Below are positions 1-64,000 of a stretch of 64,000 bases of DNA, piece after piece. Under the pieces are notes generated by a model. That model did no database searches and was not told the DNA's origin. It saw only the letters and a program-made list of their open reading frames with translations. The DNA is taken from contig OY762463.1 in assembly GCA_963665815.1 (NCBI GenBank), forward strand, positions 1,824,001 to 1,888,000, written 5' to 3'. The DNA comes from Candidatus Cloacimonadales bacterium. GTDB lineage: Bacteria > Cloacimonadota > Cloacimonadia > Cloacimonadales > JAIOQZ01. The translations under genes were made by a program, and so were the position numbers. The first letter of the stretch is position 1. The number at the start of each line of letters is the position of its first letter.

Positions 1-1838
1 GATGAAGCAGGTATTCTATCAATTAATTTCCCTTCCGAATTCAGCTTTTTACTGAAATCAGATATCGTGGGATTACTCAACAGAAGGTCTATTGTTGCAG
101 CCGAATCTATGCCTGTATTTACAGCAGTAATGATCTGTGCAGCAATAATAGAGTTTCCGCCAAGGCTGTAGAAATTGTCTGTTATCCCAATTTTATCTTG
201 TTTCAGGTATTTCCCCCAGATTTCTGCAAGAGAAACCTGTGTATCATTTTCAGGTGGAACAAAATCTGTTCTTGCAATGTTCCAGTCTGGTTCAGGCAGT
301 GTTTTTTTATCAATTTTACCATTATCTGTCAGTTTGAATTCATCAAGAATAACATAGCTTGCAGGAAGCATATAAGATGGCAGTTCTTCAGCTATTGATT
401 TCTTCAAATCATCTAAGGAGAAATCGTCTGATGTCCTAATATAAGCAACTATAGCTTTTTCTCCAACAAGATCATTTTTTACAAGAACAACGCAATCCTT
501 TACTTTATTCTGCTTAAGAATTACCGACTGTATCTCACCAAGTTCTATACGATAACCTCGAATTTTTACTTGCGAATCGAGTCGTCCAATACAGTCAAAC
601 TCACCATTAGGAAGTACTTTACCTAAGTCTCCGGTTTTATAGAGTTTTTCTCCATAAGTACCCGGTAATGGATTAGAAATGTAAGCTTTTTCAGTCATTT
701 CAGGCTGATTGTAATAACCTCGCCCGACACAGTCTCCACCAATGTAAATCTCCCCTGTCTCTCCCTCGGAAAGAACATTATAGTCCTCGTCAAGGATATA
801 TATCTGAGTATTATCTACAGGAACACCAATTGTAGGACTGTAATCAACTTCACCTTCATGTTCGATTACTTTTTCTGAAGCAATTACGGTACATTCACTC
901 GGTCCGTAAAGATTCACTACATCAGGAGAAAAGTCCTTCGCAGGTCTTCTCGTTAATCTGTCTCCACCTACATAAAGGTATTTCAACTTTGATTCTGGAG
1001 CAACCGGACTCAGCATAAACATCTCTGCAACAGGTGTTGGCAGAAATGAAGCTTTTATATTATTCTTTTCGTAGTATTCATGCAGTTTCTCAGGATTAAG
1101 AATCAGGCTGGAATCAAGGATATGTAATGTTAAACCTGAACACAGAGCAGTCCAGAATTCCCAGACAGATGCATCGAAACCCACTCTTGCCGACTGTGTA
1201 ACATTTGTACCAGCCTCAAAAGGGAAACGCCTGATATGCCAGTTCACCAGATTAAGCAGATTTCGGTGTTCTATACATATTCCTTTAGGTAAACCTGTAG
1301 AGCCTGATGTAAATATCAAATAAGCCAGATTTTCTTTATTGGCTCTGTCTTCCGGTTTAGAATCTCTGCTATTGATTTTATTGAGATTTATCAATCTTCG
1401 ATCAGGATCCGGAATAGATTCCAGCATCTTATCATTTGTGATTATCACAGGTGTGTCAGTAATGTTAATTGTATGATTCAGCCTTTCAATGGGATACTCC
1501 GGATCAAGAGAAACATAAGCACAACCGGCTTTCACCACCCCAAGAACTGAAATAACGTAGTCTATTGAACGATCAATATATATACCTATTGGAGTATCAG
1601 GTTTTACAGAGGATTCCTGTATTTCTACAGCAAGATCATCTGCTTTTTTTTTCAGTGTACCATATGTAATACTTTGATTATTGTGAACTACAGCTGTGAG
1701 ATCAGAATTAGCTTCTGCAATTTTATCAAAGAGTCTGTAAATATTATCTGCGTCAGGATGATCAACTTTTGTCCTGTTCAGATCAAAGACTAATTTATTC
1801 CATTCTTTTGTGTCCAGCTCTGCATTTTTAAGTTTCAT
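1..1838 (-). CDS. Non-ribosomal peptide synthetase, N-terminal part (adenylation + peptidyl-carrier domain), runs off the window start
   Basis: Not in ORF track (no stop in window). Manual translation from ATG at 1838: MKLKNAELDTKEW...KAGCAYVSLDPEYP...YLIFTSGSTGLPKG (A3)...GFDASVWE (A4)...NLYGPSE (A5)...GEIYIGGDCVGRGY (A6)...YKTGDL (A7)...GRLDSQVKIRGYRIELGEI (A8)...LPSYMLP (A9)...NGKIDK (A10), then DNFYSLGGNSI (PCP phosphopantetheine Ser at ~150-152). Confidence 0.95.
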   Translation of the reverse strand, partial: MKLKNAELDTKEWNKLVFDLNRTKVDHPDADNIYRLFDKIAEANSDLTAVVHNNQSITYGTLKKKADDLAVEIQESSVKPDTPIGIYIDRSIDYVISVLGVVKAGCAYVSLDPEYPIERLNHTINITDTPVIITNDKMLESIPDPDRRLINLNKINSRDSKPEDRANKENLAYLIFTSGSTGLPKGICIEHRNLLNLVNWHIRRFPFEAGTNVTQSARVGFDASVWEFWTALCSGLTLHILDSSLILNPEKLHEYYEKNNIKASFLPTPVAEMFMLSPVAPESKLKYLYVGGDRLTRRPAKDFSPDVVNLYGPSECTVIASEKVIEHEGEVDYSPTIGVPVDNTQIYILDEDYNVLSEGETGEIYIGGDCVGRGYYNQPEMTEKAYISNPLPGTYGEKLYKTGDLGKVLPNGEFDCIGRLDSQVKIRGYRIELGEIQSVILKQNKVKDCVVLVKNDLVGEKAIVAYIRTSDDFSLDDLKKSIAEELPSYMLPASYVILDEFKLTDNGKIDKKTLPEPDWNIARTDFVPPENDTQVSLAEIWGKYLKQDKIGITDNFYSLGGNSIIAAQIITAVNTGIDSAATIDLLLSNPTISDFSKKLNSEGKLIDRIPAS

Positions 1839-1840
1839 GA

Positions 1841-2419
1841 TTACTCCGAATCCTGATGTTCAAACTCATTTTTAAGTATTGAAAACAGATAAACATCGAA
1901 AAACTCTCTTCTGGATTCATGATACCCAAAGTCTCTTAGTCTGCCTTCCTTAGTAAAGTTTAGCTTCTCAAGCAGTTTGAATGATGGCAGATTACCCGGG
2001 CGAACAAGAGCCTGTATACGATGAAGTCCCATATCCTCAAAACCAAAACGAATTACTTCTGAAAGAACTTCAGTCATGATGCCTTTATTCCAGAATTCAC
2101 GCTTCAGATCATAGCCAATTTCGGCAATGGAGTTTTTAACAAATTTCCCGAAAAGGCATGTTCCTATCATCCTGCCGGTTAACTTATCAGCAACAGCCCA
2201 TCTCAGATATTCCTGTTTAGAATACTGTTCATCGAAAAAGCGGATTATAATCTTTGCAATATCCGGAGTTCCCGGACCATCCCAGTCCAGAAACTGAATA
2301 ACTTCCGGAGAATTATATAACTCACTGAAATCTTCAGAATCTGTCTCATTTATCTTTCTTAAAACACATCTTTCAGTTTTAAGAATAGGAAAATTCATAA
2401 AAGCTTTTTGTACGCTCAA
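1841..2419 (-). CDS. GNAT family N-acetyltransferase (RimJ/RimL type)
   Basis: FPILKTERCVLR N-terminus, AEIGYDL..FWNKGIMTE acetyl-CoA motif, N.PS.KLLEKLNF..EG; TTG start with AGGAG RBS. Confidence 0.9.
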   Translation of the reverse strand: MSVQKAFMNFPILKTERCVLRKINETDSEDFSELYNSPEVIQFLDWDGPGTPDIAKIIIRFFDEQYSKQEYLRWAVADKLTGRMIGTCLFGKFVKNSIAEIGYDLKREFWNKGIMTEVLSEVIRFGFEDMGLHRIQALVRPGNLPSFKLLEKLNFTKEGRLRDFGYHESRREFFDVYLFSILKNEFEHQDSE

Positions 2420-2442
2420 GCCAAACTCCTGTTACATTGTTA

Positions 2443-3450
2443 CTAATACCCTGCAGGATTCTTTACCTGCCAGTTCCACATATCTACACACATTTTATCT
2501 ATACTGTATTTTGCTTTCCAATTCATTTTGTTTAACGCTTTTTCCGGATCTGCATAAGAAGTAGCAATATCTCCGGATCTTCTTTCGGTAACTTTGTAAG
2601 GAACTGCTTTTCCAGTAGCCTTTTCAAATTCCTTTATAATCTGTAAAACGGAGTAACCTGCACCTGTTCCAAGGTTGATAATTTCCAGTCCGCATTCTTT
2701 CTTAAGAAGATCTAATGCCGAAATATGTCCATCCACAAGATCAAGAATATGAATGTAGTCTCTGACTCCTGTTCCATCCGGTGTATCATAATCATCACCA
2801 AACACTGACAGCATTTCTCTTTTACCTATCAGCACCTGAACAATAAACGGGAACAGATTATTAGGTTTACCATTAGGATCTTCTCCAATTAATCCTGATT
2901 CATGTGCTCCAACCGGGTTAAAATATCTGAGCAATACGATATTCCAGTTATTCTCAGCTTTGTACAAATCCTGCATAATATGTTCTACCATAAGCTTAGA
3001 CTGTCCATAAGGATTTGTTGGTCCAAGGTCAGCTTTTTCTGTAAGCGGAATCTCACTTGGCTCACCGTAAACAGTTGCAGAAGAACTGAATATAATATTT
3101 CGTACGTCATTCTCATTCATTACTTCAAGTAGATTCAATGTACCGGTAACATTGTTTTCGTAGTACATCAATGGTTTTTCCACAGATTCCCCTACAGCCT
3201 TCAAGCCAGCAAAGTGAATTGTTCCGAAGATATCGTTTTCCTTGAATATCTTTCTGAGAATCTCCTTATCTCTAATATCGCCTTCGTAGAATTTAACATT
3301 CTTTCCGGTGATTTTCTTTATTCTATCAAACACAACAGGATTACTGTTACTATAGTTATCTATTACAACAGGTTCATAACCCTGATTTAACAATTCAACA
3401 CATGTATGACTTCCAATAAAACCGGCTCCCCCGGTCACTAATATTTTCAT
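2443..3450 (-). CDS. galE: UDP-glucose 4-epimerase
   Basis: GGAGFIGSH, HFAGLKAVGES, YGQSK, LRYFNPVGAHESG, DGTGVRDYIH. Confidence 0.97.
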   Translation of the reverse strand: MKILVTGGAGFIGSHTCVELLNQGYEPVVIDNYSNSNPVVFDRIKKITGKNVKFYEGDIRDKEILRKIFKENDIFGTIHFAGLKAVGESVEKPLMYYENNVTGTLNLLEVMNENDVRNIIFSSSATVYGEPSEIPLTEKADLGPTNPYGQSKLMVEHIMQDLYKAENNWNIVLLRYFNPVGAHESGLIGEDPNGKPNNLFPFIVQVLIGKREMLSVFGDDYDTPDGTGVRDYIHILDLVDGHISALDLLKKECGLEIINLGTGAGYSVLQIIKEFEKATGKAVPYKVTERRSGDIATSYADPEKALNKMNWKAKYSIDKMCVDMWNWQVKNPAGY

Positions 3451-3464
3451 TTATCCTCCATTTA

Positions 3465-4595
3465 TCAGCAGTATTTTCTCCAGATGTTAAGTGCTTTCTT
3501 TTTCATTGTTTTTAAGTTTCCTGAATTCAGAACCCTTAATACATGGCGATCCGGAGGCAGTAGCCCCAGTAAATAAGGCACAGCCAGAAACAATCGTTGT
3601 CTTGGGTGGTGCATTGCCCAGTGTGCACTTTTAATTCTTAGCTTATCAATAAGTCTGTTTTTAACAGTATTCTTGAGTAGTTTTACAATATTGAAACCAT
3701 ATTTTCGATCTCTTGCAATGCATTTTGTATATTCATCAAAATTCAACTCATTCTTACCGTAATATTCGGAAAAAACCTGTAAGTAAACACTTGAGAAAAT
3801 TTTAACAGTATTTTTATGGTATTCCTTCAGTTCCTCTCTTGTATCAAACAACAGAGAAGGTTTAAGTTTATATTCAATAGAAAGCAGATACTCCTTAATA
3901 AGCTCATACAAATCTATGTTAGGCACATACTCCAGCTTGCAGAATCTCTCTTTTCTTTCAGTGTATGAAAAGTGATAAATCTTTCTCATCATCATAAGAG
4001 CATCGCCGGCTGCCATAATTGCTTTTTTGCAGTTCCTTTCAACAAATTCTCTGTTATGTCTGTTCCATTCTCCATCAATATACTCTTCACAAAGCAGTAA
4101 TCCCATAGCTCTGTTAAGAAGCAGTTTTAATGCTTCGATCTGAGGCATCTGGAATCCGTAGTACTTTGGAATCTCCTGAAGAATATCATAACTATTGTAC
4201 ACATATATGTAACCATGCTGTAATTCATACCACATCAGATGGAATGGGATATCCGGTATTCTGCTTACAGGCAGGGGAGAACTGAAATCAACCTCAATTC
4301 CAATTTGCTCAGTTAACTTTTCTGATAGTGCACTCAATTTTTTTCTGAACTTCCTGAGCTTGCTACCGGACAGGTTTGATGTGAATATAAAGAAATCGTA
4401 ATCATTGAACAGCATTTCAGTCTTATCTTCAAACCAGACTCCCCCTTCTCCTCTACCGTATCCTCCGCCAAGTACTATGGCTTTTATATCTTTTTCTGAG
4501 AATGTCTCAAGTACAGCGTCTTTTACAATCTGTAAATCAGCTTCAACTTTAGCATCTATCTCAGAAGAACCATAAATTGTATATTTTGATTTCAT
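3465..4595 (-). CDS. Pol-beta superfamily nucleotidyltransferase-like protein
   Basis: IVLGGGYGRGEGG...NDYDF (hG[GS]..DxD) plus third acid in EVDF; helical C-terminal domain. Confidence 0.65.
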   Translation of the reverse strand: MKSKYTIYGSSEIDAKVEADLQIVKDAVLETFSEKDIKAIVLGGGYGRGEGGVWFEDKTEMLFNDYDFFIFTSNLSGSKLRKFRKKLSALSEKLTEQIGIEVDFSSPLPVSRIPDIPFHLMWYELQHGYIYVYNSYDILQEIPKYYGFQMPQIEALKLLLNRAMGLLLCEEYIDGEWNRHNREFVERNCKKAIMAAGDALMMMRKIYHFSYTERKERFCKLEYVPNIDLYELIKEYLLSIEYKLKPSLLFDTREELKEYHKNTVKIFSSVYLQVFSEYYGKNELNFDEYTKCIARDRKYGFNIVKLLKNTVKNRLIDKLRIKSAHWAMHHPRQRLFLAVPYLLGLLPPDRHVLRVLNSGNLKTMKKKALNIWRKYC

Positions 4596-4604
4596 AAGAC
4601 CGCC

Positions 4605-6008
4605 TTAATGCAATTTTATCTTTCCTGAAAGTCTGTTTTTCATAGCTTTCAATACAATAGAAATATCTGTTTTTAAGCTTTTATGGGTCAGGTAATACAT
4701 ATCATCCAGCATAACCTGATTTTCATCTCTTTCACTCGGGAAGATTTCCGAATACTGAAATACTCCCGGTCGGTAATCAGTCAACAAATCTGATGTATCT
4801 ACATCATTCTGTGCTTCCACCAGTCTACAGCCAACAAGATTGATCTTGCCTGTCAGTACATCAAAAAGCAAAGGATATTTATCAAGAAGAAATCTATAGA
4901 AAAGTTTTGATCCCGAAGTATGCTCCACAAAAACGGTTTTCAGGAATCTCTCTATAGAACCATCCGCTTTTGCATAGAATTTTGTACTTTTCTGCCTGAT
5001 AATTTTGGTATTTATCAGCATCCTAATTATTGCTTCCGGCATATACAATACTCCGATAAGTATTCCGGCTAAAACCTTATCAAAAAATCTCTGCATAAAG
5101 GTGTTAACCATATTCTCCTGTATACCTGAAATCAGAAAGGCATCAGATATTTTCATAGACTCACCTGAATCAGGATCAATTAGAACATCCTTATAAACAA
5201 TCTTGTTATCTATATCAAGTTCCGAGCCAATATATGAAAGATCATAAACAATACTGTTTTTAACATGAGCCCCATTATCAATAATAACATTATTCCCGAT
5301 AATTGCTTCCGGACCAACTTCCGTATCTGCTTTTAACTGAACATTATCACCAAGTATTATAGGCTTTTTCAAATCTGCAGATTTTGGATAAATTATATTC
5401 TTACCGAGAAATACAAATTCTTCGTTGTTATATCCGGGAAGAACATAGTTGCTGCTTTCTTCATGGAGAACATAAAAGTTCAAGTCGTAATACAGTTTAA
5501 TATTGCTGATCTCTGTTATTCTGATACTGTCGGATGATTCAGATCTAAAATTATCAAAACTACTTCTTAAATCTTCTTTTCTAATAAAGTATATTCCTGT
5601 ATCTCCATCAATCAATTTAGATGAATCTTTCATGTCAGCAATCAGATTTTTCGGGAAATTGTTCTTGTCATAATGCAGAAAACCATACCCGTTAAAAACC
5701 AGAATGTCAGCATCTTTACAAAATGAGTTATTTTTAAGAATTACTTTCTTGAGAGAATCACCCGGCTTAGCAATACTATAGCTTATGTTGACTCCCCATT
5801 TATCACCGGAACCAAAATAATACTCCATTTCTGTATTCTGATGGGATGAGACAAAACGAATTTCCTCAATTCCATTCAGAGAACAAAAATCGAGAAAGTA
5901 CTCAAAAACCGGTTTATTCGCAATTTTCAGAAGATACGGGTGTAAATTCTGAAAATATTTGTGCAGCCAGTCAGTCTGTTTAACGGCACTGTAAACAAGA
6001 GCTTTCAT
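4605..6008 (-). CDS. Degenerate NDP-sugar pyrophosphorylase + left-handed beta-helix + C-terminal degenerate sugar-transferase (Bac_transf-like) domain
   Basis: LLKIANKPVFEY, YFGSGDKWGVNISY, hexapeptide repeats (IILGDNVQL, AIIGNNVII); C-term DVLTGKINLVG..RPGVF..DMYYL..SLKTDISIVLK; GGxGTR signature absent. Confidence 0.75.
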   Translation of the reverse strand: MKALVYSAVKQTDWLHKYFQNLHPYLLKIANKPVFEYFLDFCSLNGIEEIRFVSSHQNTEMEYYFGSGDKWGVNISYSIAKPGDSLKKVILKNNSFCKDADILVFNGYGFLHYDKNNFPKNLIADMKDSSKLIDGDTGIYFIRKEDLRSSFDNFRSESSDSIRITEISNIKLYYDLNFYVLHEESSNYVLPGYNNEEFVFLGKNIIYPKSADLKKPIILGDNVQLKADTEVGPEAIIGNNVIIDNGAHVKNSIVYDLSYIGSELDIDNKIVYKDVLIDPDSGESMKISDAFLISGIQENMVNTFMQRFFDKVLAGILIGVLYMPEAIIRMLINTKIIRQKSTKFYAKADGSIERFLKTVFVEHTSGSKLFYRFLLDKYPLLFDVLTGKINLVGCRLVEAQNDVDTSDLLTDYRPGVFQYSEIFPSERDENQVMLDDMYYLTHKSLKTDISIVLKAMKNRLSGKIKLH

Positions 6009-6019
6009 AATAGATTCCG

Positions 6020-6349
6020 TTAAAACGCTTCAAGAGCAGATTCTACATCATCAAATACATCAAATATTTTGTAAGCTCTGGTAATTTCGAATACCATACG
6101 AGGTTTAGCCTGTAATTTAGCTATGTATATATCCCCATTCAATTCAGAAACATATTTCAGGCAGGCTACAATCGCTCCAAGCCCTGTACTGTCAATAAAT
6201 TCAAGTTTACCAAGATCAAAAACAAAATTCCTGCTTTTACTCAGATAATCCTGAAAATGATCTTTCAGAACTTTCGAGTTAGATGCATCCAGTCTTCCCT
6301 CAAGACTTACGATGCCGGCACCCTTTCTTATTTCAAACGAGATATTCAT
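6020..6349 (-). CDS. STAS-domain anti-sigma-factor antagonist (SpoIIAA/RsbV/SypA-like)
   Basis: SLEGRLDA, DLGKLEFIDSTGLGAIV with the conserved phospho-acceptor Ser. Confidence 0.92.
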   Translation of the reverse strand: MNISFEIRKGAGIVSLEGRLDASNSKVLKDHFQDYLSKSRNFVFDLGKLEFIDSTGLGAIVACLKYVSELNGDIYIAKLQAKPRMVFEITRAYKIFDVFDDVESALEAF

Positions 6350-7314
6350 TTTTCCTCCAGATTACTCTTTTGTTTGTACCAGAGAGTAAATCTTCTAATT
6401 CCTTCTTCAAAACTTGTTGTGGGTTTATAATTTAGTTTATTCTCTGCCTTTGTAATATCGGCATAAGTAATATCAACATCACCAGGCTGCATTTCCATAT
6501 ATTTCTTTTTGGCTTTAATTCCAAGACTATCTTCAATTGTTTGAATCATTTCTGTTAGTTTAACCGGGCTGTTATTACCCAGATTGATAACATCATAAGA
6601 GCATTTCGATCTGTTATACTCAACAGCACTTGTTATTCCTGAAACAATATCTTCAATAAACGTATAATCACGGCTGGTAGAGCCATCACCAAATACTGTA
6701 ATTTCTTTCCCTGAAGAAATAAGATCAGTGAATTTATGAATAGCCAAATCAGGTCTCTGACGAGGTCCATAGACTGTAAAGAATCTTAATATTGTAGAAG
6801 AAACACCATAGAGATGATAATAATTATGAATTATCAATTCGCAAGCTTTCTTTGTCGATGCATAAGGTGATATTGGAAAGTCCACATTATCTGACTCGGA
6901 GAAAGGTATTTTTTTATTATTTCCATAGATAGATGATGTAGAAGCAAAAATAAGATTCTTCACATCATACTTTTTCATTACTTCAAGAATTTTGATCGTA
7001 CCATTAATGTTTACGTCAGCATAGTATTCCGGATTCTCAATAGAAGGTCTCACCCCAGCCATTCCAGCGAGATGAATCACAATATCAATCCTGTTATCAC
7101 TAAAAATTCTGTTTAGAAAATCACTGTCTCTTATATCTCCTTCACACAGTGTAAAATTACCATCATTCAGTATATTCTTTATATTATTCCTTTTGATCTC
7201 AGGATTATAATAATTACAAAAATTATCAAGGCAGAAGATCTGATTCTCTTTTATTAGCGATTCGCAAAGATTTGATCCTATGAATCCGGCTCCACCTGTT
7301 ACTAAAATTTTCAT
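6346..7314 (-). CDS. NAD-dependent nucleotide-sugar epimerase (UDP-glucuronate 4-epimerase-like)
   Basis: GGAGFIGS, HLAGMAGVRPS, PISPYASTK, RFFTVYGPRQRPDLA, QPGDV. Confidence 0.9.
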   Translation of the reverse strand: MKILVTGGAGFIGSNLCESLIKENQIFCLDNFCNYYNPEIKRNNIKNILNDGNFTLCEGDIRDSDFLNRIFSDNRIDIVIHLAGMAGVRPSIENPEYYADVNINGTIKILEVMKKYDVKNLIFASTSSIYGNNKKIPFSESDNVDFPISPYASTKKACELIIHNYYHLYGVSSTILRFFTVYGPRQRPDLAIHKFTDLISSGKEITVFGDGSTSRDYTFIEDIVSGITSAVEYNRSKCSYDVINLGNNSPVKLTEMIQTIEDSLGIKAKKKYMEMQPGDVDITYADITKAENKLNYKPTTSFEEGIRRFTLWYKQKSNLEEK

Positions 7315-7324
7315 TTATGCTCCT

Positions 7325-8044
7325 TTAATATGCGCCCTTTCCTGTTATGACCGCAGGAATAGTATTGAGAAGAATTTTGAGATCTTCCCAGAGGCTCTGA
7401 CTCTTTATGTATTTTTTATCCAGTTCGACCTGTTGATCAAATGGAATTTCGCTTCTTCCGCTTACCTGCCAGATGCAGGTGATTCCAGGTTTAACATGAA
7501 GTCTTTTTCTGTCTTCAAGAGAATATTCGGCAACTTCTCTCGGGATTGGAGGTCTTGGACCAACAAGACTCATGTCACCAATAAACACATTGTACAATTG
7601 AGGTAACTCATCAATACTGAATCGTCTGATAACTCGACCGACTTTTGTAATTCTGGGATCCTTCTTCATCTTGAAGATGACACCTGCTTGAGATTCATTC
7701 TGATTAAGTAATTTGTCTTTAAACTTATCCGCATTCATTATCATAGACCTGAACTTATAAAAATCAAAGTGTTTACCATTGAGTCCAACTCTCTTCTGTG
7801 TGTAAAATACAGGACCCGGATCCTCTAGTTTTATCAAAATTGCAGTAATGAAGAATACCGGAGACAAAACAACCATTCCCAAAACTGACAGAACAACATC
7901 AATCAATCTCTTCAATCCATAAGAAAACTTGATTGTCAGTTCCCAGAGTATCAGTTTTCTGAGATGTCTTGTTTTTCTTTCTTCAATATTGCTGTCATCA
8001 AGCTGATTAATTATTTTCCGACGAAAATCTTTATCTACTGCCAT
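7325..8044 (-). CDS. Priming phosphoglycosyltransferase (sugar transferase, WcaJ/WbaP/PglC family)
   Basis: KRLID, KFRSM, DPRITKVGR, DELPQLYNVFIGDMSLVGPRP, KPGITCIWQVSGRS. Confidence 0.95.
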   Translation of the reverse strand: MAVDKDFRRKIINQLDDSNIEERKTRHLRKLILWELTIKFSYGLKRLIDVVLSVLGMVVLSPVFFITAILIKLEDPGPVFYTQKRVGLNGKHFDFYKFRSMIMNADKFKDKLLNQNESQAGVIFKMKKDPRITKVGRVIRRFSIDELPQLYNVFIGDMSLVGPRPPIPREVAEYSLEDRKRLHVKPGITCIWQVSGRSEIPFDQQVELDKKYIKSQSLWEDLKILLNTIPAVITGKGAY

Positions 8045-9371
8045 CTCTGCCTCTCATTCTGTGCTTCCAGTCAAGGACTCTGAGCAAAAATAACGGATTT
8101 CCGATAATGTATCTACGCCACATTCTTCCCGGTTCTTTATACAATCTGTAACTCCATTCCATACCTATTTCTCTGAGCCACCTTGGTGCTCTTTCTATTC
8201 TTTCCGAATAAAAATCGAACAAACCGCCAACTCCAAGAACTACATTTGCATTTATCTTGTCTCTGTAATCATTAATCCACTTTTCCTGTAATGGTGCCCC
8301 AAATGCAACAAACAGGATTTCAGCTTTACTTTCGTTTATCGCTGTAACAATTTCTCTACTGTGAGATCTGTCAAAATAGCCGTCTGCTGTTCCGCAGATG
8401 TTAAGTCCAGGAAAATCTGATTCGAGCTTCCGCTTCATCTGGTCTGCAACTCCGGGTTTTCCTCCGAGAAGATAAATTCTGTAGCTGTTTTCAATTGCCA
8501 GATCTCTGATATACGGAAACATATCTGTACCATTGATGTTCTCCTTTAAAGGAGTGCCCAGCATCTTGCAGGCAATATGAACACCAATACCATCGGGATA
8601 CACAATATCGTTATTCTTGATAATACTGTAGTAATCTTTATCAGAATACATTTTGTTAAAACAATCAGGATTAACATAATAGATTGTAATTTTTTTATCT
8701 GTCTTCACAGCTTTATCAATATCTTCAACAGCCTGATTCATAGTTTTATTATCAAAATCAATTCCAATCAGATTCACTTTCTGTTCAAATTCAGAATTTC
8801 CTCCAGAGTACAACAATGCAGGTAGTCCTTTAAGAAGAAGCATCAGGTCATACACAGGATTCCTTTTGTAAGTGAATTCCCATTCCGTGTTAAATCTGCC
8901 TTCATAAGCTGTTCTACTCGCCTGCCGTATAAACCACAAACTGATTAATCCGGGATTACTATCAAGAAGGTAAGATTCTCCCAATTGTCTTTCTTCACTG
9001 GAATATTCTCTAATACTAACTCCAACAAGATCAATTTCACCTGTCAAAACATAGTATATAAGACTTAATTTATTCAGTTTATCATTAACAATGTTATAGT
9101 ACTTCACTTTAAGTGGTTTTCCATGTATGCCAAACACTGTTTTTTCAGTAAACACGGATTTTCCTGTTAACGATTCTCTTAAATATAATAATACTAAAAT
9201 TACTGCGTTCACAGGAAGAAAAATGAAAAACAGACCTATTGAAATGAGATAACTGATCAGACCATAAACAAATTTAATCAGCATTGATTCAATAACATAA
9301 GCAGATTTTCTGGATTTCCCCTTCAATCTGTTTTCAAGCTTATTTATCTGTCTCAGTTTTCTTTTATCCAT
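8031..9371 (-). CDS. WecB/TagA/CpsF family glycosyltransferase (GT26) with N-terminal degenerate sugar-transferase domain
   Basis: PDGIGV, NGTD, LLGGKPGVA, LFVAFGAPLQEKWI, GVGGLFDF, RAPRW..GMEW.YRL..EPGRMWRRY. Confidence 0.93.
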   Translation of the reverse strand: MDKRKLRQINKLENRLKGKSRKSAYVIESMLIKFVYGLISYLISIGLFFIFLPVNAVILVLLYLRESLTGKSVFTEKTVFGIHGKPLKVKYYNIVNDKLNKLSLIYYVLTGEIDLVGVSIREYSSEERQLGESYLLDSNPGLISLWFIRQASRTAYEGRFNTEWEFTYKRNPVYDLMLLLKGLPALLYSGGNSEFEQKVNLIGIDFDNKTMNQAVEDIDKAVKTDKKITIYYVNPDCFNKMYSDKDYYSIIKNNDIVYPDGIGVHIACKMLGTPLKENINGTDMFPYIRDLAIENSYRIYLLGGKPGVADQMKRKLESDFPGLNICGTADGYFDRSHSREIVTAINESKAEILFVAFGAPLQEKWINDYRDKINANVVLGVGGLFDFYSERIERAPRWLREIGMEWSYRLYKEPGRMWRRYIIGNPLFLLRVLDWKHRMRGRDGSR

Positions 9372-9383
9372 TCGTCAAACCTG

Positions 9384-10496
9384 TTAAATCATAAAACAAT
9401 TCATTATTCTTTGTGCATGAGCTTTCCAACTGAAATTCTGCACACGTTCTAAACCTTTTTCTATCAAAATCTTCCTCTGATCTTCGTCCGACAATAACTT
9501 CATGATACTGTCTCGTATTGATTCAGGATCTGCTGGATCAAAAATTTCTACAGCATCACCACCGACTTCTACAAGAGATGGCGTATCTGAGCATGCTACA
9601 GGAGTTCCACAAGCCATGGCTTCCAGCATTGGGATCCCAAAACCTTCGAAATATGACGGAAAAGCATACAATGATGCTGATTTGTATATCTCCGGTAGTA
9701 GTTCTCCGTCTACAAAACCAGGAAATATCATCGAATCCCTGTCATCCGAATTGCTGTGATAATCTGTTACTGCATCGCTGCCAGACCAGAGTTTACCGGG
9801 CATTATCAGCTTGTATTCCTTCTTTATATTATCAGGAAGCATCTCAAATGCTTTCATAAGATTAAGATGGTTTTTTCCAGGATGCTCAATTCTGGCAATA
9901 TACAGAATATATTTTCCTTTATAAATTTCAGGCAACTCTCTCCCTGAAGTATATTCACTGTTAAATCGCCTGTCATCATATCCGTTATAATTCAGAACAA
10001 TCTCAGTTTTCGGAGTTCGAAAAAACTGCATGATGTCGTTCTTAGTACTTTCACTGATTGCACACTTATAATCCGCTTTCCTGAGAAAGTGAGGTATTAT
10101 ATGTCTGATATAGAACATTCTGAAAACATCATATTTACCATCAATATGGAACTGAGAAAGATCATGCACTGTGGCAACGGTCCTGACAGGATACCTGCAC
10201 AAAAGTCTTCTGTTCCCCGCCGGTAGAAATATACCGTCATACTTTCCTAATCTGAAACAAAATGGGACAGCAAAAAGATGCCATGCCATATTTAACACAG
10301 GTTTTTCCAGACAATTCGGCACAAGAATAAACCTGAGATTCTTATGTCTTACAGGGAATGCTTTCAGATCTTTCTTCAGCAGCATTAAATCAATAGATGC
10401 ATGTTCCAGTAATTCTCTGACCGAGTTTATGATATAGTCAGAAATCCCTGATTGACCACTATCAAACGCCATTCCACTAACAAATAGTTTTATCAT
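9384..10496 (-). CDS. Glycosyltransferase family 4
   Basis: TVHDL, KNHLNL, FPSYFEGFGIPMLEAMACGTPV. Confidence 0.93.
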   Translation of the reverse strand: MIKLFVSGMAFDSGQSGISDYIINSVRELLEHASIDLMLLKKDLKAFPVRHKNLRFILVPNCLEKPVLNMAWHLFAVPFCFRLGKYDGIFLPAGNRRLLCRYPVRTVATVHDLSQFHIDGKYDVFRMFYIRHIIPHFLRKADYKCAISESTKNDIMQFFRTPKTEIVLNYNGYDDRRFNSEYTSGRELPEIYKGKYILYIARIEHPGKNHLNLMKAFEMLPDNIKKEYKLIMPGKLWSGSDAVTDYHSNSDDRDSMIFPGFVDGELLPEIYKSASLYAFPSYFEGFGIPMLEAMACGTPVACSDTPSLVEVGGDAVEIFDPADPESIRDSIMKLLSDEDQRKILIEKGLERVQNFSWKAHAQRIMNCFMI

Positions 10497-11644
10497 GAAT
10501 CATCTCCCTGCAGAAGACTTTCAATTCTCTGCACATTTTCTGTGTTATCAAATTTTTTCTTGAAGAACTTCAGAGCTTTTTTACCCATAATCTTTGATTT
10601 ATCCGGAGCAAGTACAAGTTGATGTAAAAAACCGGCAAATGCCAGAAGATTACCTTCCTGAACAAGGAATCCATTCTCTTCATGATACAGCCACTCATCA
10701 ATGCCACCGATGTCAAATGCGATAACAGGTTTCCCATGTGAAAATGCTTCAGGTCCTATCATTCCGAATGGTTCCTGCCATCGTACCGGAACAACAACAG
10801 CGTCACATTTATTATAATAATCATTAACATTATCTACCCACCCGGTAAATGTAACATGCTCTTCAATACCGAATTTTCTTACAAGAAAATCCAGATATTC
10901 TCTGTCATTACCGTCTCCTGTAATAGTTAGATGGAATGGATATATCAGCATTGCTGCAATTTCCATAAGCTGATCTACCCCCTTACCTCTTATCAACTGC
11001 CCTACATAGAGAAGCTCTAGCTTATCATTCTTTTTATACTCAGGTTCAGGAGCTTTATCAATTATGGGATAGACTTTATGGATTTTCTGATCAGCAAATC
11101 CGTTTTCAATCAGATTCTTTCGCATATAATCCGAAAGCACAACGATTTTATCGCTTTTTTTCAGTGTCTGCATAAATGTCTCAAACTTATGAGGATTCAA
11201 GAACTTGACTGGAAAGCTTTGGCCTGTCTTCTGTATCAGACATGAACATAGCGAACAATATTGCTTATTGAATTTCCTGTTACAATTGATTCTTTTGTAG
11301 GGATAGTATTTGTGCTTTCTCATACAGTAGAAATCATGATCGTGTACAGTTAAAACCGTTCTGTAATTCTCCTGCATCATTTCTAGTAGATTCTGACTTG
11401 TTATCTTGTGAATATATGCAACATCAATATCACCAAACAATTCCTTTACTTGTTCAATTGTATGATTGTTATAGATATAACACTTCTCAAATATCTGCTC
11501 AAATTCCTTTTCATTGTCCGGCATTTTTTCAAAAAACCCGAACAATTTATGTCCCTGCTCCTTCAAAAGAAGCCCGACTTTGTATATATACTTTTCAACT
11601 CCGCCTTTAAAGCCAAAATGCGTATTCACAATTAAAATATTCAT
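10493..11644 (-). CDS. Glycosyltransferase family 4 with Cys-rich insert
   Basis: GGVEKY, TVHDHDFYC...C...CSLC, YVGQLIRGKG, EPFGMIGPEAFSHGKPVI. Confidence 0.92.
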   Translation of the reverse strand: MNILIVNTHFGFKGGVEKYIYKVGLLLKEQGHKLFGFFEKMPDNEKEFEQIFEKCYIYNNHTIEQVKELFGDIDVAYIHKITSQNLLEMMQENYRTVLTVHDHDFYCMRKHKYYPYKRINCNRKFNKQYCSLCSCLIQKTGQSFPVKFLNPHKFETFMQTLKKSDKIVVLSDYMRKNLIENGFADQKIHKVYPIIDKAPEPEYKKNDKLELLYVGQLIRGKGVDQLMEIAAMLIYPFHLTITGDGNDREYLDFLVRKFGIEEHVTFTGWVDNVNDYYNKCDAVVVPVRWQEPFGMIGPEAFSHGKPVIAFDIGGIDEWLYHEENGFLVQEGNLLAFAGFLHQLVLAPDKSKIMGKKALKFFKKKFDNTENVQRIESLLQGDDS

Positions 11645-11934
11645 AATCTTTTTTCTCTACAGTTTACACTGTCATCAATGCTGATAATCAGTGCGTTGTT
11701 AATATTCTGCTGTTTCATTGTAATCAACAGTTCCGTATCATGGATAGGACATGCCCTGATCTTATTATATATTAAAACAATCAGTTCATCATCAACTGAA
11801 AAACACAATGAGTTATTTATTGGTCTCAGTTCCCTGATTCCATTTTCACAAATCCCTGAAAAGCAATCAATCCTGAGCTCTTCAGTATTTGTGCTCGAAA
11901 TTACATTGAGAATCTTTTTCTTATACTTTTCCAT
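11641..11934 (-). CDS. Hypothetical protein (97 aa)
   Basis: ORF fills the gap in the operon exactly (6-bp gap upstream, ATGA overlap downstream); no recognised motif. Confidence 0.7.
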   Translation of the reverse strand: MEKYKKKILNVISSTNTEELRIDCFSGICENGIRELRPINNSLCFSVDDELIVLIYNKIRACPIHDTELLITMKQQNINNALIISIDDSVNCREKRL

Positions 11935-11940
11935 GAAATT

Positions 11941-14280
11941 TTACTTCATCATTACTTTTTCATAAACATCTTCATATAAACCAATTAAATATTTATATGT
12001 ATATTTCTGTCTCACAAGCTTTTCACCTTCTGCTGCAAGGGCAGAGAGTTTATCTCTGTCAGTATATGCTTTGAGCATTTTCTCCGAACACATTTCAACA
12101 TTCTCAGAATCAAAAAGATATCCGTTTTTACCTTCAACAACAAGGTTGGGATCAACGACATTGCTTTGAATAACCGGAGTTCCACTAATCCAGCTTTCAA
12201 CAACAACAGCACCCGAATTCATGAACCTGACAGGAATAACATGAACATCTGAATACCTGAGCCAGCTCAACACTTCCCAGCGATCAACCATTCCGGTGAA
12301 AATCACGCGTTCATCCAGATTATGCTCACCGACAAGCCTTTTCATCTCTTCAAAAAGTTGAGGTTCATAGTCTGCTCTTCCTACGAAAACATACATTGAA
12401 TCCGGAATCTCGTTCGCAATTTTTATAAAGGCTTTAAGTCCTATCATCTGTCCCTTGATCTCTGATACCCGTCCCAGAGAAAGGAAGACAAATTTATCAT
12501 CATTAATTTTTTTAATCTTTCTTATGTTATCTACTTCAACCTCATATTCATTCAAAAGAATAGGTACAGGCGAATAAGACACATTTGGATTAAACTGTTT
12601 GAAAAATCTGATTTCTTTATCTGCAATTGCGAATATGTGATCATACCCGTGCAGAAACATTTTTTCTCTGTGTTTTATATTATAAGAGCTCAAAACATCC
12701 GGATTAATTTTACCTGTTTCTTTTATTATACCTGCATAATCAAGAAAATCGAAAGAACAGAGAATTACTGGCATATTGAACAGCTTTCCTATGATAAATG
12801 CCAGCATATTGTTATAGCTTATTGCCGGGAAGCACTGGATTACATCATAACGTTCATTAATCAGATGCCAGATGATTGTCGGGCAAAGAGTTTTTGTTTT
12901 GATATTTGGCAATTTCACAAACGGATTGAACAGATCATATAACCTTTTTACAATAAATCCGTTTTCAATCTCAGTCTTTTCTCTGTCTATTCTATGAGGA
13001 CAGATTACTGTTACTTCGTTATTCTTTGCCAGTTCTATTGCCTGATAGTGGATATTTGTTTCAGCTCCGCCGACTTCCGGATAAAATCTGTTTGTCAGTA
13101 TTGCTATTTTTTTTCTTGTTTTTACGGTTTTCAAAAACTCAATAAAAGATTTTCCTACATTATCTGAAAAATAGAGCTTCATCGTTTTTGCATAAAGTCT
13201 TTGTCCAATCTCAGAAAGCTTCTCCGGTTCTGCATGAAGCCTTTTAATTTCTTCACACATTTTCTCTGCAGAATCCCGAATTACTACTTCAGACTCATCA
13301 AGTTCCAGCCCTTCAATACCAATTGTAGTCGTTAAAACTGCTTTTTTCAGCATACCGGCTTCAAGAATTCGTGTTCTTGTTCCGGAAGCAACCCGTAATG
13401 GCAAAAGCACTGATAATGCATTATGAATCTCTGACTCAATATCATCAACTTCACCAATAATATCAATATTATCATAGTCCTTATAATCGGAATAAAGTTT
13501 TGATTCCTCTTTACCAACAATCCTGATCCGTATATCATTTTCAATCAGCCATTCCTTCAGGGCAGGATACATGTTATTCACAAAATTCATAAAAGCATCT
13601 TCATTAGCGGCAGAACTCAATGTACCAAAGAACAAGATGTATTTTTCATTATTCAAAGAAAATGTATCTCTGTCAACACGGCCAATTGCATTTGGCAGAA
13701 TTTGATAATGCAGTTCAGGACGTTTCGCATAGTCCAAAACCATATCTCTTTCAACCGAATTAGAAAAAAAGAAATAATATGGTCTTGAGAAGAATTTCTT
13801 CTCGAAAGCTTTTAACTTAAGATACTCTATGAAGAAATATCTGTTTTTAAGAGTTTTACATTTATTCCATGAAAGCTCAGCAATTCTTGAAAAAAGCATG
13901 TCCACATCAATGATGATTTTTGAGTTTGGAGATATATATTCAGCTATCCTTGCCAGCTTTGCCATTGAGCTGAATCGAAATACAATCAGATCGTATTTAC
14001 TGGATTGCAGTATGCGCTTCCATTTTCGAATCTGCTCATTAGTAAATTTATATACCGCTGTAGTTTCCCATAAGTTCGTATCCATTTGTGTACCCATGGA
14101 ATAACAGTTTTCATAGCCGCTATGTTTATGTACTTTAGAGAAAATGTATCTCCATGATCTGACGAGAAACAAATCACAGTCATATTCCTTATTGAGAGTA
14201 TTCCATAAGAATCTGCTACGGTTTTTATCTCCACCTTTTTCATTGGCAAACGGAGTATCTACATAAAGCACTTTCTTCAT
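11941..14280 (-). CDS. Two-domain (tandem) family 4 glycosyltransferase
   Basis: First GT-B: PLRVASGTRTRILEAG..TTIGIEG; second: YPEVGGAE, LGRVSEIKG, SGAVVVESWISGTPVI. Confidence 0.9.
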   Translation of the reverse strand: MKKVLYVDTPFANEKGGDKNRSRFLWNTLNKEYDCDLFLVRSWRYIFSKVHKHSGYENCYSMGTQMDTNLWETTAVYKFTNEQIRKWKRILQSSKYDLIVFRFSSMAKLARIAEYISPNSKIIIDVDMLFSRIAELSWNKCKTLKNRYFFIEYLKLKAFEKKFFSRPYYFFFSNSVERDMVLDYAKRPELHYQILPNAIGRVDRDTFSLNNEKYILFFGTLSSAANEDAFMNFVNNMYPALKEWLIENDIRIRIVGKEESKLYSDYKDYDNIDIIGEVDDIESEIHNALSVLLPLRVASGTRTRILEAGMLKKAVLTTTIGIEGLELDESEVVIRDSAEKMCEEIKRLHAEPEKLSEIGQRLYAKTMKLYFSDNVGKSFIEFLKTVKTRKKIAILTNRFYPEVGGAETNIHYQAIELAKNNEVTVICPHRIDREKTEIENGFIVKRLYDLFNPFVKLPNIKTKTLCPTIIWHLINERYDVIQCFPAISYNNMLAFIIGKLFNMPVILCSFDFLDYAGIIKETGKINPDVLSSYNIKHREKMFLHGYDHIFAIADKEIRFFKQFNPNVSYSPVPILLNEYEVEVDNIRKIKKINDDKFVFLSLGRVSEIKGQMIGLKAFIKIANEIPDSMYVFVGRADYEPQLFEEMKRLVGEHNLDERVIFTGMVDRWEVLSWLRYSDVHVIPVRFMNSGAVVVESWISGTPVIQSNVVDPNLVVEGKNGYLFDSENVEMCSEKMLKAYTDRDKLSALAAEGEKLVRQKYTYKYLIGLYEDVYEKVMMK

Positions 14281-15122
14281 CGCTTAATTCCTTTGGAATA
14301 ATCACTTATACCTCTATTCACAGCATATTTCTGAACGAGTCTGTAAATAAAAGACTGACATATTAAATGATATTCATTTCGTTTTGCAATCCAGATAACA
14401 TCTCTCAAAAACTCCATAATGAATGGTTTCAGGAAAAATCTGATCAAAGACGGTTTGAATCCATATATTTTACCTTCTGCCACACCTTCCCCATGGAATC
14501 TTTTATATACCTGTGGAATAGTGTAATTATGAGAATGTTCTACAATTGCTTCCGGGACATACACAAGAGTATATCCTTTGTTTTTCATTCTGTAAGACCA
14601 CTCTATATCTTCGGAGTACTGTATGTCAGGATCAAAGGGATGTTCCTGAATCATAGATTTTTTGACTGCACTGGTTGCAAGTGAAAAGAAATGATGCCAG
14701 TTCTTAGATTCTCTTCCGTCTCCAAATGCTCTCACCATGTCTTTTATCACAAGAGAATGAGCGTCAGGTCTATAAATCTGATTTCCGAATACAGCCGCAA
14801 CTTTTGCATTTAAAAGAGGCTTTATAAGGTTTTTCAACCAGTTTCTGTCCTGCGGAATGCAATCAGAATTGTTAAACACAATAATATCACCATTCGCTCT
14901 GGCAACAGCTTCATTTAATACTCTGCCCGGAATATAGTCTGACGATTTTATCTGATATGCATTATCTGCATTATACTTCCGAATTACTTCCCAGGTACCA
15001 TCTCTGGATCCTGAATCAACATTGAGAATCTCAAACTCATCATAATCCTGTTCCAGCAGCATTTTCATTGTTGTTTCAATATATTCAATATCGTTAAACG
15101 ATCTTACAATAATTGTTACCAT
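14277..15122 (-). CDS. Glycosyltransferase family 2 (rhamnosyltransferase-like)
   Basis: IIVRSFN, VDSGSRDGT, NNSDC, SEDIEW, VEHSHNY. Confidence 0.9.
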   Translation of the reverse strand: MVTIIVRSFNDIEYIETTMKMLLEQDYDEFEILNVDSGSRDGTWEVIRKYNADNAYQIKSSDYIPGRVLNEAVARANGDIIVFNNSDCIPQDRNWLKNLIKPLLNAKVAAVFGNQIYRPDAHSLVIKDMVRAFGDGRESKNWHHFFSLATSAVKKSMIQEHPFDPDIQYSEDIEWSYRMKNKGYTLVYVPEAIVEHSHNYTIPQVYKRFHGEGVAEGKIYGFKPSLIRFFLKPFIMEFLRDVIWIAKRNEYHLICQSFIYRLVQKYAVNRGISDYSKGIKR

Positions 15123-15124
15123 GT

Positions 15125-17050
15125 TTATTCCTTATTGAGCGAAAGCCTGAACCGAGTACAATTCAGGTTATCTATCCTGTTTCGAACCGCATCCTGAGCA
15201 AGTTCTTTTATCATAGAAATACCCCGTCCCCTCTCGTTAAGGACAAGTAGTTCATCAAGGTTTTTAATTAAATCTTCCTTATTTTCCTCTTTAGTTTCAC
15301 TAAAGTTAAGTACCCATTCCTTACCTTCATCAATAAATGTAAGCTCCAGAAACTCTCCGAATGATAGTATTACGAATATATATGCATCTTTTCTGGAATC
15401 AAGTCCATGGACAATGATGTTATTCAGAAATTCATTAACAATCAGCTCAACTTTATAGCCAAGCCATGTATTACCTGTCCATTTCTTGACGAGGAATTCA
15501 CAGTTTCTACCGATCTTTCCAACCTCGGAAAGCATTGATTGAATACAATACAGATGGTTATTCTGTAACTTTTTAATACTTAGCTTTTTATCATCCTGTA
15601 TGTGAGTACACATATTCACAAATATAAAATTCTTACCTGTGTTCCTATATCCCTCGAGATTCATTATTCTCTCGAAATTATCAGGGAACAGATTTATATA
15701 AGAAAAATTATGATAGTACTTCTGAAGAATTAATGAGAACTTTTCCATATTGAGTTCTTCATCATTTCTTTCCAGTGAAAAAACACCTTCAGTAAACAAA
15801 AAAATCATTGTATTTATTTTCAGTTCTACAGTATGTTCCGTAATTTCCTCTATATTTGTAACAGACTTAATGTAATCTATTCTGTTTTCATGATTATCAT
15901 AAATAATCATATCAGGTGAATTTAATGATGCTGTTTTAACTGTTTTGGCTTTCATGTCAAAAACAGCTAACATCACTTTCAAATTAGCATGAGTTCTAAG
16001 GTTTATTTTAAGATTATGCTCAAGTTTACTGAAGACAAGCCTGAGAATCTCATCCACAGGCATATGCTCCAACTCTCTGGAAAGCTTGAATATCACTGAT
16101 TTAACCGCAGAAGCATACAATACAGACTTTGCTCCGGTATGCGAAATATCTACAATAAAATACATATACTTATCATCACTAATCTGAATCATATCTGAAA
16201 TTGAACCGAGACTATCCATGAAGTATGGAAAATACGTTGACACAACTAAATCTTCATATTGCTCAACGCCTTTGGTGATAATTGCAGACTGAATCTGACT
16301 TGTCGCCTGGGACTGCTCAAGCATAATATCGAGATAGCTCTGAAGTTTTGATTCAGATTTCTTACGTTCAGTAACATCCCTAAGTTTCCACAAAAATGCT
16401 GTTGTTTTCCCGGCATCTTCAATTGGAATAAATTCGCGTTCTACTATCAAAGCATCACTCAATGTGATTTCACTGACAGAGGTTCCATTCCCCTGATCAT
16501 TGATGTTTGAAAACATTTCGTAAAATGAATCTATATTATGAAATGCTCTGGACAGCTCATAAATCAAATTAAGAGTTGACAGACCAAAATAGGAGGTTGC
16601 TTCCTGTTTTAAATCAAGCATTCTCACGAATTTCTCATTGATGAACAGTATCTTACGCTCAGAGTCCTCTAACAATACACCCTCTTCAAGATGAGAAAGA
16701 ACAAGCGATAAATCTGCAGTTATACCTGAAGTTCTGCTGTTTTCTTCATGTCTTGTTCCGGTTATCTGCACAATCAGTTCATCATTATAAAGGGGAATAA
16801 CATTTAAGTTAAAATTTCTTGAGTGGGAAGTCCAATCTATCTGCTGTACCTGCTTTTGTGCTTCTGCCCGAAACAGCAGTTCCCGTATTTCACTTTGAAA
16901 CTGATTACTTAATGCAGTTCTATTTGAGTTAAGAACATCATCTATCATGAATTGATATTCAGATGTTCCATGCATTGACAGCACTTCTCTCTTCAATCCG
17001 ACATGAATAAAAAGAGACTCTTTAACTACGCTTTTTCCTTTATTATTCAA
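15125..17050 (-). CDS. PAS + degenerate PP2C/SpoIIE-like domain + RsbW/SpoIIAB-type HATPase serine kinase
   Basis: PAS (EEGVLLED..INEKF, RDVTERK); PP2C-like IVDISHTG, LFTEGV; kinase N/G1/G2 boxes ELIVNEFLNNIIVHG, DEGKEW, ERGRGISMI. Confidence 0.85.
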   Translation of the reverse strand: MNNKGKSVVKESLFIHVGLKREVLSMHGTSEYQFMIDDVLNSNRTALSNQFQSEIRELLFRAEAQKQVQQIDWTSHSRNFNLNVIPLYNDELIVQITGTRHEENSRTSGITADLSLVLSHLEEGVLLEDSERKILFINEKFVRMLDLKQEATSYFGLSTLNLIYELSRAFHNIDSFYEMFSNINDQGNGTSVSEITLSDALIVEREFIPIEDAGKTTAFLWKLRDVTERKKSESKLQSYLDIMLEQSQATSQIQSAIITKGVEQYEDLVVSTYFPYFMDSLGSISDMIQISDDKYMYFIVDISHTGAKSVLYASAVKSVIFKLSRELEHMPVDEILRLVFSKLEHNLKINLRTHANLKVMLAVFDMKAKTVKTASLNSPDMIIYDNHENRIDYIKSVTNIEEITEHTVELKINTMIFLFTEGVFSLERNDEELNMEKFSLILQKYYHNFSYINLFPDNFERIMNLEGYRNTGKNFIFVNMCTHIQDDKKLSIKKLQNNHLYCIQSMLSEVGKIGRNCEFLVKKWTGNTWLGYKVELIVNEFLNNIIVHGLDSRKDAYIFVILSFGEFLELTFIDEGKEWVLNFSETKEENKEDLIKNLDELLVLNERGRGISMIKELAQDAVRNRIDNLNCTRFRLSLNKE

Positions 17051-17058
17051 CGTATCTC

Positions 17059-18267
17059 CTAGAAAAATTCTTTTACCCAGAACGGTTCTCTCACACCTAT
17101 TCCTTGTTTAAACGATTTCAGTAGTTCTATCATTGTGAATGTAACATCCTGATCTTTAGGAATTATTGTAATTCCATTCTTAGCTTTTACATCTTCGTCA
17201 ATCATCATATATATATGCAAATCCTGGACATTAATCTGTTTTCTTCTGAACTTTGATCTCTGAACAGGAATATCTTTCAGTATTTCCAACAGCATCGGAT
17301 TATATTCTTTATACAAACTTTTCATATATTGAATTGCATCTGAAGGAAACTTGCCGCTCTTCAGCTGAATCTCGAAATCCAGAGAAACCTTCAGCATTTG
17401 AGCCCCCAGAGATATTGGAGTCTGCTTGTAATTATCCATTTCAGTGTATTCCCTGAATGATTTTAGCTGTCCTCCTATCATATATGCTATTGACTGCATA
17501 CCCGGTATTTTTGCAAGAAGTCTTCTCGCAATTTTAGGGTGCCTGTCAAATACATCACTTTCATCTTCAGAAAGAGATTCCCCTGATGAAACCTTTATCA
17601 GTAAATCCTGAGGAATAGCAATTGTACCTATCTGGCTGAGAGTTGCAGCAAGAATAAATTCCCATTTATTATCCGGACTGATCCTGTCAGCAATAAACTC
17701 GACATAACGACGTATACTTGATGATCGTGAAAAAGCAATTGAATTGGAATAGCTCAGAACTTCAGATAAGATCGAAACTGACGCATTAGTTGTTTTTTCC
17801 TTAAGTTCCATCTGTTGTCTTGCTTCAAGTGTTCTTTTATTTACTTCTTTTTCCAGATCAGAGTTAATTCTACGCAACTCATCACGAGCAAGTTTCAATT
17901 CAAGGTGATTCTTTACTCTTGCTTTAAGTTCCTCTTTATTGAACGGTTTTGAAACATAATCTTTAGCCCCCAGAGATAATCCGTGTACAATACTCTCTTT
18001 ATCCGACTTTGCTGTCAGGAAAATCACAGGAATATCTTTGGTTTGAGGACTGTTCTGAAGTCTGTTGCAAACATCAAAGCCATTCATTTCGGGCATCATT
18101 ACATCCAGAAGAATCAGGTCATAATCATTTTCTTTGCCCCATTTAACAGCTTCTTTGCCTTTTGTGGTATACGAAATATCATAATTCTCTGTTCTCAGAA
18201 TACTCCCCAGTAATTGTATGTTCTTAGGGGCATCATCAACAATAAGAACCTTCGGCTTATAACTCAT
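17059..18267 (-). CDS. Response regulator (REC + HD-GYP-like domain, HD motif degenerate)
   Basis: VLIVDD, DLILLDVMMP, FLTA, KPF; ATLSQIGTIAIP in place of HDIGK, HPKIA. Confidence 0.88.
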   Translation of the reverse strand: MSYKPKVLIVDDAPKNIQLLGSILRTENYDISYTTKGKEAVKWGKENDYDLILLDVMMPEMNGFDVCNRLQNSPQTKDIPVIFLTAKSDKESIVHGLSLGAKDYVSKPFNKEELKARVKNHLELKLARDELRRINSDLEKEVNKRTLEARQQMELKEKTTNASVSILSEVLSYSNSIAFSRSSSIRRYVEFIADRISPDNKWEFILAATLSQIGTIAIPQDLLIKVSSGESLSEDESDVFDRHPKIARRLLAKIPGMQSIAYMIGGQLKSFREYTEMDNYKQTPISLGAQMLKVSLDFEIQLKSGKFPSDAIQYMKSLYKEYNPMLLEILKDIPVQRSKFRRKQINVQDLHIYMMIDEDVKAKNGITIIPKDQDVTFTMIELLKSFKQGIGVREPFWVKEFF

Positions 18268-18349
18268 TTTTGCTCCGTATACTTAGCATGATAAATTCAA
18301 AAGTAAGCTTTGATTATTTCGCACGTAAAATTCAGTAAATTCCGAGTAA

Positions 18350-18365
18350 TGCAAAATTCTTACCA
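18350..18365 (-). promoter_or_regulatory. Putative sigma-54 (-24/-12) promoter for the 18267->1 operon
   Basis: Minus strand TGGTAAGAATTTTGCA = GG-N10-GC, in the only sizeable intergenic gap, ~83 bp upstream of ATG 18267. Confidence 0.6.
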
Positions 18366-18373
18366 TGTTAATA

Positions 18374-19690
18374 TTATTTTCTTTCAATGTTAATGTCAAG
18401 GTTTTCAAAAACCTGATCTTTATAGAGATTGTCATTATACCAGGCAATACCAAATACAATTTCTCCCTCAATTTTCAATATCTTTGTTTTTTCTGAAATA
18501 AGCGTTTCCAGTTTCTCTTTTAATTTCAGTGCTCCTGAATATGAAGTTTCAGGTAAAAGAAGTAGAAAATTCATATCTGAGACTCGGGCTACGGCATCCT
18601 GTTTCCTTACTGTTTCCCGGATAAAGTGACTTATTTCTGTTATTTTGTTCTGCTTTTCTCTGGAAAAATCCATTACTTCAATATATGGTTTTATACTTAA
18701 ATACATAATTGAGAACTCTTTCCTGCTTCTCTCAAATCTTGTTTTAAAGTCTTCAAACTTGTACTGCATTTCCAGCAGATTGGCAAGACCTGTAAGTTCA
18801 TCAATTCTGATAGTATCTTTCAGCTTAACAAGTGTATCTTTAAGTACAAATTGAGATTCTTCCCATTTTTTTGATAGAGTTATGTCCTGAATTAACAGGA
18901 AATAATCTCCATCCGACTGTAAATCTATTGGTTCTCCGGAGAACCTGAGATAAGTTTTATGATCTTTGACAGTTGTCAAACATGTATCTGCTATAAACAG
19001 CTCTCTATTCAATACTTTCGATTTAATATCAACAGCTTTGCATTCAATGTTACTTAAAACATCCCAGAAATTCAGCTGTATCTCCTCAATTGTACTTCCG
19101 ACCAATTCTGCTACTCTTTTATTTACTTCAAGAATAGCTTTATTCTTACAGTCAATAACAATCATTCCAACTGGTGCCAGATGGAATATTGCCTCATATT
19201 TTGTTCTCAGTTTCTTATTCATATCTCTCTCAAAACTGAGTTTTTCTGTTCTTTCTTTTACTTGTCTCTCAAGCTCCTGATTCATTATCTTCAGAAATTC
19301 CCTTTGCCTTTTAATCTCAAGATGAGTGTGGACACGAGCAAGAAGTTCATTTGAATTAAACGGTTTTGTAATATAATCTTCTGCTCCGGCCTCAAAGCCT
19401 TCCACAATCTCTTGTTTCAGAGCTTTTGCTGAAATCATTAAAACAGGAAGTTCAACACCTTTCTGCTCACTTTTTATCTGACGACAAAGAACAAAACCAC
19501 TTCCGTCTTTCAGCTTGCTGTCAAGGAGAAGAATATCAAAATTATTTCCCTCAATAGCTTTTAGAGTATCTTCTCCACTCATGAAGTAGGACACATTGAA
19601 TTTCTCTTTAATAAGAATTGATCCCAATAACTGAATCTGTCTGGGATCACCACCGGCAATCAATATCTTAGTTTCACTGTTATTCTTCAC
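18374..19690 (-). CDS. Response regulator REC-PAS-degenerate GGDEF
   Basis: ILLLD, ISA, DYITKPF; PAS (APVGMIVID); DELTGLAN and DAVARVSDMNFLLLLPET (GGDEF lost). Confidence 0.85.
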   Translation of the reverse strand: MKNNSETKILIAGGDPRQIQLLGSILIKEKFNVSYFMSGEDTLKAIEGNNFDILLLDSKLKDGSGFVLCRQIKSEQKGVELPVLMISAKALKQEIVEGFEAGAEDYITKPFNSNELLARVHTHLEIKRQREFLKIMNQELERQVKERTEKLSFERDMNKKLRTKYEAIFHLAPVGMIVIDCKNKAILEVNKRVAELVGSTIEEIQLNFWDVLSNIECKAVDIKSKVLNRELFIADTCLTTVKDHKTYLRFSGEPIDLQSDGDYFLLIQDITLSKKWEESQFVLKDTLVKLKDTIRIDELTGLANLLEMQYKFEDFKTRFERSRKEFSIMYLSIKPYIEVMDFSREKQNKITEISHFIRETVRKQDAVARVSDMNFLLLLPETSYSGALKLKEKLETLISEKTKILKIEGEIVFGIAWYNDNLYKDQVFENLDINIERK

Positions 19691-21266
19691 TGTTCAGTAC
19701 TTTCCTTTTTATTCTCTTCAGCAGTTCAGGATAAAAATCCAGATACTCATCAATTTTCTCTATCTCAAAATTATTTGAACATTCAATAATTCGACTTCCA
19801 TATTCCTTCAGATAACCTACTGAATGGATATCCCCAAGCTCCTGTATTGATTCACCGAACTCGAGTATAGTTGATATCGGATGAGATTTCTTTATCTCTT
19901 CCCACACTGGAAACAACTCTATATCAAGCGAAGCCAGAACAATATCTGAAACCGGATAACTGGCAATTTCTTCAAAACTTACAAGTTCTTTAGCTTTGAC
20001 TTCAACCGTTTCATTAACAAAATTCCTGCAATACTCTTCATCGGAGTCCATTTTGATTGGAATATCAAAAAGCTGCACCTCAAAACATGATCCATTATCT
20101 AATTCGCTTGTGAGGAATATTTCCCCATTCAGCATTTCCAGCAGTCTCTTCGTGATTGCCAGACCAAGCCCGGTGCCACCGTATTTCCTGTTGCTCTGCC
20201 CTTCATTCTGAAGAAATGACTCAAAAATTCTTTCCTGCTGATCCAACCTGATACCAATTCCACTGTCTTCAATTGCAATTTTCAGATCCGCATGGCAATC
20301 TACATCATCTATAATCTCTGCTTTAGCTTCAATTCGAATAAAACCGGTTTCTGTAAATTTAATAGCATTTCCAATAATGTTAAACAAAACCTGACGCAAT
20401 CTTACTTCATCGGTATACAACTGACCCGGGAAATTTTCATCCACAGAAATACTAAACTCTAATCCTTTTTCAGCGATTTTAACAGAAAAAATGCTTTTAA
20501 TTTCCTCAAACATCTTGTAGGAATCAAAATAATCATTCTCAATAACCATTTTCCCTGCTTCAATTTTTGACAAATCCAGTATATCATTAATCAGCTTAAG
20601 CAGATTCTTCCCACCAAGAAGAATAGAATCGACATAGCTTTTCTGTTGTGGATCAGATATCATGGCAGCAAGAAGTTCTGTAAAACCAATTACAGAGTTC
20701 AATGGTGTTCTTATTTCATGACTCATATTTGCCAGAAATTCGCTTTTAGCCTTATTGGCAAAAACAGCCGATTCTCTTGCTGTCTCAAGTTCCTTTACGG
20801 CATCCATCAATTCTTCTTCTATTGATAGTCTTTCATTGACGTCCTTTCTGATATTCTGTAGTTCTGTTTCCTTCTGAAGTAAATTCTTCTTCATCTTTTT
20901 TAACTCAGTGTTCTTCTTACATATCAGGAATGCCGTTTCTAATCCTGATTTCAGATCAGATTTCGTAAAATCCTTCTTCAAAAATATTGCATTTTCTTTA
21001 AGATCCATTGGTGCATGACCAATATTCTCTGAGAATATAACAAGAGGAACATTCGAAGGAAATATGTATTTTGATGTTATATCCAGAAGTACACTAAGGT
21101 TATCATCATTTTCCATAAAAACAGCATATAATTCTGACAATTCACTCTCAGGGATATTACGTACTTCCCAGAGGTTCTCGGTATTGAAATAAATATAGTT
21201 ACTGTAATCTTCTGCAAGTCTTCTGAATATCTCTTCATCTGTTACAATCAGAATTTTGTTTTTCAT
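19680..21266 (-). CDS. Cytoplasmic sensor histidine kinase
   Basis: KSEFLANMSHEIRTPLN (H box), RLRQVLFNIIGNAIKFT (N), DSGIGI (G1), GGTGLGLAI (G2); no TM segment; ATG 21266 preferred over TTG 21281. Confidence 0.93.
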   Translation of the reverse strand: MKNKILIVTDEEIFRRLAEDYSNYIYFNTENLWEVRNIPESELSELYAVFMENDDNLSVLLDITSKYIFPSNVPLVIFSENIGHAPMDLKENAIFLKKDFTKSDLKSGLETAFLICKKNTELKKMKKNLLQKETELQNIRKDVNERLSIEEELMDAVKELETARESAVFANKAKSEFLANMSHEIRTPLNSVIGFTELLAAMISDPQQKSYVDSILLGGKNLLKLINDILDLSKIEAGKMVIENDYFDSYKMFEEIKSIFSVKIAEKGLEFSISVDENFPGQLYTDEVRLRQVLFNIIGNAIKFTETGFIRIEAKAEIIDDVDCHADLKIAIEDSGIGIRLDQQERIFESFLQNEGQSNRKYGGTGLGLAITKRLLEMLNGEIFLTSELDNGSCFEVQLFDIPIKMDSDEEYCRNFVNETVEVKAKELVSFEEIASYPVSDIVLASLDIELFPVWEEIKKSHPISTILEFGESIQELGDIHSVGYLKEYGSRIIECSNNFEIEKIDEYLDFYPELLKRIKRKVLNSEE

Positions 21267-21314
21267 ACTTTCTCTCGCCAATTGATAATTTCATCGTAAA
21301 TATACACTATTACC

Positions 21315-21344
21315 AGTATACATTGTTTTTACATGCACTGTCAA
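21315..21344 (-). promoter_or_regulatory. Putative sigma-70 promoter of the histidine kinase gene
   Basis: Minus strand TTGACA-18 bp-TATACT. Confidence 0.55.
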
Positions 21345-21541
21345 TATAAATATCGAAGTCATTTGCATTGCTTCCCGATATTGTAATGTTAAGGTTTTAC
21401 CTTTAAAAGCTTAATGAAAGCTTTGCATAATAGCAGAATCAAACAGCTTTTATATAATGAAGTAAACTTTAAAAAGCTATAGATGTTGTTATGGAGCAAT
21501 TTAACAGGACCGTCTCAATATGAATAAATAGTATCGATGAA

Positions 21542-21610
21542 ATTTTAGAATTCATCAATATAATTCTTAGAGAAGCTAATTATGATTCAGAATTTGATGA
21601 ATTCTAAAAT
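21542..21610. repeat. Perfect 17-bp inverted repeat with 35-bp spacer
   Basis: ATTTTAGAATTCATCAA (21542-21558) and TTGATGAATTCTAAAAT (21594-21610). Confidence 0.9.
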
Positions 21611-21771
21611 CGAGCCAACTACTAAAATTATGCAAAGGATTCATAATGCTCATTTATTATGTACCTGGAGTATAAAGATAAATTAAAAAAAAGACAGCAT
21701 AACTCTTCTTTTTTCTGTAACAAAGACTCAGAATCACTGTTTCTTTTGTAAACAGATGTGAGGTGTTTAAA

Positions 21772-22524
21772 GTGAAAAAAATATCTTTACTTATACCTGT
21801 AATTTTTATCATTTCCTGTATGTTTCACACGGAAGTGTACAGATTTACTTCCGATTATCCTGACAGCTACTGGCACAAAGGAAGACAAATGCTGAAAAAG
21901 GAAATTGAAGATCTCAGTCTCATTCTTAATTTCAGTAGGGTTGACAATAGAAAAATCTATTTTGATGTGTGTTTTCTTAACAAAACCGGTGACAGCATCC
22001 TGATATCACCTGACAATGTTAAATGTTTGTTTATCAGTGCTTCAGGAGACACTACTTTTGCTTCAGCAATAAATCCGGAAGATGTAATTGATAATCTGGA
22101 TAAAAAAGCTCAACGAGAAACTGCTGAGAATAATTGCGGTGAATGTATGGACGCAGGTATGTGCTTCTTTGAAGTAATCGATACATTTCAAGATCACAAA
22201 AAGACTCCTCAGGAACTTGAAGAAGCTGAGGTATCAAGAAGGGAAAGAGAAGAGAATACTGCCTTCAGACGAGAAGAGTATAAAAAAACTATGGAAGAAA
22301 TTGAACATCGCAGAAAGTTCTTCTCAGAAACTGCCCTCAGAAAAACAACTCTAAAACCTGATGAATCTATTTCTGGAAAGGTGCTGTTTAACTTTCCTTA
22401 TGATACAGTAAAAATACTGCTCACCCTTAACACAGAAAACAGAGAGTTTAAGTTCACTTTCAACAAAGTTATCCGGGAACCGGAAGAAAGAAAAAAGAAA
22501 TACAGTAAATATCCCAGAGATTAG
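21772..22524 (+). CDS. Hypothetical lipoprotein
   Basis: GTG start after GAGGTG RBS; KK + hydrophobic stretch + IISC lipobox; Ig-like ends with a coiled middle. Confidence 0.75.
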   Translation: MKKISLLIPVIFIISCMFHTEVYRFTSDYPDSYWHKGRQMLKKEIEDLSLILNFSRVDNRKIYFDVCFLNKTGDSILISPDNVKCLFISASGDTTFASAINPEDVIDNLDKKAQRETAENNCGECMDAGMCFFEVIDTFQDHKKTPQELEEAEVSRREREENTAFRREEYKKTMEEIEHRRKFFSETALRKTTLKPDESISGKVLFNFPYDTVKILLTLNTENREFKFTFNKVIREPEERKKKYSKYPRD

Positions 22525-22533
22525 TGCAAAGCC

Positions 22534-22851
22534 CTATTTCTCAGATATTATCTTTATAGACTGCACAAAATCAATATTCACGAGATCGGTTCTGTTTTTA
22601 GTCTTTACTTCCATCCAGTTATCGGATACTCTTATAACTTCTGCTTTGTTGTAAACAGTTCCGAATGATCCGGTAGAAATTGTGCAGATCTTACCTATGC
22701 AGTTTTTAACTAATTCGTTACTCATCTTGCTAACTCCTTTCTTTTTTCTCAGGTAAAATAGATATTTCAACCTGTTTCTCTGTGCTGGTATCATAACAAA
22801 GAAAATAATAAATATCGGCATATATATGGCAATAAATGTAGCTGAATTCAT
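22534..22851 (-). CDS. Small membrane-anchored hypothetical protein
   Basis: ATG 22851 with AGGAG RBS; N-terminal TM helix then small beta-rich domain. Confidence 0.7.
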   Translation of the reverse strand: MNSATFIAIYMPIFIIFFVMIPAQRNRLKYLFYLRKKKGVSKMSNELVKNCIGKICTISTGSFGTVYNKAEVIRVSDNWMEVKTKNRTDLVNIDFVQSIKIISEK

Positions 22852-22991
22852 AATATACTCCTGACAATATCTTCTGAAACAGCAGTTTATAGTCAAGTTT
22901 GTTTTTATCAGCATTTCTCAACATTCATTTCTTGGCAGGTAGTCTTTTTTAGCTAAATTATTTTTAAAATGCTTTTGCAAGGATACTCACT

Positions 22992-23762
22992 ATGCTGAAA
23001 AAAACTATTCTTATCCTTATTATACTGCAATCAGTTCTATGTTTCTCAGAAAAGATTACTCTCGCTGCAGTTAACTGGGAACCATTCACTGCCGAACACC
23101 TGCCCTATGGTGGTATCATGGGAGAAATTGCTCATACTGCATTCGCAAATACTCAGTATGATTTGGAAATAGTTTTTGTTCCATGGAACAGAGGTATGGA
23201 ACTGGCTAAGAGTGGTCAATTTGATGGACTGATTGGTATTTACTATACTGAAGAACGAGAAAATTTCTTCGATTTCAGCAATCAGATCTGCAGTGCTGAC
23301 ATCTGTTTTTTCGCTCTATCTGATAATGAAAAAATCACATTTGATAAATACTCAAATCTGAATGACCTGGATCAATTCACAATTGGTATCATAAATGGAT
23401 TTTCATATGGTGATAAATTTGATAACAAACCGTTCAGTAATCTTGAAATTTCAAACAATATGAAAATTAATGTATTGAAATTTATTGATCAGAGGATAGA
23501 TTTATTGGTTGAATCAAGAGAAAACTTCTATTATTTCATGCAACTCAATCACCCGGATGAAGCAGAGAAGATAATAGAGCTTAAACCGATTCTGATAAGT
23601 AACCCGGCATTTCTTGCAATATCCAGAAAGAATCCAAATCATCAGAAAATTATTGCTGAATTCAACAGAGAACTTCAAAAAATGATTGAGAACGGTAAAT
23701 ATCAAGCAATACTGAACAAAACCAATGAGTATATAACAAATCCCGGCAAATACGTTGAATAG
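22992..23762 (+). CDS. Solute-binding protein family 3 (periplasmic, orphan)
   Basis: Signal peptide; WEPF, VPWNRG, YYTEERE, GIINGFSYG, FNRELQKMIENGKY. Confidence 0.85.
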   Translation: MLKKTILILIILQSVLCFSEKITLAAVNWEPFTAEHLPYGGIMGEIAHTAFANTQYDLEIVFVPWNRGMELAKSGQFDGLIGIYYTEERENFFDFSNQICSADICFFALSDNEKITFDKYSNLNDLDQFTIGIINGFSYGDKFDNKPFSNLEISNNMKINVLKFIDQRIDLLVESRENFYYFMQLNHPDEAEKIIELKPILISNPAFLAISRKNPNHQKIIAEFNRELQKMIENGKYQAILNKTNEYITNPGKYVE

Positions 23763-23776
23763 AATCATAAAATGAA

Positions 23777-23801
23777 AGCCTGCTGAATCAACAACAGGCT
23801 T
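23777..23801. terminator. Hairpin between convergent genes
   Basis: AAGCCTG...CAGGCTT stem just after the 23762 stop. Confidence 0.5.
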
Positions 23802-23887
23802 AACATCATGAAGGTAAATACATTTATAACCAATTTTCAGTTACTCCTTGCAATCAACCTGTATTCTTTTCCGAGTCGGAGTAATTT

Positions 23888-24931
23888 TTAAGATTCTTTA
23901 TTTATAACATTTACTCTGGTGTCATTTGAAAGCTTGGTCATACCATCCACAATAAGCATGTCATTTTCATTGAGTCCCGATAATATCTCAACTTCCTGTC
24001 CAACTTCAACTCCAGTTTCAACTTCGCGCATCTTAACAGTTTCTCCATTAAGAATGAATACGTATTTTTTACCTTTCTTCTCAACAATATTAAACTTGTT
24101 GATTACAAAAATATCATCATGAGATAATGTCTTTACTTTAACTTTTACAAAAGCCCCCGGCTTCAGTACATTGAGAGAGTTATCAACTACAACTTCAACC
24201 TGAAAACCTCTTGTAGCAGGGTCTGCAGAAATTGATACATCACTTACTACCGCTTCTACCTGAGTACCAGGAACAGCATCCCACTCTATGGTTGCTTTCT
24301 GCCCTTTCTTAAACTTGAAATAATCTGTTTCATCAACATTAATTGTTGTTTTAAGATGCTTAGTTGCAACTATTTCGCATATTGTATCACCGGGAGTTAC
24401 TTTGTCACCTTTATCTACCGGAACGCTTGTAACTGTACCGGGAATAGGAGCTTCAACTTTCACCATTTGGGATACGGAGTTAAGGTTCTCCTTAGCAACT
24501 TTATACTGTGTTTCGATATTATCAAGTTCCTGCTGAGATATCCCACCTGCTTCAAAAACTTTTTTCATTCTGTTATATGATTTCTCTGCCATATCAAATG
24601 CCAGTTTTGTCTGTCTGTATTGAGCTGAAGGGCTATCAGTCTCAAATTCTGCGATGATATCACCCTTTTTAACCTTGTCACCAACTTTGACATTGATTTT
24701 TGCTATATTGTCACTTAAGAGTCCACTTACTTTTGTATGCTCTTCACCTTCAAGAGTACCATCATATTCTGTGTACTGATTCAAACTGCTTTTACTTACC
24801 GATTCAACTCTGACAGGAATTCCCTTGGCTTTCTGATAATCTGCAACAGATTTTGATTTAATCTTTTCCTTTGAACACCCAGCCAGCAGGATAAATGCAG
24901 ATATTAGTATTACAATGTATTTCTTTTTCAT
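23888..24931 (-). CDS. RND efflux membrane-fusion protein (lipoprotein)
   Basis: LAGC lipobox, VKVGDKVKKGD, APIPGTV, DPATRGF, LKPGAF. Confidence 0.93.
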   Translation of the reverse strand: MKKKYIVILISAFILLAGCSKEKIKSKSVADYQKAKGIPVRVESVSKSSLNQYTEYDGTLEGEEHTKVSGLLSDNIAKINVKVGDKVKKGDIIAEFETDSPSAQYRQTKLAFDMAEKSYNRMKKVFEAGGISQQELDNIETQYKVAKENLNSVSQMVKVEAPIPGTVTSVPVDKGDKVTPGDTICEIVATKHLKTTINVDETDYFKFKKGQKATIEWDAVPGTQVEAVVSDVSISADPATRGFQVEVVVDNSLNVLKPGAFVKVKVKTLSHDDIFVINKFNIVEKKGKKYVFILNGETVKMREVETGVEVGQEVEILSGLNENDMLIVDGMTKLSNDTRVNVINKES

Positions 24932-24941
24932 TTCAGCTCCT

Positions 24942-26246
24942 TTATTTATAATCTCCGATTGAGAGTTTAAACATTAATGATGAATTTATAAAATTATGAA
25001 TTGCAGATAATTCCTGAAGTTTAGCCTGTTCTAAGTTAGACTGAGCATCAACAACTTCTATTTGTGTTCCAACTCCATTAGCATACCTTACATTAGCAAT
25101 ATCAAGCGCCTTATTAGCTTCCTTTACACTTTGCTTATGCAGTTCAATTTCTCTGGCATACTGAATCATACTTTTATGATTAGATTCAGCTTCAAGCTCA
25201 ATAAGCCTCTTAGTCTGAATCAATTGAAGTCTGGCTTTTTTTATGCTGACATCAGCCTGCTTAACTTTGGCATATGTTCCACCACCATTAAACAGCGGTA
25301 CCTGTAGATTCAAACCTACATTGATATTCTTATAGCTGCAATTATCATCTATCACATCTCTGTAGCTGTCATTAGTACCTTGAATTGAGTATACTCCGAC
25401 AGCTGATAATGTTGGCAGAAAATCACCCTGAACAATCCTCTTGTTCTTTTTGTACATCTCATTCTGAAGCTCAAGGATTTTCAGTTCAAGTCTCTGCTCC
25501 AGAGCTTTGTTTTTATAGTCTTGAATATCAAGCAGTGATTTATATGCTTCATCGTCAATTGATCCGGCAAACTCTACATCCGCATCAAAATCTATCACCA
25601 GGTCAGATTTAAGTTTGTCTTCTGCCAGTTTAAGCTGATTCTCATATTGTACAAGCTGAGGTTCAACTTCTTTTACTCTGACTCTCGCTTTAACAATATC
25701 GTACTCTGAGATTAATCCCTGACTGAACATGTTTTCCAGATTTGCCAGATTCTCATCTGCATCCTGTTTAACGAGTTGAATAACTTCCAGAGCTTTTCTC
25801 GCAAGCAGAACATTATAGAAACTCTGTTTGATCTCAAGCTTCTTTTTTTCCTGTTCCAGCTGGAAGGTTTTCTTTGTTAACTCTTTATATATTGATGCAA
25901 TCTTAATTCCTGTTCCAACTTTTCCACCAACCCATATAGGCTGAGCAAGAGTAATTTCTCCCTGTAAGCTATAGTCCTGAGACTGATCTATAAATTCATT
26001 GCTACTATCCAGTTTTCTTACACCTGTAAATGAGGCATCAATCTTTGGAAGAGCATTAGAGAATGCTTCCCAGTACTGATGATCTGCATTTTTCAAATCC
26101 TGATCAGCCATCAGAATATCTTCATTATTTTTTAAGGCCATTCTCACTGCCTTATCTATACTGATAATCTCGGAAGCACTGATTACCACAGGAGTAACTA
26201 CCAATGCAACTATCATCAGTATGAAAGTAATACCTTTGTTGGACAT
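24942..26246 (-). CDS. TolC family outer-membrane efflux protein
   Basis: Signal peptide; two OEP repeats (ALPKID, FSQGLISEYD; FLPTLS, VPLFNGG, RYANGVGTQIEVVDAQ). Confidence 0.93.
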   Translation of the reverse strand: MSNKGITFILMIVALVVTPVVISASEIISIDKAVRMALKNNEDILMADQDLKNADHQYWEAFSNALPKIDASFTGVRKLDSSNEFIDQSQDYSLQGEITLAQPIWVGGKVGTGIKIASIYKELTKKTFQLEQEKKKLEIKQSFYNVLLARKALEVIQLVKQDADENLANLENMFSQGLISEYDIVKARVRVKEVEPQLVQYENQLKLAEDKLKSDLVIDFDADVEFAGSIDDEAYKSLLDIQDYKNKALEQRLELKILELQNEMYKKNKRIVQGDFLPTLSAVGVYSIQGTNDSYRDVIDDNCSYKNINVGLNLQVPLFNGGGTYAKVKQADVSIKKARLQLIQTKRLIELEAESNHKSMIQYAREIELHKQSVKEANKALDIANVRYANGVGTQIEVVDAQSNLEQAKLQELSAIHNFINSSLMFKLSIGDYK

Positions 26247-26623
26247 TATTTTTCCTCCTCGTAATAACAGATGACTCTGCTGTCAGTTACTCGAAGTTCT
26301 ATTCTTCTGAGAGTATTATTTTCGTTGTTTATATGTGATTTTAAATATTCATAAATTACTTTTGCAGTAGTTTCAGCAGTAGGATCAAGATCTGCAAACT
26401 CAGGTAATTCATTAAGGTACTTCTTATCAAAATGCTTGATTAGTGATTTCAGCTTGTCATGCATCTCGTTGAAAGGAACTGAAACTCCAAATTCATCAAC
26501 ATTCCTGAATGTAATGTAAACCCTTACAAACCATAAATGTGTATGAAGTTTGCTTTCATATTCAGCACTCAGAGTCACTTTATGTGATGCATTAAATTCC
26601 AGTGTTTCTATAAGTTCATACAT
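26246..26623 (-). CDS. QueD/6-pyruvoyl-tetrahydropterin synthase-fold protein, divergent
   Basis: FNASH...KLHTH (three Zn His), FDKKYLNE, DPTAETTAKVIY; ATG 26623 with GAAGGA RBS. Confidence 0.8.
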   Translation of the reverse strand: MYELIETLEFNASHKVTLSAEYESKLHTHLWFVRVYITFRNVDEFGVSVPFNEMHDKLKSLIKHFDKKYLNELPEFADLDPTAETTAKVIYEYLKSHINNENNTLRRIELRVTDSRVICYYEEEK

Positions 26624-26627
26624 ATTT

Positions 26628-29600
26628 CTATCCTTCAGTGTTATCTTTGTTCTTTTTAGAGAACTGCACATAGAATGCAGGGATTACGTACAAGGTTAAT
26701 ATTGCAGACATTAACAGACCTGACATGGAAACCACACCAACCCCCTGACGCATTTCCGCACCGGAGCCAAGTCCCAGAGCAAGGGGCATCATACCAAGAA
26801 CTGCTGCCAGTGTCGCCATTATAATAGGTTTAAGTTTAAGATGACTTGCTTCCAGAATAGCCTTACTTACTGAAGTACCTGTTCTATTAAGCTGATTAGC
26901 ATAATCAAGCATCAGAATCGCATTGTTCACAACAATCCCGATCAGCATAATGATTGCCATCATTGAGAGGACGTTAAGTCCTACTCCAAAAACAACCAGA
27001 CCAAGTACAACCCCAATCATTGCCAATGGCACAGTGAACATAATAAATACACCCTGAGACCAGGATTCCAGAATTGCTACAATAAGCAAAAATGTTAGGA
27101 CAATTGCAAGCATAAATGCTGATTTCATTGACTCCTGAGAATCATTCTGGTGTTCAGAATCACCACCCTGTTGTATTTCATAACCATCAGGTATTTCAAT
27201 TTTTTCATCTATTCCAGCCTGAATATCGGACACAATTTTACCAAGTGAACGATTACCGACATCTGCAGTTACTGAATGCTTGAGTAGTTTACTTTTCTTG
27301 TACAACATTGTAGGTGCTGTTGTGTATTCCAGTTTTGCCAGTTCAGAAAGTTTCTTAGGTCCTTTACTTGTAAGAATGACAAGATCTTTCAATCTGTTGA
27401 TATCTTCTATATCTTCTTCTGCCAAACTTACGGTAATATCATATTCTTCACCGTTAACTCTATACTTTGATGCTGAGATACCTTCTACATTTGCCCTAAT
27501 TGTCATACCGATTGTATAGGCATTCAGGTTAAGATCTGAGATTTTTCTTCTGTCAGGTATGACTTTTATCTCCGGTTTTCCCGGTCGAATATCAGTATCA
27601 ACATTTACCGCACCTTCAACTTGCACAGCAATATCATAAACCTGATATGTAAGATCTTTAACTACTTCAATGTCTGCTCCAAGAACATCAAATGAGATAG
27701 CTGATTTCCCGGTATTGAATTGAGATGCCTTACTTACCTTAATGATAGCATCCGGGATATCAGAAAGATCATTACTCAGCTTATCAACAAGTTGTTCTGT
27801 TGGAGTAATTCTATCATCTTTCATCAAGACATTCATTGATCCAAGATAAACACCCTGACTTGAGCCAAGTTTACCGATATTAACGATAATCTTTTCCACA
27901 TCTTTGTTTACTTTGATTCTATTTTCAATCATTTCAAACAATTCAGAAGTTTTTTCAATATCATAATAAGGAGGAAACTCGATTGATACTTTTGCTTCTC
28001 CATTATCTGTAACAGGGAAGAATTCACTGTCAATTTTTCTACCTAACGATGCAATGACGCCAACAAGAAGTAAAATTGATAGAGCAATAATCGACAATCT
28101 TCTCTGCCATGATTTGATTATCCATCCAACTGTATTCATGTACCTGATACTAATCTTCTCGAACTTATTCTCGAACCAGATACCAAAGGCATTCATCTGT
28201 TTTATTTTTCTTTTTCGTTTTTTGTTTATTCTTTCAATATCATGTTTGTCTCTGATTATCTGCGAAGCCAGCATTGGAGTAACAGTAAAACTTACCAGAA
28301 TAGAAATACCCATAATAAATACAACAGTAAGCCCGAACTCCTTGAACATCATACCGGCAATACCGTCCATTGTACCAATTGGTACAAACACAACAATATT
28401 CGTGAGAGTAGATGCCAGTACTGCTACTGCAATCTCTTTTGTTCCTTTGTAAGATGCCTCAAGTTTACTCATTCCCATATTAACATAACGGTCAATGTTT
28501 TCCAGAATCACAACTGAGTTAGTAACAAGAGTACCAACCGATACCGACATAGCCATAAGAGTCATCACATTGAGTGTGAATCCGGCTGCCTTTACTGCAA
28601 GAAAAGTCGCAATCAGTACAATCGGCATGGAGAAAGCAACTACAATTGTTGATCTTACATTATGTAAAAATATATACAATACAAGTGCTGTAAAAAGGAT
28701 TCCGAGGTAAATTGCTGACATCGTATCATTTACAGAATCTTTGACAAATGTTGATGAGTCTCTGGCAATTTCCAGACTTGAACCTTCAGGAAGTGTTTCA
28801 TTTATCTTTTTTACTTCAGCAATCACTTCCTCTGCAACTGAAACCGAATTAGCCTCTTTAAGTTTCTGGATATCAAGATTGATTACACTGGCATTTCCTT
28901 TATCCTTACCATTCAGAAGATTATGAAAACGTCCTATATCTGTTTTATCTTCTGCTCCATCAATAATTGTGGCAATTTCTTCTAATCGCCTCTCTCCCTT
29001 AGGAGTTACTATTTTCATTGTTCTCAGTTCTTCCAGGGATTCTATCTCTCCATCAAATTTTACAGTATATTCCTTACCGGATTTCTTAATTGATCCACCC
29101 GGAACACTGAGATTATTCTGCTGGAGAAAAGAAACTATCTGCAGTGGTGAAATGCTGTATTTCTTAAGTTTTTGTGTGTTGAGAACTACTTTAATCTCAC
29201 GATTCTGCCCTCCATTGATTTCAACCTGTGCTACTCCGGTAATAATTGAAAGCTTATTCTTCAGATTATCTTCTACATATTGATTTGCATCAGTAGGCTT
29301 CATATCCGATACAAATGACAATTGTACAACAGCATCACCCATAACATCATATTTACCGATTACAGGATCTTCTGCATCATCCGGGAAATCATTGATAATC
29401 TTATCAATTTTGTCCTTAACTTCCTGATTTGCCACATCAGGGTCTTTATCCAGATCAAACCGAATAATTACCTGTGTGAACCCCTCCATAATATAGGATT
29501 CAACATCATCAATCCCACTGATTGTTGATACTTCATCCTCAATCTTCTGCGTAATATTTGTTTCAATTTCCTCTGCTCCGGCTCCGGGATAAATTACTTG

Positions 29601-29741
29601 CACCGTAACAATCGGTACACTGATATCCGGAGTGAAGTTAATTGGTATTGAAGTAAAAGCCATTGCTCCAAGAATGACTAATACTACAATCATCACCCAC
29701 GTAGTGACTGGGCGATCGATTGCAAACTTGATAAAATCCAT
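26628..29741 (-). CDS. RND efflux permease (AcrB/AcrD/AcrF family)
   Basis: IDRPVTT, YPGAGAEEIE, GTLVTNSVVILENI, GIVVNNAILMLD, LKPIIMAT; ATG 29741 with GGAGA RBS. Confidence 0.95.
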   Translation of the reverse strand: MDFIKFAIDRPVTTWVMIVVLVILGAMAFTSIPINFTPDISVPIVTVQVIYPGAGAEEIETNITQKIEDEVSTISGIDDVESYIMEGFTQVIIRFDLDKDPDVANQEVKDKIDKIINDFPDDAEDPVIGKYDVMGDAVVQLSFVSDMKPTDANQYVEDNLKNKLSIITGVAQVEINGGQNREIKVVLNTQKLKKYSISPLQIVSFLQQNNLSVPGGSIKKSGKEYTVKFDGEIESLEELRTMKIVTPKGERRLEEIATIIDGAEDKTDIGRFHNLLNGKDKGNASVINLDIQKLKEANSVSVAEEVIAEVKKINETLPEGSSLEIARDSSTFVKDSVNDTMSAIYLGILFTALVLYIFLHNVRSTIVVAFSMPIVLIATFLAVKAAGFTLNVMTLMAMSVSVGTLVTNSVVILENIDRYVNMGMSKLEASYKGTKEIAVAVLASTLTNIVVFVPIGTMDGIAGMMFKEFGLTVVFIMGISILVSFTVTPMLASQIIRDKHDIERINKKRKRKIKQMNAFGIWFENKFEKISIRYMNTVGWIIKSWQRRLSIIALSILLLVGVIASLGRKIDSEFFPVTDNGEAKVSIEFPPYYDIEKTSELFEMIENRIKVNKDVEKIIVNIGKLGSSQGVYLGSMNVLMKDDRITPTEQLVDKLSNDLSDIPDAIIKVSKASQFNTGKSAISFDVLGADIEVVKDLTYQVYDIAVQVEGAVNVDTDIRPGKPEIKVIPDRRKISDLNLNAYTIGMTIRANVEGISASKYRVNGEEYDITVSLAEEDIEDINRLKDLVILTSKGPKKLSELAKLEYTTAPTMLYKKSKLLKHSVTADVGNRSLGKIVSDIQAGIDEKIEIPDGYEIQQGGDSEHQNDSQESMKSAFMLAIVLTFLLIVAILESWSQGVFIMFTVPLAMIGVVLGLVVFGVGLNVLSMMAIIMLIGIVVNNAILMLDYANQLNRTGTSVSKAILEASHLKLKPIIMATLAAVLGMMPLALGLGSGAEMRQGVGVVSMSGLLMSAILTLYVIPAFYVQFSKKNKDNTEG

Positions 29742-29752
29742 ATCTTCTCCCA

Positions 29753-29772
29753 TACATACTTGCATGTATTTA
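29753..29772. promoter_or_regulatory. Putative TetR/AcrR operator 2
   Basis: TACATACT-TGCA-TGTATTTA, 2 mismatches to TACATACA-N4-TGTATGTA, just upstream of the RND RBS. Confidence 0.65.
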
Positions 29773-29828
29773 AATTGATTATACAATAAATATATATGCA
29801 GTTATGTTTGTTATTCTCTAAAAATTTA

Positions 29829-30461
29829 TTATACTTTTATGCTGTTAAAACCATTAAAAATCAATTCAATAAAAAAATCTACATCATACTTCAGCTCGCG
29901 TCCTGTAACACATTCACTGTGCCTGTGATCTCCGACCTTTTCCCCTATCATCGCAATGAAATTCAAAACTGAAATAGCCAGTTGTTCTGTATCCACATCA
30001 TTTCTAATTTCCCCGTTTTCCTTTGCTTTGGATATTTCACTACTGATTACTTCAACAATTTCAAATCCTGTATTGTAGATCTCAACTAATAAAGGTTTAA
30101 GCTCTTCTACAACTTTTACAGAAAGAAAGAAACCTTTTACCAATTGATAATACATAGCATCTTCATCAGTTAAATCACAAAACTCTCTGAATATTTCCCT
30201 TATTTTCTCAATAAAGGATCCATCTTTTTGTAATACATTCACAATATGCTGATGAAAACCTTTCAATCCATCCTTTACAAGAGTTCCATACAAATCCATT
30301 TTGTTTTCAAAATGCCAATATATAGCTCCTCTTGTTGTTCCTGCTTCCATCGCAATTTCTGACAACTTCGTTGCTGAAAAACCCTGACGGATAAAAACTC
30401 GCATAGCGGCTTCTAAAACCTGCTTTCTTGTTTGTTCGGCATCTTCTTTTGTTCTTCTCAT
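29829..30461 (-). CDS. TetR/AcrR family transcriptional regulator
   Basis: MRRTKEDAEQTR..., IAMEAGTTRGAIYWHFENK (AcrR-like HTH). Confidence 0.95.
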   Translation of the reverse strand: MRRTKEDAEQTRKQVLEAAMRVFIRQGFSATKLSEIAMEAGTTRGAIYWHFENKMDLYGTLVKDGLKGFHQHIVNVLQKDGSFIEKIREIFREFCDLTDEDAMYYQLVKGFFLSVKVVEELKPLLVEIYNTGFEIVEVISSEISKAKENGEIRNDVDTEQLAISVLNFIAMIGEKVGDHRHSECVTGRELKYDVDFFIELIFNGFNSIKV

Positions 30462-30477
30462 ATTATATATCCTTATT

Positions 30478-30497
30478 TACAAACAAACATGTATGTA
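30478..30497. promoter_or_regulatory. Putative TetR/AcrR operator 1 (autoregulatory)
   Basis: TACAAACA-AACA-TGTATGTA, 1 mismatch to the palindrome, downstream of a minus-strand TTGACA at 30508-30513. Confidence 0.7.
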
Positions 30498-30561
30498 TAA
30501 AAAATATTGTCAAGAGATTTTCTGAAATTTCGAATTGAGTTAACTGAGCCCTAAATAAAAC

Positions 30562-30590
30562 TTGACTTCAATAATTGTACAAGTTATAAT
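30562..30590 (+). promoter_or_regulatory. Putative sigma-70 promoter
   Basis: TTGACT-17 bp-TATAAT upstream of the rhodanese gene. Confidence 0.65.
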
Positions 30591-30627
30591 GATCAAACAA
30601 GTTAAAATGGAGTATCAATAAATAATT

Positions 30628-31044
30628 ATGATTAAGAAAATATCAAAAAAAATAGTATCAGTAATATGTTTGTTCCTCGGATTATCTTCCTGTCAGGCAA
30701 ATAGTGATCCCGGGCTTTTGAGTGTTGGAGTTGATGATTTCGAATCTAAAATTACTCAGTTCAAGAATACAAAGAAAGAGTATGTGATTATAGATATTAG
30801 AACCAAACCTGAATATGATTCCGGGCACATTGAGAATGCTGTTATGATTGATTTTTACAGTAAGAATTTCTATGAGGAAATCTCGAAATTGGATAAATCT
30901 AAAACTTATTTTGTTTATTGTAGAAGTGGAAACAGATCCGGAAAATCCTTGAAACAGTTTAAAAATGCAGGATTTACTCAAGTCTATGATTTGAAAGGCG
31001 GTATTAACGCCTGGAAAGCTAAAGGCAATAAAACTGTAAAATGA
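30628..31044 (+). CDS. Rhodanese-domain lipoprotein
   Basis: LSSC lipobox; IIDIRT..EY..GHIENA, VYCRSGNRS, LKGGINAW. Confidence 0.92.
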   Translation: MIKKISKKIVSVICLFLGLSSCQANSDPGLLSVGVDDFESKITQFKNTKKEYVIIDIRTKPEYDSGHIENAVMIDFYSKNFYEEISKLDKSKTYFVYCRSGNRSGKSLKQFKNAGFTQVYDLKGGINAWKAKGNKTVK

Positions 31045-31054
31045 TATTGAAGAG

Positions 31055-33073
31055 TTAGATTAATCCCCATCTCTTTCTCAAATATAGTTCAAGACAGAAA
31101 GCAGATAAAAATGTAAGAAGAAAATACAAGTTATTATATAGACTTATTTCCTTTATTTCTTTGTTTGAAATTGAGAAAGAATCTGTCAGTTTCATATCAG
31201 CAGGATTACTGAATACACTTCCTCCAGTGATGTTTGCCAGATATTTAAGCAGATTAGAATTTACTCCACTATCCATCGCTTCAGAAGACACATCTGCAAC
31301 AACTATCTTACCGGATTTCTCTCTCTTTGATTTCTGATCAACAACCCTGTAACTATATTCTCCTGCCATATCCAGGTCTGCAATGTACTCAAATTCTCCA
31401 TTAGCTGATGTCCTGAAAAAATCTCTTGCTGTTAATTTACCATCCTTACTGAGAAAAATCTCTGCACTGACATCATTTACTTTCTCCATACTTTCATTAT
31501 ATGCAGTAAGAGTTATCCTTGCATTATCTCCCTTAAAGTAAACATCCTTGTCCATATCAATGTTAATCAAATCATTTTCATTTAATCCGGTCCATTTGAT
31601 ACAGCCAATGATAAACTCCTTGTATCCATCCGGATCGTCACTATGCATACTCCATTTCCAGATATCCTGTACAGCAAACTGAATAATGCGACTTCCTGAA
31701 TATGATCCTGAGATAATAGCCGGAGAGTTTTCACCATCATCAAAAACCGCAAGAGCCTTTTTAGCTGCATCAGGCTTCAAATGGATTTTTTTAAATGGAG
31801 GTAACTGGTTCTGAATAGTCTCGAGAGCATCAAATATCCTAATTTTCCTACCTGATCTGCTGACTTTAATCTGATCCGAAAGGTTATCAGGGAATCCATC
31901 ATATTCTTGAGTAAGAATTTCGTTTAAACCGCAATCAGGATCTCCAATGAAGATTAATCCCTTATTCCTTTTCAGGAAAGTAATTATTTTCCTGCTGTTC
32001 TCAGCAGAGATCTTCATTTTTCCATGGTTTACAATAATTAGTGTACTAATATTATCAATAAGTTCATTATCAAGAGTTATCCGACTATTTCCTGAATAAA
32101 AGTTGCCCGATTTGCTCAATAGAAACCTGAAATCCAGATGTTCATCCGTTAAAACAGCATTCTTAATAAAACGAAGATCATTATCAGGATAATCAGCCAG
32201 GCACAAAATTGTTTTTTTGCTATCCAGAATGTTTATTGACGCATATTTCCTGTTATTATCCGGATTTACATCTCTCAGAGTATCAGAAATATTCTCACCG
32301 AAAGCAACCATGGCTGATATTTTATGTTTACCTTTTCTCAATCCGCCAATATTTATCTCATGAGTAAAATCTGTAGATAAAAATTTGTACTTCTTCGTTA
32401 CTTTACTAGAACCATCAATAAATATTTCTATGTTATATGGTCCCTCATACTCATTCAATCTTCCGGATATACTGATTATCTGATCTTCATTCTCAAAACC
32501 TTTTTTGTTTGAGATAACTGATGTAAGGCTCAGATCATTTACGTCAGTTTTGATTTCAGGGATACACACCGAAACAGGGATATTCAATTTCTCGATACTT
32601 GAAAAATCATTATCGTGAAACCAGCCGTCTGAAACCAATACAATTTCCTGAATAAGTTCATGATTGTATATCTTCAATAGCTTCCGAACGGAAGAGATTA
32701 ATTTCGAATCTGTCGTTCTGATAGAATCGTTATGATTTCTAAGATTTTCTGCAAAATCAAATGTCTGAGTTTTTTTGCTGAATTGTTTATTCAGAGCATC
32801 AGAGAAATCCTTGAAAACAGCCTTTTTAGAACCATTTGCAAGAGTCTCATTCATACTGTCTGACACATCATTCAGAACAATCACTTTGCTTCCTGACGTG
32901 GATGTATTTTCCAGAGTCAGAACAGGATTGAATAAAAGAATAAACACAAAACTGATTGCTATTGCACGCAATGCAGCCAGAAGAATTCTTCTCTTGAAAT
33001 CAAGTTCCGGCTTTGTCCTTCTGTAGTATATATATGATATTACAATACTTAATAATATTACAAAGATTACCAT
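31055..33073 (-). CDS. Membrane-anchored vWA-like domain protein
   Basis: N-terminal TMs (LLAALR..LLFNP), LNDVSDSM MIDAS-like, LVSDG, C-terminal TM with LRKRWGL. Confidence 0.75.
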   Translation of the reverse strand: MVIFVILLSIVISYIYYRRTKPELDFKRRILLAALRAIAISFVFILLFNPVLTLENTSTSGSKVIVLNDVSDSMNETLANGSKKAVFKDFSDALNKQFSKKTQTFDFAENLRNHNDSIRTTDSKLISSVRKLLKIYNHELIQEIVLVSDGWFHDNDFSSIEKLNIPVSVCIPEIKTDVNDLSLTSVISNKKGFENEDQIISISGRLNEYEGPYNIEIFIDGSSKVTKKYKFLSTDFTHEINIGGLRKGKHKISAMVAFGENISDTLRDVNPDNNRKYASINILDSKKTILCLADYPDNDLRFIKNAVLTDEHLDFRFLLSKSGNFYSGNSRITLDNELIDNISTLIIVNHGKMKISAENSRKIITFLKRNKGLIFIGDPDCGLNEILTQEYDGFPDNLSDQIKVSRSGRKIRIFDALETIQNQLPPFKKIHLKPDAAKKALAVFDDGENSPAIISGSYSGSRIIQFAVQDIWKWSMHSDDPDGYKEFIIGCIKWTGLNENDLINIDMDKDVYFKGDNARITLTAYNESMEKVNDVSAEIFLSKDGKLTARDFFRTSANGEFEYIADLDMAGEYSYRVVDQKSKREKSGKIVVADVSSEAMDSGVNSNLLKYLANITGGSVFSNPADMKLTDSFSISNKEIKEISLYNNLYFLLTFLSAFCLELYLRKRWGLI

Positions 33074-34353
33074 TAAAATAACAGTCTAAGACTTAATGCA
33101 GTCTCTACTCCTTTTGAATAATTACCTGGGAAAAGAAAATCATAAGATGTAACAGAGAAATCAATTTCTAATCTGTTACTTCTGTATCCTGAAGAATATG
33201 TGAAAGCATAAGCCGTTGTTTCATCTCCATTACTAAGCCCTAATCTTAATGGTACTCTATCCTTAACTATGTATTCACCTGCTATTGAAATTTGAGGTTT
33301 TGCACAAGTTGATACCGTTGTTTTTGTGCTTTGTTTCCAGTCAAAGGATACGTTAGAGCTTTCATTTATTTTATATAGACTTCCAAATTTAAACACTAAT
33401 GGAAGAGTTGTTGTCCAGCCTTCGGAATCCTCAGTAACATTATCACTTTCTATTACATCATCATCGAGTTCCTCAATATAAACACTGTCTGCATTGGCAG
33501 TAATGTAATTTCTTTCTGCACTTCCACTCCAGTTGATGAATCCAAATACATTATCAAAGGCAAGCCCAACTGATAAGTTGTCCATGATATCATCCGATGA
33601 AAAGCCTATTGAACTTTTAAGACCAAAACCACCAGCAGCTTTATCGAGCTCAATATTCTGATCAAGATGAAGTCCACCATCTCCGGCAATCAACTCAGCA
33701 TCGAACTTATGTGTCCTCATACTCATTAAACCGATCAATGCACTAACTGATACTCCAACCTTAACTTCCGGAATTTTGTAGTTACTTTCAGGGTTCTCAA
33801 TGAAAGGTAATACGTTTTTAAGGTAAAGACCGGAGTAAGCATATGTGACATCCGTATAACCAAGCACAGATACTCCATTTTCACTTTTATCAAAAGTATA
33901 TACTCTATTGTATTCATTTCCATTCAATAACAAATCAAAATATTTTTTCGAAAACTTCCCTTTGGCATAAAAGTTCGTACCAATGGAAAAACCATGGTTT
34001 CTTGATGAAGTGGCAAAAAGTAGTGTTGATATCTTAAACTTAAGTTTTACTGCATCTTCAAGCTCACCCAGAATATCTTTTTTATCGCTTTCTGTCAGAT
34101 ATTTGCCGACGTTATCATTGTACAAGTTAATAGAAAAAGAGTTGTTGAGTATTCCTCCACTGAAGCACATAAAGCTGTAATCCCGATTAAAATCCCTGTC
34201 ATTGGCAAGATTAGCCGGATTCCAGTATATTGCATTCACTCCATTTGCTCTCTGAAGAAAGCTCTCTCCGTACATTGCAGAAGCAGGTACATCTGTAGCA
34301 GATATAAGACTGACAATTGATAAAAGTGCTGTAAAAATTAGTAATTTTCTCAT
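33073..34353 (-). CDS. Outer-membrane beta-barrel protein (FadL/PorV/DUF5723-like)
   Basis: Signal peptide, AIYWNPANL motif, alternating beta strands, terminal Phe; ATG 34353 with GAGG RBS. Confidence 0.7.
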   Translation of the reverse strand: MRKLLIFTALLSIVSLISATDVPASAMYGESFLQRANGVNAIYWNPANLANDRDFNRDYSFMCFSGGILNNSFSINLYNDNVGKYLTESDKKDILGELEDAVKLKFKISTLLFATSSRNHGFSIGTNFYAKGKFSKKYFDLLLNGNEYNRVYTFDKSENGVSVLGYTDVTYAYSGLYLKNVLPFIENPESNYKIPEVKVGVSVSALIGLMSMRTHKFDAELIAGDGGLHLDQNIELDKAAGGFGLKSSIGFSSDDIMDNLSVGLAFDNVFGFINWSGSAERNYITANADSVYIEELDDDVIESDNVTEDSEGWTTTLPLVFKFGSLYKINESSNVSFDWKQSTKTTVSTCAKPQISIAGEYIVKDRVPLRLGLSNGDETTAYAFTYSSGYRSNRLEIDFSVTSYDFLFPGNYSKGVETALSLRLLF

Positions 34354-34360
34354 CAATACC

Positions 34361-35896
34361 TCACTGCTTAATATGTAGTTTTGCATCAAGATGCACTTTT
34401 ACGTTTATGTTATCATCAGGATTTATTATCACTTCTCCATCCGTACTCTTCATGTGAAGTCTCAAACCTATAAATATCTCATCATTCAGGAAGGTGTTTC
34501 TTATTTCATCATTATCCAAAAAAATAAATAATGAATCTGTAGACATTGCATTCACATGTGTATTCTCTAAAGGTCCGGGAATCTTAAGAATCGGATTATG
34601 GAAAATCTCAGTTGTATCATTAATACCGGAAAAATACAAACTTACTCCGGCACTGACAGGAAATGAATTATCAAGAATGATAGAAACTCCACCGCTCTTA
34701 ACATATTCCTCTATATCGGCTCTGTTATCTTGTGAAATGGTTTGCGAAAATGTTGTATCAGGTGTAATGGTATTTTCCAATAATGTAAAAATGAAAGGGG
34801 CTTCACCTGTAAAGCTACCTGAAACTCCGCATCCTGCTCTTGCAAAACCATTTATTCCCTCATCTCCCCCAATAACATAACTGGCTTCAGTAAGCTCAAA
34901 TCTATCCGGGAAGATATTTGCAAGATAACCAACCGAATCAGTTAAAGCTATAGTCGATTCACTTGGATGTTCAAAACTGGACGCAGCATCAAAAACTACA
35001 TCATCAGCATCAGTAATTCTTATAAATCGAGTTCTCCCAGTTTCAGTATTAATTGCTGTTAATTTCCCTCGAAACTTAACTTGAAATCCCAGCTCATTAA
35101 CAGTATGAATAAATAATTTTGCACCATCAGGAGCAATTCTGACAGTATTCTCAATATTGTCAGGATAGTTAATATCATTATCCTTCGCATAATCATCAAT
35201 ATTGAAAACCTGATTATAGAAAGTTCCTTTCATTTCTTCAAAATATATATCTTCATCAAACGACAGTCTTATCATATCACCAATAACAGGAGTATCATAA
35301 GAGGATGTCATAATAACACTCAAAGAATCGAGTAATCCTGTGTTATTGATGTCTCCAATAGTATAGTATTCATTCGGAGAAACATATGATAAATCAATTT
35401 CGCTATGTCCAAAATTCTGAGATGTATATGTCTTTTCCAGTACATTACCGTCCTGATCTTTTACTTCTGGAAATTGCAGAACAACAGTCTGAAGATTTCC
35501 GGTATTATGCTGAATATCAACATCCAGAGTCCATTGAGAGATAAGTCCGTATGAAACCCTTAAATAGCTGGTTGAAGATTCTTCAAGTATGTTTAAAGCT
35601 CCCTTCAATGTTGTATCCGGAATAATTGTAACGTAAGGATAAGAATTGATATTATTAGCCTTAATATGTATCGAGTCATCAATGGATTCACTTCTCAGAT
35701 CCCCCTCGTATTGCACAAATAGAGAATCGTTTCTAATAACAAAGTCTGTTGAGTCTTCAATCTCATGCATATAATATGTCTTGTTCAGTAAGGGCAAATC
35801 AAAGTTAACATCCCATTCTGGTGCCTCGAACTCTTTAACGCAGCCGCAAAGGATTGTTAAAATCAAAATAATACCCGCAATACAGATATTCTTCAT
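34361..35896 (-). CDS. Hypothetical acidic beta-rich lipoprotein
   Basis: LCGC lipobox then P.WDVNFDLPL. Confidence 0.75.
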   Translation of the reverse strand: MKNICIAGIILILTILCGCVKEFEAPEWDVNFDLPLLNKTYYMHEIEDSTDFVIRNDSLFVQYEGDLRSESIDDSIHIKANNINSYPYVTIIPDTTLKGALNILEESSTSYLRVSYGLISQWTLDVDIQHNTGNLQTVVLQFPEVKDQDGNVLEKTYTSQNFGHSEIDLSYVSPNEYYTIGDINNTGLLDSLSVIMTSSYDTPVIGDMIRLSFDEDIYFEEMKGTFYNQVFNIDDYAKDNDINYPDNIENTVRIAPDGAKLFIHTVNELGFQVKFRGKLTAINTETGRTRFIRITDADDVVFDAASSFEHPSESTIALTDSVGYLANIFPDRFELTEASYVIGGDEGINGFARAGCGVSGSFTGEAPFIFTLLENTITPDTTFSQTISQDNRADIEEYVKSGGVSIILDNSFPVSAGVSLYFSGINDTTEIFHNPILKIPGPLENTHVNAMSTDSLFIFLDNDEIRNTFLNDEIFIGLRLHMKSTDGEVIINPDDNINVKVHLDAKLHIKQ

Positions 35897-35906
35897 TTAA
35901 CCTCCA

Positions 35907-36908
35907 TTAGAAATAAATATTCGTTATTTCCTCTGAGATATTAATATGCCTTTTATCAATAATCTTGTCAATAATAATAGGAATTTTCTGAATATTCAAT
36001 GTCGTTTTCAATTTCTTAAGATACTTCTGTTTGAATCCCTTAAGCAAAGAAACATCTTTGGGGGATATATGAAGTGTCTTCCCCTTCTCGTACAACATCA
36101 CAACTTTCTCAACATACAATTCAGCCTGTACAAGTTCTCCAAATGCAGGATGATATGGTCCTGCTATGACATTGTCGGCATTGACTAACACATCTGAATG
36201 CAAGCCCACCTTAATGACATTAGTTCTATTTTTCTCAGATTCTTTAAAGAGAACAGCCGAATATCTGAGAGCATCATCCATAGATATTGGAGAATATAAA
36301 CCTTTTTCATACATTGTACAGAGCTCTGTATTTTTCAGTACAATTACAGGATATATCCTTATATAGTCGGGTTTCACTTCTTTGAGAATTCGAAGAGTCT
36401 CTGCAAATGTTTCTCCGGAGAAACCGGGAAGTCCTGGCATAAGCTGTACACACAGACGAAATCCACTCTCCTTAACTAAACGACATGCATTTATAGCTGT
36501 TTGTGAACTGTAACCACGTTTTGTACTCCTGAGCTCCTCATCTGAAAAACTCTGTATCCCCAACTCGACAACTCTTGTATTATGTGCTTTGTATAAATCA
36601 ATATCGCTTTTCAGAAAGCTGTCAGGTCTTGTGGAAAATCGTATGAAAGTAGTTATTTCATCAAAAAAGGGAGATTCTGTGACTGATTTCAGCAGTACAT
36701 CCTGTTCTGAGACAGGCAATGAAGTAAATGTTCCACCGAAGAAAGCAACTTCTCTCTCTTTAGAATCATCATTCCGTAGAAATCTATCAATTTCAGGTTT
36801 AAATTGATCAATTGAGAAATCATTCTTTCTTGTAATAATATTCTGATCACAGTATATACACTTGAAAGGGCAACCAGAATGTGGAATGAAAACCGGATAA
36901 ATTCTCAA
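35907..36908 (-). CDS. Radical SAM protein (Elp3/YhcC-like, rnc-associated)
   Basis: FIPHSGCPFKCIYCDQ (CxxxCxxC), AFFGGTFT, STRPD, ELGIQS, GPYHPAFGELV. Confidence 0.9.
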   Translation of the reverse strand: MRIYPVFIPHSGCPFKCIYCDQNIITRKNDFSIDQFKPEIDRFLRNDDSKEREVAFFGGTFTSLPVSEQDVLLKSVTESPFFDEITTFIRFSTRPDSFLKSDIDLYKAHNTRVVELGIQSFSDEELRSTKRGYSSQTAINACRLVKESGFRLCVQLMPGLPGFSGETFAETLRILKEVKPDYIRIYPVIVLKNTELCTMYEKGLYSPISMDDALRYSAVLFKESEKNRTNVIKVGLHSDVLVNADNVIAGPYHPAFGELVQAELYVEKVVMLYEKGKTLHISPKDVSLLKGFKQKYLKKLKTTLNIQKIPIIIDKIIDKRHINISEEITNIYF

Positions 36909-37678
36909 ATTTCAAGACTTGCACAAGCGTCTTTTGCAGCGTTCTGCTCAGCCTGTTTTTTATTGGAACCTTTCCCGAATCCGCATTTTTTACCATTCAC
37001 TGAAACTTCAACACTGAACACTTTCTTATGATCAGGTCCTTCTTCGTTCACAACTGTATACTCAGGTGGTTTCTGATATAAAGACTGTGAATACTCCTGA
37101 AGCTTACTCTTGAAATTTGTTAATGCATCAGTTTTAACGAGAAGCTCAAATCCTTCGAAAATAAACTTCTTGATAAAACGTCTGGCTTTCACCAGATTAG
37201 AATCAAGATAAATAGCACAAATCAAAGATTCCATAGCATCGGATAAGATTGATTTTCTCTGAGCTCCGCCTGATCGTCTTTCCTCTTCGCTCATCAGAAT
37301 AAATTTTCCCAGATCAAGAGTTAAGGCTTTCATAGCCAGAAATTTTTCAGATACTATTTTTGATTTCAGTTTGGATAATGTTCCTTCCGGACTTTCAGGA
37401 AATTTCATGAATAATTCTTCTGCTACAACAAGTCCGAGTATGGAATCTCCGAGGAACTCCATTCTTTCAAAAGCAGAAATGGCTTTTGGATCATTGTTAT
37501 TCTTTCTAAAATAAGAAAGGTGCATAAAAGCTGCACGCAGCAAAGAGATGTTCTCAAAATTGTAATTTATTGCTTTCTGAAATTCTTTTGCGTTTTCAAG
37601 CCAGACAGGATCATCTTCAAGTTTTTGATCCTGTCTGTTTGTTAAATATTCTATTATGCTTTTTAAAATCTTTTTCAA
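36905..37678 (-). CDS. rnc: Ribonuclease III
   Basis: ERMEFLGDSIL, SDAMESLI, C-terminal dsRBD (GPDHKKVF..KKQAEQNAA). Confidence 0.97.
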   Translation of the reverse strand: MKKILKSIIEYLTNRQDQKLEDDPVWLENAKEFQKAINYNFENISLLRAAFMHLSYFRKNNNDPKAISAFERMEFLGDSILGLVVAEELFMKFPESPEGTLSKLKSKIVSEKFLAMKALTLDLGKFILMSEEERRSGGAQRKSILSDAMESLICAIYLDSNLVKARRFIKKFIFEGFELLVKTDALTNFKSKLQEYSQSLYQKPPEYTVVNEEGPDHKKVFSVEVSVNGKKCGFGKGSNKKQAEQNAAKDACASLEI

Positions 37679-37696
37679 AAGCTGAAATACCTTCTT

Positions 37697-38941
37697 TTAG
37701 TTTTCGTATTTTTTAAATACAATAGTACTGTTATGACCACCAAAACCAAGTGAATTACTAATAGCAGTATTCACATTCTGTTTGATAGACACATTTGGAG
37801 TGTAGAACAGATCACAGTCTGGATCAGGTGTTGTATAATTGATAGTAGGATGAATTATACCTTCACAGATTGTCTTACAGCAGACTATAGCCTCGATTGC
37901 TGCAGCTGCTCCAAGAGAGTGACCTACCATTGATTTTGTTGAACTGATTTTTAAGTTATCAGCATGTGCACCAAATACTGTTCTGATTGCCTGAGATTCT
38001 GTTTTATCGTTAAGCGGAGTAGATGTTCCATGAGCATTAACGTAATCTACATCTTCAGGTTTGAGACCGGCATCTTTAAGGGCACCAGCCATAGCTCTTG
38101 CTCCACCTTCTCCATTATCGGCAGGAGCTGTAATATGGAATGCATCACAGGTTGCCATATAGCCTTTAATCTCAGCATAAATTTTCGCTCCACGTTTCAG
38201 AGCATGCTCAAGTTCTTCAATTACAATAACACCTGCACCTTCTCCCATTACGAATCCATCTCTATCCTTGTCGAATGGTCTGGAAGATCCTTTAGGATCA
38301 TCGTTTCTGGTACTGAGTGCTTTCATGTTACTGAAACCGGCTACAGCAAGCGGAGTAATTGCAGCTTCTGCACCACCTGTAACGATCGCATCAGCTTCAC
38401 CATACTGAATTGCCCTGAAAGCAGTTCCAATTGCATGGTTTGCTGAAGTACATGCAGATACAACATTAAAATTAATTGCTTTAAGATTATGTCTGATCGC
38501 AATATGTGCAGGAGCAATATTTGATATCATTTTTGGAATAAAGAAAGGAGAAACTCTTCTCGCTCCCTTCTGATACATTTTGATAGCTTCCTCTTCGAAA
38601 GTCAATTGACCACCAATTCCTGCTCCGAAGATACATCCTGCTCTTTCAGGCTCAAAGTTATCTGCTTCAGTTAATCCTGAGTCTTTTACTGCTTCTTCAG
38701 CAGCTATGATTGCATATTGAGTAAAATTATCGATTTTCTTAGCTTCTCTCTTGTCGAAATAATCTTTTGAATCATAATTTTTTATTTCAGCAGCAAATTT
38801 TACATTATAGTCTTCTGTGTTAAAATGGGTTATATAATCAATTCCGCATTTACCGTTTATAAGTCCGTTCCATGTTTCATCAGCGTTTTTTCCGATGGAA
38901 TTAATAGTTCCAATTCCTGTAACTACAACACGTCTTTTCAT
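37697..38941 (-). CDS. fabF: 3-oxoacyl-ACP synthase II
   Basis: RRVVVTGIG, SACTS, NAHGTST, KSMVGHSLGA, SLGFGGHN. Confidence 0.97.
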   Translation of the reverse strand: MKRRVVVTGIGTINSIGKNADETWNGLINGKCGIDYITHFNTEDYNVKFAAEIKNYDSKDYFDKREAKKIDNFTQYAIIAAEEAVKDSGLTEADNFEPERAGCIFGAGIGGQLTFEEEAIKMYQKGARRVSPFFIPKMISNIAPAHIAIRHNLKAINFNVVSACTSANHAIGTAFRAIQYGEADAIVTGGAEAAITPLAVAGFSNMKALSTRNDDPKGSSRPFDKDRDGFVMGEGAGVIVIEELEHALKRGAKIYAEIKGYMATCDAFHITAPADNGEGGARAMAGALKDAGLKPEDVDYVNAHGTSTPLNDKTESQAIRTVFGAHADNLKISSTKSMVGHSLGAAAAIEAIVCCKTICEGIIHPTINYTTPDPDCDLFYTPNVSIKQNVNTAISNSLGFGGHNSTIVFKKYEN

Positions 38942-39040
38942 ATCATCCTCTTTTTTTAATAGATTCTTACTTCAAAGAAAAAAGCTGTTTGAGATTTGTA
39001 AAAGAAACTTCATTTCTTTTAAAAATATCGAAAAGCATTT

Positions 39041-39068
39041 CCGGTCTCCCCAAATCTGAGAAGACCGG
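39041..39068 (-). terminator. Hairpin after acpP (terminator/stabiliser)
   Basis: Minus strand CCGGTCTTCTCA-GATT-TGGGGAGACCGG. Confidence 0.55.
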
Positions 39069-39077
39069 TTTTTTAAA

Positions 39078-39311
39078 CTATCCTAATTTTCCTTTAAGAT
39101 AATCAATAGCGTTGCCAACTGTTCTGAGCTTTTCAGCTTCTTCATCAGGAATTTCAATATCAAATTCTTCTTCGAATTTCATGATTAATTCAACAGTATC
39201 TAAAGAGTCTGCGCCAAGATCTTCGATGAAATTCGCTTCATTAGTGATTTCACTTTCATTAACGTCTAATTCCTGTACTATTATTTCTTTTACTTTAGCA
39301 GCGATATCCAT
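39078..39311 (-). CDS. acpP: Acyl carrier protein
   Basis: [14 protein letters not shown]. Confidence 0.98.
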
Positions 39312-39331
39312 AAGGATCCTCCTTGTATTGA

Positions 39332-40078
39332 TTACATAATTAGTCCACCGTCGACATTAAGTGTCTGTCCGGTGATATATGAAGCTTCGTCAGAAGCTAA
39401 AAAGAGACATAAATTAGCGACATCTTCCGGTTTACCCATTCGAGCAAGCGGAATTGCCTTAGCATAAGATTCTACTACTTTTTCGTCAAGAATCTTTGTC
39501 ATTTCGGTTTCTATAAAACCCGGAGCTATTGAGTTAGCTCTGATATTTCTGGATGCAAACTCTTTTGCTGTTGATTTTGTAAAGGCAATAATTCCACCTT
39601 TTGAAGCAGCATAGTTAGCCTGTCCGGTATTGCCCATAATTCCAATAACTGATGCAATATTGATTATTGAACCTGTCCTTTTTTTCATCATAGGACGTAC
39701 AACATTCTGAGTACAGATAAATGTTCCTTTCAGATTAACATTAATTACAGCATCCCACTCTGAATCTTTCATCTTCATAATGAGATTATCTTTTGTAATA
39801 CCTGCATTATTCACAAGAACATCTATTTTTCCATATTTCTTGAATATATTGGAGAATGCTTCTTTTACATTATCTGCATCTGTGACATTCACAACATATC
39901 CGTCCGCAGCAAAATTCATTTCTTTAAGTTTTGCTACCGCATCATTCACTGCGTCTTCCTGAAGATCAATTATGATTGTCTGAGCTCCTGCTGCTGCAAA
40001 ACGTTCAGCAATCGAAAAACCGATTCCTCTTGCAGATCCTGTAACAATTACAACTTTATCTTTTATGCTTGCTATCAT
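39332..40078 (-). CDS. fabG: 3-oxoacyl-ACP reductase
   Basis: [29 protein letters not shown]. Confidence 0.96.
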
Positions 40079-41025
40079 GATTCTATCACCTCAATTGCTT
40101 TGTCAATATCTTCCGGTTTATCAATACTGATAACCTTAGCTTTTCGGTTGATTTTTCTCATCATACCGGCAAGCACTTTCTGCGGACCAAATTCTATAAA
40201 CAGTTCTACTCCACTGTCAATCAATAAATTCATAGAATCTACCCAAAGGACAGAAGAAGTAACCTGATCTGCAAGATTTTTTTTAATCTTTTCAGTATCG
40301 TTTGTCGGTTGAGCATCTACATTAGATACTACCGGAACATCAGTATCATTAAATCCGATATCGGCAATTTCTTCATTAAGCCACTCAGCAGCTTTCGCAA
40401 TCATTGGTGAATGGAAAGGACCGCCAACCTGAAGTTCAACAATGCGTTTTGCATTTTGTTCTCCGGCAAGTTCCATTGCTTTGTCGACTCCGGCTCTTGA
40501 TCCGGAAATTACTGTTTGAACAGGTGTATTATAATTTGCAGCAACAACGATTCCTGCCTGAGAAGCTTCTTCACAAATTGCTTTAACTGCATCCGGAGAT
40601 AATCCCAGAATAGCAGCCATTGCAAATGGTGATCCGTCGTTAGCCTTGATCATGAACTCTCCACGTTTATGAACAAGATGAAGAGCATCGTCCCAGTTTA
40701 ATACACCATTCGCAACCAAAGCTGAAAATTCACCAAGTGAATGACCTGCAACAAAATCAGGAGTAATATCCAGTTTTTCCTGCAGCGCTTTCATTGCGGC
40801 AACACTGTGAAACAGAATTGCTGGCTGAGTATATTTTGTTTCTTTTAATGATTCTTCAGGTCCTTCAAGCATTATACTCTTAAGCTGAACTCCATGTTTT
40901 TCATCAAACTTGTTTAACTCAGCAGTATATCCTGAAAAACCTTCGATATATTCCTTAGCCATTCCAACATATTGTGCTCCCTGTCCCGGGAAAAGAAAAG
41001 CTACTCTTTTTCCTTTGTATGACAT
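40075..41025 (-). CDS. fabD: Malonyl-CoA:ACP transacylase
   Basis: FPGQGAQ, GHSLGE, GPFHS. Confidence 0.97.
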   Translation of the reverse strand: MSYKGKRVAFLFPGQGAQYVGMAKEYIEGFSGYTAELNKFDEKHGVQLKSIMLEGPEESLKETKYTQPAILFHSVAAMKALQEKLDITPDFVAGHSLGEFSALVANGVLNWDDALHLVHKRGEFMIKANDGSPFAMAAILGLSPDAVKAICEEASQAGIVVAANYNTPVQTVISGSRAGVDKAMELAGEQNAKRIVELQVGGPFHSPMIAKAAEWLNEEIADIGFNDTDVPVVSNVDAQPTNDTEKIKKNLADQVTSSVLWVDSMNLLIDSGVELFIEFGPQKVLAGMMRKINRKAKVISIDKPEDIDKAIEVIES

Positions 41026-41035
41026 AATAATCTCC

Positions 41036-42034
41036 TTAATAGCGGAATAAGAGAGCGCCGGATGTCAGACCTGCCCCAAAAGCAGTCATCAATACAACAT
41101 CTCCTCTCCTGATATTTTTGAGTTTGATAGCTTCATCAAGAGCTATTGGAACTGTCGCAGCGGAAGTATTCGCGTATTTTTCGATGTTAACAATAACTTT
41201 CTTGTTCTGAATCTTAAGTTTCTTTCCAAGAGCCTGAATAATTCTCAGATTAGCCTGATGCGGAATAAGCCAGTCAATCGATTCCACATCCATCTTGTTT
41301 CTTTTCAGAACAACATCACAAAGATGATACATTGATTTTACAGCAAGCTTGAAAATCTTGTTTCCTTCCATGTGAACAGTATGAAGATTCTGTTGAACAG
41401 TTTCTTGAGAAGCAGGCATTTTTGAACCACCTGCCGGTTGAATCAACAGTTCACCAAAGTTTCCATCTGCCGACACTTCGGAATCAATAACTTTTGCAAT
41501 ATCAATATTTTCTGCTCTACTGAAAACTGCAGCTCCGGCACCATCACCGAATAAAACACAAGTCCCACGATCATTCCAGTTGAGAATTCTTGTAAGCGTT
41601 TCTGCTCCAATAACAAGTATGTGTTTCTTTGTACCATTTTCAATGAATTGCTGAGCAATGTTAGCTCCATAGATAAACCCGGTACAACCTGCAGAAACAT
41701 CAAAGGCTGTTGCTGTGTTTTTTATACCAAGTTTCTTCTGAACAAGACAGGAGGTTGAAGGAAAAGCATGGTCTCCGGTCACAGTACAGACTATAACCAT
41801 CTCAATATCTTTTGCTCTTAAACCTGCAGCTTCAATAGCCTGTTGTCCGGCTTTTGCAGCTAAATCTGAAGTTGTTTCACCTTCAGCAGCAACTCTTCGT
41901 TCCTGCATTCCGGTTCTGGTCCGGATCCACTCGTCGTTTGTATCGACCATGCGTTCCAGATCATGATTAGTGAGTACTTTCTTAGGTAAATATCTTCCTG
42001 TGCCGCTTATTTTTGCGAAATATTTTTGAACCAT
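41036..42034 (-). CDS. fabH: 3-oxoacyl-ACP synthase III
   Basis: AGCTGF, FGDGAGA, PHQAN, NTSAA. Confidence 0.97.
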   Translation of the reverse strand: MVQKYFAKISGTGRYLPKKVLTNHDLERMVDTNDEWIRTRTGMQERRVAAEGETTSDLAAKAGQQAIEAAGLRAKDIEMVIVCTVTGDHAFPSTSCLVQKKLGIKNTATAFDVSAGCTGFIYGANIAQQFIENGTKKHILVIGAETLTRILNWNDRGTCVLFGDGAGAAVFSRAENIDIAKVIDSEVSADGNFGELLIQPAGGSKMPASQETVQQNLHTVHMEGNKIFKLAVKSMYHLCDVVLKRNKMDVESIDWLIPHQANLRIIQALGKKLKIQNKKVIVNIEKYANTSAATVPIALDEAIKLKNIRRGDVVLMTAFGAGLTSGALLFRY

Positions 42035-42071
42035 AACTCCTCCGAGTATGAAGGATCACTCTTTTACATTA

Positions 42072-43067
42072 TCACTCAACCATAAACGATTCAACAGCGT
42101 GTTCTATAAAACCTGATTCAGCTATTTTGGAACCAAACTTTATAGCATTCATTATTGCAGTGGAATTTGAACTTCCATGAGCAATTATCGTGTTACCATT
42201 CAAACCGAATAATAAAGCTCCGCCGTATTCTGAATGATCCAATTTTGTCTTTAAATATTTGAAAGCAGGCATAGCGAGGAATGCACCGATTTTTGTCAGC
42301 CAATCCTTCTGAATCTGCTCTTTAAGCATTTTCATGATCATCATGGCAACACCTTCAACGGTTTTCAGCATTACATTTCCGACAAAACCATCACAGACAA
42401 CTACGTCAACGTTACCGTCAAGCAGTTGCTTACCTTCAATATTTCCGACAAAGTTAATGTCATTTCTTTCCTGCAGCATAGAGTATGTCTTTTTAGCAAG
42501 CTCATTACCCTTACTGCTTTCTTCTCCAATGTTTAATAAAGCAACTTCAGGATCTTCTCTATTATAAAAAAAACGGGAATATACTCTCCCCAGTATAGCA
42601 AATTGAACTAAATGCTCCGGAGTACAATCTACATTAGCTCCAACATCAAGGAACAATGTTGGTCTGTTCAATGTAGGAAGCACCATTGCAATGGCAGGTC
42701 TCATCACGTTCTTTATTCTTCCGTAGGTAAATAAAGACGAAGCCATGACAGCACCGGTGTTTCCAGCACTTACCATAAAGTCAGCAAGACCTTCTTTGTG
42801 CAGTCGAGATGCAGTTACCAATGACGAATCCTTCTTCTTCTTTACAGAAGTAGAGGCTTTATCATCCATAGAAATAACGTCCTGAGCGTGTACAATCTCT
42901 ATCCTGTCAGCTGGATAATCGAATTTCTTCAGTTCTTTCTCCAGTACTTCTCTTTTGCCAACAAGCAGAATCTTTTCGCAGACGTTTTCCTTAATGGCCT
43001 GAACAGCTCCCTCAACTTCTGGTAAGGGAGCATTATCACTGCCAAATGCATCTAAAGCTGCTATCAT
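42072..43067 (-). CDS. plsX: Phosphate acyltransferase
   Basis: ALDAFGSDNAP, SAGNTGA, DVGANVD, CDGFVGN. Confidence 0.97.
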   Translation of the reverse strand: MIAALDAFGSDNAPLPEVEGAVQAIKENVCEKILLVGKREVLEKELKKFDYPADRIEIVHAQDVISMDDKASTSVKKKKDSSLVTASRLHKEGLADFMVSAGNTGAVMASSLFTYGRIKNVMRPAIAMVLPTLNRPTLFLDVGANVDCTPEHLVQFAILGRVYSRFFYNREDPEVALLNIGEESSKGNELAKKTYSMLQERNDINFVGNIEGKQLLDGNVDVVVCDGFVGNVMLKTVEGVAMMIMKMLKEQIQKDWLTKIGAFLAMPAFKYLKTKLDHSEYGGALLFGLNGNTIIAHGSSNSTAIMNAIKFGSKIAESGFIEHAVESFMVE

Positions 43068-43249
43068 TACTGAGCTTTCACTTCTACTATTTTACGACCT
43101 TTATAAAAACCACATTTGTCACATACTTGATGTGGTCTAGCTGGTTCACCGCAATTTGAACAGGTATTCCATGTTGGCATCTCTGCTTTAAAGTGCGTTC
43201 TTCTCTTATCTCTTCTTGATTTAGAAGTTTTCCGTTTTGGTACAGCCAT
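43067..43249 (-). CDS. rpmF: 50S ribosomal protein L32
   Basis: MAVPKRKTSKSRRDKRR, CxxC..CxxC. Confidence 0.98.
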   Translation of the reverse strand: MAVPKRKTSKSRRDKRRTHFKAEMPTWNTCSNCGEPARPHQVCDKCGFYKGRKIVEVKAQ

Positions 43250-43403
43250 GTTATCTCCTTTTCTATTTCAACAATCAATCAATATCATATGATCGCTGAC
43301 ACCATATAACTTCATTCATTCCAATGAGTTAAATCACAAATATATTTTAAGATTTACAAAATTATTTTTCCAGCCTTTCTTGTCAAGAAATTTGGACACT
43401 ACT

Positions 43404-44708
43404 TCAGCCTCGCTTTGTTCGTATTATTCTGTCCTGCTTCGCTTTTACCCCATCGGTAATCTCATACGATTGAGCTATTCTGTCGGCAACATGTCTGCCT
43501 TTTTCCTTATCATCACAGAAAACAAAACCCATTTTTTCTCCTGTTTTCACTTCATCACCAATCCTGAAAAATAACTCTGCTCCGGATCCATAATTTAACA
43601 CGGAATCCACTTTTTTTCTGCCGGCATCTATATCTATCAGAGCATATCCAATAGACTGGCTGTCTATTACGGAAATATGTCCGTCTGCTTTACTCACTAT
43701 CGGAACTTTGTATTTACAGAACGGTAGCAAGTCTGTATTATTACATACTTCAGGATTTCCTCCCTGCAATTCTATCCATTCTGCAAAGACATCAAGCGCT
43801 TTTCCAGAATTTATAGCTTTTTCAACAGCTTCCGAAGCTTCAGCTTCATTTTTACAGCATTTAGATAAAATGAGCATTTCCATTGCCAGCTTTTTGGTTA
43901 TGATATGCAGATCGGGATTATCCGCCCCATTCAAGTAATCAATGCTCTCTTTTATTTCAAGAGCATTTCCGACATACTTGCCAATTGGAGAGTTCATATC
44001 TGTGAATACGACGGTAACATCCTGCCCGAACTTTCTGCCTGTTTCAGCAAGAAGAACTGCCAGACGTTTTGCTGTTTCCATGTTCTTCAGAAATGCCCCT
44101 GTGCCCACTTTAAGATCAATTACCAGATTCTGAGCTCCTTCTGCAATTTTCTTACTCATAATACTTGCAGTGATGAGAGGAAGACTCTCAACTGTTGCTG
44201 TAACATCTCTAAGACCATATATAAGCCTGTCAGCAGGAACCAGTTTTTCCGATTGACTGATAATACTGAATCCAACCTTATCAATAATATTTCTGAAATC
44301 AGATTCCGAAAAGTTCGTACGCAATCCGGGAATAGATTCCAATTTATCCAGAGTCCCACCGGTATGCCCTAATCCTCTGCCGGATATCATAGGTATTCTC
44401 GCACCGCATGCCGCAACAATAGGTGCTAGCGGAATTGTTATCTTGTCCCCAACTCCACCTGTTGAATGTTTATCTACTGTATTCCAGCCTCTCGGAAAAT
44501 CTATTCTGTCTCCGGAATTGACGTAAACACCGGTCAAAGCCTGAATTTCTTCCACTTCCATATCCTGAAAATAGATTGCCATCAACATGGATGACATCTG
44601 GTAATCAGGAATACTACCATCTATATATCCTTCAACGAAATACTTCATTTCGTCTACATTAAGTGCATTCCCCATTCTCTTTTTAAGAATCAGTTCCACA
44701 GGATTCAT
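43404..44708 (-). CDS. pdp: Pyrimidine-nucleoside/thymidine phosphorylase
   Basis: DKHSTGGVGDK, SGRGLGHTGGTLDKLES, SIMSKK; ATG 44708 with GAGGAG RBS. Confidence 0.93.
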   Translation of the reverse strand: MNPVELILKKRMGNALNVDEMKYFVEGYIDGSIPDYQMSSMLMAIYFQDMEVEEIQALTGVYVNSGDRIDFPRGWNTVDKHSTGGVGDKITIPLAPIVAACGARIPMISGRGLGHTGGTLDKLESIPGLRTNFSESDFRNIIDKVGFSIISQSEKLVPADRLIYGLRDVTATVESLPLITASIMSKKIAEGAQNLVIDLKVGTGAFLKNMETAKRLAVLLAETGRKFGQDVTVVFTDMNSPIGKYVGNALEIKESIDYLNGADNPDLHIITKKLAMEMLILSKCCKNEAEASEAVEKAINSGKALDVFAEWIELQGGNPEVCNNTDLLPFCKYKVPIVSKADGHISVIDSQSIGYALIDIDAGRKKVDSVLNYGSGAELFFRIGDEVKTGEKMGFVFCDDKEKGRHVADRIAQSYEITDGVKAKQDRIIRTKRG

Positions 44709-44736
44709 AATAACTCCTCTTTGGCTTAAAATAGAA

Positions 44737-44765
44737 AACAGGCTGACGTTTTTCACCAGCCTGTT
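44737..44765 (-). terminator. Rho-independent terminator after the aminotransferase
   Basis: AACAGGCTG..CAGCCTGTT stem followed by a T-rich run on the minus strand. Confidence 0.65.
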
Positions 44766-44810
44766 ACTATATTAACTGTAATTCAAATTACTAATCAAGT
44801 TATTTTTTTA

Positions 44811-46010
44811 CTAATCCATCAATTTTTTAATTATTACTGAGAGCCTTTTTACTCCCTCTTCAATCTGATCTGCTGTCGGATATGAGAAATTGAGTCTGAT
44901 TTCATTCTGTTTTTCAAAACCGGTAGGATAGAATTTTGATCCGGGTATAAAGCTTACTTTTTCATCTCTTGCCTTCTCAAACAACTCGTCACAGCAAATG
45001 TTTTCAGGTAATGTTACCCAGACAAACATACCACCCTCAGGATTTGTCCATTTAATTCCTTCCGGCATATATTTATCGAGAGATGAAAGCATTCTTTCTC
45101 TGAGAGGTTTGTAATATTCACATATTGTTTCAATATGTCCGGGAAGTAGCTTCTCATTAATAAAGTTTGTTACACATCTTTGAGAAACACAGTCAACACT
45201 TACGTTGACTTTTTCCATCCATGAGCTCATTTTTTCAATAACTTCCTGTGAACCTGCAGCATATGCCATTCTTAATCCCGGTCCCAGAATTTTTGAGAAT
45301 GATTTTACTAATGTAACGATATCTGAACCTGCTTCTCTCGATATTTCAAAAATTGATTTTATGTGCTCACCGGTATATCTCAACTCAGCATAAGGGCTGT
45401 CTTCAAGAATCTGAATATTATTTTCCTTACATATCTCAAAGATTTCCTGTCTTCTGCTAAGATCCATTGTTTTACCGGTAGGATTCTGGAATTCAGGAAT
45501 CACGTACAGGAACTTAATCCTATCTCTGTGTTCTTTGATTGCTTTTTTGAGTTCTTCCGGAGTAATACCTTTATCATCCATATCCAGACCAACAATTTTC
45601 GCACCCATAGTTTCAAAAGATATTAATGAACCAAGAAAACTCGGAGCTTCAGCGAGAATAACATCTCCCTCATCAATAAATACACTTGTATACAGAAAAA
45701 TAGCATTTGTTGAGCCCACAGTAATAAGAAGTTCATCATCTGTGAGTTCGGTATTTACTAATGTTTTCAATGCCTGTTTTAATTGAGTATCACCTTGAGA
45801 TGCACCATACTGAAGAACATCTTCACCGTCTTCAAGAACAGTTTTTCGGTACATATCGGCAATCAATTTTTTGTTAAATGTTTTAGGAGAGGGAAATCCT
45901 CCTGCAAGAGAGATCAACCCCGGAATATTCTTGGTTGACGCAACTAAAGCTCTGATCATGGAAGACTTCATCTTTAAGGTCTTTTCGGAATAATTTGCTT
46001 TAAAATCCAT
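44811..46010 (-). CDS. PLP-dependent class I aminotransferase (aromatic/2-aminoadipate type)
   Basis: ISLAGGFP, FQNPTG, EDSPY, SFSKILGPGLR, RLNFS. Confidence 0.92.
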   Translation of the reverse strand: MDFKANYSEKTLKMKSSMIRALVASTKNIPGLISLAGGFPSPKTFNKKLIADMYRKTVLEDGEDVLQYGASQGDTQLKQALKTLVNTELTDDELLITVGSTNAIFLYTSVFIDEGDVILAEAPSFLGSLISFETMGAKIVGLDMDDKGITPEELKKAIKEHRDRIKFLYVIPEFQNPTGKTMDLSRRQEIFEICKENNIQILEDSPYAELRYTGEHIKSIFEISREAGSDIVTLVKSFSKILGPGLRMAYAAGSQEVIEKMSSWMEKVNVSVDCVSQRCVTNFINEKLLPGHIETICEYYKPLRERMLSSLDKYMPEGIKWTNPEGGMFVWVTLPENICCDELFEKARDEKVSFIPGSKFYPTGFEKQNEIRLNFSYPTADQIEEGVKRLSVIIKKLMD

Positions 46011-46148
46011 TGATACCTCTTTTTGTATATTATATTTTTTTGACAAAAATTAGAGATTAACCATTTTGAGTCAATGAAAGTTTCCAATTGATTGCTCTGC
46101 ATAACTACATGAACTATCTGCAAAGCTTTCAAATATTAAGGAGTTTCT

Positions 46149-47726
46149 ATGGAACGCATCCTTTATAACGCAAAAATCTTTACTATGAATACCGAAATGG
46201 ACATATTCGATTCAATTTTGATTTCCGGAAATAAAATAATAAGCGTCGGAACATACGATGAATGTTTACAGGCATCTGCACAGAAAGATAAAACTGTAAA
46301 AATTGATTTGAAAGGACGAGTTATTCTCCCCGGGTTAATTGATACTCATACTCATTTCTATCAACTGGCAAAACTACAGTATGAAGTCAATCTATCAAAT
46401 TGCTTCAGCTTGAAAGATACTGTAAACTACCTCAGGAAATATCGCAGAAATATGAATCCCCAGATTCAATGGATTAACGGAAGCGGCTGGAATACCAATC
46501 TCAACAAAAGCAGATGGAACAGGTATACACTTGATGAAATATTCCCGGATATCCCTGTGAGTATTAAGAGTTGGGATCTGCATACTAAAATTTGTAACTC
46601 AGTTGCACTTGAAGCTGCAGGAATTACTGAAGATTTTAAGTATACCGGAAAAGGAAAAATCGGGAGATTCCCTGATGGCACACCTGACGGATTCCTATAT
46701 GAAGAAGCCTGGGATCTGATAAACGATGTCATGATTCCCCTACCTGAGAAACTGATGGAGAAAGCTATAAAATCAACCATACATGAATGCTGGAAGCTGG
46801 GACTCACAGGAGTTCACTTCATGGAGGGGGAAAATCAGGCAGAGCTTCTCAGGAAAATATCTGATAATGGAACTCAATTCCGCTTCTTCTGGCATTTTCC
46901 GGAGTCCTGCCTGGATGATTTCATTGAGCAGGGAATAATATCATATACCGGAACTGATATGTACAAAATATGCGGCTTGAAATTATATGCTGATGGTTCA
47001 GTCGGTTCTCGCTCCGCTTATATGAGTAATCCGTACTCTGATGGTTCGTATGGATTCCTTACTTGGAATAAAAATGAATTGAGAGAAACAATCCTCCGGG
47101 CTGCAGAAAACGGCATTTCTTCCACTGTTCATGCAATTGGTGATAAGTGTAATACAATTGTAATTGAAGCAATAACCAATGCAATAGACGAGACCCAACT
47201 GAGCAAGCTGTTCAGAGTTGAACACGCACAATTCATACAGAGCCCAGATATAAAAAAACTGTCTGAGTACAACATTTTTACAGCCATGCAGCCTATACAT
47301 ATGAAATACGATATTACTAACATTCATAAATTTCTGCCATCATCAGAGTCGCTGGCATATAGAACCAGAGATATATTAAGCTCAGGGATCAAGGTTGGAT
47401 TTGGTTCCGACGCTCCGGTCGCAGAGATCAATCCTTTCCACTGTATATACTCGGCACTAAGCAGAAAAGCAGGCAACAGACCTGACGAACAGACCTGGTT
47501 CCCGGGTCAGGCTATTACTCCGATAGAAGCACTAAAAGCCTTTACGATAGACGCAGCCTATGGATCTATGTCATCTGAATCACTGGGATCATTGGAACCA
47601 GGTAAATATGCCGATCTGATCGTAATTGACAACTTTGAGGGGAAACCTGATGAATTCTGGCTTGACGTGAAATCACAATTGACGATGGTGAACGGAAAGA
47701 TTGTATATAACAATATAGAGAAGTAG
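46149..47726 (+). CDS. Amidohydrolase family 3 (YtcJ-like)
   Basis: PGLIDTHTH, KLYADGS, HAIGD, RVEHAQ, GSDAPV, GSLEPGKYAD. Confidence 0.92.
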   Translation: MERILYNAKIFTMNTEMDIFDSILISGNKIISVGTYDECLQASAQKDKTVKIDLKGRVILPGLIDTHTHFYQLAKLQYEVNLSNCFSLKDTVNYLRKYRRNMNPQIQWINGSGWNTNLNKSRWNRYTLDEIFPDIPVSIKSWDLHTKICNSVALEAAGITEDFKYTGKGKIGRFPDGTPDGFLYEEAWDLINDVMIPLPEKLMEKAIKSTIHECWKLGLTGVHFMEGENQAELLRKISDNGTQFRFFWHFPESCLDDFIEQGIISYTGTDMYKICGLKLYADGSVGSRSAYMSNPYSDGSYGFLTWNKNELRETILRAAENGISSTVHAIGDKCNTIVIEAITNAIDETQLSKLFRVEHAQFIQSPDIKKLSEYNIFTAMQPIHMKYDITNIHKFLPSSESLAYRTRDILSSGIKVGFGSDAPVAEINPFHCIYSALSRKAGNRPDEQTWFPGQAITPIEALKAFTIDAAYGSMSSESLGSLEPGKYADLIVIDNFEGKPDEFWLDVKSQLTMVNGKIVYNNIEK

Positions 47727-47738
47727 AAAGGGAAAATT

Positions 47739-48200
47739 ATGATAAAACAAATAAGTGTAATAGGACAAAGTGGAATTATAGATGAAGATTTACAGAAGGC
47801 TGCCTTCAGAATAGGTAAAGCAATCGCAGAAAACGAAAAGATACTGATCTGTGGAGGAAGAGACGGAGTAATGGAACAGGCCTGCAAGGGTGTTCATTCA
47901 GTTGGAGGAACTTCTGTGGGGATAATGATGGGATACGATAAAGAAGAAGCAAACGAGTTTGTTGATATTGTAATACCTACCGGATTGAATCAGGCGAGAA
48001 ATACTTGTGTTGTCTCGTCAGGAGATCTCGTAATTGCTATTGGTGGTTCTTATGGCACACTCAGTGAAATAGCTCTGGCGAAATCAATGGGAAAACGAGT
48101 AATTGGCTATAATACCTGGTCAGGCAAGGGTCATGTTTCCGATCTGGAAATAGAAAATAAATCAGTTGACGAAATATGCAGGATATTAGCAGACTGTTAA
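47739..48200 (+). CDS. LOG/TIGR00725 family protein
   Basis: CGGRDGVME, TGLNQARN, GGSYGTLSEI. Confidence 0.9.
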   Translation: MIKQISVIGQSGIIDEDLQKAAFRIGKAIAENEKILICGGRDGVMEQACKGVHSVGGTSVGIMMGYDKEEANEFVDIVIPTGLNQARNTCVVSSGDLVIAIGGSYGTLSEIALAKSMGKRVIGYNTWSGKGHVSDLEIENKSVDEICRILADC

Positions 48201-48326
48201 CAGATTTCAGAAATAGTTGTAATTTAGCAACATATGGATTTTCTAATTTTTTTAATAAAAAAAACATTGACATCAAAGTCGGGTTTTTCGAATGTGTTCA
48301 CCTGTAGATTAAATATGGAGATTTAA

Positions 48327-48692
48327 ATGATCATAGCATTATCAATATTGTTCGTTATAATATGTGTTGCAACTGTACTCATAATACTTTCGCAATCCAG
48401 CAAAGGTGCCGGAATGGAAGGTTTACTTGGTGGTGCTGCATCTAACGTGTTTGGTTCACAAGGTGGATCAGACGTTTTGAAAAAAGCAACAAAAGGTCTC
48501 GTTGCTGCATTCTTCATTGTCTCCCTGTTTATCGGCTGGTACATCAACGGTCATTCAAAGCAGACCAAAGTTAATAGTCCTGCTCTTGATAAATATCGTC
48601 AAAAAATGATGAAACAAAAACCGGCAGCTACTCAGGAAGATCTTCAGGAAATGGAAGTTACTCCTACAGAAACAAAAGATACTGATAAGTAA
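48327..48692 (+). CDS. secG: Preprotein translocase subunit SecG
   Basis: Two TMs with ILSQSSKGAG..GG...FGSQG..LKKAT linker; followed by tRNA-Leu. Confidence 0.92.
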   Translation: MIIALSILFVIICVATVLIILSQSSKGAGMEGLLGGAASNVFGSQGGSDVLKKATKGLVAAFFIVSLFIGWYINGHSKQTKVNSPALDKYRQKMMKQKPAATQEDLQEMEVTPTETKDTDK

Positions 48693-48709
48693 AAAGTACA
48701 TAAGTGATT

Positions 48710-48797
48710 GCAGAAGTGGTGGAATTGGCAGACACGCAAGACTAAGGATCTTGTGCCCAATGCGGGTGTGCGGGTTCGAGTCCCGCCTTCTGCACCA
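48710..48797 (+). tRNA. tRNA-Leu, anticodon AAG (48744-48746)
   Basis: Acceptor GCAGAAG/CTTCTGC-ACCA; anticodon stem CAAGA/TCTTG with loop CT-AAG-GA; long variable arm; GCGGG-TTCGAGT-CCCGC T arm. Confidence 0.95.
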
Positions 48798-48807
48798 AAT
48801 ATAAACT

Positions 48808-48840
48808 AAGACTGTTGAATTTTCAACAGTCTTTTTTATT
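48808..48840. terminator. Terminator between the tRNA and the convergent oxidoreductase
   Basis: AAGACTGTTGAA-TT-TTCAACAGTCTT followed by TTTTATT. Confidence 0.8.
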
Positions 48841-50717
48841 TATTCAAACTCTTTCAGTGACTGATGTATCCCTTTATGTATCTCATACCAGAAATCGAGT
48901 GCAGATTCGTATTGTTCACGTTTAAACTTTTCAGCCCAGTCCAGCAATCCCTTTTCTGTAGATTTATCTACTTCAATCTTTCTTTTCAGGAAAGTTCTCA
49001 CATAATCAATATTTCTCTGCGATTCCCAGAAGATTCCCGAGTTTCTGCTATTGATACGTGATGCAGTGAGTTTTAAACTGGTCTGGAACTCTTCTCTTAA
49101 GTCATACAGCTTTTCAATAAACTCAGGTAACATCTCTTCTGCCCAACCTCTGTGAAAACGACAAACGCCCATGTTATCCATCACCAGCTCTCCCTGAAAA
49201 CGCTCTGCTGAAAGTTCACCCAAATCTCTGGGTAAGAAGAATTCATTACCATAATACATGTAGTACTTACCCATTATTGCCATTGGAGAAAGCACTCCCG
49301 GAGTCCAGTATTGATTCGGCACCATCCAACCTTTTCTTGCGAAGGCAACATATACAAACTTATCTATTATTGCTTTTCCTTTCTTACGAGATATTCTTCT
49401 GCCGAATTTTCTTGCTCCTTCTGAAAGATCTAACAAGCCACGTTTACCCACAATAGAATCAAGCAGTTCAATAGCAATATCAGCATTATGGTGTGAATCT
49501 TTAACAACATCAAAACCCTCAGGCTCAAAAACAGGCATGTTGGAAATTCCAACCTCATCCATTGTCAGCAGTCCTTCAGATACACAATCCATTAACCAGG
49601 CGAGTACTCCACCCACAGATATAGAATCAAAACCCAGCATGTCTGCATAGTGCACAACTTTTTCCGCAGCTCGTTGATCAAAAATACCGCATAAAGGTCC
49701 CATCGTCTGGTATGGTTCATAGTCTTTCTTATATTTGTTGTTCATTTTTTTACAGAGAGCAGCACAAGGTTCTCCACAGTTTTTCTGTTGCCTAGTTTCA
49801 ATAGTTTCCTCGTTAAACTGTTTCAAATAATGATCCAACACAAGCTCCTTGTGCAGCTTAAGGCGTTTTTCCTCAGTCCAGTAAATACTTTTATAGTTGA
49901 AAGCCAGTATCCTACCGCCTATGCCTGCATAGTTTACTCCGAATGTTCCACCGGTCTTAAATTTCGGATCAAATCTGTATTTGGTGGTGACTTCAAAATC
50001 CTTAACAGCCAGTATCTGATCATACTTGTTCTTAAACCATTTATCAGCTACTTTTCTATCCCTGAAATCTTCTTCAATATGAGTTCCTCCATAAATAATC
50101 GACGTTATACCGTGTTCTCGAAAAAGCTTAGACCCGAATCCACCTCGACCTGCCCAGGTATCTACATGACTAAGCTCTCCATTCCTGTATGGAGCAGAAC
50201 ATATACCACCAAAGTCAGTGGTTACGGCTGAAGGTCCACATGCCAGGACACGAGGGTCGGATTCATATTCTCCGGTATGATTAACCAAAACATTATTCAT
50301 CAGCTCATAAACACCCTTTTCTCCAGTATTCCAGATTCTCTTAATATCCTGTGGAATAATCTCCACCTGGATTTCTTCCCCATGTGCTCTGCGTAGTTTG
50401 AGTAAAGATGGACTTGATGTCTTGCCGACAATCGACAGAATGTTTATCCCTAAATTGTTGAATTCCAAACCGGCTCCTCCCATGGAAGAGATATAAAATC
50501 CTCCCCAACAAGGTGAAAACCCCGTAAAGATGAGTCTGTTTGATCCAGGCAAAATTGAACCAGCAAATATTCCTGTTCCAATATTCAAACTGTTGTAACG
50601 TCCCGAAAGAAACAATCCAAGATCAACCGGTCCGAAGAAATCACCTAATTTATATCTGTCTATCCGGTAAAAAGACGTATTTACATTAATTGTTAAAACT
50701 TTCAATGCTGTTTCCAT
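48840..50717 (-). CDS. Tungsten/molybdopterin aldehyde:ferredoxin oxidoreductase family, GAPOR-like
   Basis: SSMGGAG, WAGRGGFGS, TGGTFGVNY, CGEPCAALCKK, DYEPY, DMLGFDSI, DNMGVCRFHRGWAE. Confidence 0.85.
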   Translation of the reverse strand: METALKVLTINVNTSFYRIDRYKLGDFFGPVDLGLFLSGRYNSLNIGTGIFAGSILPGSNRLIFTGFSPCWGGFYISSMGGAGLEFNNLGINILSIVGKTSSPSLLKLRRAHGEEIQVEIIPQDIKRIWNTGEKGVYELMNNVLVNHTGEYESDPRVLACGPSAVTTDFGGICSAPYRNGELSHVDTWAGRGGFGSKLFREHGITSIIYGGTHIEEDFRDRKVADKWFKNKYDQILAVKDFEVTTKYRFDPKFKTGGTFGVNYAGIGGRILAFNYKSIYWTEEKRLKLHKELVLDHYLKQFNEETIETRQQKNCGEPCAALCKKMNNKYKKDYEPYQTMGPLCGIFDQRAAEKVVHYADMLGFDSISVGGVLAWLMDCVSEGLLTMDEVGISNMPVFEPEGFDVVKDSHHNADIAIELLDSIVGKRGLLDLSEGARKFGRRISRKKGKAIIDKFVYVAFARKGWMVPNQYWTPGVLSPMAIMGKYYMYYGNEFFLPRDLGELSAERFQGELVMDNMGVCRFHRGWAEEMLPEFIEKLYDLREEFQTSLKLTASRINSRNSGIFWESQRNIDYVRTFLKRKIEVDKSTEKGLLDWAEKFKREQYESALDFWYEIHKGIHQSLKEFE

Positions 50718-50929
50718 ATTTCCTCCGGATTTGCATTAAATTCTTTGCAGGACTGTTTTAAGTTGCTGAAATCTTGTTGTTAAAATTACCTGTTATTCTA
50801 TTATGCTAAGTCACTATTTAGCTGTAGTTCATTAAAAAAATACAGCATTTTCGAGGAAATGTCAATTTATAATAAGAATGGTTTATTGAGATTATTCCAG
50901 TTAATTCTTTTATCTTTAGTCAGTAGCTA

Positions 50930-52105
50930 TTAGCCTTCATTGAGTAACTTTTTATAGAGCTCTATAAGTTTTGCAGAATCCACAGCCCAGTTATATTTTT
51001 CTTTTACAGCCTGATAACCGTTCATACCAAGTCTGTTCCTGAGTTCAGAATCATTTATCAGTTTCTCAGCACACTCAGCAAAACTTTCAGGATCATCATA
51101 TCTGTAGATCAATCCTGATTCAGTTTCCTTAATAACCCTTTCAATTGATTTGCAATCAGAAGCTATAATTGGCTTTTGATTATACATGTACTGATACAGT
51201 TTGTTAGGTGAAGAGCAATCAGTCTGTATATGCCTTTTATGGGGCAACAACATAATATCTGCACTCTGCATCAGGTTGAGAGCTTCATATTGATTGACCC
51301 ATCCCAAAAAAACCACAATTTCTGAGATATTGTGTTCTTCTGCTTTTTGCTTAATATTCTGTAAATCGCATCCATCTCCTGCAACAATCAACTTTATATT
51401 ACTGTACTTTTCAGCAAGTAAGGAAAATCCTTCAACAACAATATCCAATCCTCTGATAGGAGTGATTCCACCTACAAAATAGAAACAAATTGTTGACTCA
51501 GCTTTGTTAAGATCAGAACCTCTCTCAATAAAAGGAAATGTATTCTGCACAGATATAGCATTAGCATTACTCGTAAGATTGAGACGTTCTTTCATCTCAT
51601 CCACAACACAAATTACACCATCTGATTTCAAAACCATAGTCTTTTCGTATTCATACCACTGCGAATCACTGGACAAAAGCTTTCCCAGAAAAGTATTCGT
51701 GTGGGCTGAAACCTGAAGAAATGCCGGCCAGTTTTCATGCAGATCCAATATCATTTTCAGTCCAAATCTTGTGGATATTTCTATCCCGATTTTTGCTAAA
51801 GGTAAATCATGAATATGAATTGCGTCAAACTTGTCTGTTGCCAGAATATCCCTGATGTACTTTCTCCAGTAATTGAAATAGAATGGAAATTTCAAAGCCC
51901 CTACATTGGTTTTAAATATAAATTTACTGATAAATCTTCGATGTATATGAATATCTCCAAACAGCTCTTTTTCAGTAAACTTTCTCTCCCTGCTAAAACA
52001 GGCAATGTGTACCTGATAACCAGAACTAATTAGTGCTTTTGCTTCCTTTTCAACCCTTATATCAGGAGGAAACTCTCTATCAAGAACCATTAATACTTTT
52101 TTCAT
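50930..52105 (-). CDS. Glycosyltransferase family 4
   Basis: PPDIRVEKEA, HIHDLP, DLHE, IRGLD, SPNKLYQYM; ATG 52105 with GGAG RBS. Confidence 0.92.
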   Translation of the reverse strand: MKKVLMVLDREFPPDIRVEKEAKALISSGYQVHIACFSRERKFTEKELFGDIHIHRRFISKFIFKTNVGALKFPFYFNYWRKYIRDILATDKFDAIHIHDLPLAKIGIEISTRFGLKMILDLHENWPAFLQVSAHTNTFLGKLLSSDSQWYEYEKTMVLKSDGVICVVDEMKERLNLTSNANAISVQNTFPFIERGSDLNKAESTICFYFVGGITPIRGLDIVVEGFSLLAEKYSNIKLIVAGDGCDLQNIKQKAEEHNISEIVVFLGWVNQYEALNLMQSADIMLLPHKRHIQTDCSSPNKLYQYMYNQKPIIASDCKSIERVIKETESGLIYRYDDPESFAECAEKLINDSELRNRLGMNGYQAVKEKYNWAVDSAKLIELYKKLLNEG

Positions 52106-52327
52106 ATTTCTCCAACTTCGATACCATCTAAATTTACTATTTAAGGAAGGCAAGATATTTCTGTTAATTACAAATCTTTTCAGAATTGTGAAGTGAAAGA
52201 TTTATACTGTCCGATAGTATCTATAAATGTTCGTTTACGTACACTTTTTGAATAATATTCATATTCTTTTTATTCTTTTTTTTCAATACTTTAGATATAT
52301 TTAATGATTTTGCTTCATTTCTCTAAG

Positions 52328-52344
52328 TTGGAACTTTTTTTGCT
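52328..52344 (+). promoter_or_regulatory. Putative sigma-54 promoter
   Basis: TTGGAACTTTTTTTGCT = GG-N10-GC, ~30 bp before ATG 52376. Confidence 0.7.
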
Positions 52345-52375
52345 TATATTTCTGTTAAATATCAGAGGAGGATAT

Positions 52376-55339
52376 ATGAAACATTCAATATTTATGCTTT
52401 TTCTTTTTGTAAGTCTCAGTATCTGGGGAATAATTAGTGTTCCGACAGATTACTCAACTATTCAGGGAGCAATAAATGCTTCTGTCAATGGTGATACTAT
52501 TATTGTAGATCAGGGAGTATACACTGAGAACATCAACTTCTCAGGCAAAGAAATCTTATTGACTTCGCAGATAATTAGCACCAATAATTATTCAGATGTT
52601 CAACTTACAGTACTTAATGGAGTCAATGGAGGAGTTGTAGTAGAGTTCACGAGTAATGAAACAAGCCTTTCAAAACTTAATGGATTCACTGTGAGAATGG
52701 GATCAGGAACTATGAACAATAACAGAGGGGGAGGAATATTAATCGAAAATGCGAGTCCCGAAATATCAAACTGCATTGTGAAAGATAATTCTGCATTCAA
52801 TGGTGGAGGAGCATTCATATCAAACTCATCTGCAAGATTCTATAATTGTGTTTTCAAAGATAATAACGCAATGCTTGAAGGCGGGGCAGCCATTGTTGTA
52901 AGTTCGGTTGACACACGATTCTATAATTGTCTGTTTATTGACAATGGAGCATGGGCAGAAACTGCTACTCTTGATGTCTGGTTCTCTGGAACGACGGAAA
53001 TAGTAAACAGTATTGTAAGAAACTCAAATGCTAATCATATTACAGAAAGTGGTAACGCCGTTCTGAATATCTCATATTCAAATATTGAAGGTGGATGGGT
53101 TGGGACAGGCAACATTGACGCTGATCCCCAGTTCGAGGATATTCAGAATGAACTTTTCAGCGTAACACCTTCATCACCATGTATAAATACCGGAGATCCT
53201 AATTCTTTGAATTATAATTTACCGATCTATGATTTAATGGGAAACCAACGTTTCAATGGTATAATTGACATGGGACCATGCGAACTTGAATCAGGAACAC
53301 TCGCGGCAGCCTTCAATGTAGCCCCGGACTCAGGATATGCACCTCTTACCGTAAATTTTTTAGATTTCAGCACAGGAAATCCAACTGCATGGGATTGGGA
53401 TTTTGACAATGATGGCACGACTGACAGCAATTTGCAGAATCCTCAACATACATACACTCAACCTGGTGTCTATACAGTTTCATTGACAATAAGCGATGGA
53501 ACTAATCAAAGCTCAGTAACAATGCAGGACTTAATAATTGTGTCTGAACCAAATGTAACTGCAGATTTTCAGGCAGACATTCTGATAGGAAATGCACCCC
53601 TAATTGTTTCTTTCACGGATTTATCTTCAGATGACTGCACTCTATGGGAATGGGATTTCGATAATGATGGAACTGTAGATAATATTGCGCAAAATCCGGT
53701 CTGGTCCTTTACAGAACCAGGAACATATACCGTGTCCTTAACAGCTTCGAACGGTTTAACAGATGATACAGAAGTAAAAACTGACTACATTGTTGTAAAT
53801 CCCTCGATTGGAGCAATGTACACTGTCCCGGATGACTATATTCACATAGATATGGCTATTGCTATGTGTAGTGATGGAGACACAATATATGTAAGACCCG
53901 GAACCTACGATGAATACATAGATTTCAGAGGCAAAGCATTAAGTGTTGTCAGTGAATATTTTTTTTCGGGTAATCCTGACCATATAGAGCAGACTGTTAT
54001 AGATGGAGGAAATTCAGGAAGACCTGTAATTTTCCAATCCGGTGAAAACTGGAACTCAAAACTTATAGGGTTTACAATCACCGGAGGAAATGCCTCTCTT
54101 GCTGAAGGTGGAGGTGTATACTGCAACGGAGCCTCCCCAACTCTTTCCAACCTGAGAATAACTAATTGTTCAGCCAGTGAAGGCGGTGCTATTGCCTGCT
54201 ATAACTCAACCGCAATAATTGCATCCTGTGAGGTATTCCTGAATAGTTCTTCAACTTCAGGTGGTGGTATCCTTGTTCATTCAAACTCAGATGTAAGGAT
54301 AGAGAACTGCCTAGTTTACGATAATAGCTCATTGATTGGCGGAGGTATTGCTTGCCAGCTAAGTAACTGTAAAATCGTTAATTGTACCGTAACGCTGAAT
54401 AACTCAACTAACAGCAATTTTGCCGGAGGAATAGACTGCTATGGCACTTCGGATGTGATTATACTGAACTCTATCATACATAGCAACTCATCTCCTCAAA
54501 TAGTAAACTCTCAAAATTTGTGGCTTAATAATTCTAACATAATGGATCCTGTTCAAAACGATACTGGGGCACTGCTGATAGAACAAGACAATATAAACTC
54601 AGATCCCGATTTTGTTAACTCCGATCAAAACGACTTCACACTGAATACATCATCTCCTTGTATTGATCTGGGAATTACAAGTATCGTTGTTAATGGTGAA
54701 TCTATTTCCGCTCCACAAAAAGATATTCGCAGCAACGACAGAGATACATCACCAGATGCAGGATGTTATGAAGTTCTTCCCGCTTTGAATGCTGAATTCT
54801 CAGCAAATCCCGTTTCAGGATCAGCACCTCTTCTTGTGACATTCACAGATTTGAGTTACCCCCAACCATCTTCATGGGAATGGGACTTTGATAATGATGG
54901 GATAACTGACTCAAACATACAAAATCCCCAATTCACTTATAATCAGAATGGGATATATTCAGTGAAGCTGATTGTACAAAATGGTACTGAAACCGATTCA
55001 ATTGTATACTCAAATCTGATAAATGTTCAGGAAGCAGCAAACATTGAGGATATAAACTCATTCAACACGGCTTTGCTTGGAAACAGCCCAAATCCATTTA
55101 ATCCGGAAACAAAAATTTCCTTCAGTCTGGAAAGACAACAGTATGTATCTCTTGAAATAGTTAACATAAAGGGTCAAAAAGTTACAATATTGTACTCAGG
55201 AATACTTGATCGCGGAAAACATGAATATATCTGGAATGGTGAAAACAACAACGGAGTAAAAACATCTTCAGGTGTTTACTTCATAAAAATGAAAACAAGT
55301 AAAAATACTTTTGTCCGTAAATGTATTATGCTCAAATAA
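52376..55339 (+). CDS. Secreted multidomain protein: beta-helix-PKD-PKD-beta-helix-PKD-FlgD-Ig/T9SS-A-like C-terminus
   Basis: Signal peptide; VPTDYSTIQGAI, GGG/GGA repeats; PKD W.WDFDNDG x3; GNSPNPFNPET..SGVYF..RKCIMLK; GAGGAGG RBS. Confidence 0.9.
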   Translation: MKHSIFMLFLFVSLSIWGIISVPTDYSTIQGAINASVNGDTIIVDQGVYTENINFSGKEILLTSQIISTNNYSDVQLTVLNGVNGGVVVEFTSNETSLSKLNGFTVRMGSGTMNNNRGGGILIENASPEISNCIVKDNSAFNGGGAFISNSSARFYNCVFKDNNAMLEGGAAIVVSSVDTRFYNCLFIDNGAWAETATLDVWFSGTTEIVNSIVRNSNANHITESGNAVLNISYSNIEGGWVGTGNIDADPQFEDIQNELFSVTPSSPCINTGDPNSLNYNLPIYDLMGNQRFNGIIDMGPCELESGTLAAAFNVAPDSGYAPLTVNFLDFSTGNPTAWDWDFDNDGTTDSNLQNPQHTYTQPGVYTVSLTISDGTNQSSVTMQDLIIVSEPNVTADFQADILIGNAPLIVSFTDLSSDDCTLWEWDFDNDGTVDNIAQNPVWSFTEPGTYTVSLTASNGLTDDTEVKTDYIVVNPSIGAMYTVPDDYIHIDMAIAMCSDGDTIYVRPGTYDEYIDFRGKALSVVSEYFFSGNPDHIEQTVIDGGNSGRPVIFQSGENWNSKLIGFTITGGNASLAEGGGVYCNGASPTLSNLRITNCSASEGGAIACYNSTAIIASCEVFLNSSSTSGGGILVHSNSDVRIENCLVYDNSSLIGGGIACQLSNCKIVNCTVTLNNSTNSNFAGGIDCYGTSDVIILNSIIHSNSSPQIVNSQNLWLNNSNIMDPVQNDTGALLIEQDNINSDPDFVNSDQNDFTLNTSSPCIDLGITSIVVNGESISAPQKDIRSNDRDTSPDAGCYEVLPALNAEFSANPVSGSAPLLVTFTDLSYPQPSSWEWDFDNDGITDSNIQNPQFTYNQNGIYSVKLIVQNGTETDSIVYSNLINVQEAANIEDINSFNTALLGNSPNPFNPETKISFSLERQQYVSLEIVNIKGQKVTILYSGILDRGKHEYIWNGENNNGVKTSSGVYFIKMKTSKNTFVRKCIMLK

Positions 55340-55356
55340 TAACTCTTTTCACATAT

Positions 55357-55387
55357 TCAGGCACTCAGTACAATCCTGAGTGCCTGA
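55357..55387 (+). terminator. 12-bp perfect hairpin after the 52376-55339 gene
   Basis: TCAGGCACTCAG-TACAATC-CTGAGTGCCTGA. Confidence 0.65.
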
Positions 55388-55532
55388 GTTACTTATTGTT
55401 AACTACTATTCGGTATACTTTAATTGATGATATGAACCACATTCACGATACCACCACCCGTCCAGATAAATCATCTCATACACTCCTTAAATACTTGTTA
55501 TAAATACATTTATGATACATTTTGTTTCCCTT

Positions 55533-55549
55533 CTGGAACAAATATTGCA
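55533..55549 (+). promoter_or_regulatory. Putative sigma-54 promoter
   Basis: CTGGAACAAATATTGCA = GG-N10-GC, ~35 bp before ATG 55585. Confidence 0.75.
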
Positions 55550-55584
55550 TCATCTGAGATATCAATATTAAGGAGGAAGGCTAA

Positions 55585-57174
55585 ATGAAAAAATTCTTAA
55601 TTTTCATTACTCTCTTTATATCAGCAGGATTATTTTCTACTACCATCAATATCCCTGCTGATTACACAACTATTCAGGACGGTATTAATGCATCATCTGA
55701 TGGAGACACTGTCCGCGTAGCTCCTGGAACATACACGGAGCAAATTGATTTTTCAGGAAAGAACATTACTGTCGCAAGTGAATATGCTTTTGATTACGAT
55801 CTGACACATATTGATCAGACAATCATTGATGCAAACTGGGGCGGAAGAGTCGTAACATTTAACAATGGAGAAACGAACACAACATTGCTGATTGGATTCA
55901 CCATTCAAAACGGGGATACTCAAACTAATGGGGGTGGCATTCTTTGTGACGGAGCCTCTCCAAAGCTTATGAATTTAGTTGTAAAAGACTGTGCGGGAAA
56001 CCATGGCGGAGGTATCTCCCTGGAAAACTCTAATTCAGAGCTGCTCAACATTAAACTGACAATGAATTATTCAACCAGTGATGGTGCTGTGATTTACGTT
56101 GGCAACAACTCAGATGTATCTTTGAAGAACATTCTGGCATACAGTAATGATGGCAGCGGAGCACCGGGAATTGCATTTGATAATTCAACAGGTTCTGTTA
56201 TAAATTCCACAATAACCGGTAACTTTGTAATGTTTGGCAGCGGTGCCGGAGGTGTAAATTGTTCCGGATCATCGGATGTTGTTATCTTCAATTCTATTAT
56301 CTATGGTAACTCCTCACCACAAATAGTAAATTCCCAGAACTTATGGGTGCACTATTCATGTTATGAAGGTTCAATTACCAACAACACCGGAGCAACTCTT
56401 GATGAATCAAATACAATCACATCAGATCCTGCATTTTTTGATCCAAACAACTCTGATTATCATCTCACTCAAAATTCTCCGTGCGTTGATGCAGGTATAA
56501 GACAAACTTTCATCAACAACACAAATATCAGAGCTACTGCATCAGATATTGAGAACGTTCCTCGATCAATGATGTCCTTTTCTGAATACGATTATGGAGC
56601 GTATGAGTATTCTGCTCAGTTAACCGCCGGTTTTGTTGCGAATCCGACTTCCGGTGACGCACCATTGACAGTTGTCTTTACTGATCAATCTTTACCAGTT
56701 CCAACTTCTCATGACTGGGACTTTGAAAATGACGGAATCATTGATCACCATTTCCCGAATCCAACACATGTATATGAAATTCCGGGAGTATATGATGTAA
56801 AACTTGTTGTCAGAAATGGAACACAAGTCGATTCGATTCTGCTGGATAACTTTATTACTGTAAACGGCATCAGTAATGATGAAAATGTGAACTCAGTAAA
56901 AACAGATCTTACAGGAAATTATCCTAATCCATTTAATCCATCTACAATGATTAACTTCAGTATTTCCAAAGATCAGAATGTTAAAATAGATATTCTGAAT
57001 ATAAAAGGTCAGTATGTCAGAACGATATGCAACAAAAACTTTTGTGCAGGAGAAAACTCCGTTGTATGGGACGGACTTGATGCCAGAGGTGAAGATACCG
57101 GTTCGGGAGTATATTTTATCAAAATGCGCACTCCTGATCAGTTTTTTATCAAAAAATGCACGTTAATTAAGTAA
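55585..57174 (+). CDS. Secreted beta-helix-PKD-FlgD-Ig/T9SS-A-like protein (paralog of the upstream gene)
   Basis: Signal peptide; IPADYTTIQDGI; HDWDFENDG PKD; GNYPNPFNPST..SGVYFIK..KKCTLIK. Confidence 0.9.
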   Translation: MKKFLIFITLFISAGLFSTTINIPADYTTIQDGINASSDGDTVRVAPGTYTEQIDFSGKNITVASEYAFDYDLTHIDQTIIDANWGGRVVTFNNGETNTTLLIGFTIQNGDTQTNGGGILCDGASPKLMNLVVKDCAGNHGGGISLENSNSELLNIKLTMNYSTSDGAVIYVGNNSDVSLKNILAYSNDGSGAPGIAFDNSTGSVINSTITGNFVMFGSGAGGVNCSGSSDVVIFNSIIYGNSSPQIVNSQNLWVHYSCYEGSITNNTGATLDESNTITSDPAFFDPNNSDYHLTQNSPCVDAGIRQTFINNTNIRATASDIENVPRSMMSFSEYDYGAYEYSAQLTAGFVANPTSGDAPLTVVFTDQSLPVPTSHDWDFENDGIIDHHFPNPTHVYEIPGVYDVKLVVRNGTQVDSILLDNFITVNGISNDENVNSVKTDLTGNYPNPFNPSTMINFSISKDQNVKIDILNIKGQYVRTICNKNFCAGENSVVWDGLDARGEDTGSGVYFIKMRTPDQFFIKKCTLIK

Positions 57175-57181
57175 CCTCCTC

Positions 57182-57219
57182 AAAAAAAAGGCTGTTGACA
57201 TAAATGTCATCAGCCTTTT
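57182..57219. terminator. Bidirectional rho-independent terminator
   Basis: A-run, AAAAGGCTGTTGACA..TGTCATCAGCCTTTT, between convergent genes. Confidence 0.8.
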
Positions 57220-57240
57220 ATATATTTTAGATATCTTTTT

Positions 57241-58737
57241 TTATACTTCTTTTTTCATTTGAGGAAACAGCAGAACCTCTTTTATGGATGTATTGTTTGT
57301 GAAAAGCATAACGAGTCTGTCTATACCGATTCCCAGACCACCTGTAGGAGGCATTCCATATTCCATTGCCTCGAGGAAATCTTCATCAACAACATTCGCT
57401 TCCAGATCACCGGACTCTCTCAACTTCGCCTGAGCTTCAAATCGCTGTCTCTGGTCAGTCGGATCATTCAACTCAGTAAAAGCATTTGCATATTCATTTC
57501 CTGTTATGAAGAGTTCAAAACGTTCTACAATATCATCACTACCCGGCTTTTTCTTAGCAAGAGGTGATATCTCCAGAGGGTAGTCGGTTACGAATGTAGG
57601 CTGAATCAGGTTTTCCTCAACAAAAATTTCGAAAAGTTCTTCAATAAGTTTTCCTGTTCCAGCATTTTCCGGAACTTCTATTTCTTTGCTTTTCATGAAA
57701 CTTACAATTTTATCTCTATCGAAATCCGAGAAATCCTCTTTGGTATATTCTTCAATCAGCTCTATCATTGTCGCTCTTCTGAAAGGAGTTTCCAGAGATA
57801 CTGTATAATCTCTGAATTTGAGATCAGTTGTACCATACAGATTTTTAGCAGCATCTGAAATCATATTCTCAGTGAGTTCCATCATACCTTCAAGATCAGT
57901 ATATGCCTGATAAAGTTCTATAGCTGTGAACTCAGGATTATGTGTCCTGTCCATCCCTTCATTTCGGAAGTTCTTTCCAATCTCATATACTTTTTCAAAT
58001 CCACCGATAATTAATCTTTTAAGGTACAGCTCAGTTGCAATACGTAAATAAAGCTGCATATCCAGAGTATTATGGTGAGTAATAAAAGGTCTGGCATTCG
58101 CTCCACCATATAAAGGCTGAAGAATTGGTGTTTCAACTTCCAGGAATCCCTTTTCTTCGAGATAGCTTCTGATAAATGAAATCAGTTTTGCTCTGATGAT
58201 GAAGTTATCTTTGTTATCCGGATTCAGGAGCAGATCAAGATATCTTTTTCTGAATCTTAATTCTATATCAGCAAATTCATCAAATCTGACAACTTTGCCA
58301 TCAACTTCTTTTTCTTTAACTGTTGGAATAGGACGCATATTTTTTGCCAGCATTCTCACACTGGATGCTTTCATGGAGTATTCACCTGTTTTTGTGTAAA
58401 AAGGTGTTCCTTCGATTTCTACAAAATCACCAAGATCGAAGAGTTTGAAAACTTCATAGTTATCTGTTCCAACAACTTCTCTGCTGACGTAAAGCTGAAT
58501 TCTTCCACTATCGTCTTCTACATTACCAAACCCAACTTTTCCCATACGTCGCATTTGTTTAAGTCTTCCGGCAATTACTACTGTCGCCGGATTATCTATA
58601 AACTCCTTTTCATTTTCGAGAAGAGAACTGATTTTGTGTGTTCTATTACACTTTCCCGGATAAGCCGGAATATTCATGCTGTTCAGTTTCTGCAGTTTTT
58701 GTTTTCTTAAACCAATCATCTGTTTTGTGTTATCCAT
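57241..58737 (-). CDS. lysS: Lysyl-tRNA synthetase class II
   Basis: RKRYLDL, GGANARPF, FRNEG..HNPEF, YGMPPTGGLGIGIDRL. Confidence 0.98.
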   Translation of the reverse strand: MDNTKQMIGLRKQKLQKLNSMNIPAYPGKCNRTHKISSLLENEKEFIDNPATVVIAGRLKQMRRMGKVGFGNVEDDSGRIQLYVSREVVGTDNYEVFKLFDLGDFVEIEGTPFYTKTGEYSMKASSVRMLAKNMRPIPTVKEKEVDGKVVRFDEFADIELRFRKRYLDLLLNPDNKDNFIIRAKLISFIRSYLEEKGFLEVETPILQPLYGGANARPFITHHNTLDMQLYLRIATELYLKRLIIGGFEKVYEIGKNFRNEGMDRTHNPEFTAIELYQAYTDLEGMMELTENMISDAAKNLYGTTDLKFRDYTVSLETPFRRATMIELIEEYTKEDFSDFDRDKIVSFMKSKEIEVPENAGTGKLIEELFEIFVEENLIQPTFVTDYPLEISPLAKKKPGSDDIVERFELFITGNEYANAFTELNDPTDQRQRFEAQAKLRESGDLEANVVDEDFLEAMEYGMPPTGGLGIGIDRLVMLFTNNTSIKEVLLFPQMKKEV

Positions 58738-58920
58738 TTTTTTCTCCAATACGTTTTCTCTTCTTAAGATGCAGTATGACGCTGGGTTCTATGTCATAAT
58801 TATTTATTTCTAAACATCTTACTAGTATGAAGTTTTACATTTTCATACCGTTATGTTGTCAAGAAAATTGAAACTACTTTTAGTCTTAACTAAATTTCAA
58901 AGCATATATTTTTTTTTATT

Positions 58921-58948
58921 TTGCATTTATTCAAACCATATGTATAAT
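58921..58948 (+). promoter_or_regulatory. Putative sigma-70 promoter
   Basis: TTGCAT-16 bp-TATAAT upstream of 58976. Confidence 0.5.
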
Positions 58949-58975
58949 ATTTACAGAACCTTAAATTGAGGAAAA

Positions 58976-59368
58976 ATGTATAAAATAGAAAAAAGAGACT
59001 CAGGATATTTATTATTCTTTTCCGACAATATTGGTAAAGAAGAAATGCAGAACTGGTACGATGAAAGTATGGATTATCTGGAGAATGAGAAATCGGATGG
59101 CTTCCCGGTTATTGTTGATATGCGTGATTTGAAACCTTTATCTCCTGATGCACAGAAAATTATGATAGCCGGTCAACAACTATATAGAAATGCCGGTATG
59201 GGCAGATCAGCAGTAATCGTGAATAGTACTGCTACCGTTGGTCAGTTTCAGTCGATTGCCAAAAAATCAGGTATTTTCAGCACAGAGAGATATTTTGACG
59301 GAACTGAAAATGATGCAACCCATAAAGCTCTGAGATGGGCACATGAAGGTATTGATTCTAGTTCTTGA
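58976..59368 (+). CDS. Hypothetical SpoIIAA-like/STAS-SEC14 fold protein
   Basis: VIVDMRDLKPLSP, RSAVIVNS pattern; GAGG RBS. Confidence 0.6.
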   Translation: MYKIEKRDSGYLLFFSDNIGKEEMQNWYDESMDYLENEKSDGFPVIVDMRDLKPLSPDAQKIMIAGQQLYRNAGMGRSAVIVNSTATVGQFQSIAKKSGIFSTERYFDGTENDATHKALRWAHEGIDSSS

Positions 59369-59427
59369 TGATTATTACATCTTTATCTTTTAAAATTCAC
59401 CCCTAAATCAATAATCTAATCACAATC

Positions 59428-60918
59428 TCATTTCTTAAACATCAATCCCTGAATAATATCTCCCGGTGTTATTGATGCTGTTTCTCTATATTCAGAGAGA
59501 ATCTCTGCTGTTGCCCCCAATAAATATGATCCGGAAACTGCAGCGTCTTTCAGGCAATATCCCTGTCCGATAAATGAAATGATTATTCCTGACAGAACAT
59601 CACCACTTCCACCAGTTGAGAGACCATCGTTTCCAGATTTTTCAAAGACACAGATTTCTCCATCACTGAAAACTGATACTGCTGACTTAAGCAGAACATT
59701 CACATTGAACTCAGATGTAAAATCAAGAAGCTGATGTATAGTATCCTCAATGTCATTTGAGATCAATCTTCTGAACTCACCAATATGTGGAGTAAGCAGG
59801 ATACTGTCTGATACGGCATTACTGAGAATTTCAGGATTCCTTGCCACAATGTTTATGCCATCAGCATCAATAACAACAGGTTCTTTAACAAACTCCAGAA
59901 TCGCTTTTACCAGTTCACCGGAGTAATCAGAAATTCCAAGACCAGGACCTATAAGAACACAATCATAGTCTGTCAGAAGTTCACAGAGTGCATTCCCATC
60001 AGGAAGTCCATTCTTTTCAGGAATCACTTTTGTCATTACTTCAGTCAGCTTGATCTCGAATATATCTTCCAGTCCTGCAGGGTGAAACAATGTTATTAAC
60101 CCACTTCCTGATCTGAGAGCTGCTTTGGAAGCCATCACGGCTGCACCAGTCAATCCTCTTGATCCAGCGATAATTGCTACTCTGCCGAAATCTCCTTTAT
60201 GACCGAATCTATATCTGCTCATTCTCAGGATATCAGTATGAAGAGAATAGTTAAAAGTAAATCTATCTTCAAGTAGTGGAGGTATTCCAATGTCAACTAC
60301 ATATAGTTCTCCGGCAGCCAGCAATCCCTCTCTGAGGAAATGTCCGCATTTTGGATATGCCATTGTGATTGTTGCATCAGCATTGATATATTCAATTCCC
60401 TGGCCTGTATCTGCATTAATTCCGGAAGGGATATCAATAGCATAGATAAATGCAGAAGATTCGTTAATCATGGTGAACAGATCTCTATAATGTCCTCTTG
60501 CAACACCTTTAAAACCAATTCCAAATAATGCATCAATATACAAGTCTGTTTCAGGGACTTCAACAGCATTTACTTCAAGTAAATCCATATCGGAAAGATC
60601 AATTATTTCAATGTTAAGCTTACGGCATAAGTTCAGGTTATGCTTTGTCTCCTGAGTCATTTTATCTTCATTACCACAAAGAGCAATTACGACATCAAAT
60701 CCATAGTTAAGAAGCCAGCGTGCAACTACAAAACCATCTCCCCCATTATTTCCGCTTCCGCAAAATACAACAACAGAAGTTCCATCGTCGTGATTTTCTA
60801 TTATAATTCTGGCACATTCAGCAGCAGCATTTTCCATCAATACACTACTTGCAATTCCAAATTCGTTCATGGTGTATAGATCAAGATCCTTCATCTGCTT
60901 AGCTGTAAGTACTTTCAT
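59428..60918 (-). CDS. nnr: Bifunctional NAD(P)H-hydrate epimerase/dehydratase
   Basis: LMENAA, CGSGNNGGDG, DALFGIG, DIPSG, HKGDFG, DADG, TPHIGEF, GGSGDVLSG. Confidence 0.95.
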   Translation of the reverse strand: MKVLTAKQMKDLDLYTMNEFGIASSVLMENAAAECARIIIENHDDGTSVVVFCGSGNNGGDGFVVARWLLNYGFDVVIALCGNEDKMTQETKHNLNLCRKLNIEIIDLSDMDLLEVNAVEVPETDLYIDALFGIGFKGVARGHYRDLFTMINESSAFIYAIDIPSGINADTGQGIEYINADATITMAYPKCGHFLREGLLAAGELYVVDIGIPPLLEDRFTFNYSLHTDILRMSRYRFGHKGDFGRVAIIAGSRGLTGAAVMASKAALRSGSGLITLFHPAGLEDIFEIKLTEVMTKVIPEKNGLPDGNALCELLTDYDCVLIGPGLGISDYSGELVKAILEFVKEPVVIDADGINIVARNPEILSNAVSDSILLTPHIGEFRRLISNDIEDTIHQLLDFTSEFNVNVLLKSAVSVFSDGEICVFEKSGNDGLSTGGSGDVLSGIIISFIGQGYCLKDAAVSGSYLLGATAEILSEYRETASITPGDIIQGLMFKK

Positions 60919-62135
60919 TATTCCTCCGGAAGCATGATTTCAATGGTTGTGCCTTCACTTATTGTTGATTCCAGCACTCTGATTTTACCTTTGTGATAAT
61001 CTTCAATAATTCTTTTAGCGAGACTAAGCCCAAGCCCCCATCCTCTCTTTTTACTTGTTACACCAGGTTCGAAAATCTTACTGAAGTCTGATTTAGGTAT
61101 ACCTTTGCCGGCATCCTGAATCAAAATAGATATATTTCTCTTATGACTGAATGCAGTAATAATTATATCTCCGCCTTTCTGAGTCATGGCATCTATACTG
61201 TTCTTAAGCACATTTTCAAGTGTCCAGCGGATCAAGTCAGCATCAATCAACGCCAGTTTACCTTCTATTTTGCTTATAACATGCAGATTAATCTTATTGT
61301 TGAGATTAGGCAGACGTTTTTCGAAATATGTTACAGTCTGCTGAATCATCTCATGTATGGAATGCGGATTACGCTTGATTGTCGATCCCACCTTACCAAA
61401 TCTGTTAGCAACCTTCTGCAGATGCTTCACGTCTGCTCTCATATTGTCTATCCATGACAGCATAGAATCATCACCTGATTCCAAGAGCCTCATCTGCAGC
61501 AAATCCATCCATGCCAGTAAAGATGACAGAGGAGTGCCAAACTGATGCGCTGTTTCCTTGGCAAGACCGACCCAGAGACTGTTTTTCTCAGATCTCCGCA
61601 CAAGAATGAATCCATAAAACCCAAAAGCAATGAATGATATTATCAATCCGATTTCAAAGAATGGCATATAACGGAGATATTTTACTGTCATGGAATCTCC
61701 GTAATGTACATACCCGAAAATTTTCTCTCCATAAATCTGCGGTAGCTTATAAGGAAGGCTTTTCATTGTACTCCTGAGAGCATCCTTCTCAATATTACTC
61801 AGGAAGTCATACTGAGTATTAATATCTTCCGAAATACCTACGTTCTTCCATAATTGAGGAATCCCCTCGGCATCAGCTATTATAAGAGGGTAATCAATTT
61901 TGTTTATCAAAGTCTCATTGAAGTAAGTTATCATATGAGATTCGAAATTTTTATCACCAACTATACTGAAATACTTCGCCAGTAAATTAGGCAGCACTTC
62001 CGAGTCTTTTCTTGTATGCCTTAACAGAATGTTAGAATAGAATACTATAAACACAAGCAGAAATGCACTACCTGAAAAGAAATAAATCTTCAGTATAAGA
62101 TTACTGTCTTTTCTTAATCTTTTCCCAAACTTCAT
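60918..62135 (-). CDS. Membrane sensor histidine kinase (orphan)
   Basis: Two TMs; WVGLAKETAHQFGTPLSSL H box, ENVLKNSIDA, DAGKGI, RGWGLGLSL; start 62135 preferred (track start overlaps mazG heavily). Confidence 0.9.
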   Translation of the reverse strand: MKFGKRLRKDSNLILKIYFFSGSAFLLVFIVFYSNILLRHTRKDSEVLPNLLAKYFSIVGDKNFESHMITYFNETLINKIDYPLIIADAEGIPQLWKNVGISEDINTQYDFLSNIEKDALRSTMKSLPYKLPQIYGEKIFGYVHYGDSMTVKYLRYMPFFEIGLIISFIAFGFYGFILVRRSEKNSLWVGLAKETAHQFGTPLSSLLAWMDLLQMRLLESGDDSMLSWIDNMRADVKHLQKVANRFGKVGSTIKRNPHSIHEMIQQTVTYFEKRLPNLNNKINLHVISKIEGKLALIDADLIRWTLENVLKNSIDAMTQKGGDIIITAFSHKRNISILIQDAGKGIPKSDFSKIFEPGVTSKKRGWGLGLSLAKRIIEDYHKGKIRVLESTISEGTTIEIMLPEE

Positions 62136-62874
62136 CCATTTGCTCCAGACTGGCTTCATAAATATCCAGATTGTTTTCTTTGTAATGTTTTTCCAAAAGT
62201 TTAAATCTCTTCTCAAACTTTGCAATAGATTTTTTCAGGGCAAACTCACTATCTATATTCAGTTTACGGGATAGATTAACAACAGAGAACAGAAGATCAC
62301 CAATTTCATCTTCTATATCGTCTTTATCCTTCAGTTTTACAGCTTCTACAAGCTCCTCTGTTTCTTCTCTAATTTTATCAAAAACAGGCTCAGGTTCACT
62401 CCAGTCAAACCCGGCAGAAGCTGCTTTCTCCTGCATTCTCCAAGCAATGATCAAAGCCGGCATACTCATGGGAATACCGTCAATTATAGAACGATCCTTC
62501 TTCTCCTTCTCCTTCTTCTTAAGACGTTCCCAGTTGAGTTTTACTGTAGCAGCATCAGTCATTTCCGTATCACCAAAAATATGTGGGTGCCTTCTGATAA
62601 GTTTTTCCGATATACTCTGTAATACTTCTGCGTATGTAAACTGTCCCTGCTCGTTGGCAATTCTTACCTGCATTGTTATGTGCAGAAGCAAGTCACCCAA
62701 TTCTTCTTTCAAATGATCGGAATCGTTGTTTTCTATAGCTTCAACAACCTCATATAGTTCTTCTATCATATTAGGAACAAGTGATTTTGATGTCTGTTTC
62801 AAATCCCAGGGACATCCATTTTCAGGATCTCTCAATTTATTTACAATATTTATAAGTTCTATAAAATTTTCCAT
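62101..62874 (-). CDS. mazG: Nucleoside triphosphate pyrophosphohydrolase MazG
   Basis: LRDPENGCPWD, EELGDLL, KLIRRHPHIF, GFDW, EIGDLLF. Confidence 0.96.
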   Translation of the reverse strand: MENFIELINIVNKLRDPENGCPWDLKQTSKSLVPNMIEELYEVVEAIENNDSDHLKEELGDLLLHITMQVRIANEQGQFTYAEVLQSISEKLIRRHPHIFGDTEMTDAATVKLNWERLKKKEKEKKDRSIIDGIPMSMPALIIAWRMQEKAASAGFDWSEPEPVFDKIREETEELVEAVKLKDKDDIEDEIGDLLFSVVNLSRKLNIDSEFALKKSIAKFEKRFKLLEKHYKENNLDIYEASLEQMDEVWEKIKKRQ

Positions 62875-62883
62875 TATATCCTC

Positions 62884-64000
62884 TCAGAATTTATATAGTT
62901 TCTCTTTATCTTCATATTTCATTTTGTAAAATGCGGCAATATCTTTGTTTTCAGGTTTTCTCAATTCAATATCATTTCTGATCATACTGAATGCATCCAG
63001 CTTGGAAGCTTGCAGAATTTCCTGATCCTTTACAATATTCGCAAATTTGAAAATCGGCATCCCGGACTGCTCTGTTCCGAAAAAGTCTCCCGGACCACGT
63101 ATTTCCAGGTCGCGCTCAGATATTATAAAACCGTCTGATGTTTCCACCATACTGTTCAGTCTTTTGCGAGAGTTTTCAGAAATAGGCGGATAAGCAATGA
63201 GGTAGCAGAATGATTCGTGTTCACCCCTGCCAATTCTTCCCCGCAGTTGATGAAGCTGACTAAGCCCGAATCTCTCTGCATGTTCTATAACCATTACAGA
63301 AGCATTAGGAACATCTATTCCAACCTCAATAACTGTTGTTGCCACCAGTACATTTATCTTCTTCTCTTTGAACTGCACCATAATCTCATCTTTCTCAGCA
63401 TTCTTCATCTTACCATGTAGCAAACCTATATTATAATCCGTGTATACTTCCTCTTTCAACTGCTCGTATAGCTTATCTGCAGCCAGTAAATCCAACTTTT
63501 CGGATTCTTCTATTAAAGGACAGACAAAGTAAGCCTGTCGACCTTTTTTAAGTTCTTTGGCAATATCTTTATATAGTGTCTTCTTTCGGTTCCCTGATTT
63601 CCAGTAAGTCTTAATCGGTTGTCTGGTTGGAGGAAGCTCATCGATAATACTCAGCTCAAGATCTCCATACATAGTCATGGCGAGTGAACGCGGAATTGGT
63701 GTAGCCGAAAGGTGAATGACATCCGGAAGCTCTTTCTGATCTGCCAGAACTGCTCTTTGCTGTACCCCAAATCTATGCTGTTCATCAACACAAATCAGTC
63801 CCAAACGCGCAAATTTAACATCTTTCTGAATCAATGCATGGGTTCCTACAACAATATCTACTCCACCTTCTGCAATTACCTGCTTCTGATCTTTCTTTCC
63901 TTTGTAGTTTCCACCCTTAAGAAGTGAAACCGTTATTTTCTCCTGCGATGATAACAGTTTTCTCATACTCTTGTAATGCTGTTCCGCCAGAATTTCAGTT
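62884..64000 (-). CDS. recG: ATP-dependent DNA helicase RecG (5' part outside window)
   Basis: TEILAEQH, VGTHAL, DEQHRFGV, SATPIPRS, QLHQLRGRIGRG, DLEIRGPG. Confidence 0.97.
   Translation of the reverse strand, partial: TEILAEQHYKSMRKLLSSQEKITVSLLKGGNYKGKKDQKQVIAEGGVDIVVGTHALIQKDVKFARLGLICVDEQHRFGVQQRAVLADQKELPDVIHLSATPIPRSLAMTMYGDLELSIIDELPPTRQPIKTYWKSGNRKKTLYKDIAKELKKGRQAYFVCPLIEESEKLDLLAADKLYEQLKEEVYTDYNIGLLHGKMKNAEKDEIMVQFKEKKINVLVATTVIEVGIDVPNASVMVIEHAERFGLSQLHQLRGRIGRGEHESFCYLIAYPPISENSRKRLNSMVETSDGFIISERDLEIRGPGDFFGTEQSGMPIFKFANIVKDQEILQASKLDAFSMIRNDIELRKPENKDIAAFYKMKYEDKEKLYKF

Follow-up and report, generated by a model that had tools for sequence, protein, structure and literature searches.

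In the mycobacterial glycopeptidolipid loci, an NRPS and glycosyltransferases are encoded together, the product is a glycosylated peptide, and soluble GT1-type enzymes act on the lipopeptide. An NRPS gene also adjoins glycosyltransferase genes in the 64,000-nucleotide stretch of Candidatus Cloacimonadales DNA analyzed here (the window). Unlike in the mycobacterial loci, the sugar genes are of the polyprenyl-phosphate polymer type (PGT, GT26) and the NRPS lacks a lipid-loading starter C domain.

Control of the syp polysaccharide of Vibrio fischeri by SypA (STAS) and SypE (kinase/phosphatase) is described as acting below the level of transcription in PMC4517449, and the two regulators are also treated in PMC10120452. 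Like syp, the window locus encodes many glycosyltransferases, a Bac_transf priming enzyme, a single-domain STAS protein of its own, and an enzyme combining a serine kinase with a phosphatase. However, its switch enzyme is a PAS-PP2C-kinase that lacks a receiver; the receiver belongs instead to another protein, one whose HD-GYP domain is degenerate. In addition, the part in the window has no Wzx, Wzy, or Wza-type genes, and an NRPS follows in the gene chain. Anabaena All4160 (STAS-Bac_transf) is reported to be controlled by phosphorylation, and the preprint on All4160, Synechocystis XssP, and the HenR phosphatase describes a phosphorylatable STAS serine that directly controls an exopolysaccharide priming enzyme (10.64898/2026.04.08.717354). 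The window locus likewise combines a STAS serine (DSTG) with a Bac_transf priming enzyme, but its STAS domain and PGT are not fused: each is a protein of its own, the PGT a small one, and two more proteins carry degenerate PGT halves.

Sixteen minus-strand ORFs run from 18267 to position 3. According to the ORF list of the window, all 15 of their junctions overlap or span at most 23 bp, in agreement with the initial annotation. From the NRPS end they measure 2, 23, 14, 9, 11, -4, 10, -14, 12, -4, -4, 6, -4, 2, and 8 bp, and the first junction upstream of the tight unit is 106 bp (18268-18373). Gene content and spacing were established directly. The unit is taken as real because a run of 15 tight junctions has a probability of about 1e-3 at the window's own rate. 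Positions 1-18267 of the minus strand are thus one tightly packed 16-gene unit, which is probably co-transcribed. The earlier view of an operon-like block holds. The 2-bp gap between the GNAT and NRPS genes is too short for a promoter. Of the 24 same-strand junctions elsewhere in the window, 15 are also at most 23 bp, an approximate count based on ORFs of at least 120 aa. Any single tight junction, including that between the GNAT and NRPS genes, is therefore unremarkable, and adjacency is weak evidence of shared chemistry. Unrelated genes are packed as closely in the same window (rnc-fabF, 18 bp; mazG-recG, 9 bp; a PTPS gene tightly spaced within an RND efflux operon), so spacing is no proof of a common program. 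The NRPS piece has a GC content of 0.376 and a GC3 of 0.276, inside the range of the remaining genes, and therefore gives no sign of recent insertion.

The 106-bp gap (18268..18373, minus strand) is the sole candidate for a promoter region immediately upstream of the unit. The best sigma-70-like match is TTGACA-17-TAATAT at 18399-18371, though matches overall are at chance level and the sigma-70 consensus used in the scan may not apply to the host phylum. A TAnnTTTG-like word, which we take to be a promoter consensus, is present at 18305-18298.

Based on its gene content, the approximately 16 kb upstream of the GNAT and NRPS genes is a predicted lipid-carrier-primed glycan pathway, incomplete as read in the window. 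All its genes are on the minus strand. The initial annotation had listed a PGT, GT26, GT2, four GT4 domains, two epimerases, an NTase, and a GNAT in the unit, and this inventory was borne out by Pfam and NCBIfam and, for the NTase, by AlphaFold and Foldseek. Besides these genes the unit encodes the STAS protein, a PAS-SpoIIE/PP2C-HATPase_c_2 fusion, a REC-HD_5 protein, and an NTP_transferase-LbH protein.

The small polyprenyl-phosphate phosphoglycosyl transferase (priming PGT; 7325..8044) matches the full Bac_transf model (233 bits) and TIGR03025 (299.8 bits, cut-off 295.55), and has the IDELPQL and LVGPRPP motifs. Next to it, the 8031..9371 protein fuses a hydrophobic segment and a degenerate PGT half to a GT26 domain (WecG/TagA/CpsF; Glyco_tran_WecG, 214.8 bits). 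The half covers only positions 87-177 of Bac_transf and, aligned with the full PGT, shows NK at the DE position and lacks PRP. A second degenerate half forms the C-terminus of the 4605..6008 protein, after an NTP_transferase-like N-domain (27.5 bits), a left-handed beta-helix (LbH), and one hydrophobic segment (314-332). It covers only positions 78-176 in Pfam, with DK for DE and PRP absent from the alignment. UDP-glucose 4-epimerase (GalE) is encoded at 2443..3450 (TIGR01179, 451.7 bits, cut-off 262.3). The SDR sugar-nucleotide epimerase/dehydratase at 6346..7314 matches Pfam Epimerase (207 bits), and its scores against NCBIfam equivalogs are all below cut-off. Two GT4 glycosyltransferases (9384-10496 and 10493-11644; Glycos_transf_1, 109.6 and 113.5 bits) and the two GT4-type halves of a 779-aa protein (11941..14280; Glyco_trans_1_4 in two stretches, the stp1 model over 79-362 and other GT4 models over 391-777) make up the four GT4 domains. 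A GT2 glycosyltransferase follows at 14277..15122 (Glycos_transf_2, 74 bits). A 97-aa ORF (11641..11934) belongs to no known family, with no Pfam or NCBIfam match at E <= 0.001 and nothing meaningful at E <= 1. Proteins of the unit have at most one hydrophobic segment each, and no flippase, polymerase, or exporter of the Wzx, Wzy, or Wza type was found in the window part of the glycan locus. The genes from 18267 to 2443 would assemble a glycan on polyprenyl phosphate as the carrier, with the small PGT priming, the GT26, GT2, and four GT4 domains extending, and GalE and the second SDR supplying sugar nucleotides.

The STAS protein (6020..6349) is of the single-domain, anti-sigma-antagonist type (Pfam STAS, 64.3 bits; TIGR00377, 63.9 bits, cut-off 53.45). 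Its gene and the SDR gene share 4 bp, and Ser54 is in a DSTG context. The putative switch enzyme for it is the Pfam-assigned fusion of PAS, a SpoIIE/PP2C phosphatase, and an RsbW-type kinase at 15125..17050 (SpoIIE, 34.6 bits, cut-off 25; HATPase_c_2, 29.9 bits, cut-off 27.4; PAS_7 below cut-off). The first gene of the tight unit codes for a response regulator whose HD-GYP-type domain is degenerate (17059..18267; Response_reg, 114.9 bits; HD_5, 82.1 bits), and neither an HD nor a GYP motif occurs anywhere in its sequence. Glycan output is probably gated post-transcriptionally by this partner switch. The fusion would set the phosphorylation of Ser54, and the target of the STAS protein would in turn be the priming step, which is flanked by the two catalytically degenerate PGT-like membrane modules. 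Outside the tight unit, on the same strand, Pfam identifies a REC-PAS-degenerate GGDEF protein, which has no GG[DE]EF motif, and a histidine kinase (18374..21281). These are possible upstream regulators.

The NRPS gene (3..1838, minus strand) begins with an initiation module, A-PCP, as assigned by Pfam, NCBIfam, and orthologues. Its first 612 codons reach the window edge without a stop. Pfam places AMP-binding at 37-376 (234 bits), AMP-binding_C at 435-508, and PP-binding at 537-597, with the PCP serine within LGGNS. The A domain scores 377 bits against TIGR01733 (cut-off 317), and the best match among solved structures is LgrA (675 bits). No NCBIfam equivalog reached its cut-off. Equivalents of what we take to be Asp235 and Lys517 are kept in the A1 pocket, and A1 therefore activates an alpha-amino acid.

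The initial annotation had proposed that A-PCP activates one amino acid for transfer to the glycan, in the manner of DltA/DltC with teichoic acids. The window part alone is indeed A-PCP, an A and a carrier domain beside envelope-polymer genes as in DltA/DltC, and the A domain does match DltA models, but the scores of 322 and 301 bits are below the curated cut-offs of 476 and 560. Moreover, the PCP is fused rather than free-standing, Pfam finds no MBOAT, DltB, or DltD-type gene in the window, and the ORF stays open past the PCP, where orthologues run on into active C domains, two more modules, and a TE. We consider such decoration highly improbable, the orthologue architecture A-T-C-A-T-T-T-C-A-T-TE largely ruling it out.

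Two orthologues are colinear with the window NRPS from a shared MKLKNAELD start. P0122 is 82% identical to the NRPS piece across 612 of 612 residues, has the order A-T-C-A, and ends at its own contig end. It is the sole close relative among the 120 matches listed in a search of proteins of 1072-3060 aa. The second orthologue came from searching a variable 54-aa NRPS stretch against 1.84 billion representatives. Three matches were found at E <= 0.001, among them P0366 (3125 aa), aligned at the corresponding residues 119-172. P0366 shares 79% identity with the NRPS piece over all 612 residues, and its identity with P0122 is 78.7% across 1477 residues. The architecture of the orthologues and the motif states were established directly. 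Both continue past A-PCP into an intact condensation domain with HHxxxDG, a motif retained in both C domains of P0366. The Pfam and BLAST domain map of full-length P0366 gives the 11-domain order above, and its last module spans the whole EntF model (4-1286 of 1292). Judged from its domains, the orthologue would assemble a tripeptide by itself and release it through a domain of its own. It has the A, PCP, C, and TE core motifs of ordinary TE-terminated NRPSs (EntF-type termination, LgrA-type A domains). It differs from them in that module 2 is followed by three carrier domains in tandem and the TE nucleophile elbow has Cys in place of Ser (GWCFGG). A further difference is that the window gene closes a glycan operon. 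Only the first module was read in the window, the remainder being taken from orthologues at 79-82% identity. The window NRPS would be a three-module TE-terminated line of about 3125 aa, with about 7.5 kb of it left of the window, and its product would be a tripeptide of a hydrophobic residue, a second residue, and probably Gly. The initial annotation had itself set a multi-module line with its own cluster against its interpretation, and the first half of this, a multi-module line, is what the orthologues encode. Overall, that interpretation is partly supported.

The Cys-type TE of P0366 may indicate unusual release chemistry, as described for the Cys-nucleophile TEs of ObiF1 (PMC6668435) and SulM (PMC11298585). 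It could be invoked for a peptide-glycan conjugate, in which a hydroxyl or amino group on the glycan, either lipid-linked or already finished, receives the tripeptide, possibly N-acetylated, from the terminal TE. Such chemistry would yield an envelope or biofilm polysaccharide decorated with peptide, a glycopeptide, or a glycolipopeptide. The NRPS does end an unbroken 16-gene chain, translationally coupled to the GNAT gene, and the unit also encodes a putative NTase-fold protein, P0242. The lack of a flippase, polymerase, and exporter among the glycan genes seen suggests that the locus may extend past the NRPS. If the missing genes do lie there, the NRPS is embedded in the glycan locus and a chemical link is favored. 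However, no gene or domain for joining peptide to sugar was found, MBOAT and DltD-like proteins being absent from the window and P0366 having no extra C-type domain. A TE-terminated line requires no acceptor, closely spaced genes are usual in this genome, and a literature search gave no precedent. Among the matches listed, NRPS relatives fall from 79-82% directly to at most 41% identity, and the orthogroup appears limited to a narrow lineage. P0242, in contrast, has 199 homologues in a graded family across several phyla, suggesting lineage-specific addition of the NRPS. A peptide-decorated glycan is without support here, and we regard the conjugate as improbable.

The GNAT N-acetyltransferase (1841..2419, minus strand) is of the RimJ/RimL type (Pfam Acetyltransf_3, 99.5 bits). 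It reaches only 26.8 bits against the PseH sugar N-acetyltransferase model (cut-off 93). Its sequence matches in the PDB are RimJ/L-type GNATs, PA3944, and, weakly, bleomycin acetyltransferase. As this type includes acetylators of peptide antibiotics, the GNAT may belong with the NRPS, and the two could be a separate small cluster with its own internal promoter, sharing neither regulation nor function with the glycan operon. The narrow lineage of the NRPS orthogroup and the equally tight unrelated genes elsewhere in the window are consistent with this. However, the GNAT stop (TAA, 1843-1841) is followed after 2 bases by the NRPS ATG at 1838, as the initial annotation had noted and as sequence and Pfam confirm, and the galE-GNAT gap is 23 bp. 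Ribosome-binding sites at both junctions are within the upstream coding ends, that of the NRPS being a GGAG in the last GNAT codons a few bases before the ATG. No minus-strand sigma-70-like match falls in 1841-3450 among the best 60 of 88, of which the closest (1468-1441) is within the NRPS gene. No terminator-like hairpin was found at the GNAT-NRPS junction; overall, such sites are about as frequent as chance predicts (10 observed, 8.7 +/- 3.7 expected). Mere neighborhood of this kind therefore seems unlikely, if less so than a conjugate. We favor, with some reserve, a co-transcribed unit in which a glycan pathway with a STAS switch and a three-module NRPS peptide are co-expressed and their products are not joined. 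A small peptide would then be made alongside a matrix or envelope glycan, and the GNAT may N-acetylate its free amino terminus.

P0242 (3465..4595, minus strand; 376 aa) has a nucleotidyltransferase fold with an aminoglycoside-NTase-like architecture in its predicted structure (AF2 model, pLDDT 94.8). No Pfam or NCBIfam family scored above threshold, NTP_transf_2 being sub-threshold at 14.9 bits. The homologue alignment has invariant G44 G45 ... N64 D65 and a near-invariant D67. The best Foldseek matches in the PDB are ANT(4'), AAD(9), and AadA, at E 1.6e-4 and weaker and TM 0.33-0.40 on the query. P0242 shares with them an N-terminal pol-beta nucleotidyltransferase fold, a helical C-terminal domain, and the conserved G-G ... 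D-x-D signature, but it is only 9-15% identical to them, has these low TM values, and is about 120 residues longer.

The minus-strand ORFs from position 18267 down to position 3 number 16 in the ORF listing. The 15 junctions between them measure 2, 23, 14, 9, 11, -4, 10, -14, 12, -4, -4, 6, -4, 2 and 8 bp, and the next junction upstream of the unit is 106 bp. These values bear out the chain described in the initial annotation, in which genes overlap or lie at most 23 bp apart, including the close approach of its last two members. The GNAT gene (1841..2419, minus strand) ends in a TAA at 1843-1841, 2 bp ahead of the NRPS ATG at 1838, with a GGAG within the last GNAT codons, and from that ATG the NRPS ORF has no stop up to the window edge. 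Pfam and NCBIfam also recovered the claimed gene content: an adenylation (A) domain with a PCP, a RimJ/L-type GNAT, GalE, a second SDR, a small PGT, GT26, GT2, and four GT4-type domains in three proteins. Further genes of the unit, to which the annotation gave no emphasis, encode a STAS protein, a fusion of PAS, PP2C and RsbW-type kinase domains, a receiver and HD-GYP-type protein, and an NTP_transferase-LbH protein.

A run of 15 such junctions has a chance of about 1e-3, so the unit is taken to be real. Its last junction is less informative. Outside the unit, 15 of the 24 same-strand junctions in the window are also 23 bp or shorter (an approximate count, using only ORFs of at least 120 aa), and some link genes that are plainly unrelated: rnc-fabF, a PTPS gene within an RND efflux operon, and mazG-recG. 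The single GNAT-NRPS junction therefore tells little about shared chemistry. GNAT and NRPS could be mere neighbours of the glycan operon with a separate promoter, which we consider unlikely though worth keeping in view; the genes are physically continuous with the operon. A window scan gave chance numbers of both sigma-70 promoter-like sites (88 versus 74.9 +/- 9.3 expected) and terminator-like sites (10 versus 8.7 +/- 3.7 expected) and is uninformative on this point. In an Rfam search covering the full window, the one match is a tRNA at 48710-48794, and the neighbourhood of the operon is free of riboswitch matches. The 106-bp gap contains a TAnnTTTG-like word (TACTTTTG) at 18305-18298 (minus strand), placed 31 nt ahead of the start codon at 18267, which appears similar to the -7 promoter element of Bacteroidota. 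Within the unit, a 97-aa ORF without a family (11641-11934, minus strand) is squeezed in among the GT4 genes, overlapping its neighbour by 4 bp on one side and leaving a gap of 6 bp on the other.

The NRPS part encoded in the window, 612 codons (3..1838, minus strand), begins with an adenylation domain that scores 376.6 bits with TIGR01733 (cut-off 317.4) and has the FDxS, YGPxE and NGK motifs. Motif anchoring places in it an alpha-amino-acid pocket with equivalents of Asp235 and Lys517. The carrier domain that follows has the GGNS serine and scores 35.4 bits with PP-binding (cut-off 20.8). We searched for relatives by length class. Among proteins of 336-1071 aa, the top identity was 41% in the best 120 of 7115 matches; among those of 1072-3060 aa, one of the 120 matches listed is close. 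This orthologue, P0122, is 82% identical over all 612 residues and is encoded on an 8682-bp contig as A-PCP-C-A, truncated at the contig end. The window ORF stops in the PCP-C linker, exactly where P0122 enters its condensation (C) domain. No full-length relative below 3060 aa was among the matches listed. Longer relatives were sought in a representative library of 1.84 billion proteins, queried with 54 residues from a variable part of the A domain so that many-module NRPSs would not fill the list. Three proteins matched at E <= 0.001, with the 3125-aa P0366 matching at the same residues, 119-172. This second orthologue has the same N-terminus as the window protein, with 79% identity across 612 of 612 residues, and shares 78.7% identity with P0122 in an alignment of 1477 residues.

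The Pfam and BLAST domain map of P0366 runs A1 (37-508), T (531-600), C (614-1058), A2 (1087-1560), three T domains in tandem after the second module (1589-1809), C (1834-2275), A3 (2297-2765), T (2793-2858) and TE (from 2884; Pfam Thioesterase 2884-2986, 65 bits). The condensation motif HHxxxDG is kept in both orthologues, as HHIITDG in P0122 and in the first C domain of P0366 and as HHIILDG in the second C domain of P0366. The last module aligns over the entire EntF model, which together with the domain map indicates a complete line of three modules with its own release domain. By motif anchoring, the pocket residues are DAWFYGLVIK for A1, DLENIGTIIK for A2 and DILQLGMVWK for A3; read by hand, they suggest that A1 is Leu-like or hydrophobic and A3 Gly-type. 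The nucleophile elbow of the TE (near residue 2950) is GWCFGG, in which Cys takes the place of the usual Ser of GxSxG. Cys-type TEs are reported for ObiF1 (PMC6668435) and SulM (PMC11298585).

This architecture bears on the main idea of the initial annotation, that the A-PCP pair transfers a single amino acid to the glycan in the manner of the Dlt system. The glycan operon is there and runs without a break into the NRPS gene, but a Dlt-like decoration is disfavoured. DltA models score below their cut-offs on the window protein (NF003417, 322.4 versus 476; TIGR01734, 301.4 versus 559.85). The A domain is not of the free-standing DltA type, as it is fused to its carrier and, in the orthologues, the protein continues through active C domains. 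Neither an MBOAT (DltB) nor a DltD partner was found by Pfam or NCBIfam among the 18 proteins of 1-21281, and no MBOAT or DltD-like gene was seen within the window. Taken together, these results make Dlt-like aminoacylation of the glycan highly improbable. A tripeptide line ending in a TE requires no glycan acceptor.

The adjoining GNAT fits the NRPS at least as a candidate partner. Solved relatives of this RimJ/L-type protein include enzymes that acetylate peptide amines, namely PA3944 and, weakly, the bleomycin acetyltransferase, and the model for the sugar N-acetyltransferase PseH reaches only 26.8 bits (cut-off 93). By type and by this low score, the GNAT may belong with the NRPS. The N-terminus of a peptide stays free when the initiation module has no starter C domain, and the GNAT may cap it. 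We favour, with somewhat better than even confidence, a glycan operon gated by a partner switch and co-expressed with a GNAT and a complete NRPS of three modules, whose product would be a small tripeptide, possibly N-acetylated. If the two are merely co-expressed, the product is one more small non-ribosomal peptide made alongside a matrix polymer, notable mainly for its source in a little-studied uncultured lineage, probably Cloacimonadota.

Among the glycan genes, that for the small PGT (7325..8044, minus strand) encodes a complete enzyme, which scores 299.8 bits with TIGR03025, just over the cut-off of 295.55, and keeps the DE and PRP motifs. It adjoins GT26, GT2 and the four GT4 domains, and GalE and an SDR are also present; by its gene content, such a set is the signature of a repeat unit that would be built on polyprenyl phosphate. 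No Pfam family of flippase, polymerase or export proteins occurs in the window part of the locus, and the unit encodes no multi-pass membrane protein, with at most one hydrophobic segment in each of its proteins. Genes for these functions could sit beyond the window. A peptide-glycan conjugate is quite unlikely in our estimate. In its most specific form, which we hold to be very unlikely, the NRPS would itself belong to the glycan pathway: the Cys-type TE would move the N-acetylated tripeptide to the lipid-linked repeat unit or to the finished polymer, giving a non-ribosomally peptidylated exopolysaccharide whose synthesis a STAS partner switch would gate, and the flippase, polymerase and export genes would follow just past the NRPS. 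It would take a peptide demonstrably attached to the glycan for the locus to represent a new kind of envelope chemistry.

In each of two proteins flanking the intact small PGT (4605-6008 and 8031-9371, both minus strand), a single hydrophobic segment precedes a Bac_transf (PGT) domain of which just the C-terminal half is present. The halves are joined to an NTP_transferase-LbH unit in one protein and to GT26 in the other; DE has become DK in the NTP_transferase-LbH protein and NK in the GT26 protein, and PRP is absent from both. We read these two, from their lost motifs, as putative non-catalytic PGT-like membrane modules, which may serve as scaffolds or as regulatory targets.

The favoured reading includes control by a partner switch, for which the unit encodes candidate components. 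The STAS protein (6020..6349, minus strand; Pfam STAS 64.3 bits) has Ser54 in a DSTG motif. The PAS-PP2C-kinase fusion (15125..17050, minus strand) unites what are probably its kinase, which scores 29.9 bits with HATPase_c_2 (cut-off 27.4), and its phosphatase, which scores 34.6 bits with SpoIIE (cut-off 25), both barely over the cut-off. A STAS protein and a fused putative kinase/phosphatase resemble SypA and SypE of the 18-gene syp locus, whose control is post-transcriptional (PMC4517449). The pair of a STAS protein with a phosphorylatable serine and a kinase/phosphatase also resembles All4160 of Anabaena, described in a preprint as a phosphorylation-controlled fusion of a STAS domain with a Bac_transf enzyme (10.64898/2026.04.08.717354). 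By analogy with these two systems, it is probably the priming step that the STAS protein of this locus gates. The locus would add a free-standing putative switch of STAS and PAS-PP2C-kinase proteins to the short list of polysaccharide loci with known or proposed post-transcriptional control, syp and All4160. The two degenerate PGT-like modules beside a real priming enzyme present themselves as candidates for the target of STAS proteins of this type. An active c-di-GMP circuit was also considered and dropped. The receiver-HD_5 protein (17059-18267, minus strand; HD_5 82 bits) lacks HD and GYP, and the receiver-PAS-GGDEF protein (18374-19690, minus strand; GGDEF 41 bits) lacks the GG[DE]EF motif. 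Both domains look catalytically dead and are best treated as degenerate signalling domains, so we make no claim of c-di-GMP turnover.

The 376-aa protein (3465..4595, minus strand) had been labelled a pol-beta NTase. It matches no family above threshold (Pfam NTP_transf_2 14.9, cut-off 21), and a PDB sequence search gave nothing meaningful (top match E 0.031); the label seems reasonable at the level of fold, as the best solved-structure matches of its model (pLDDT 94.8) are aminoglycoside nucleotidyltransferases. Nine structures matched at E <= 0.001 (top E 1.6e-4), with a TM of only 0.33-0.40 on the query. The architecture is like that of these enzymes, but the 376-aa protein has about 120 extra helical residues. 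A G-G ... N-D-x-D signature is invariant, the motif being kept in 64 aligned relatives. Homologues at E <= 0.001 number 199, and those named among the 120 listed come from Cloacimonadota/Cloacimonetes (3), Verrucomicrobiota (2), Latescibacterota (1) and Lentisphaeria (1). This unnamed 199-member family with an NTase fold appears tied to loci of this type.

Among the matches listed, identity in the 376-aa family falls gradually (90, 83, 42, 41 ... 24%), whereas that of the NRPS relatives drops from 79-82% directly to 41% or less. The difference suggests that a more widespread type of locus has perhaps acquired the NRPS as a tail in one lineage. The best mid-range NRPS matches, again among those listed, are from Cloacimonetes MAGs. 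Together with a GC of about 36%, the named homologues of the 376-aa protein and the C-terminal sorting domains described below, they point to a host in the FCB group, most likely one of the Cloacimonadota. A search of genome contigs with the A-PCP protein gave 17 loci, the top one 35% identical (Brevibacillus), but none with an orthologue. Because P0122, the orthologue with 82% identity, departs from every one of the six peptide patterns used, this search may have missed close relatives. When the 17 non-NRPS proteins of the unit and its neighbours were compared with those loci by tblastn, there were only three weak matches, all in one locus, L007 (26-29%). Searches of open-access full texts and bioRxiv gave no relevant precedent for an NRPS inside a polysaccharide cluster or for NRPSs of Cloacimonadota. 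Recent horizontal insertion of the NRPS was dropped as an explanation, its GC and GC3 being ordinary.

Elsewhere in the window, a PTPS/QueD-type (6-pyruvoyl-tetrahydropterin-synthase) gene (26246-26671, minus strand) lies in an RND efflux operon, between and overlapping the genes for the outer-membrane factor and the AcrB-type pump. Three consecutive proteins of 672, 438 and 511 aa (31055-35896, minus strand) start with hydrophobic segments and match no Pfam family at E <= 0.001; their genes follow fabF, rnc and a radical-SAM gene in a tight chain. Two PKD-repeat proteins (52304-57174, plus strand) end in Por_Secre_tail and FlgD_ig sorting domains, which indicates that the host has a type IX secretion system.

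Follow-up and report, generated by a model that had tools for sequence, protein, structure and literature searches.

Wobble inosine in bacteria was long treated as confined to one tRNA only, namely tRNA-Arg(ACG). The locus described here raises the question of whether a leucine tRNA with an encoded A34 is read through inosine in a phylum distant from those in which this is known. Work from 2018 to 2026 extended wobble inosine to the tRNA-Leu(AAG) of Lactobacillales, with effects on codon usage, fitness and mRNA editing (PMC13249217, PMC11472039). Whether Leu(AAG) reaches beyond Lactobacillales was asked by Katanski et al. (2026, PMC13249217), where, as far as the text on this point goes, only Mycoplasma and Prochlorococcus are named from GtRNAdb. 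We analyzed a 64 kb stretch of DNA from a Candidatus Cloacimonadales genome (64,000 nucleotides, “the window”), which has a GC content of about 36% and carries housekeeping genes (fab cluster, lysS, recG, mazG).

The tRNA-Leu(AAG) Gene Downstream of secG

The sole tRNA found by ARAGORN in the window is a tRNA-Leu with the anticodon AAG, encoded directly downstream of secG on the same strand. The features of the locus are:

48327..48692, plus strand: secG, 121 aa (NCBIfam TIGR00810, E = 1.9e-16)
48710..48797, plus strand: tRNA-Leu(AAG), class II, with long variable arm, discriminator A and encoded CCA (ARAGORN, Rfam RF00005)
48744..48746, plus strand: anticodon AAG; A34 is base 48744, and the loop reads C32 U33 A34 A35 G36 G37 A38 (ARAGORN, sequence)
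48808..48833, plus strand: terminator-like hairpin with an 11-pair stem and a 4-nt loop, followed by a T run and starting 10 nt past the tRNA

The Rfam model RF00005 matches positions 48710–48794 with 56 bits (gathering score 29, E = 2.3e-09) and is covered completely (model positions 1–71 of 71). The acceptor stem has 7 bp (GCAGAAG/CTTCTGC), the anticodon stem is CAAGA/TCTTG with the loop CT-AAG-GA (CUAAGGA), the T-loop is the standard TTCGAGT, and the D stem has 3 bp, as seen in the sequence and in an alignment with five E. coli tRNA-Leu genes. The gene thereby shows what defines a class II tRNA-Leu, namely a cloverleaf scoring above the RF00005 threshold, a long variable arm, A73 and a 3′ CCA; A73 is a leucine identity element. 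The minimum free energy fold of the lone tRNA sequence is not a cloverleaf (z-score −1.59), which is usual for tRNAs folded as single sequences and is uninformative. Structural support was, therefore, taken from the covariance model and from an alignment of 45 homologs (see below), and the minimum free energy fold was set aside. The locus is a real, complete and well-formed tRNA-Leu gene; ARAGORN, the Rfam score and the sequence agree with the preliminary description of a complete, well-paired tRNA-Leu with this loop and an encoded CCA.

Between the secG stop codon and the start of the tRNA lie 17 nt. The region 48100–48950 contains three terminator-like sites, compared to 0.4 expected from shuffled sequences, and the hairpin behind the tRNA can also be read on the minus strand, following a convergent gene of the aldehyde:ferredoxin oxidoreductase (AOR) family. 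The tRNA is probably co-transcribed with secG, with the transcript ending at the hairpin 48808–48833. The AOR-family gene itself (48840–50717, minus strand) converges on the tRNA and shares this two-way hairpin; its product matches an archaeal GAPOR model with E = 7e-105, yet stays far under the cut-off of that model.

Further observations concern the remainder of the window. Two large proteins (1011 and 529 aa; 52304–57174, plus strand) carry T9SS C-terminal sorting and choice-of-anchor domains, and such sorting tails fit an organism of the FCB group. Three consecutive ORFs of 672, 438 and 511 aa (31055–35896, minus strand) lie beside a radical SAM gene and rnc and have no Pfam match at E ≤ 1e-5. 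A long same-strand run (3–15122, minus strand) encodes glycosyltransferases, sugar epimerases/dehydratases and sugar transferases. It also holds genes for an AMP-binding/carrier protein, a STAS protein and a SpoIIE-like phosphatase/kinase, and probably represents an exopolysaccharide cluster under regulation.

A34 in Related Genomes

Species-representative genomes were scanned with a 24-nt pattern covering the anticodon arm, with position 34 set to N, and 20 kb were read around each match. The scan gave at least 119 loci (numbered with the prefix L below), and its counts are minimum values, taken from a sample that is not random. That the anticodon arm is constant outside position 34 is imposed by the search pattern and, hence, uninformative in either direction. 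At least 120 matches were obtained in these loci; among the matches listed, 58 have A34 and 62 have T34, with neither G34 nor C34 present. The tRNA body of the window occurs in at least 46 loci, and A34 was found in 46 of 46 among the matches listed. The acceptor stems of these 46 are GCAGAAG (44 loci), GCAGAAA (one) and GCAGGAG (one). Labels of Cloacimonadota, Cloacimonetes, Cloacimonas or Tenebribacter are attached to 42 of the 46 listed related loci (Tenebribacter belongs to Cloacimonadota according to a taxonomy look-up), and to none of the 62 T34 loci listed is a Cloacimonadota label attached.

The closest of the matches listed, L017 (Cloacimonadales), is colinear with positions 38721–58750 of the window; the two stretches are 83% identical in nucleotides, and their tRNA sequences do not differ. 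Since this is the nearest, the species of the window differs from that of every match listed. For the alignment, the window tRNA was combined with 44 complete relatives (n = 45), and two genes truncated at contig ends were left out. Changes on both sides with pairing kept are seen in 5 of 26 predicted pairs; in the T stem, for instance, CG is replaced by GC in five sequences and GC by UA in two. All 45 aligned tRNAs have an encoded CCA. Among the matches listed, 44 of the 46 related loci have SecG encoded immediately upstream of the tRNA and on its strand (gap 0–49 nt, median 12 nt), and the two loci without it both begin at a contig edge, at the tRNA. A word-based search for SecG protein homologs gave only two, at 92% and 74% identity. 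Among the matches listed, the A34 carriers include five Cloacimonadales records titled “chromosome: 1”, namely OY759316.1, OY771587.1, OY762964.1, OY762940.1 and OZ223280.1.

These data bear on the alternative that the A at 48744 arose through faulty sequencing or assembly, or that this copy of the gene has no function. Apart from A34 being rare outside tRNA-Arg(ACG), nothing speaks for it. A34 is present in 46 of 46 listed relatives from independent assemblies, one of which is only 83% identical to the window, and the compensatory stem changes, the CCA end in 45 of 45, the preserved secG linkage and the terminator would all be odd for a dead copy. Taken together, the uniform A34 among the matches listed, the compensatory changes, CCA and secG linkage exclude a sequencing error or a decaying pseudogene, and we give this alternative practically no credit. 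Among the matches listed, A34 is a fixed trait of the sampled Cloacimonadota, and the tRNA is likely functional. The survey of sister genomes thus answers a doubt that the preliminary description had left standing, namely that base 48744 might be an error. For annotation, this means that a leucine tRNA with A34 in metagenome-assembled genomes of Cloacimonadota should not be treated as an error.

Relation to Leu(GAG) and the Direction of the Change at Position 34

In E. coli K-12, leuU, annotated as tRNA-Leu(GAG), lies 14 nt past secG, and in a blastn comparison with E. coli the window tRNA also matches this secG-linked gene best (75–76% over the full length). The statement in the preliminary description that the tRNA after secG is Leu(GAG) in E. 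coli is, hence, borne out. Both genes stand directly 3′ of secG on the same strand, both have a long variable arm, and their D arms are almost the same. Outside the anticodon arm, 56 of 71 positions of the window tRNA are identical in leuU, compared to 52 of 71 in leuQ(CAG) and 51 of 71 in leuW(UAG). The difference lies in the anticodon arm: leuU has G34 where the window has A34, and the two anticodon stems are unlike, so that the arms agree at 8 of 17 positions. Compared with a secG-linked gene of the leuU type, the position 3′ of secG is the same, but the anticodon is AAG instead of GAG, in the window as in 46 of 46 listed relatives. The secG position and the tRNA body together point to a leuU-type gene in which G34 changed to A34.

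An alternative derives the tRNA from Leu(UAG) by a change of U34 to A34, or lets it take over the role of Leu(UAG), so that a tRNA with the anticodon IAG would be the sole reader of CUU, CUC and CUA and Leu(CAG) would read CUG, as in the CGN box of arginine. The anticodon arm speaks for such an origin. It is nearer to that of E. coli leuW(UAG), with 12 of 17 positions identical, than to that of leuU, and the 24-nt arm stretch recurs unchanged in 62 Leu(UAG) genes from other phyla but, among the 120 matches listed, in no gene with GAG or CAG; these UAG genes come from Verrucomicrobiota, Planctomycetota, Meiothermus, Synergistaceae and others. Codon usage points the same way, as CTA/(CTA+CTG) is 0.16 in the window, where NNA/(NNA+NNG) averages 0.75 over other boxes, and the median log2 odds of CTA are −2.43 in Cloacimonadota versus −1.95 in the comparison loci (p = 0.012). 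However, many of the comparison lineages with Leu(UAG) make little use of CTA as well. Moreover, the gene sits at the position of the E. coli Leu(GAG) gene, leuU is the nearest match to its body, long variable arm included, once the anticodon arm is set aside, and SecG is directly upstream in none of the 23 T34 loci whose upstream ORF was tested. In the GtRNAdb genera covered by a recent preprint, A34 is described as having replaced only G34 isoacceptors (10.64898/2026.05.15.725136). On balance, we consider a U34 origin improbable.

A change of G34 to A34 is, thus, the better reading, though unproven, and the margin by which the tRNA body favors it is small. The switch from G34 proposed in the preliminary description stands as far as the secG position and the closeness of the body to leuU are concerned; against it are the arm, which is that of Leu(UAG) genes, and the absence of G34 from the 120 matches listed. 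Among these matches, the exact arm stretch occurs only with A34 or T34, never with G34 or C34, which suggests that, across many phyla, genes for Leu(AAG) and Leu(UAG) share an arm that is not used by GAG and CAG genes.

Separately, we observed near-identical Leu(UAG) genes with the acceptor strand GGGCGTA in four loci (L014, L019, L050, L098), whose bins bear the names Hallerella, Bacteroides uniformis, Lachnospiraceae and Bacillales. The GC content around three of the four is 35–36%. This suggests mislabelled or mis-binned contigs.

Leu(AAG) in Other Lineages

The scan also recovered Leu(AAG) genes with other bodies. A bin of Fibrobacter succinogenes (L046) has tpiA, secG and two tandem tRNA-Leu(AAG) genes (7003–7089 and 7139–7225) within positions 5845–7225. 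Its tRNA body is 61% identical to that of the window outside the anticodon arm, and the gene order indicates that A34 follows secG in a second FCB-group lineage too, though in another tRNA body. Six Clostridia genomes (L045, L049, L052, L066, L086, L117), among them a Christensenella bin and the cultured Pumilibacter intestinalis CLA-AA-M10, carry a Leu(AAG) family with the acceptor strand GCGGTCG that is not beside secG; the Fibrobacter genes have the same acceptor stem. Further Leu(AAG) genes, again with different bodies, are found in a Clostridia bin (L029), a Hydrogenedentes bin (L038), bin L048 and a bin labelled Deltaproteobacteria (L105). Six representatives (L029, L038, L046, L048, L066, L105) are 61–76% identical to the window tRNA outside the anticodon arm, which argues against a recent transfer of one gene. 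We considered whether the identical arms in distant A34 lineages reflect convergence on a TadA substrate and rejected this idea, as the identity is imposed by the search pattern.

Codon Usage and the State of A34

An encoded A34 might be deaminated to inosine or act unmodified, and the two cases differ in how well CUC would be read: in vivo, tRNAs with an unmodified A34 show strong discrimination against codons ending in C (PMC11066159). Leucine codons in the window are CTT (30%), CTG (25%), TTA (16%), TTG (15%), CTC (9%) and CTA (5%). The share CTC/(CTC+CTT) is 0.23 and equals the mean NNC share in the six other four-fold boxes. The preliminary description had counted two CTT and one CTC in acpP as a sign that these codons are in use, and the ORF at 39078–39311 (minus strand) indeed has two CTT, one CTC and four TTA. 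As an observation on its own, the leucine box is odd for 36% GC with its 25% CTG, 5% CTA and 16% TTA, though A-ending codons lead most of the other four-fold boxes of the window (33–48%); CCN is an exception with 21% A versus 26% G.

For a comparison between lineages, log2 odds of CTC versus CTT were taken relative to NNC versus NNT in the six other four-fold boxes. The median is −0.38 in 23 Cloacimonadota stretches, which span GC contents of 35–57%, compared to −0.87 in 42 T34 comparison loci (Mann-Whitney p = 0.049). In the GC-richer members L006, L009 and L013, CTC makes up 23–33% of the leucine codons, the highest value being that of L009 (33%). The combined share of CTT and CTC among leucine codons has a median of 0.33 in Cloacimonadota versus 0.36 in the comparison loci (p = 0.41). 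As CUC is not avoided in Cloacimonadota, the data argue indirectly for deamination of A34 to inosine, one of the two routes weighed in the preliminary description, over an unmodified A34; normal CUC usage fits I34 or a second reader of CUC, e.g., a Leu(GAG) tRNA encoded elsewhere in the genome.

Under the competing model, A34 stays unmodified and the tRNA reads mainly CUU, with CUC decoded poorly by A:C wobble or by another leucine tRNA, such as a UAG tRNA with modified U34 or a GAG copy. In its favor, E. coli TadA is highly specific for the arginine loop (PMC11472039, PMC11066159), CTT is the commonest leucine codon of the window, and some low-GC Cloacimonadota loci under-use CTC relative to other NNC codons (L036, 0.13 versus 0.34; L035, 0.19 versus 0.37). 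On the other hand, across the 23 stretches CTC is less avoided than in the 42 comparison loci, its share in the GC-richer members is high, and the discrimination against C-ending codons cited above is strong. The one bin that resembles this model is very unlike Cloacimonadota: in L029 (CALBOE010000006.1; Leu(AAG) gene at 9960–10045, minus strand; 37% GC), CUC is lost almost totally, with one CTC versus 92 CTT in eight long ORFs, compared to about 40% NNC in the other four-fold boxes. L029 looks like a case of unedited A34 or of a nearly unassigned codon. For Cloacimonadota, we regard an unmodified A34 as unlikely, although it deserves more weight than an origin from U34.

TadA and a Model for Decoding

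Genes for the enzyme itself were searched in the surroundings of the tRNA. No TadA-like ORF was found in the window and the 119 listed loci (ORFs ≥ 60 aa, compared with E. coli TadA in phmmer at a cut-off of E ≤ 0.01 and inspected for a deaminase motif), and no second leucine tRNA was present in the flanks of the Cloacimonadota-type loci within the 20 kb around each listed match. The anticodon loop CUAAGGA fits YUAMGRA, the consensus of S. pyogenes TadA (PMC11472039), and departs at positions 35 and 37 from YUACGAA, the motif of E. coli. TadA of S. pyogenes edits tRNA-Leu(AAG) in vivo and in vitro, and E. coli TadA left the S. pyogenes tRNA unedited in vitro (PMC11472039); an orthogonal AAG tRNA was edited to only about 15% by E. 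coli TadA in vivo (PMC11066159). Given this poor editing by the E. coli enzyme, an ordinary TadA may not suffice. In Streptococcus, Leu(IAG) was shown by tRNA-seq and a TadA assay (PMC13249217).

We propose the following course of events. In an ancestor of the sampled Cloacimonadota, A34 would have replaced G34, a change that may have been tolerated because leucyl-tRNA synthetase (LeuRS) does not use the anticodon (PMC11028032). The TadA of the organism would deaminate the transcript to I34, giving tRNA-Leu(IAG), which would read CUU and CUC well and CUA weakly, and CUG, perhaps also CUA, would be left to other leucine tRNAs. Altogether, we consider it likely that the gene after secG encodes a lineage-fixed, CUY-reading leucine tRNA in which A34 stands for G34 and is converted to I34 by TadA. 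Judging from loop and codon usage, the likeliest mechanism would be decoding through inosine that is made by a TadA of broadened specificity. More tentatively, a phylum-wide replacement of Leu(GAG) by an inosine-bearing Leu(IAG) can be envisaged, kept over GC contents of 35–57% and genomes of approximately 1.6–4.4 Mb; in its bolder form, Leu(UAG) would be missing and CUU, CUC and CUA would all depend on I34, as in the arginine box. We put this forward as a speculative extension, less probable than the model proper.

Comparison With Known A34 tRNAs

The nearest parallel is the Leu(AAG) of Lactobacillales (Streptococcus, Lactobacillus, Lactococcus, Oenococcus oeni), which is converted to Leu(IAG). 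In both cases, a class II tRNA-Leu has an encoded and lineage-fixed A34, and the window loop CUAAGGA agrees with the streptococcal TadA consensus named above. Leu(IAG) is described from three Lactobacillales families without Leu(GAG) (Katanski et al., 2026, PMC13249217), where it replaces the latter (PMC13249217, preprint 10.64898/2026.05.15.725136). The Leu(AAG) genes of GtRNAdb are almost all from Bacilli, with few in Mycoplasma and Prochlorococcus (PMC13249217). S. pyogenes and O. oeni were added as cases by Wulff et al. (2024, PMC11472039; review PMC8072771), and from 4047 bacteria in GtRNAdb, Lactobacillus, Lactococcus, Streptococcus, Leuconostoc and Mycoplasma are named (preprint 10.64898/2026.05.15.725136). 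As far as these texts go, they place Leu(AAG) mainly in Lactobacillales (PMC13249217, PMC11472039, preprint 10.64898/2026.05.15.725136), which matches the earlier assertion that bacterial A34 leucine tRNAs are mainly known from some Bacillota.

Several differences set the two apart. Lactobacillales are Bacillota, whereas Cloacimonadota belong to the FCB group. Genera with fixed A34 tRNAs in GtRNAdb are 60–70% AT (preprint 10.64898/2026.05.15.725136), in contrast to GC contents of 35–57% in Cloacimonadota. CUU and CUC are enriched in Lactobacillales (PMC13249217), but Cloacimonadota show no excess of CUU plus CUC. None of the 119 loci listed is from Lactobacillales, so their anticodon arm probably differs from the one used as search pattern.

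The canonical I34 tRNA of bacteria, tRNA-Arg(ACG), which becomes ICG, likewise has an encoded A34 and serves a four-codon box, presumably through the same TadA. It differs from the window tRNA, which has A35 instead of C35 and, in addition, G37; as described above, the Leu(AAG) of streptococci stayed unedited with E. coli TadA. Unmodified A34 tRNAs, i.e., tRNA-Thr(AGU) of Mycoplasma and the threonine and serine tRNAs of O. oeni, share the encoded A34 outside the arginine box. In contrast to Cloacimonadota, which use the C-ending CUC normally, they are found in reduced or very AT-rich genomes.

Significance of Leu(AAG) in Cloacimonadota

Leu(AAG) as a kind is known from Lactobacillales, and the phylum Cloacimonadota appears to be new for it. 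Of the papers listed for Cloacimonadota and anticodons, none deals with Leu(AAG). In the literature found on A34, TadA, inosine and Leu-AAG, neither Cloacimonadota nor Fibrobacter is named, although figures and supplements may list Cloacimonas or Fibrobacter. The strings “Cloacimon” and “Fibrobacter” do not occur in the main text of the preprint 10.64898/2026.05.15.725136; the same is true of “Bacteroid” in the main texts of this preprint and of PMC13249217, and of “Bacteroidetes” in PMC11472039. New with respect to the cases described are the range of GC contents over which A34 is kept and the lack of CUU/CUC enrichment.

The locus offers an answer, at the level of genes, to the question of whether Leu(AAG) reaches past Lactobacillales. 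In an uncultured FCB phylum, mostly from anaerobic digesters, Leu(AAG) is present in every sampled member among the matches listed, at the ancestral secG position and over a wide range of GC contents, which suggests that the distant phylum Cloacimonadota shares a way of decoding so far known mainly from lactic acid bacteria. The phylum, thus, provides an independent natural replicate for asking how TadA widens its substrate range, whether a wider TadA specificity diversifies mRNA editing and whether codon usage tracks the tRNA. If a phylum-wide Leu(IAG) is true, it would imply a TadA with dual specificity for arginine and leucine tRNAs that arose independently of Lactobacillales. Together with Leu(AAG) in the other lineages, this would make expanded I34 decoding a solution that recurs among bacteria, and no peculiarity of Bacilli.
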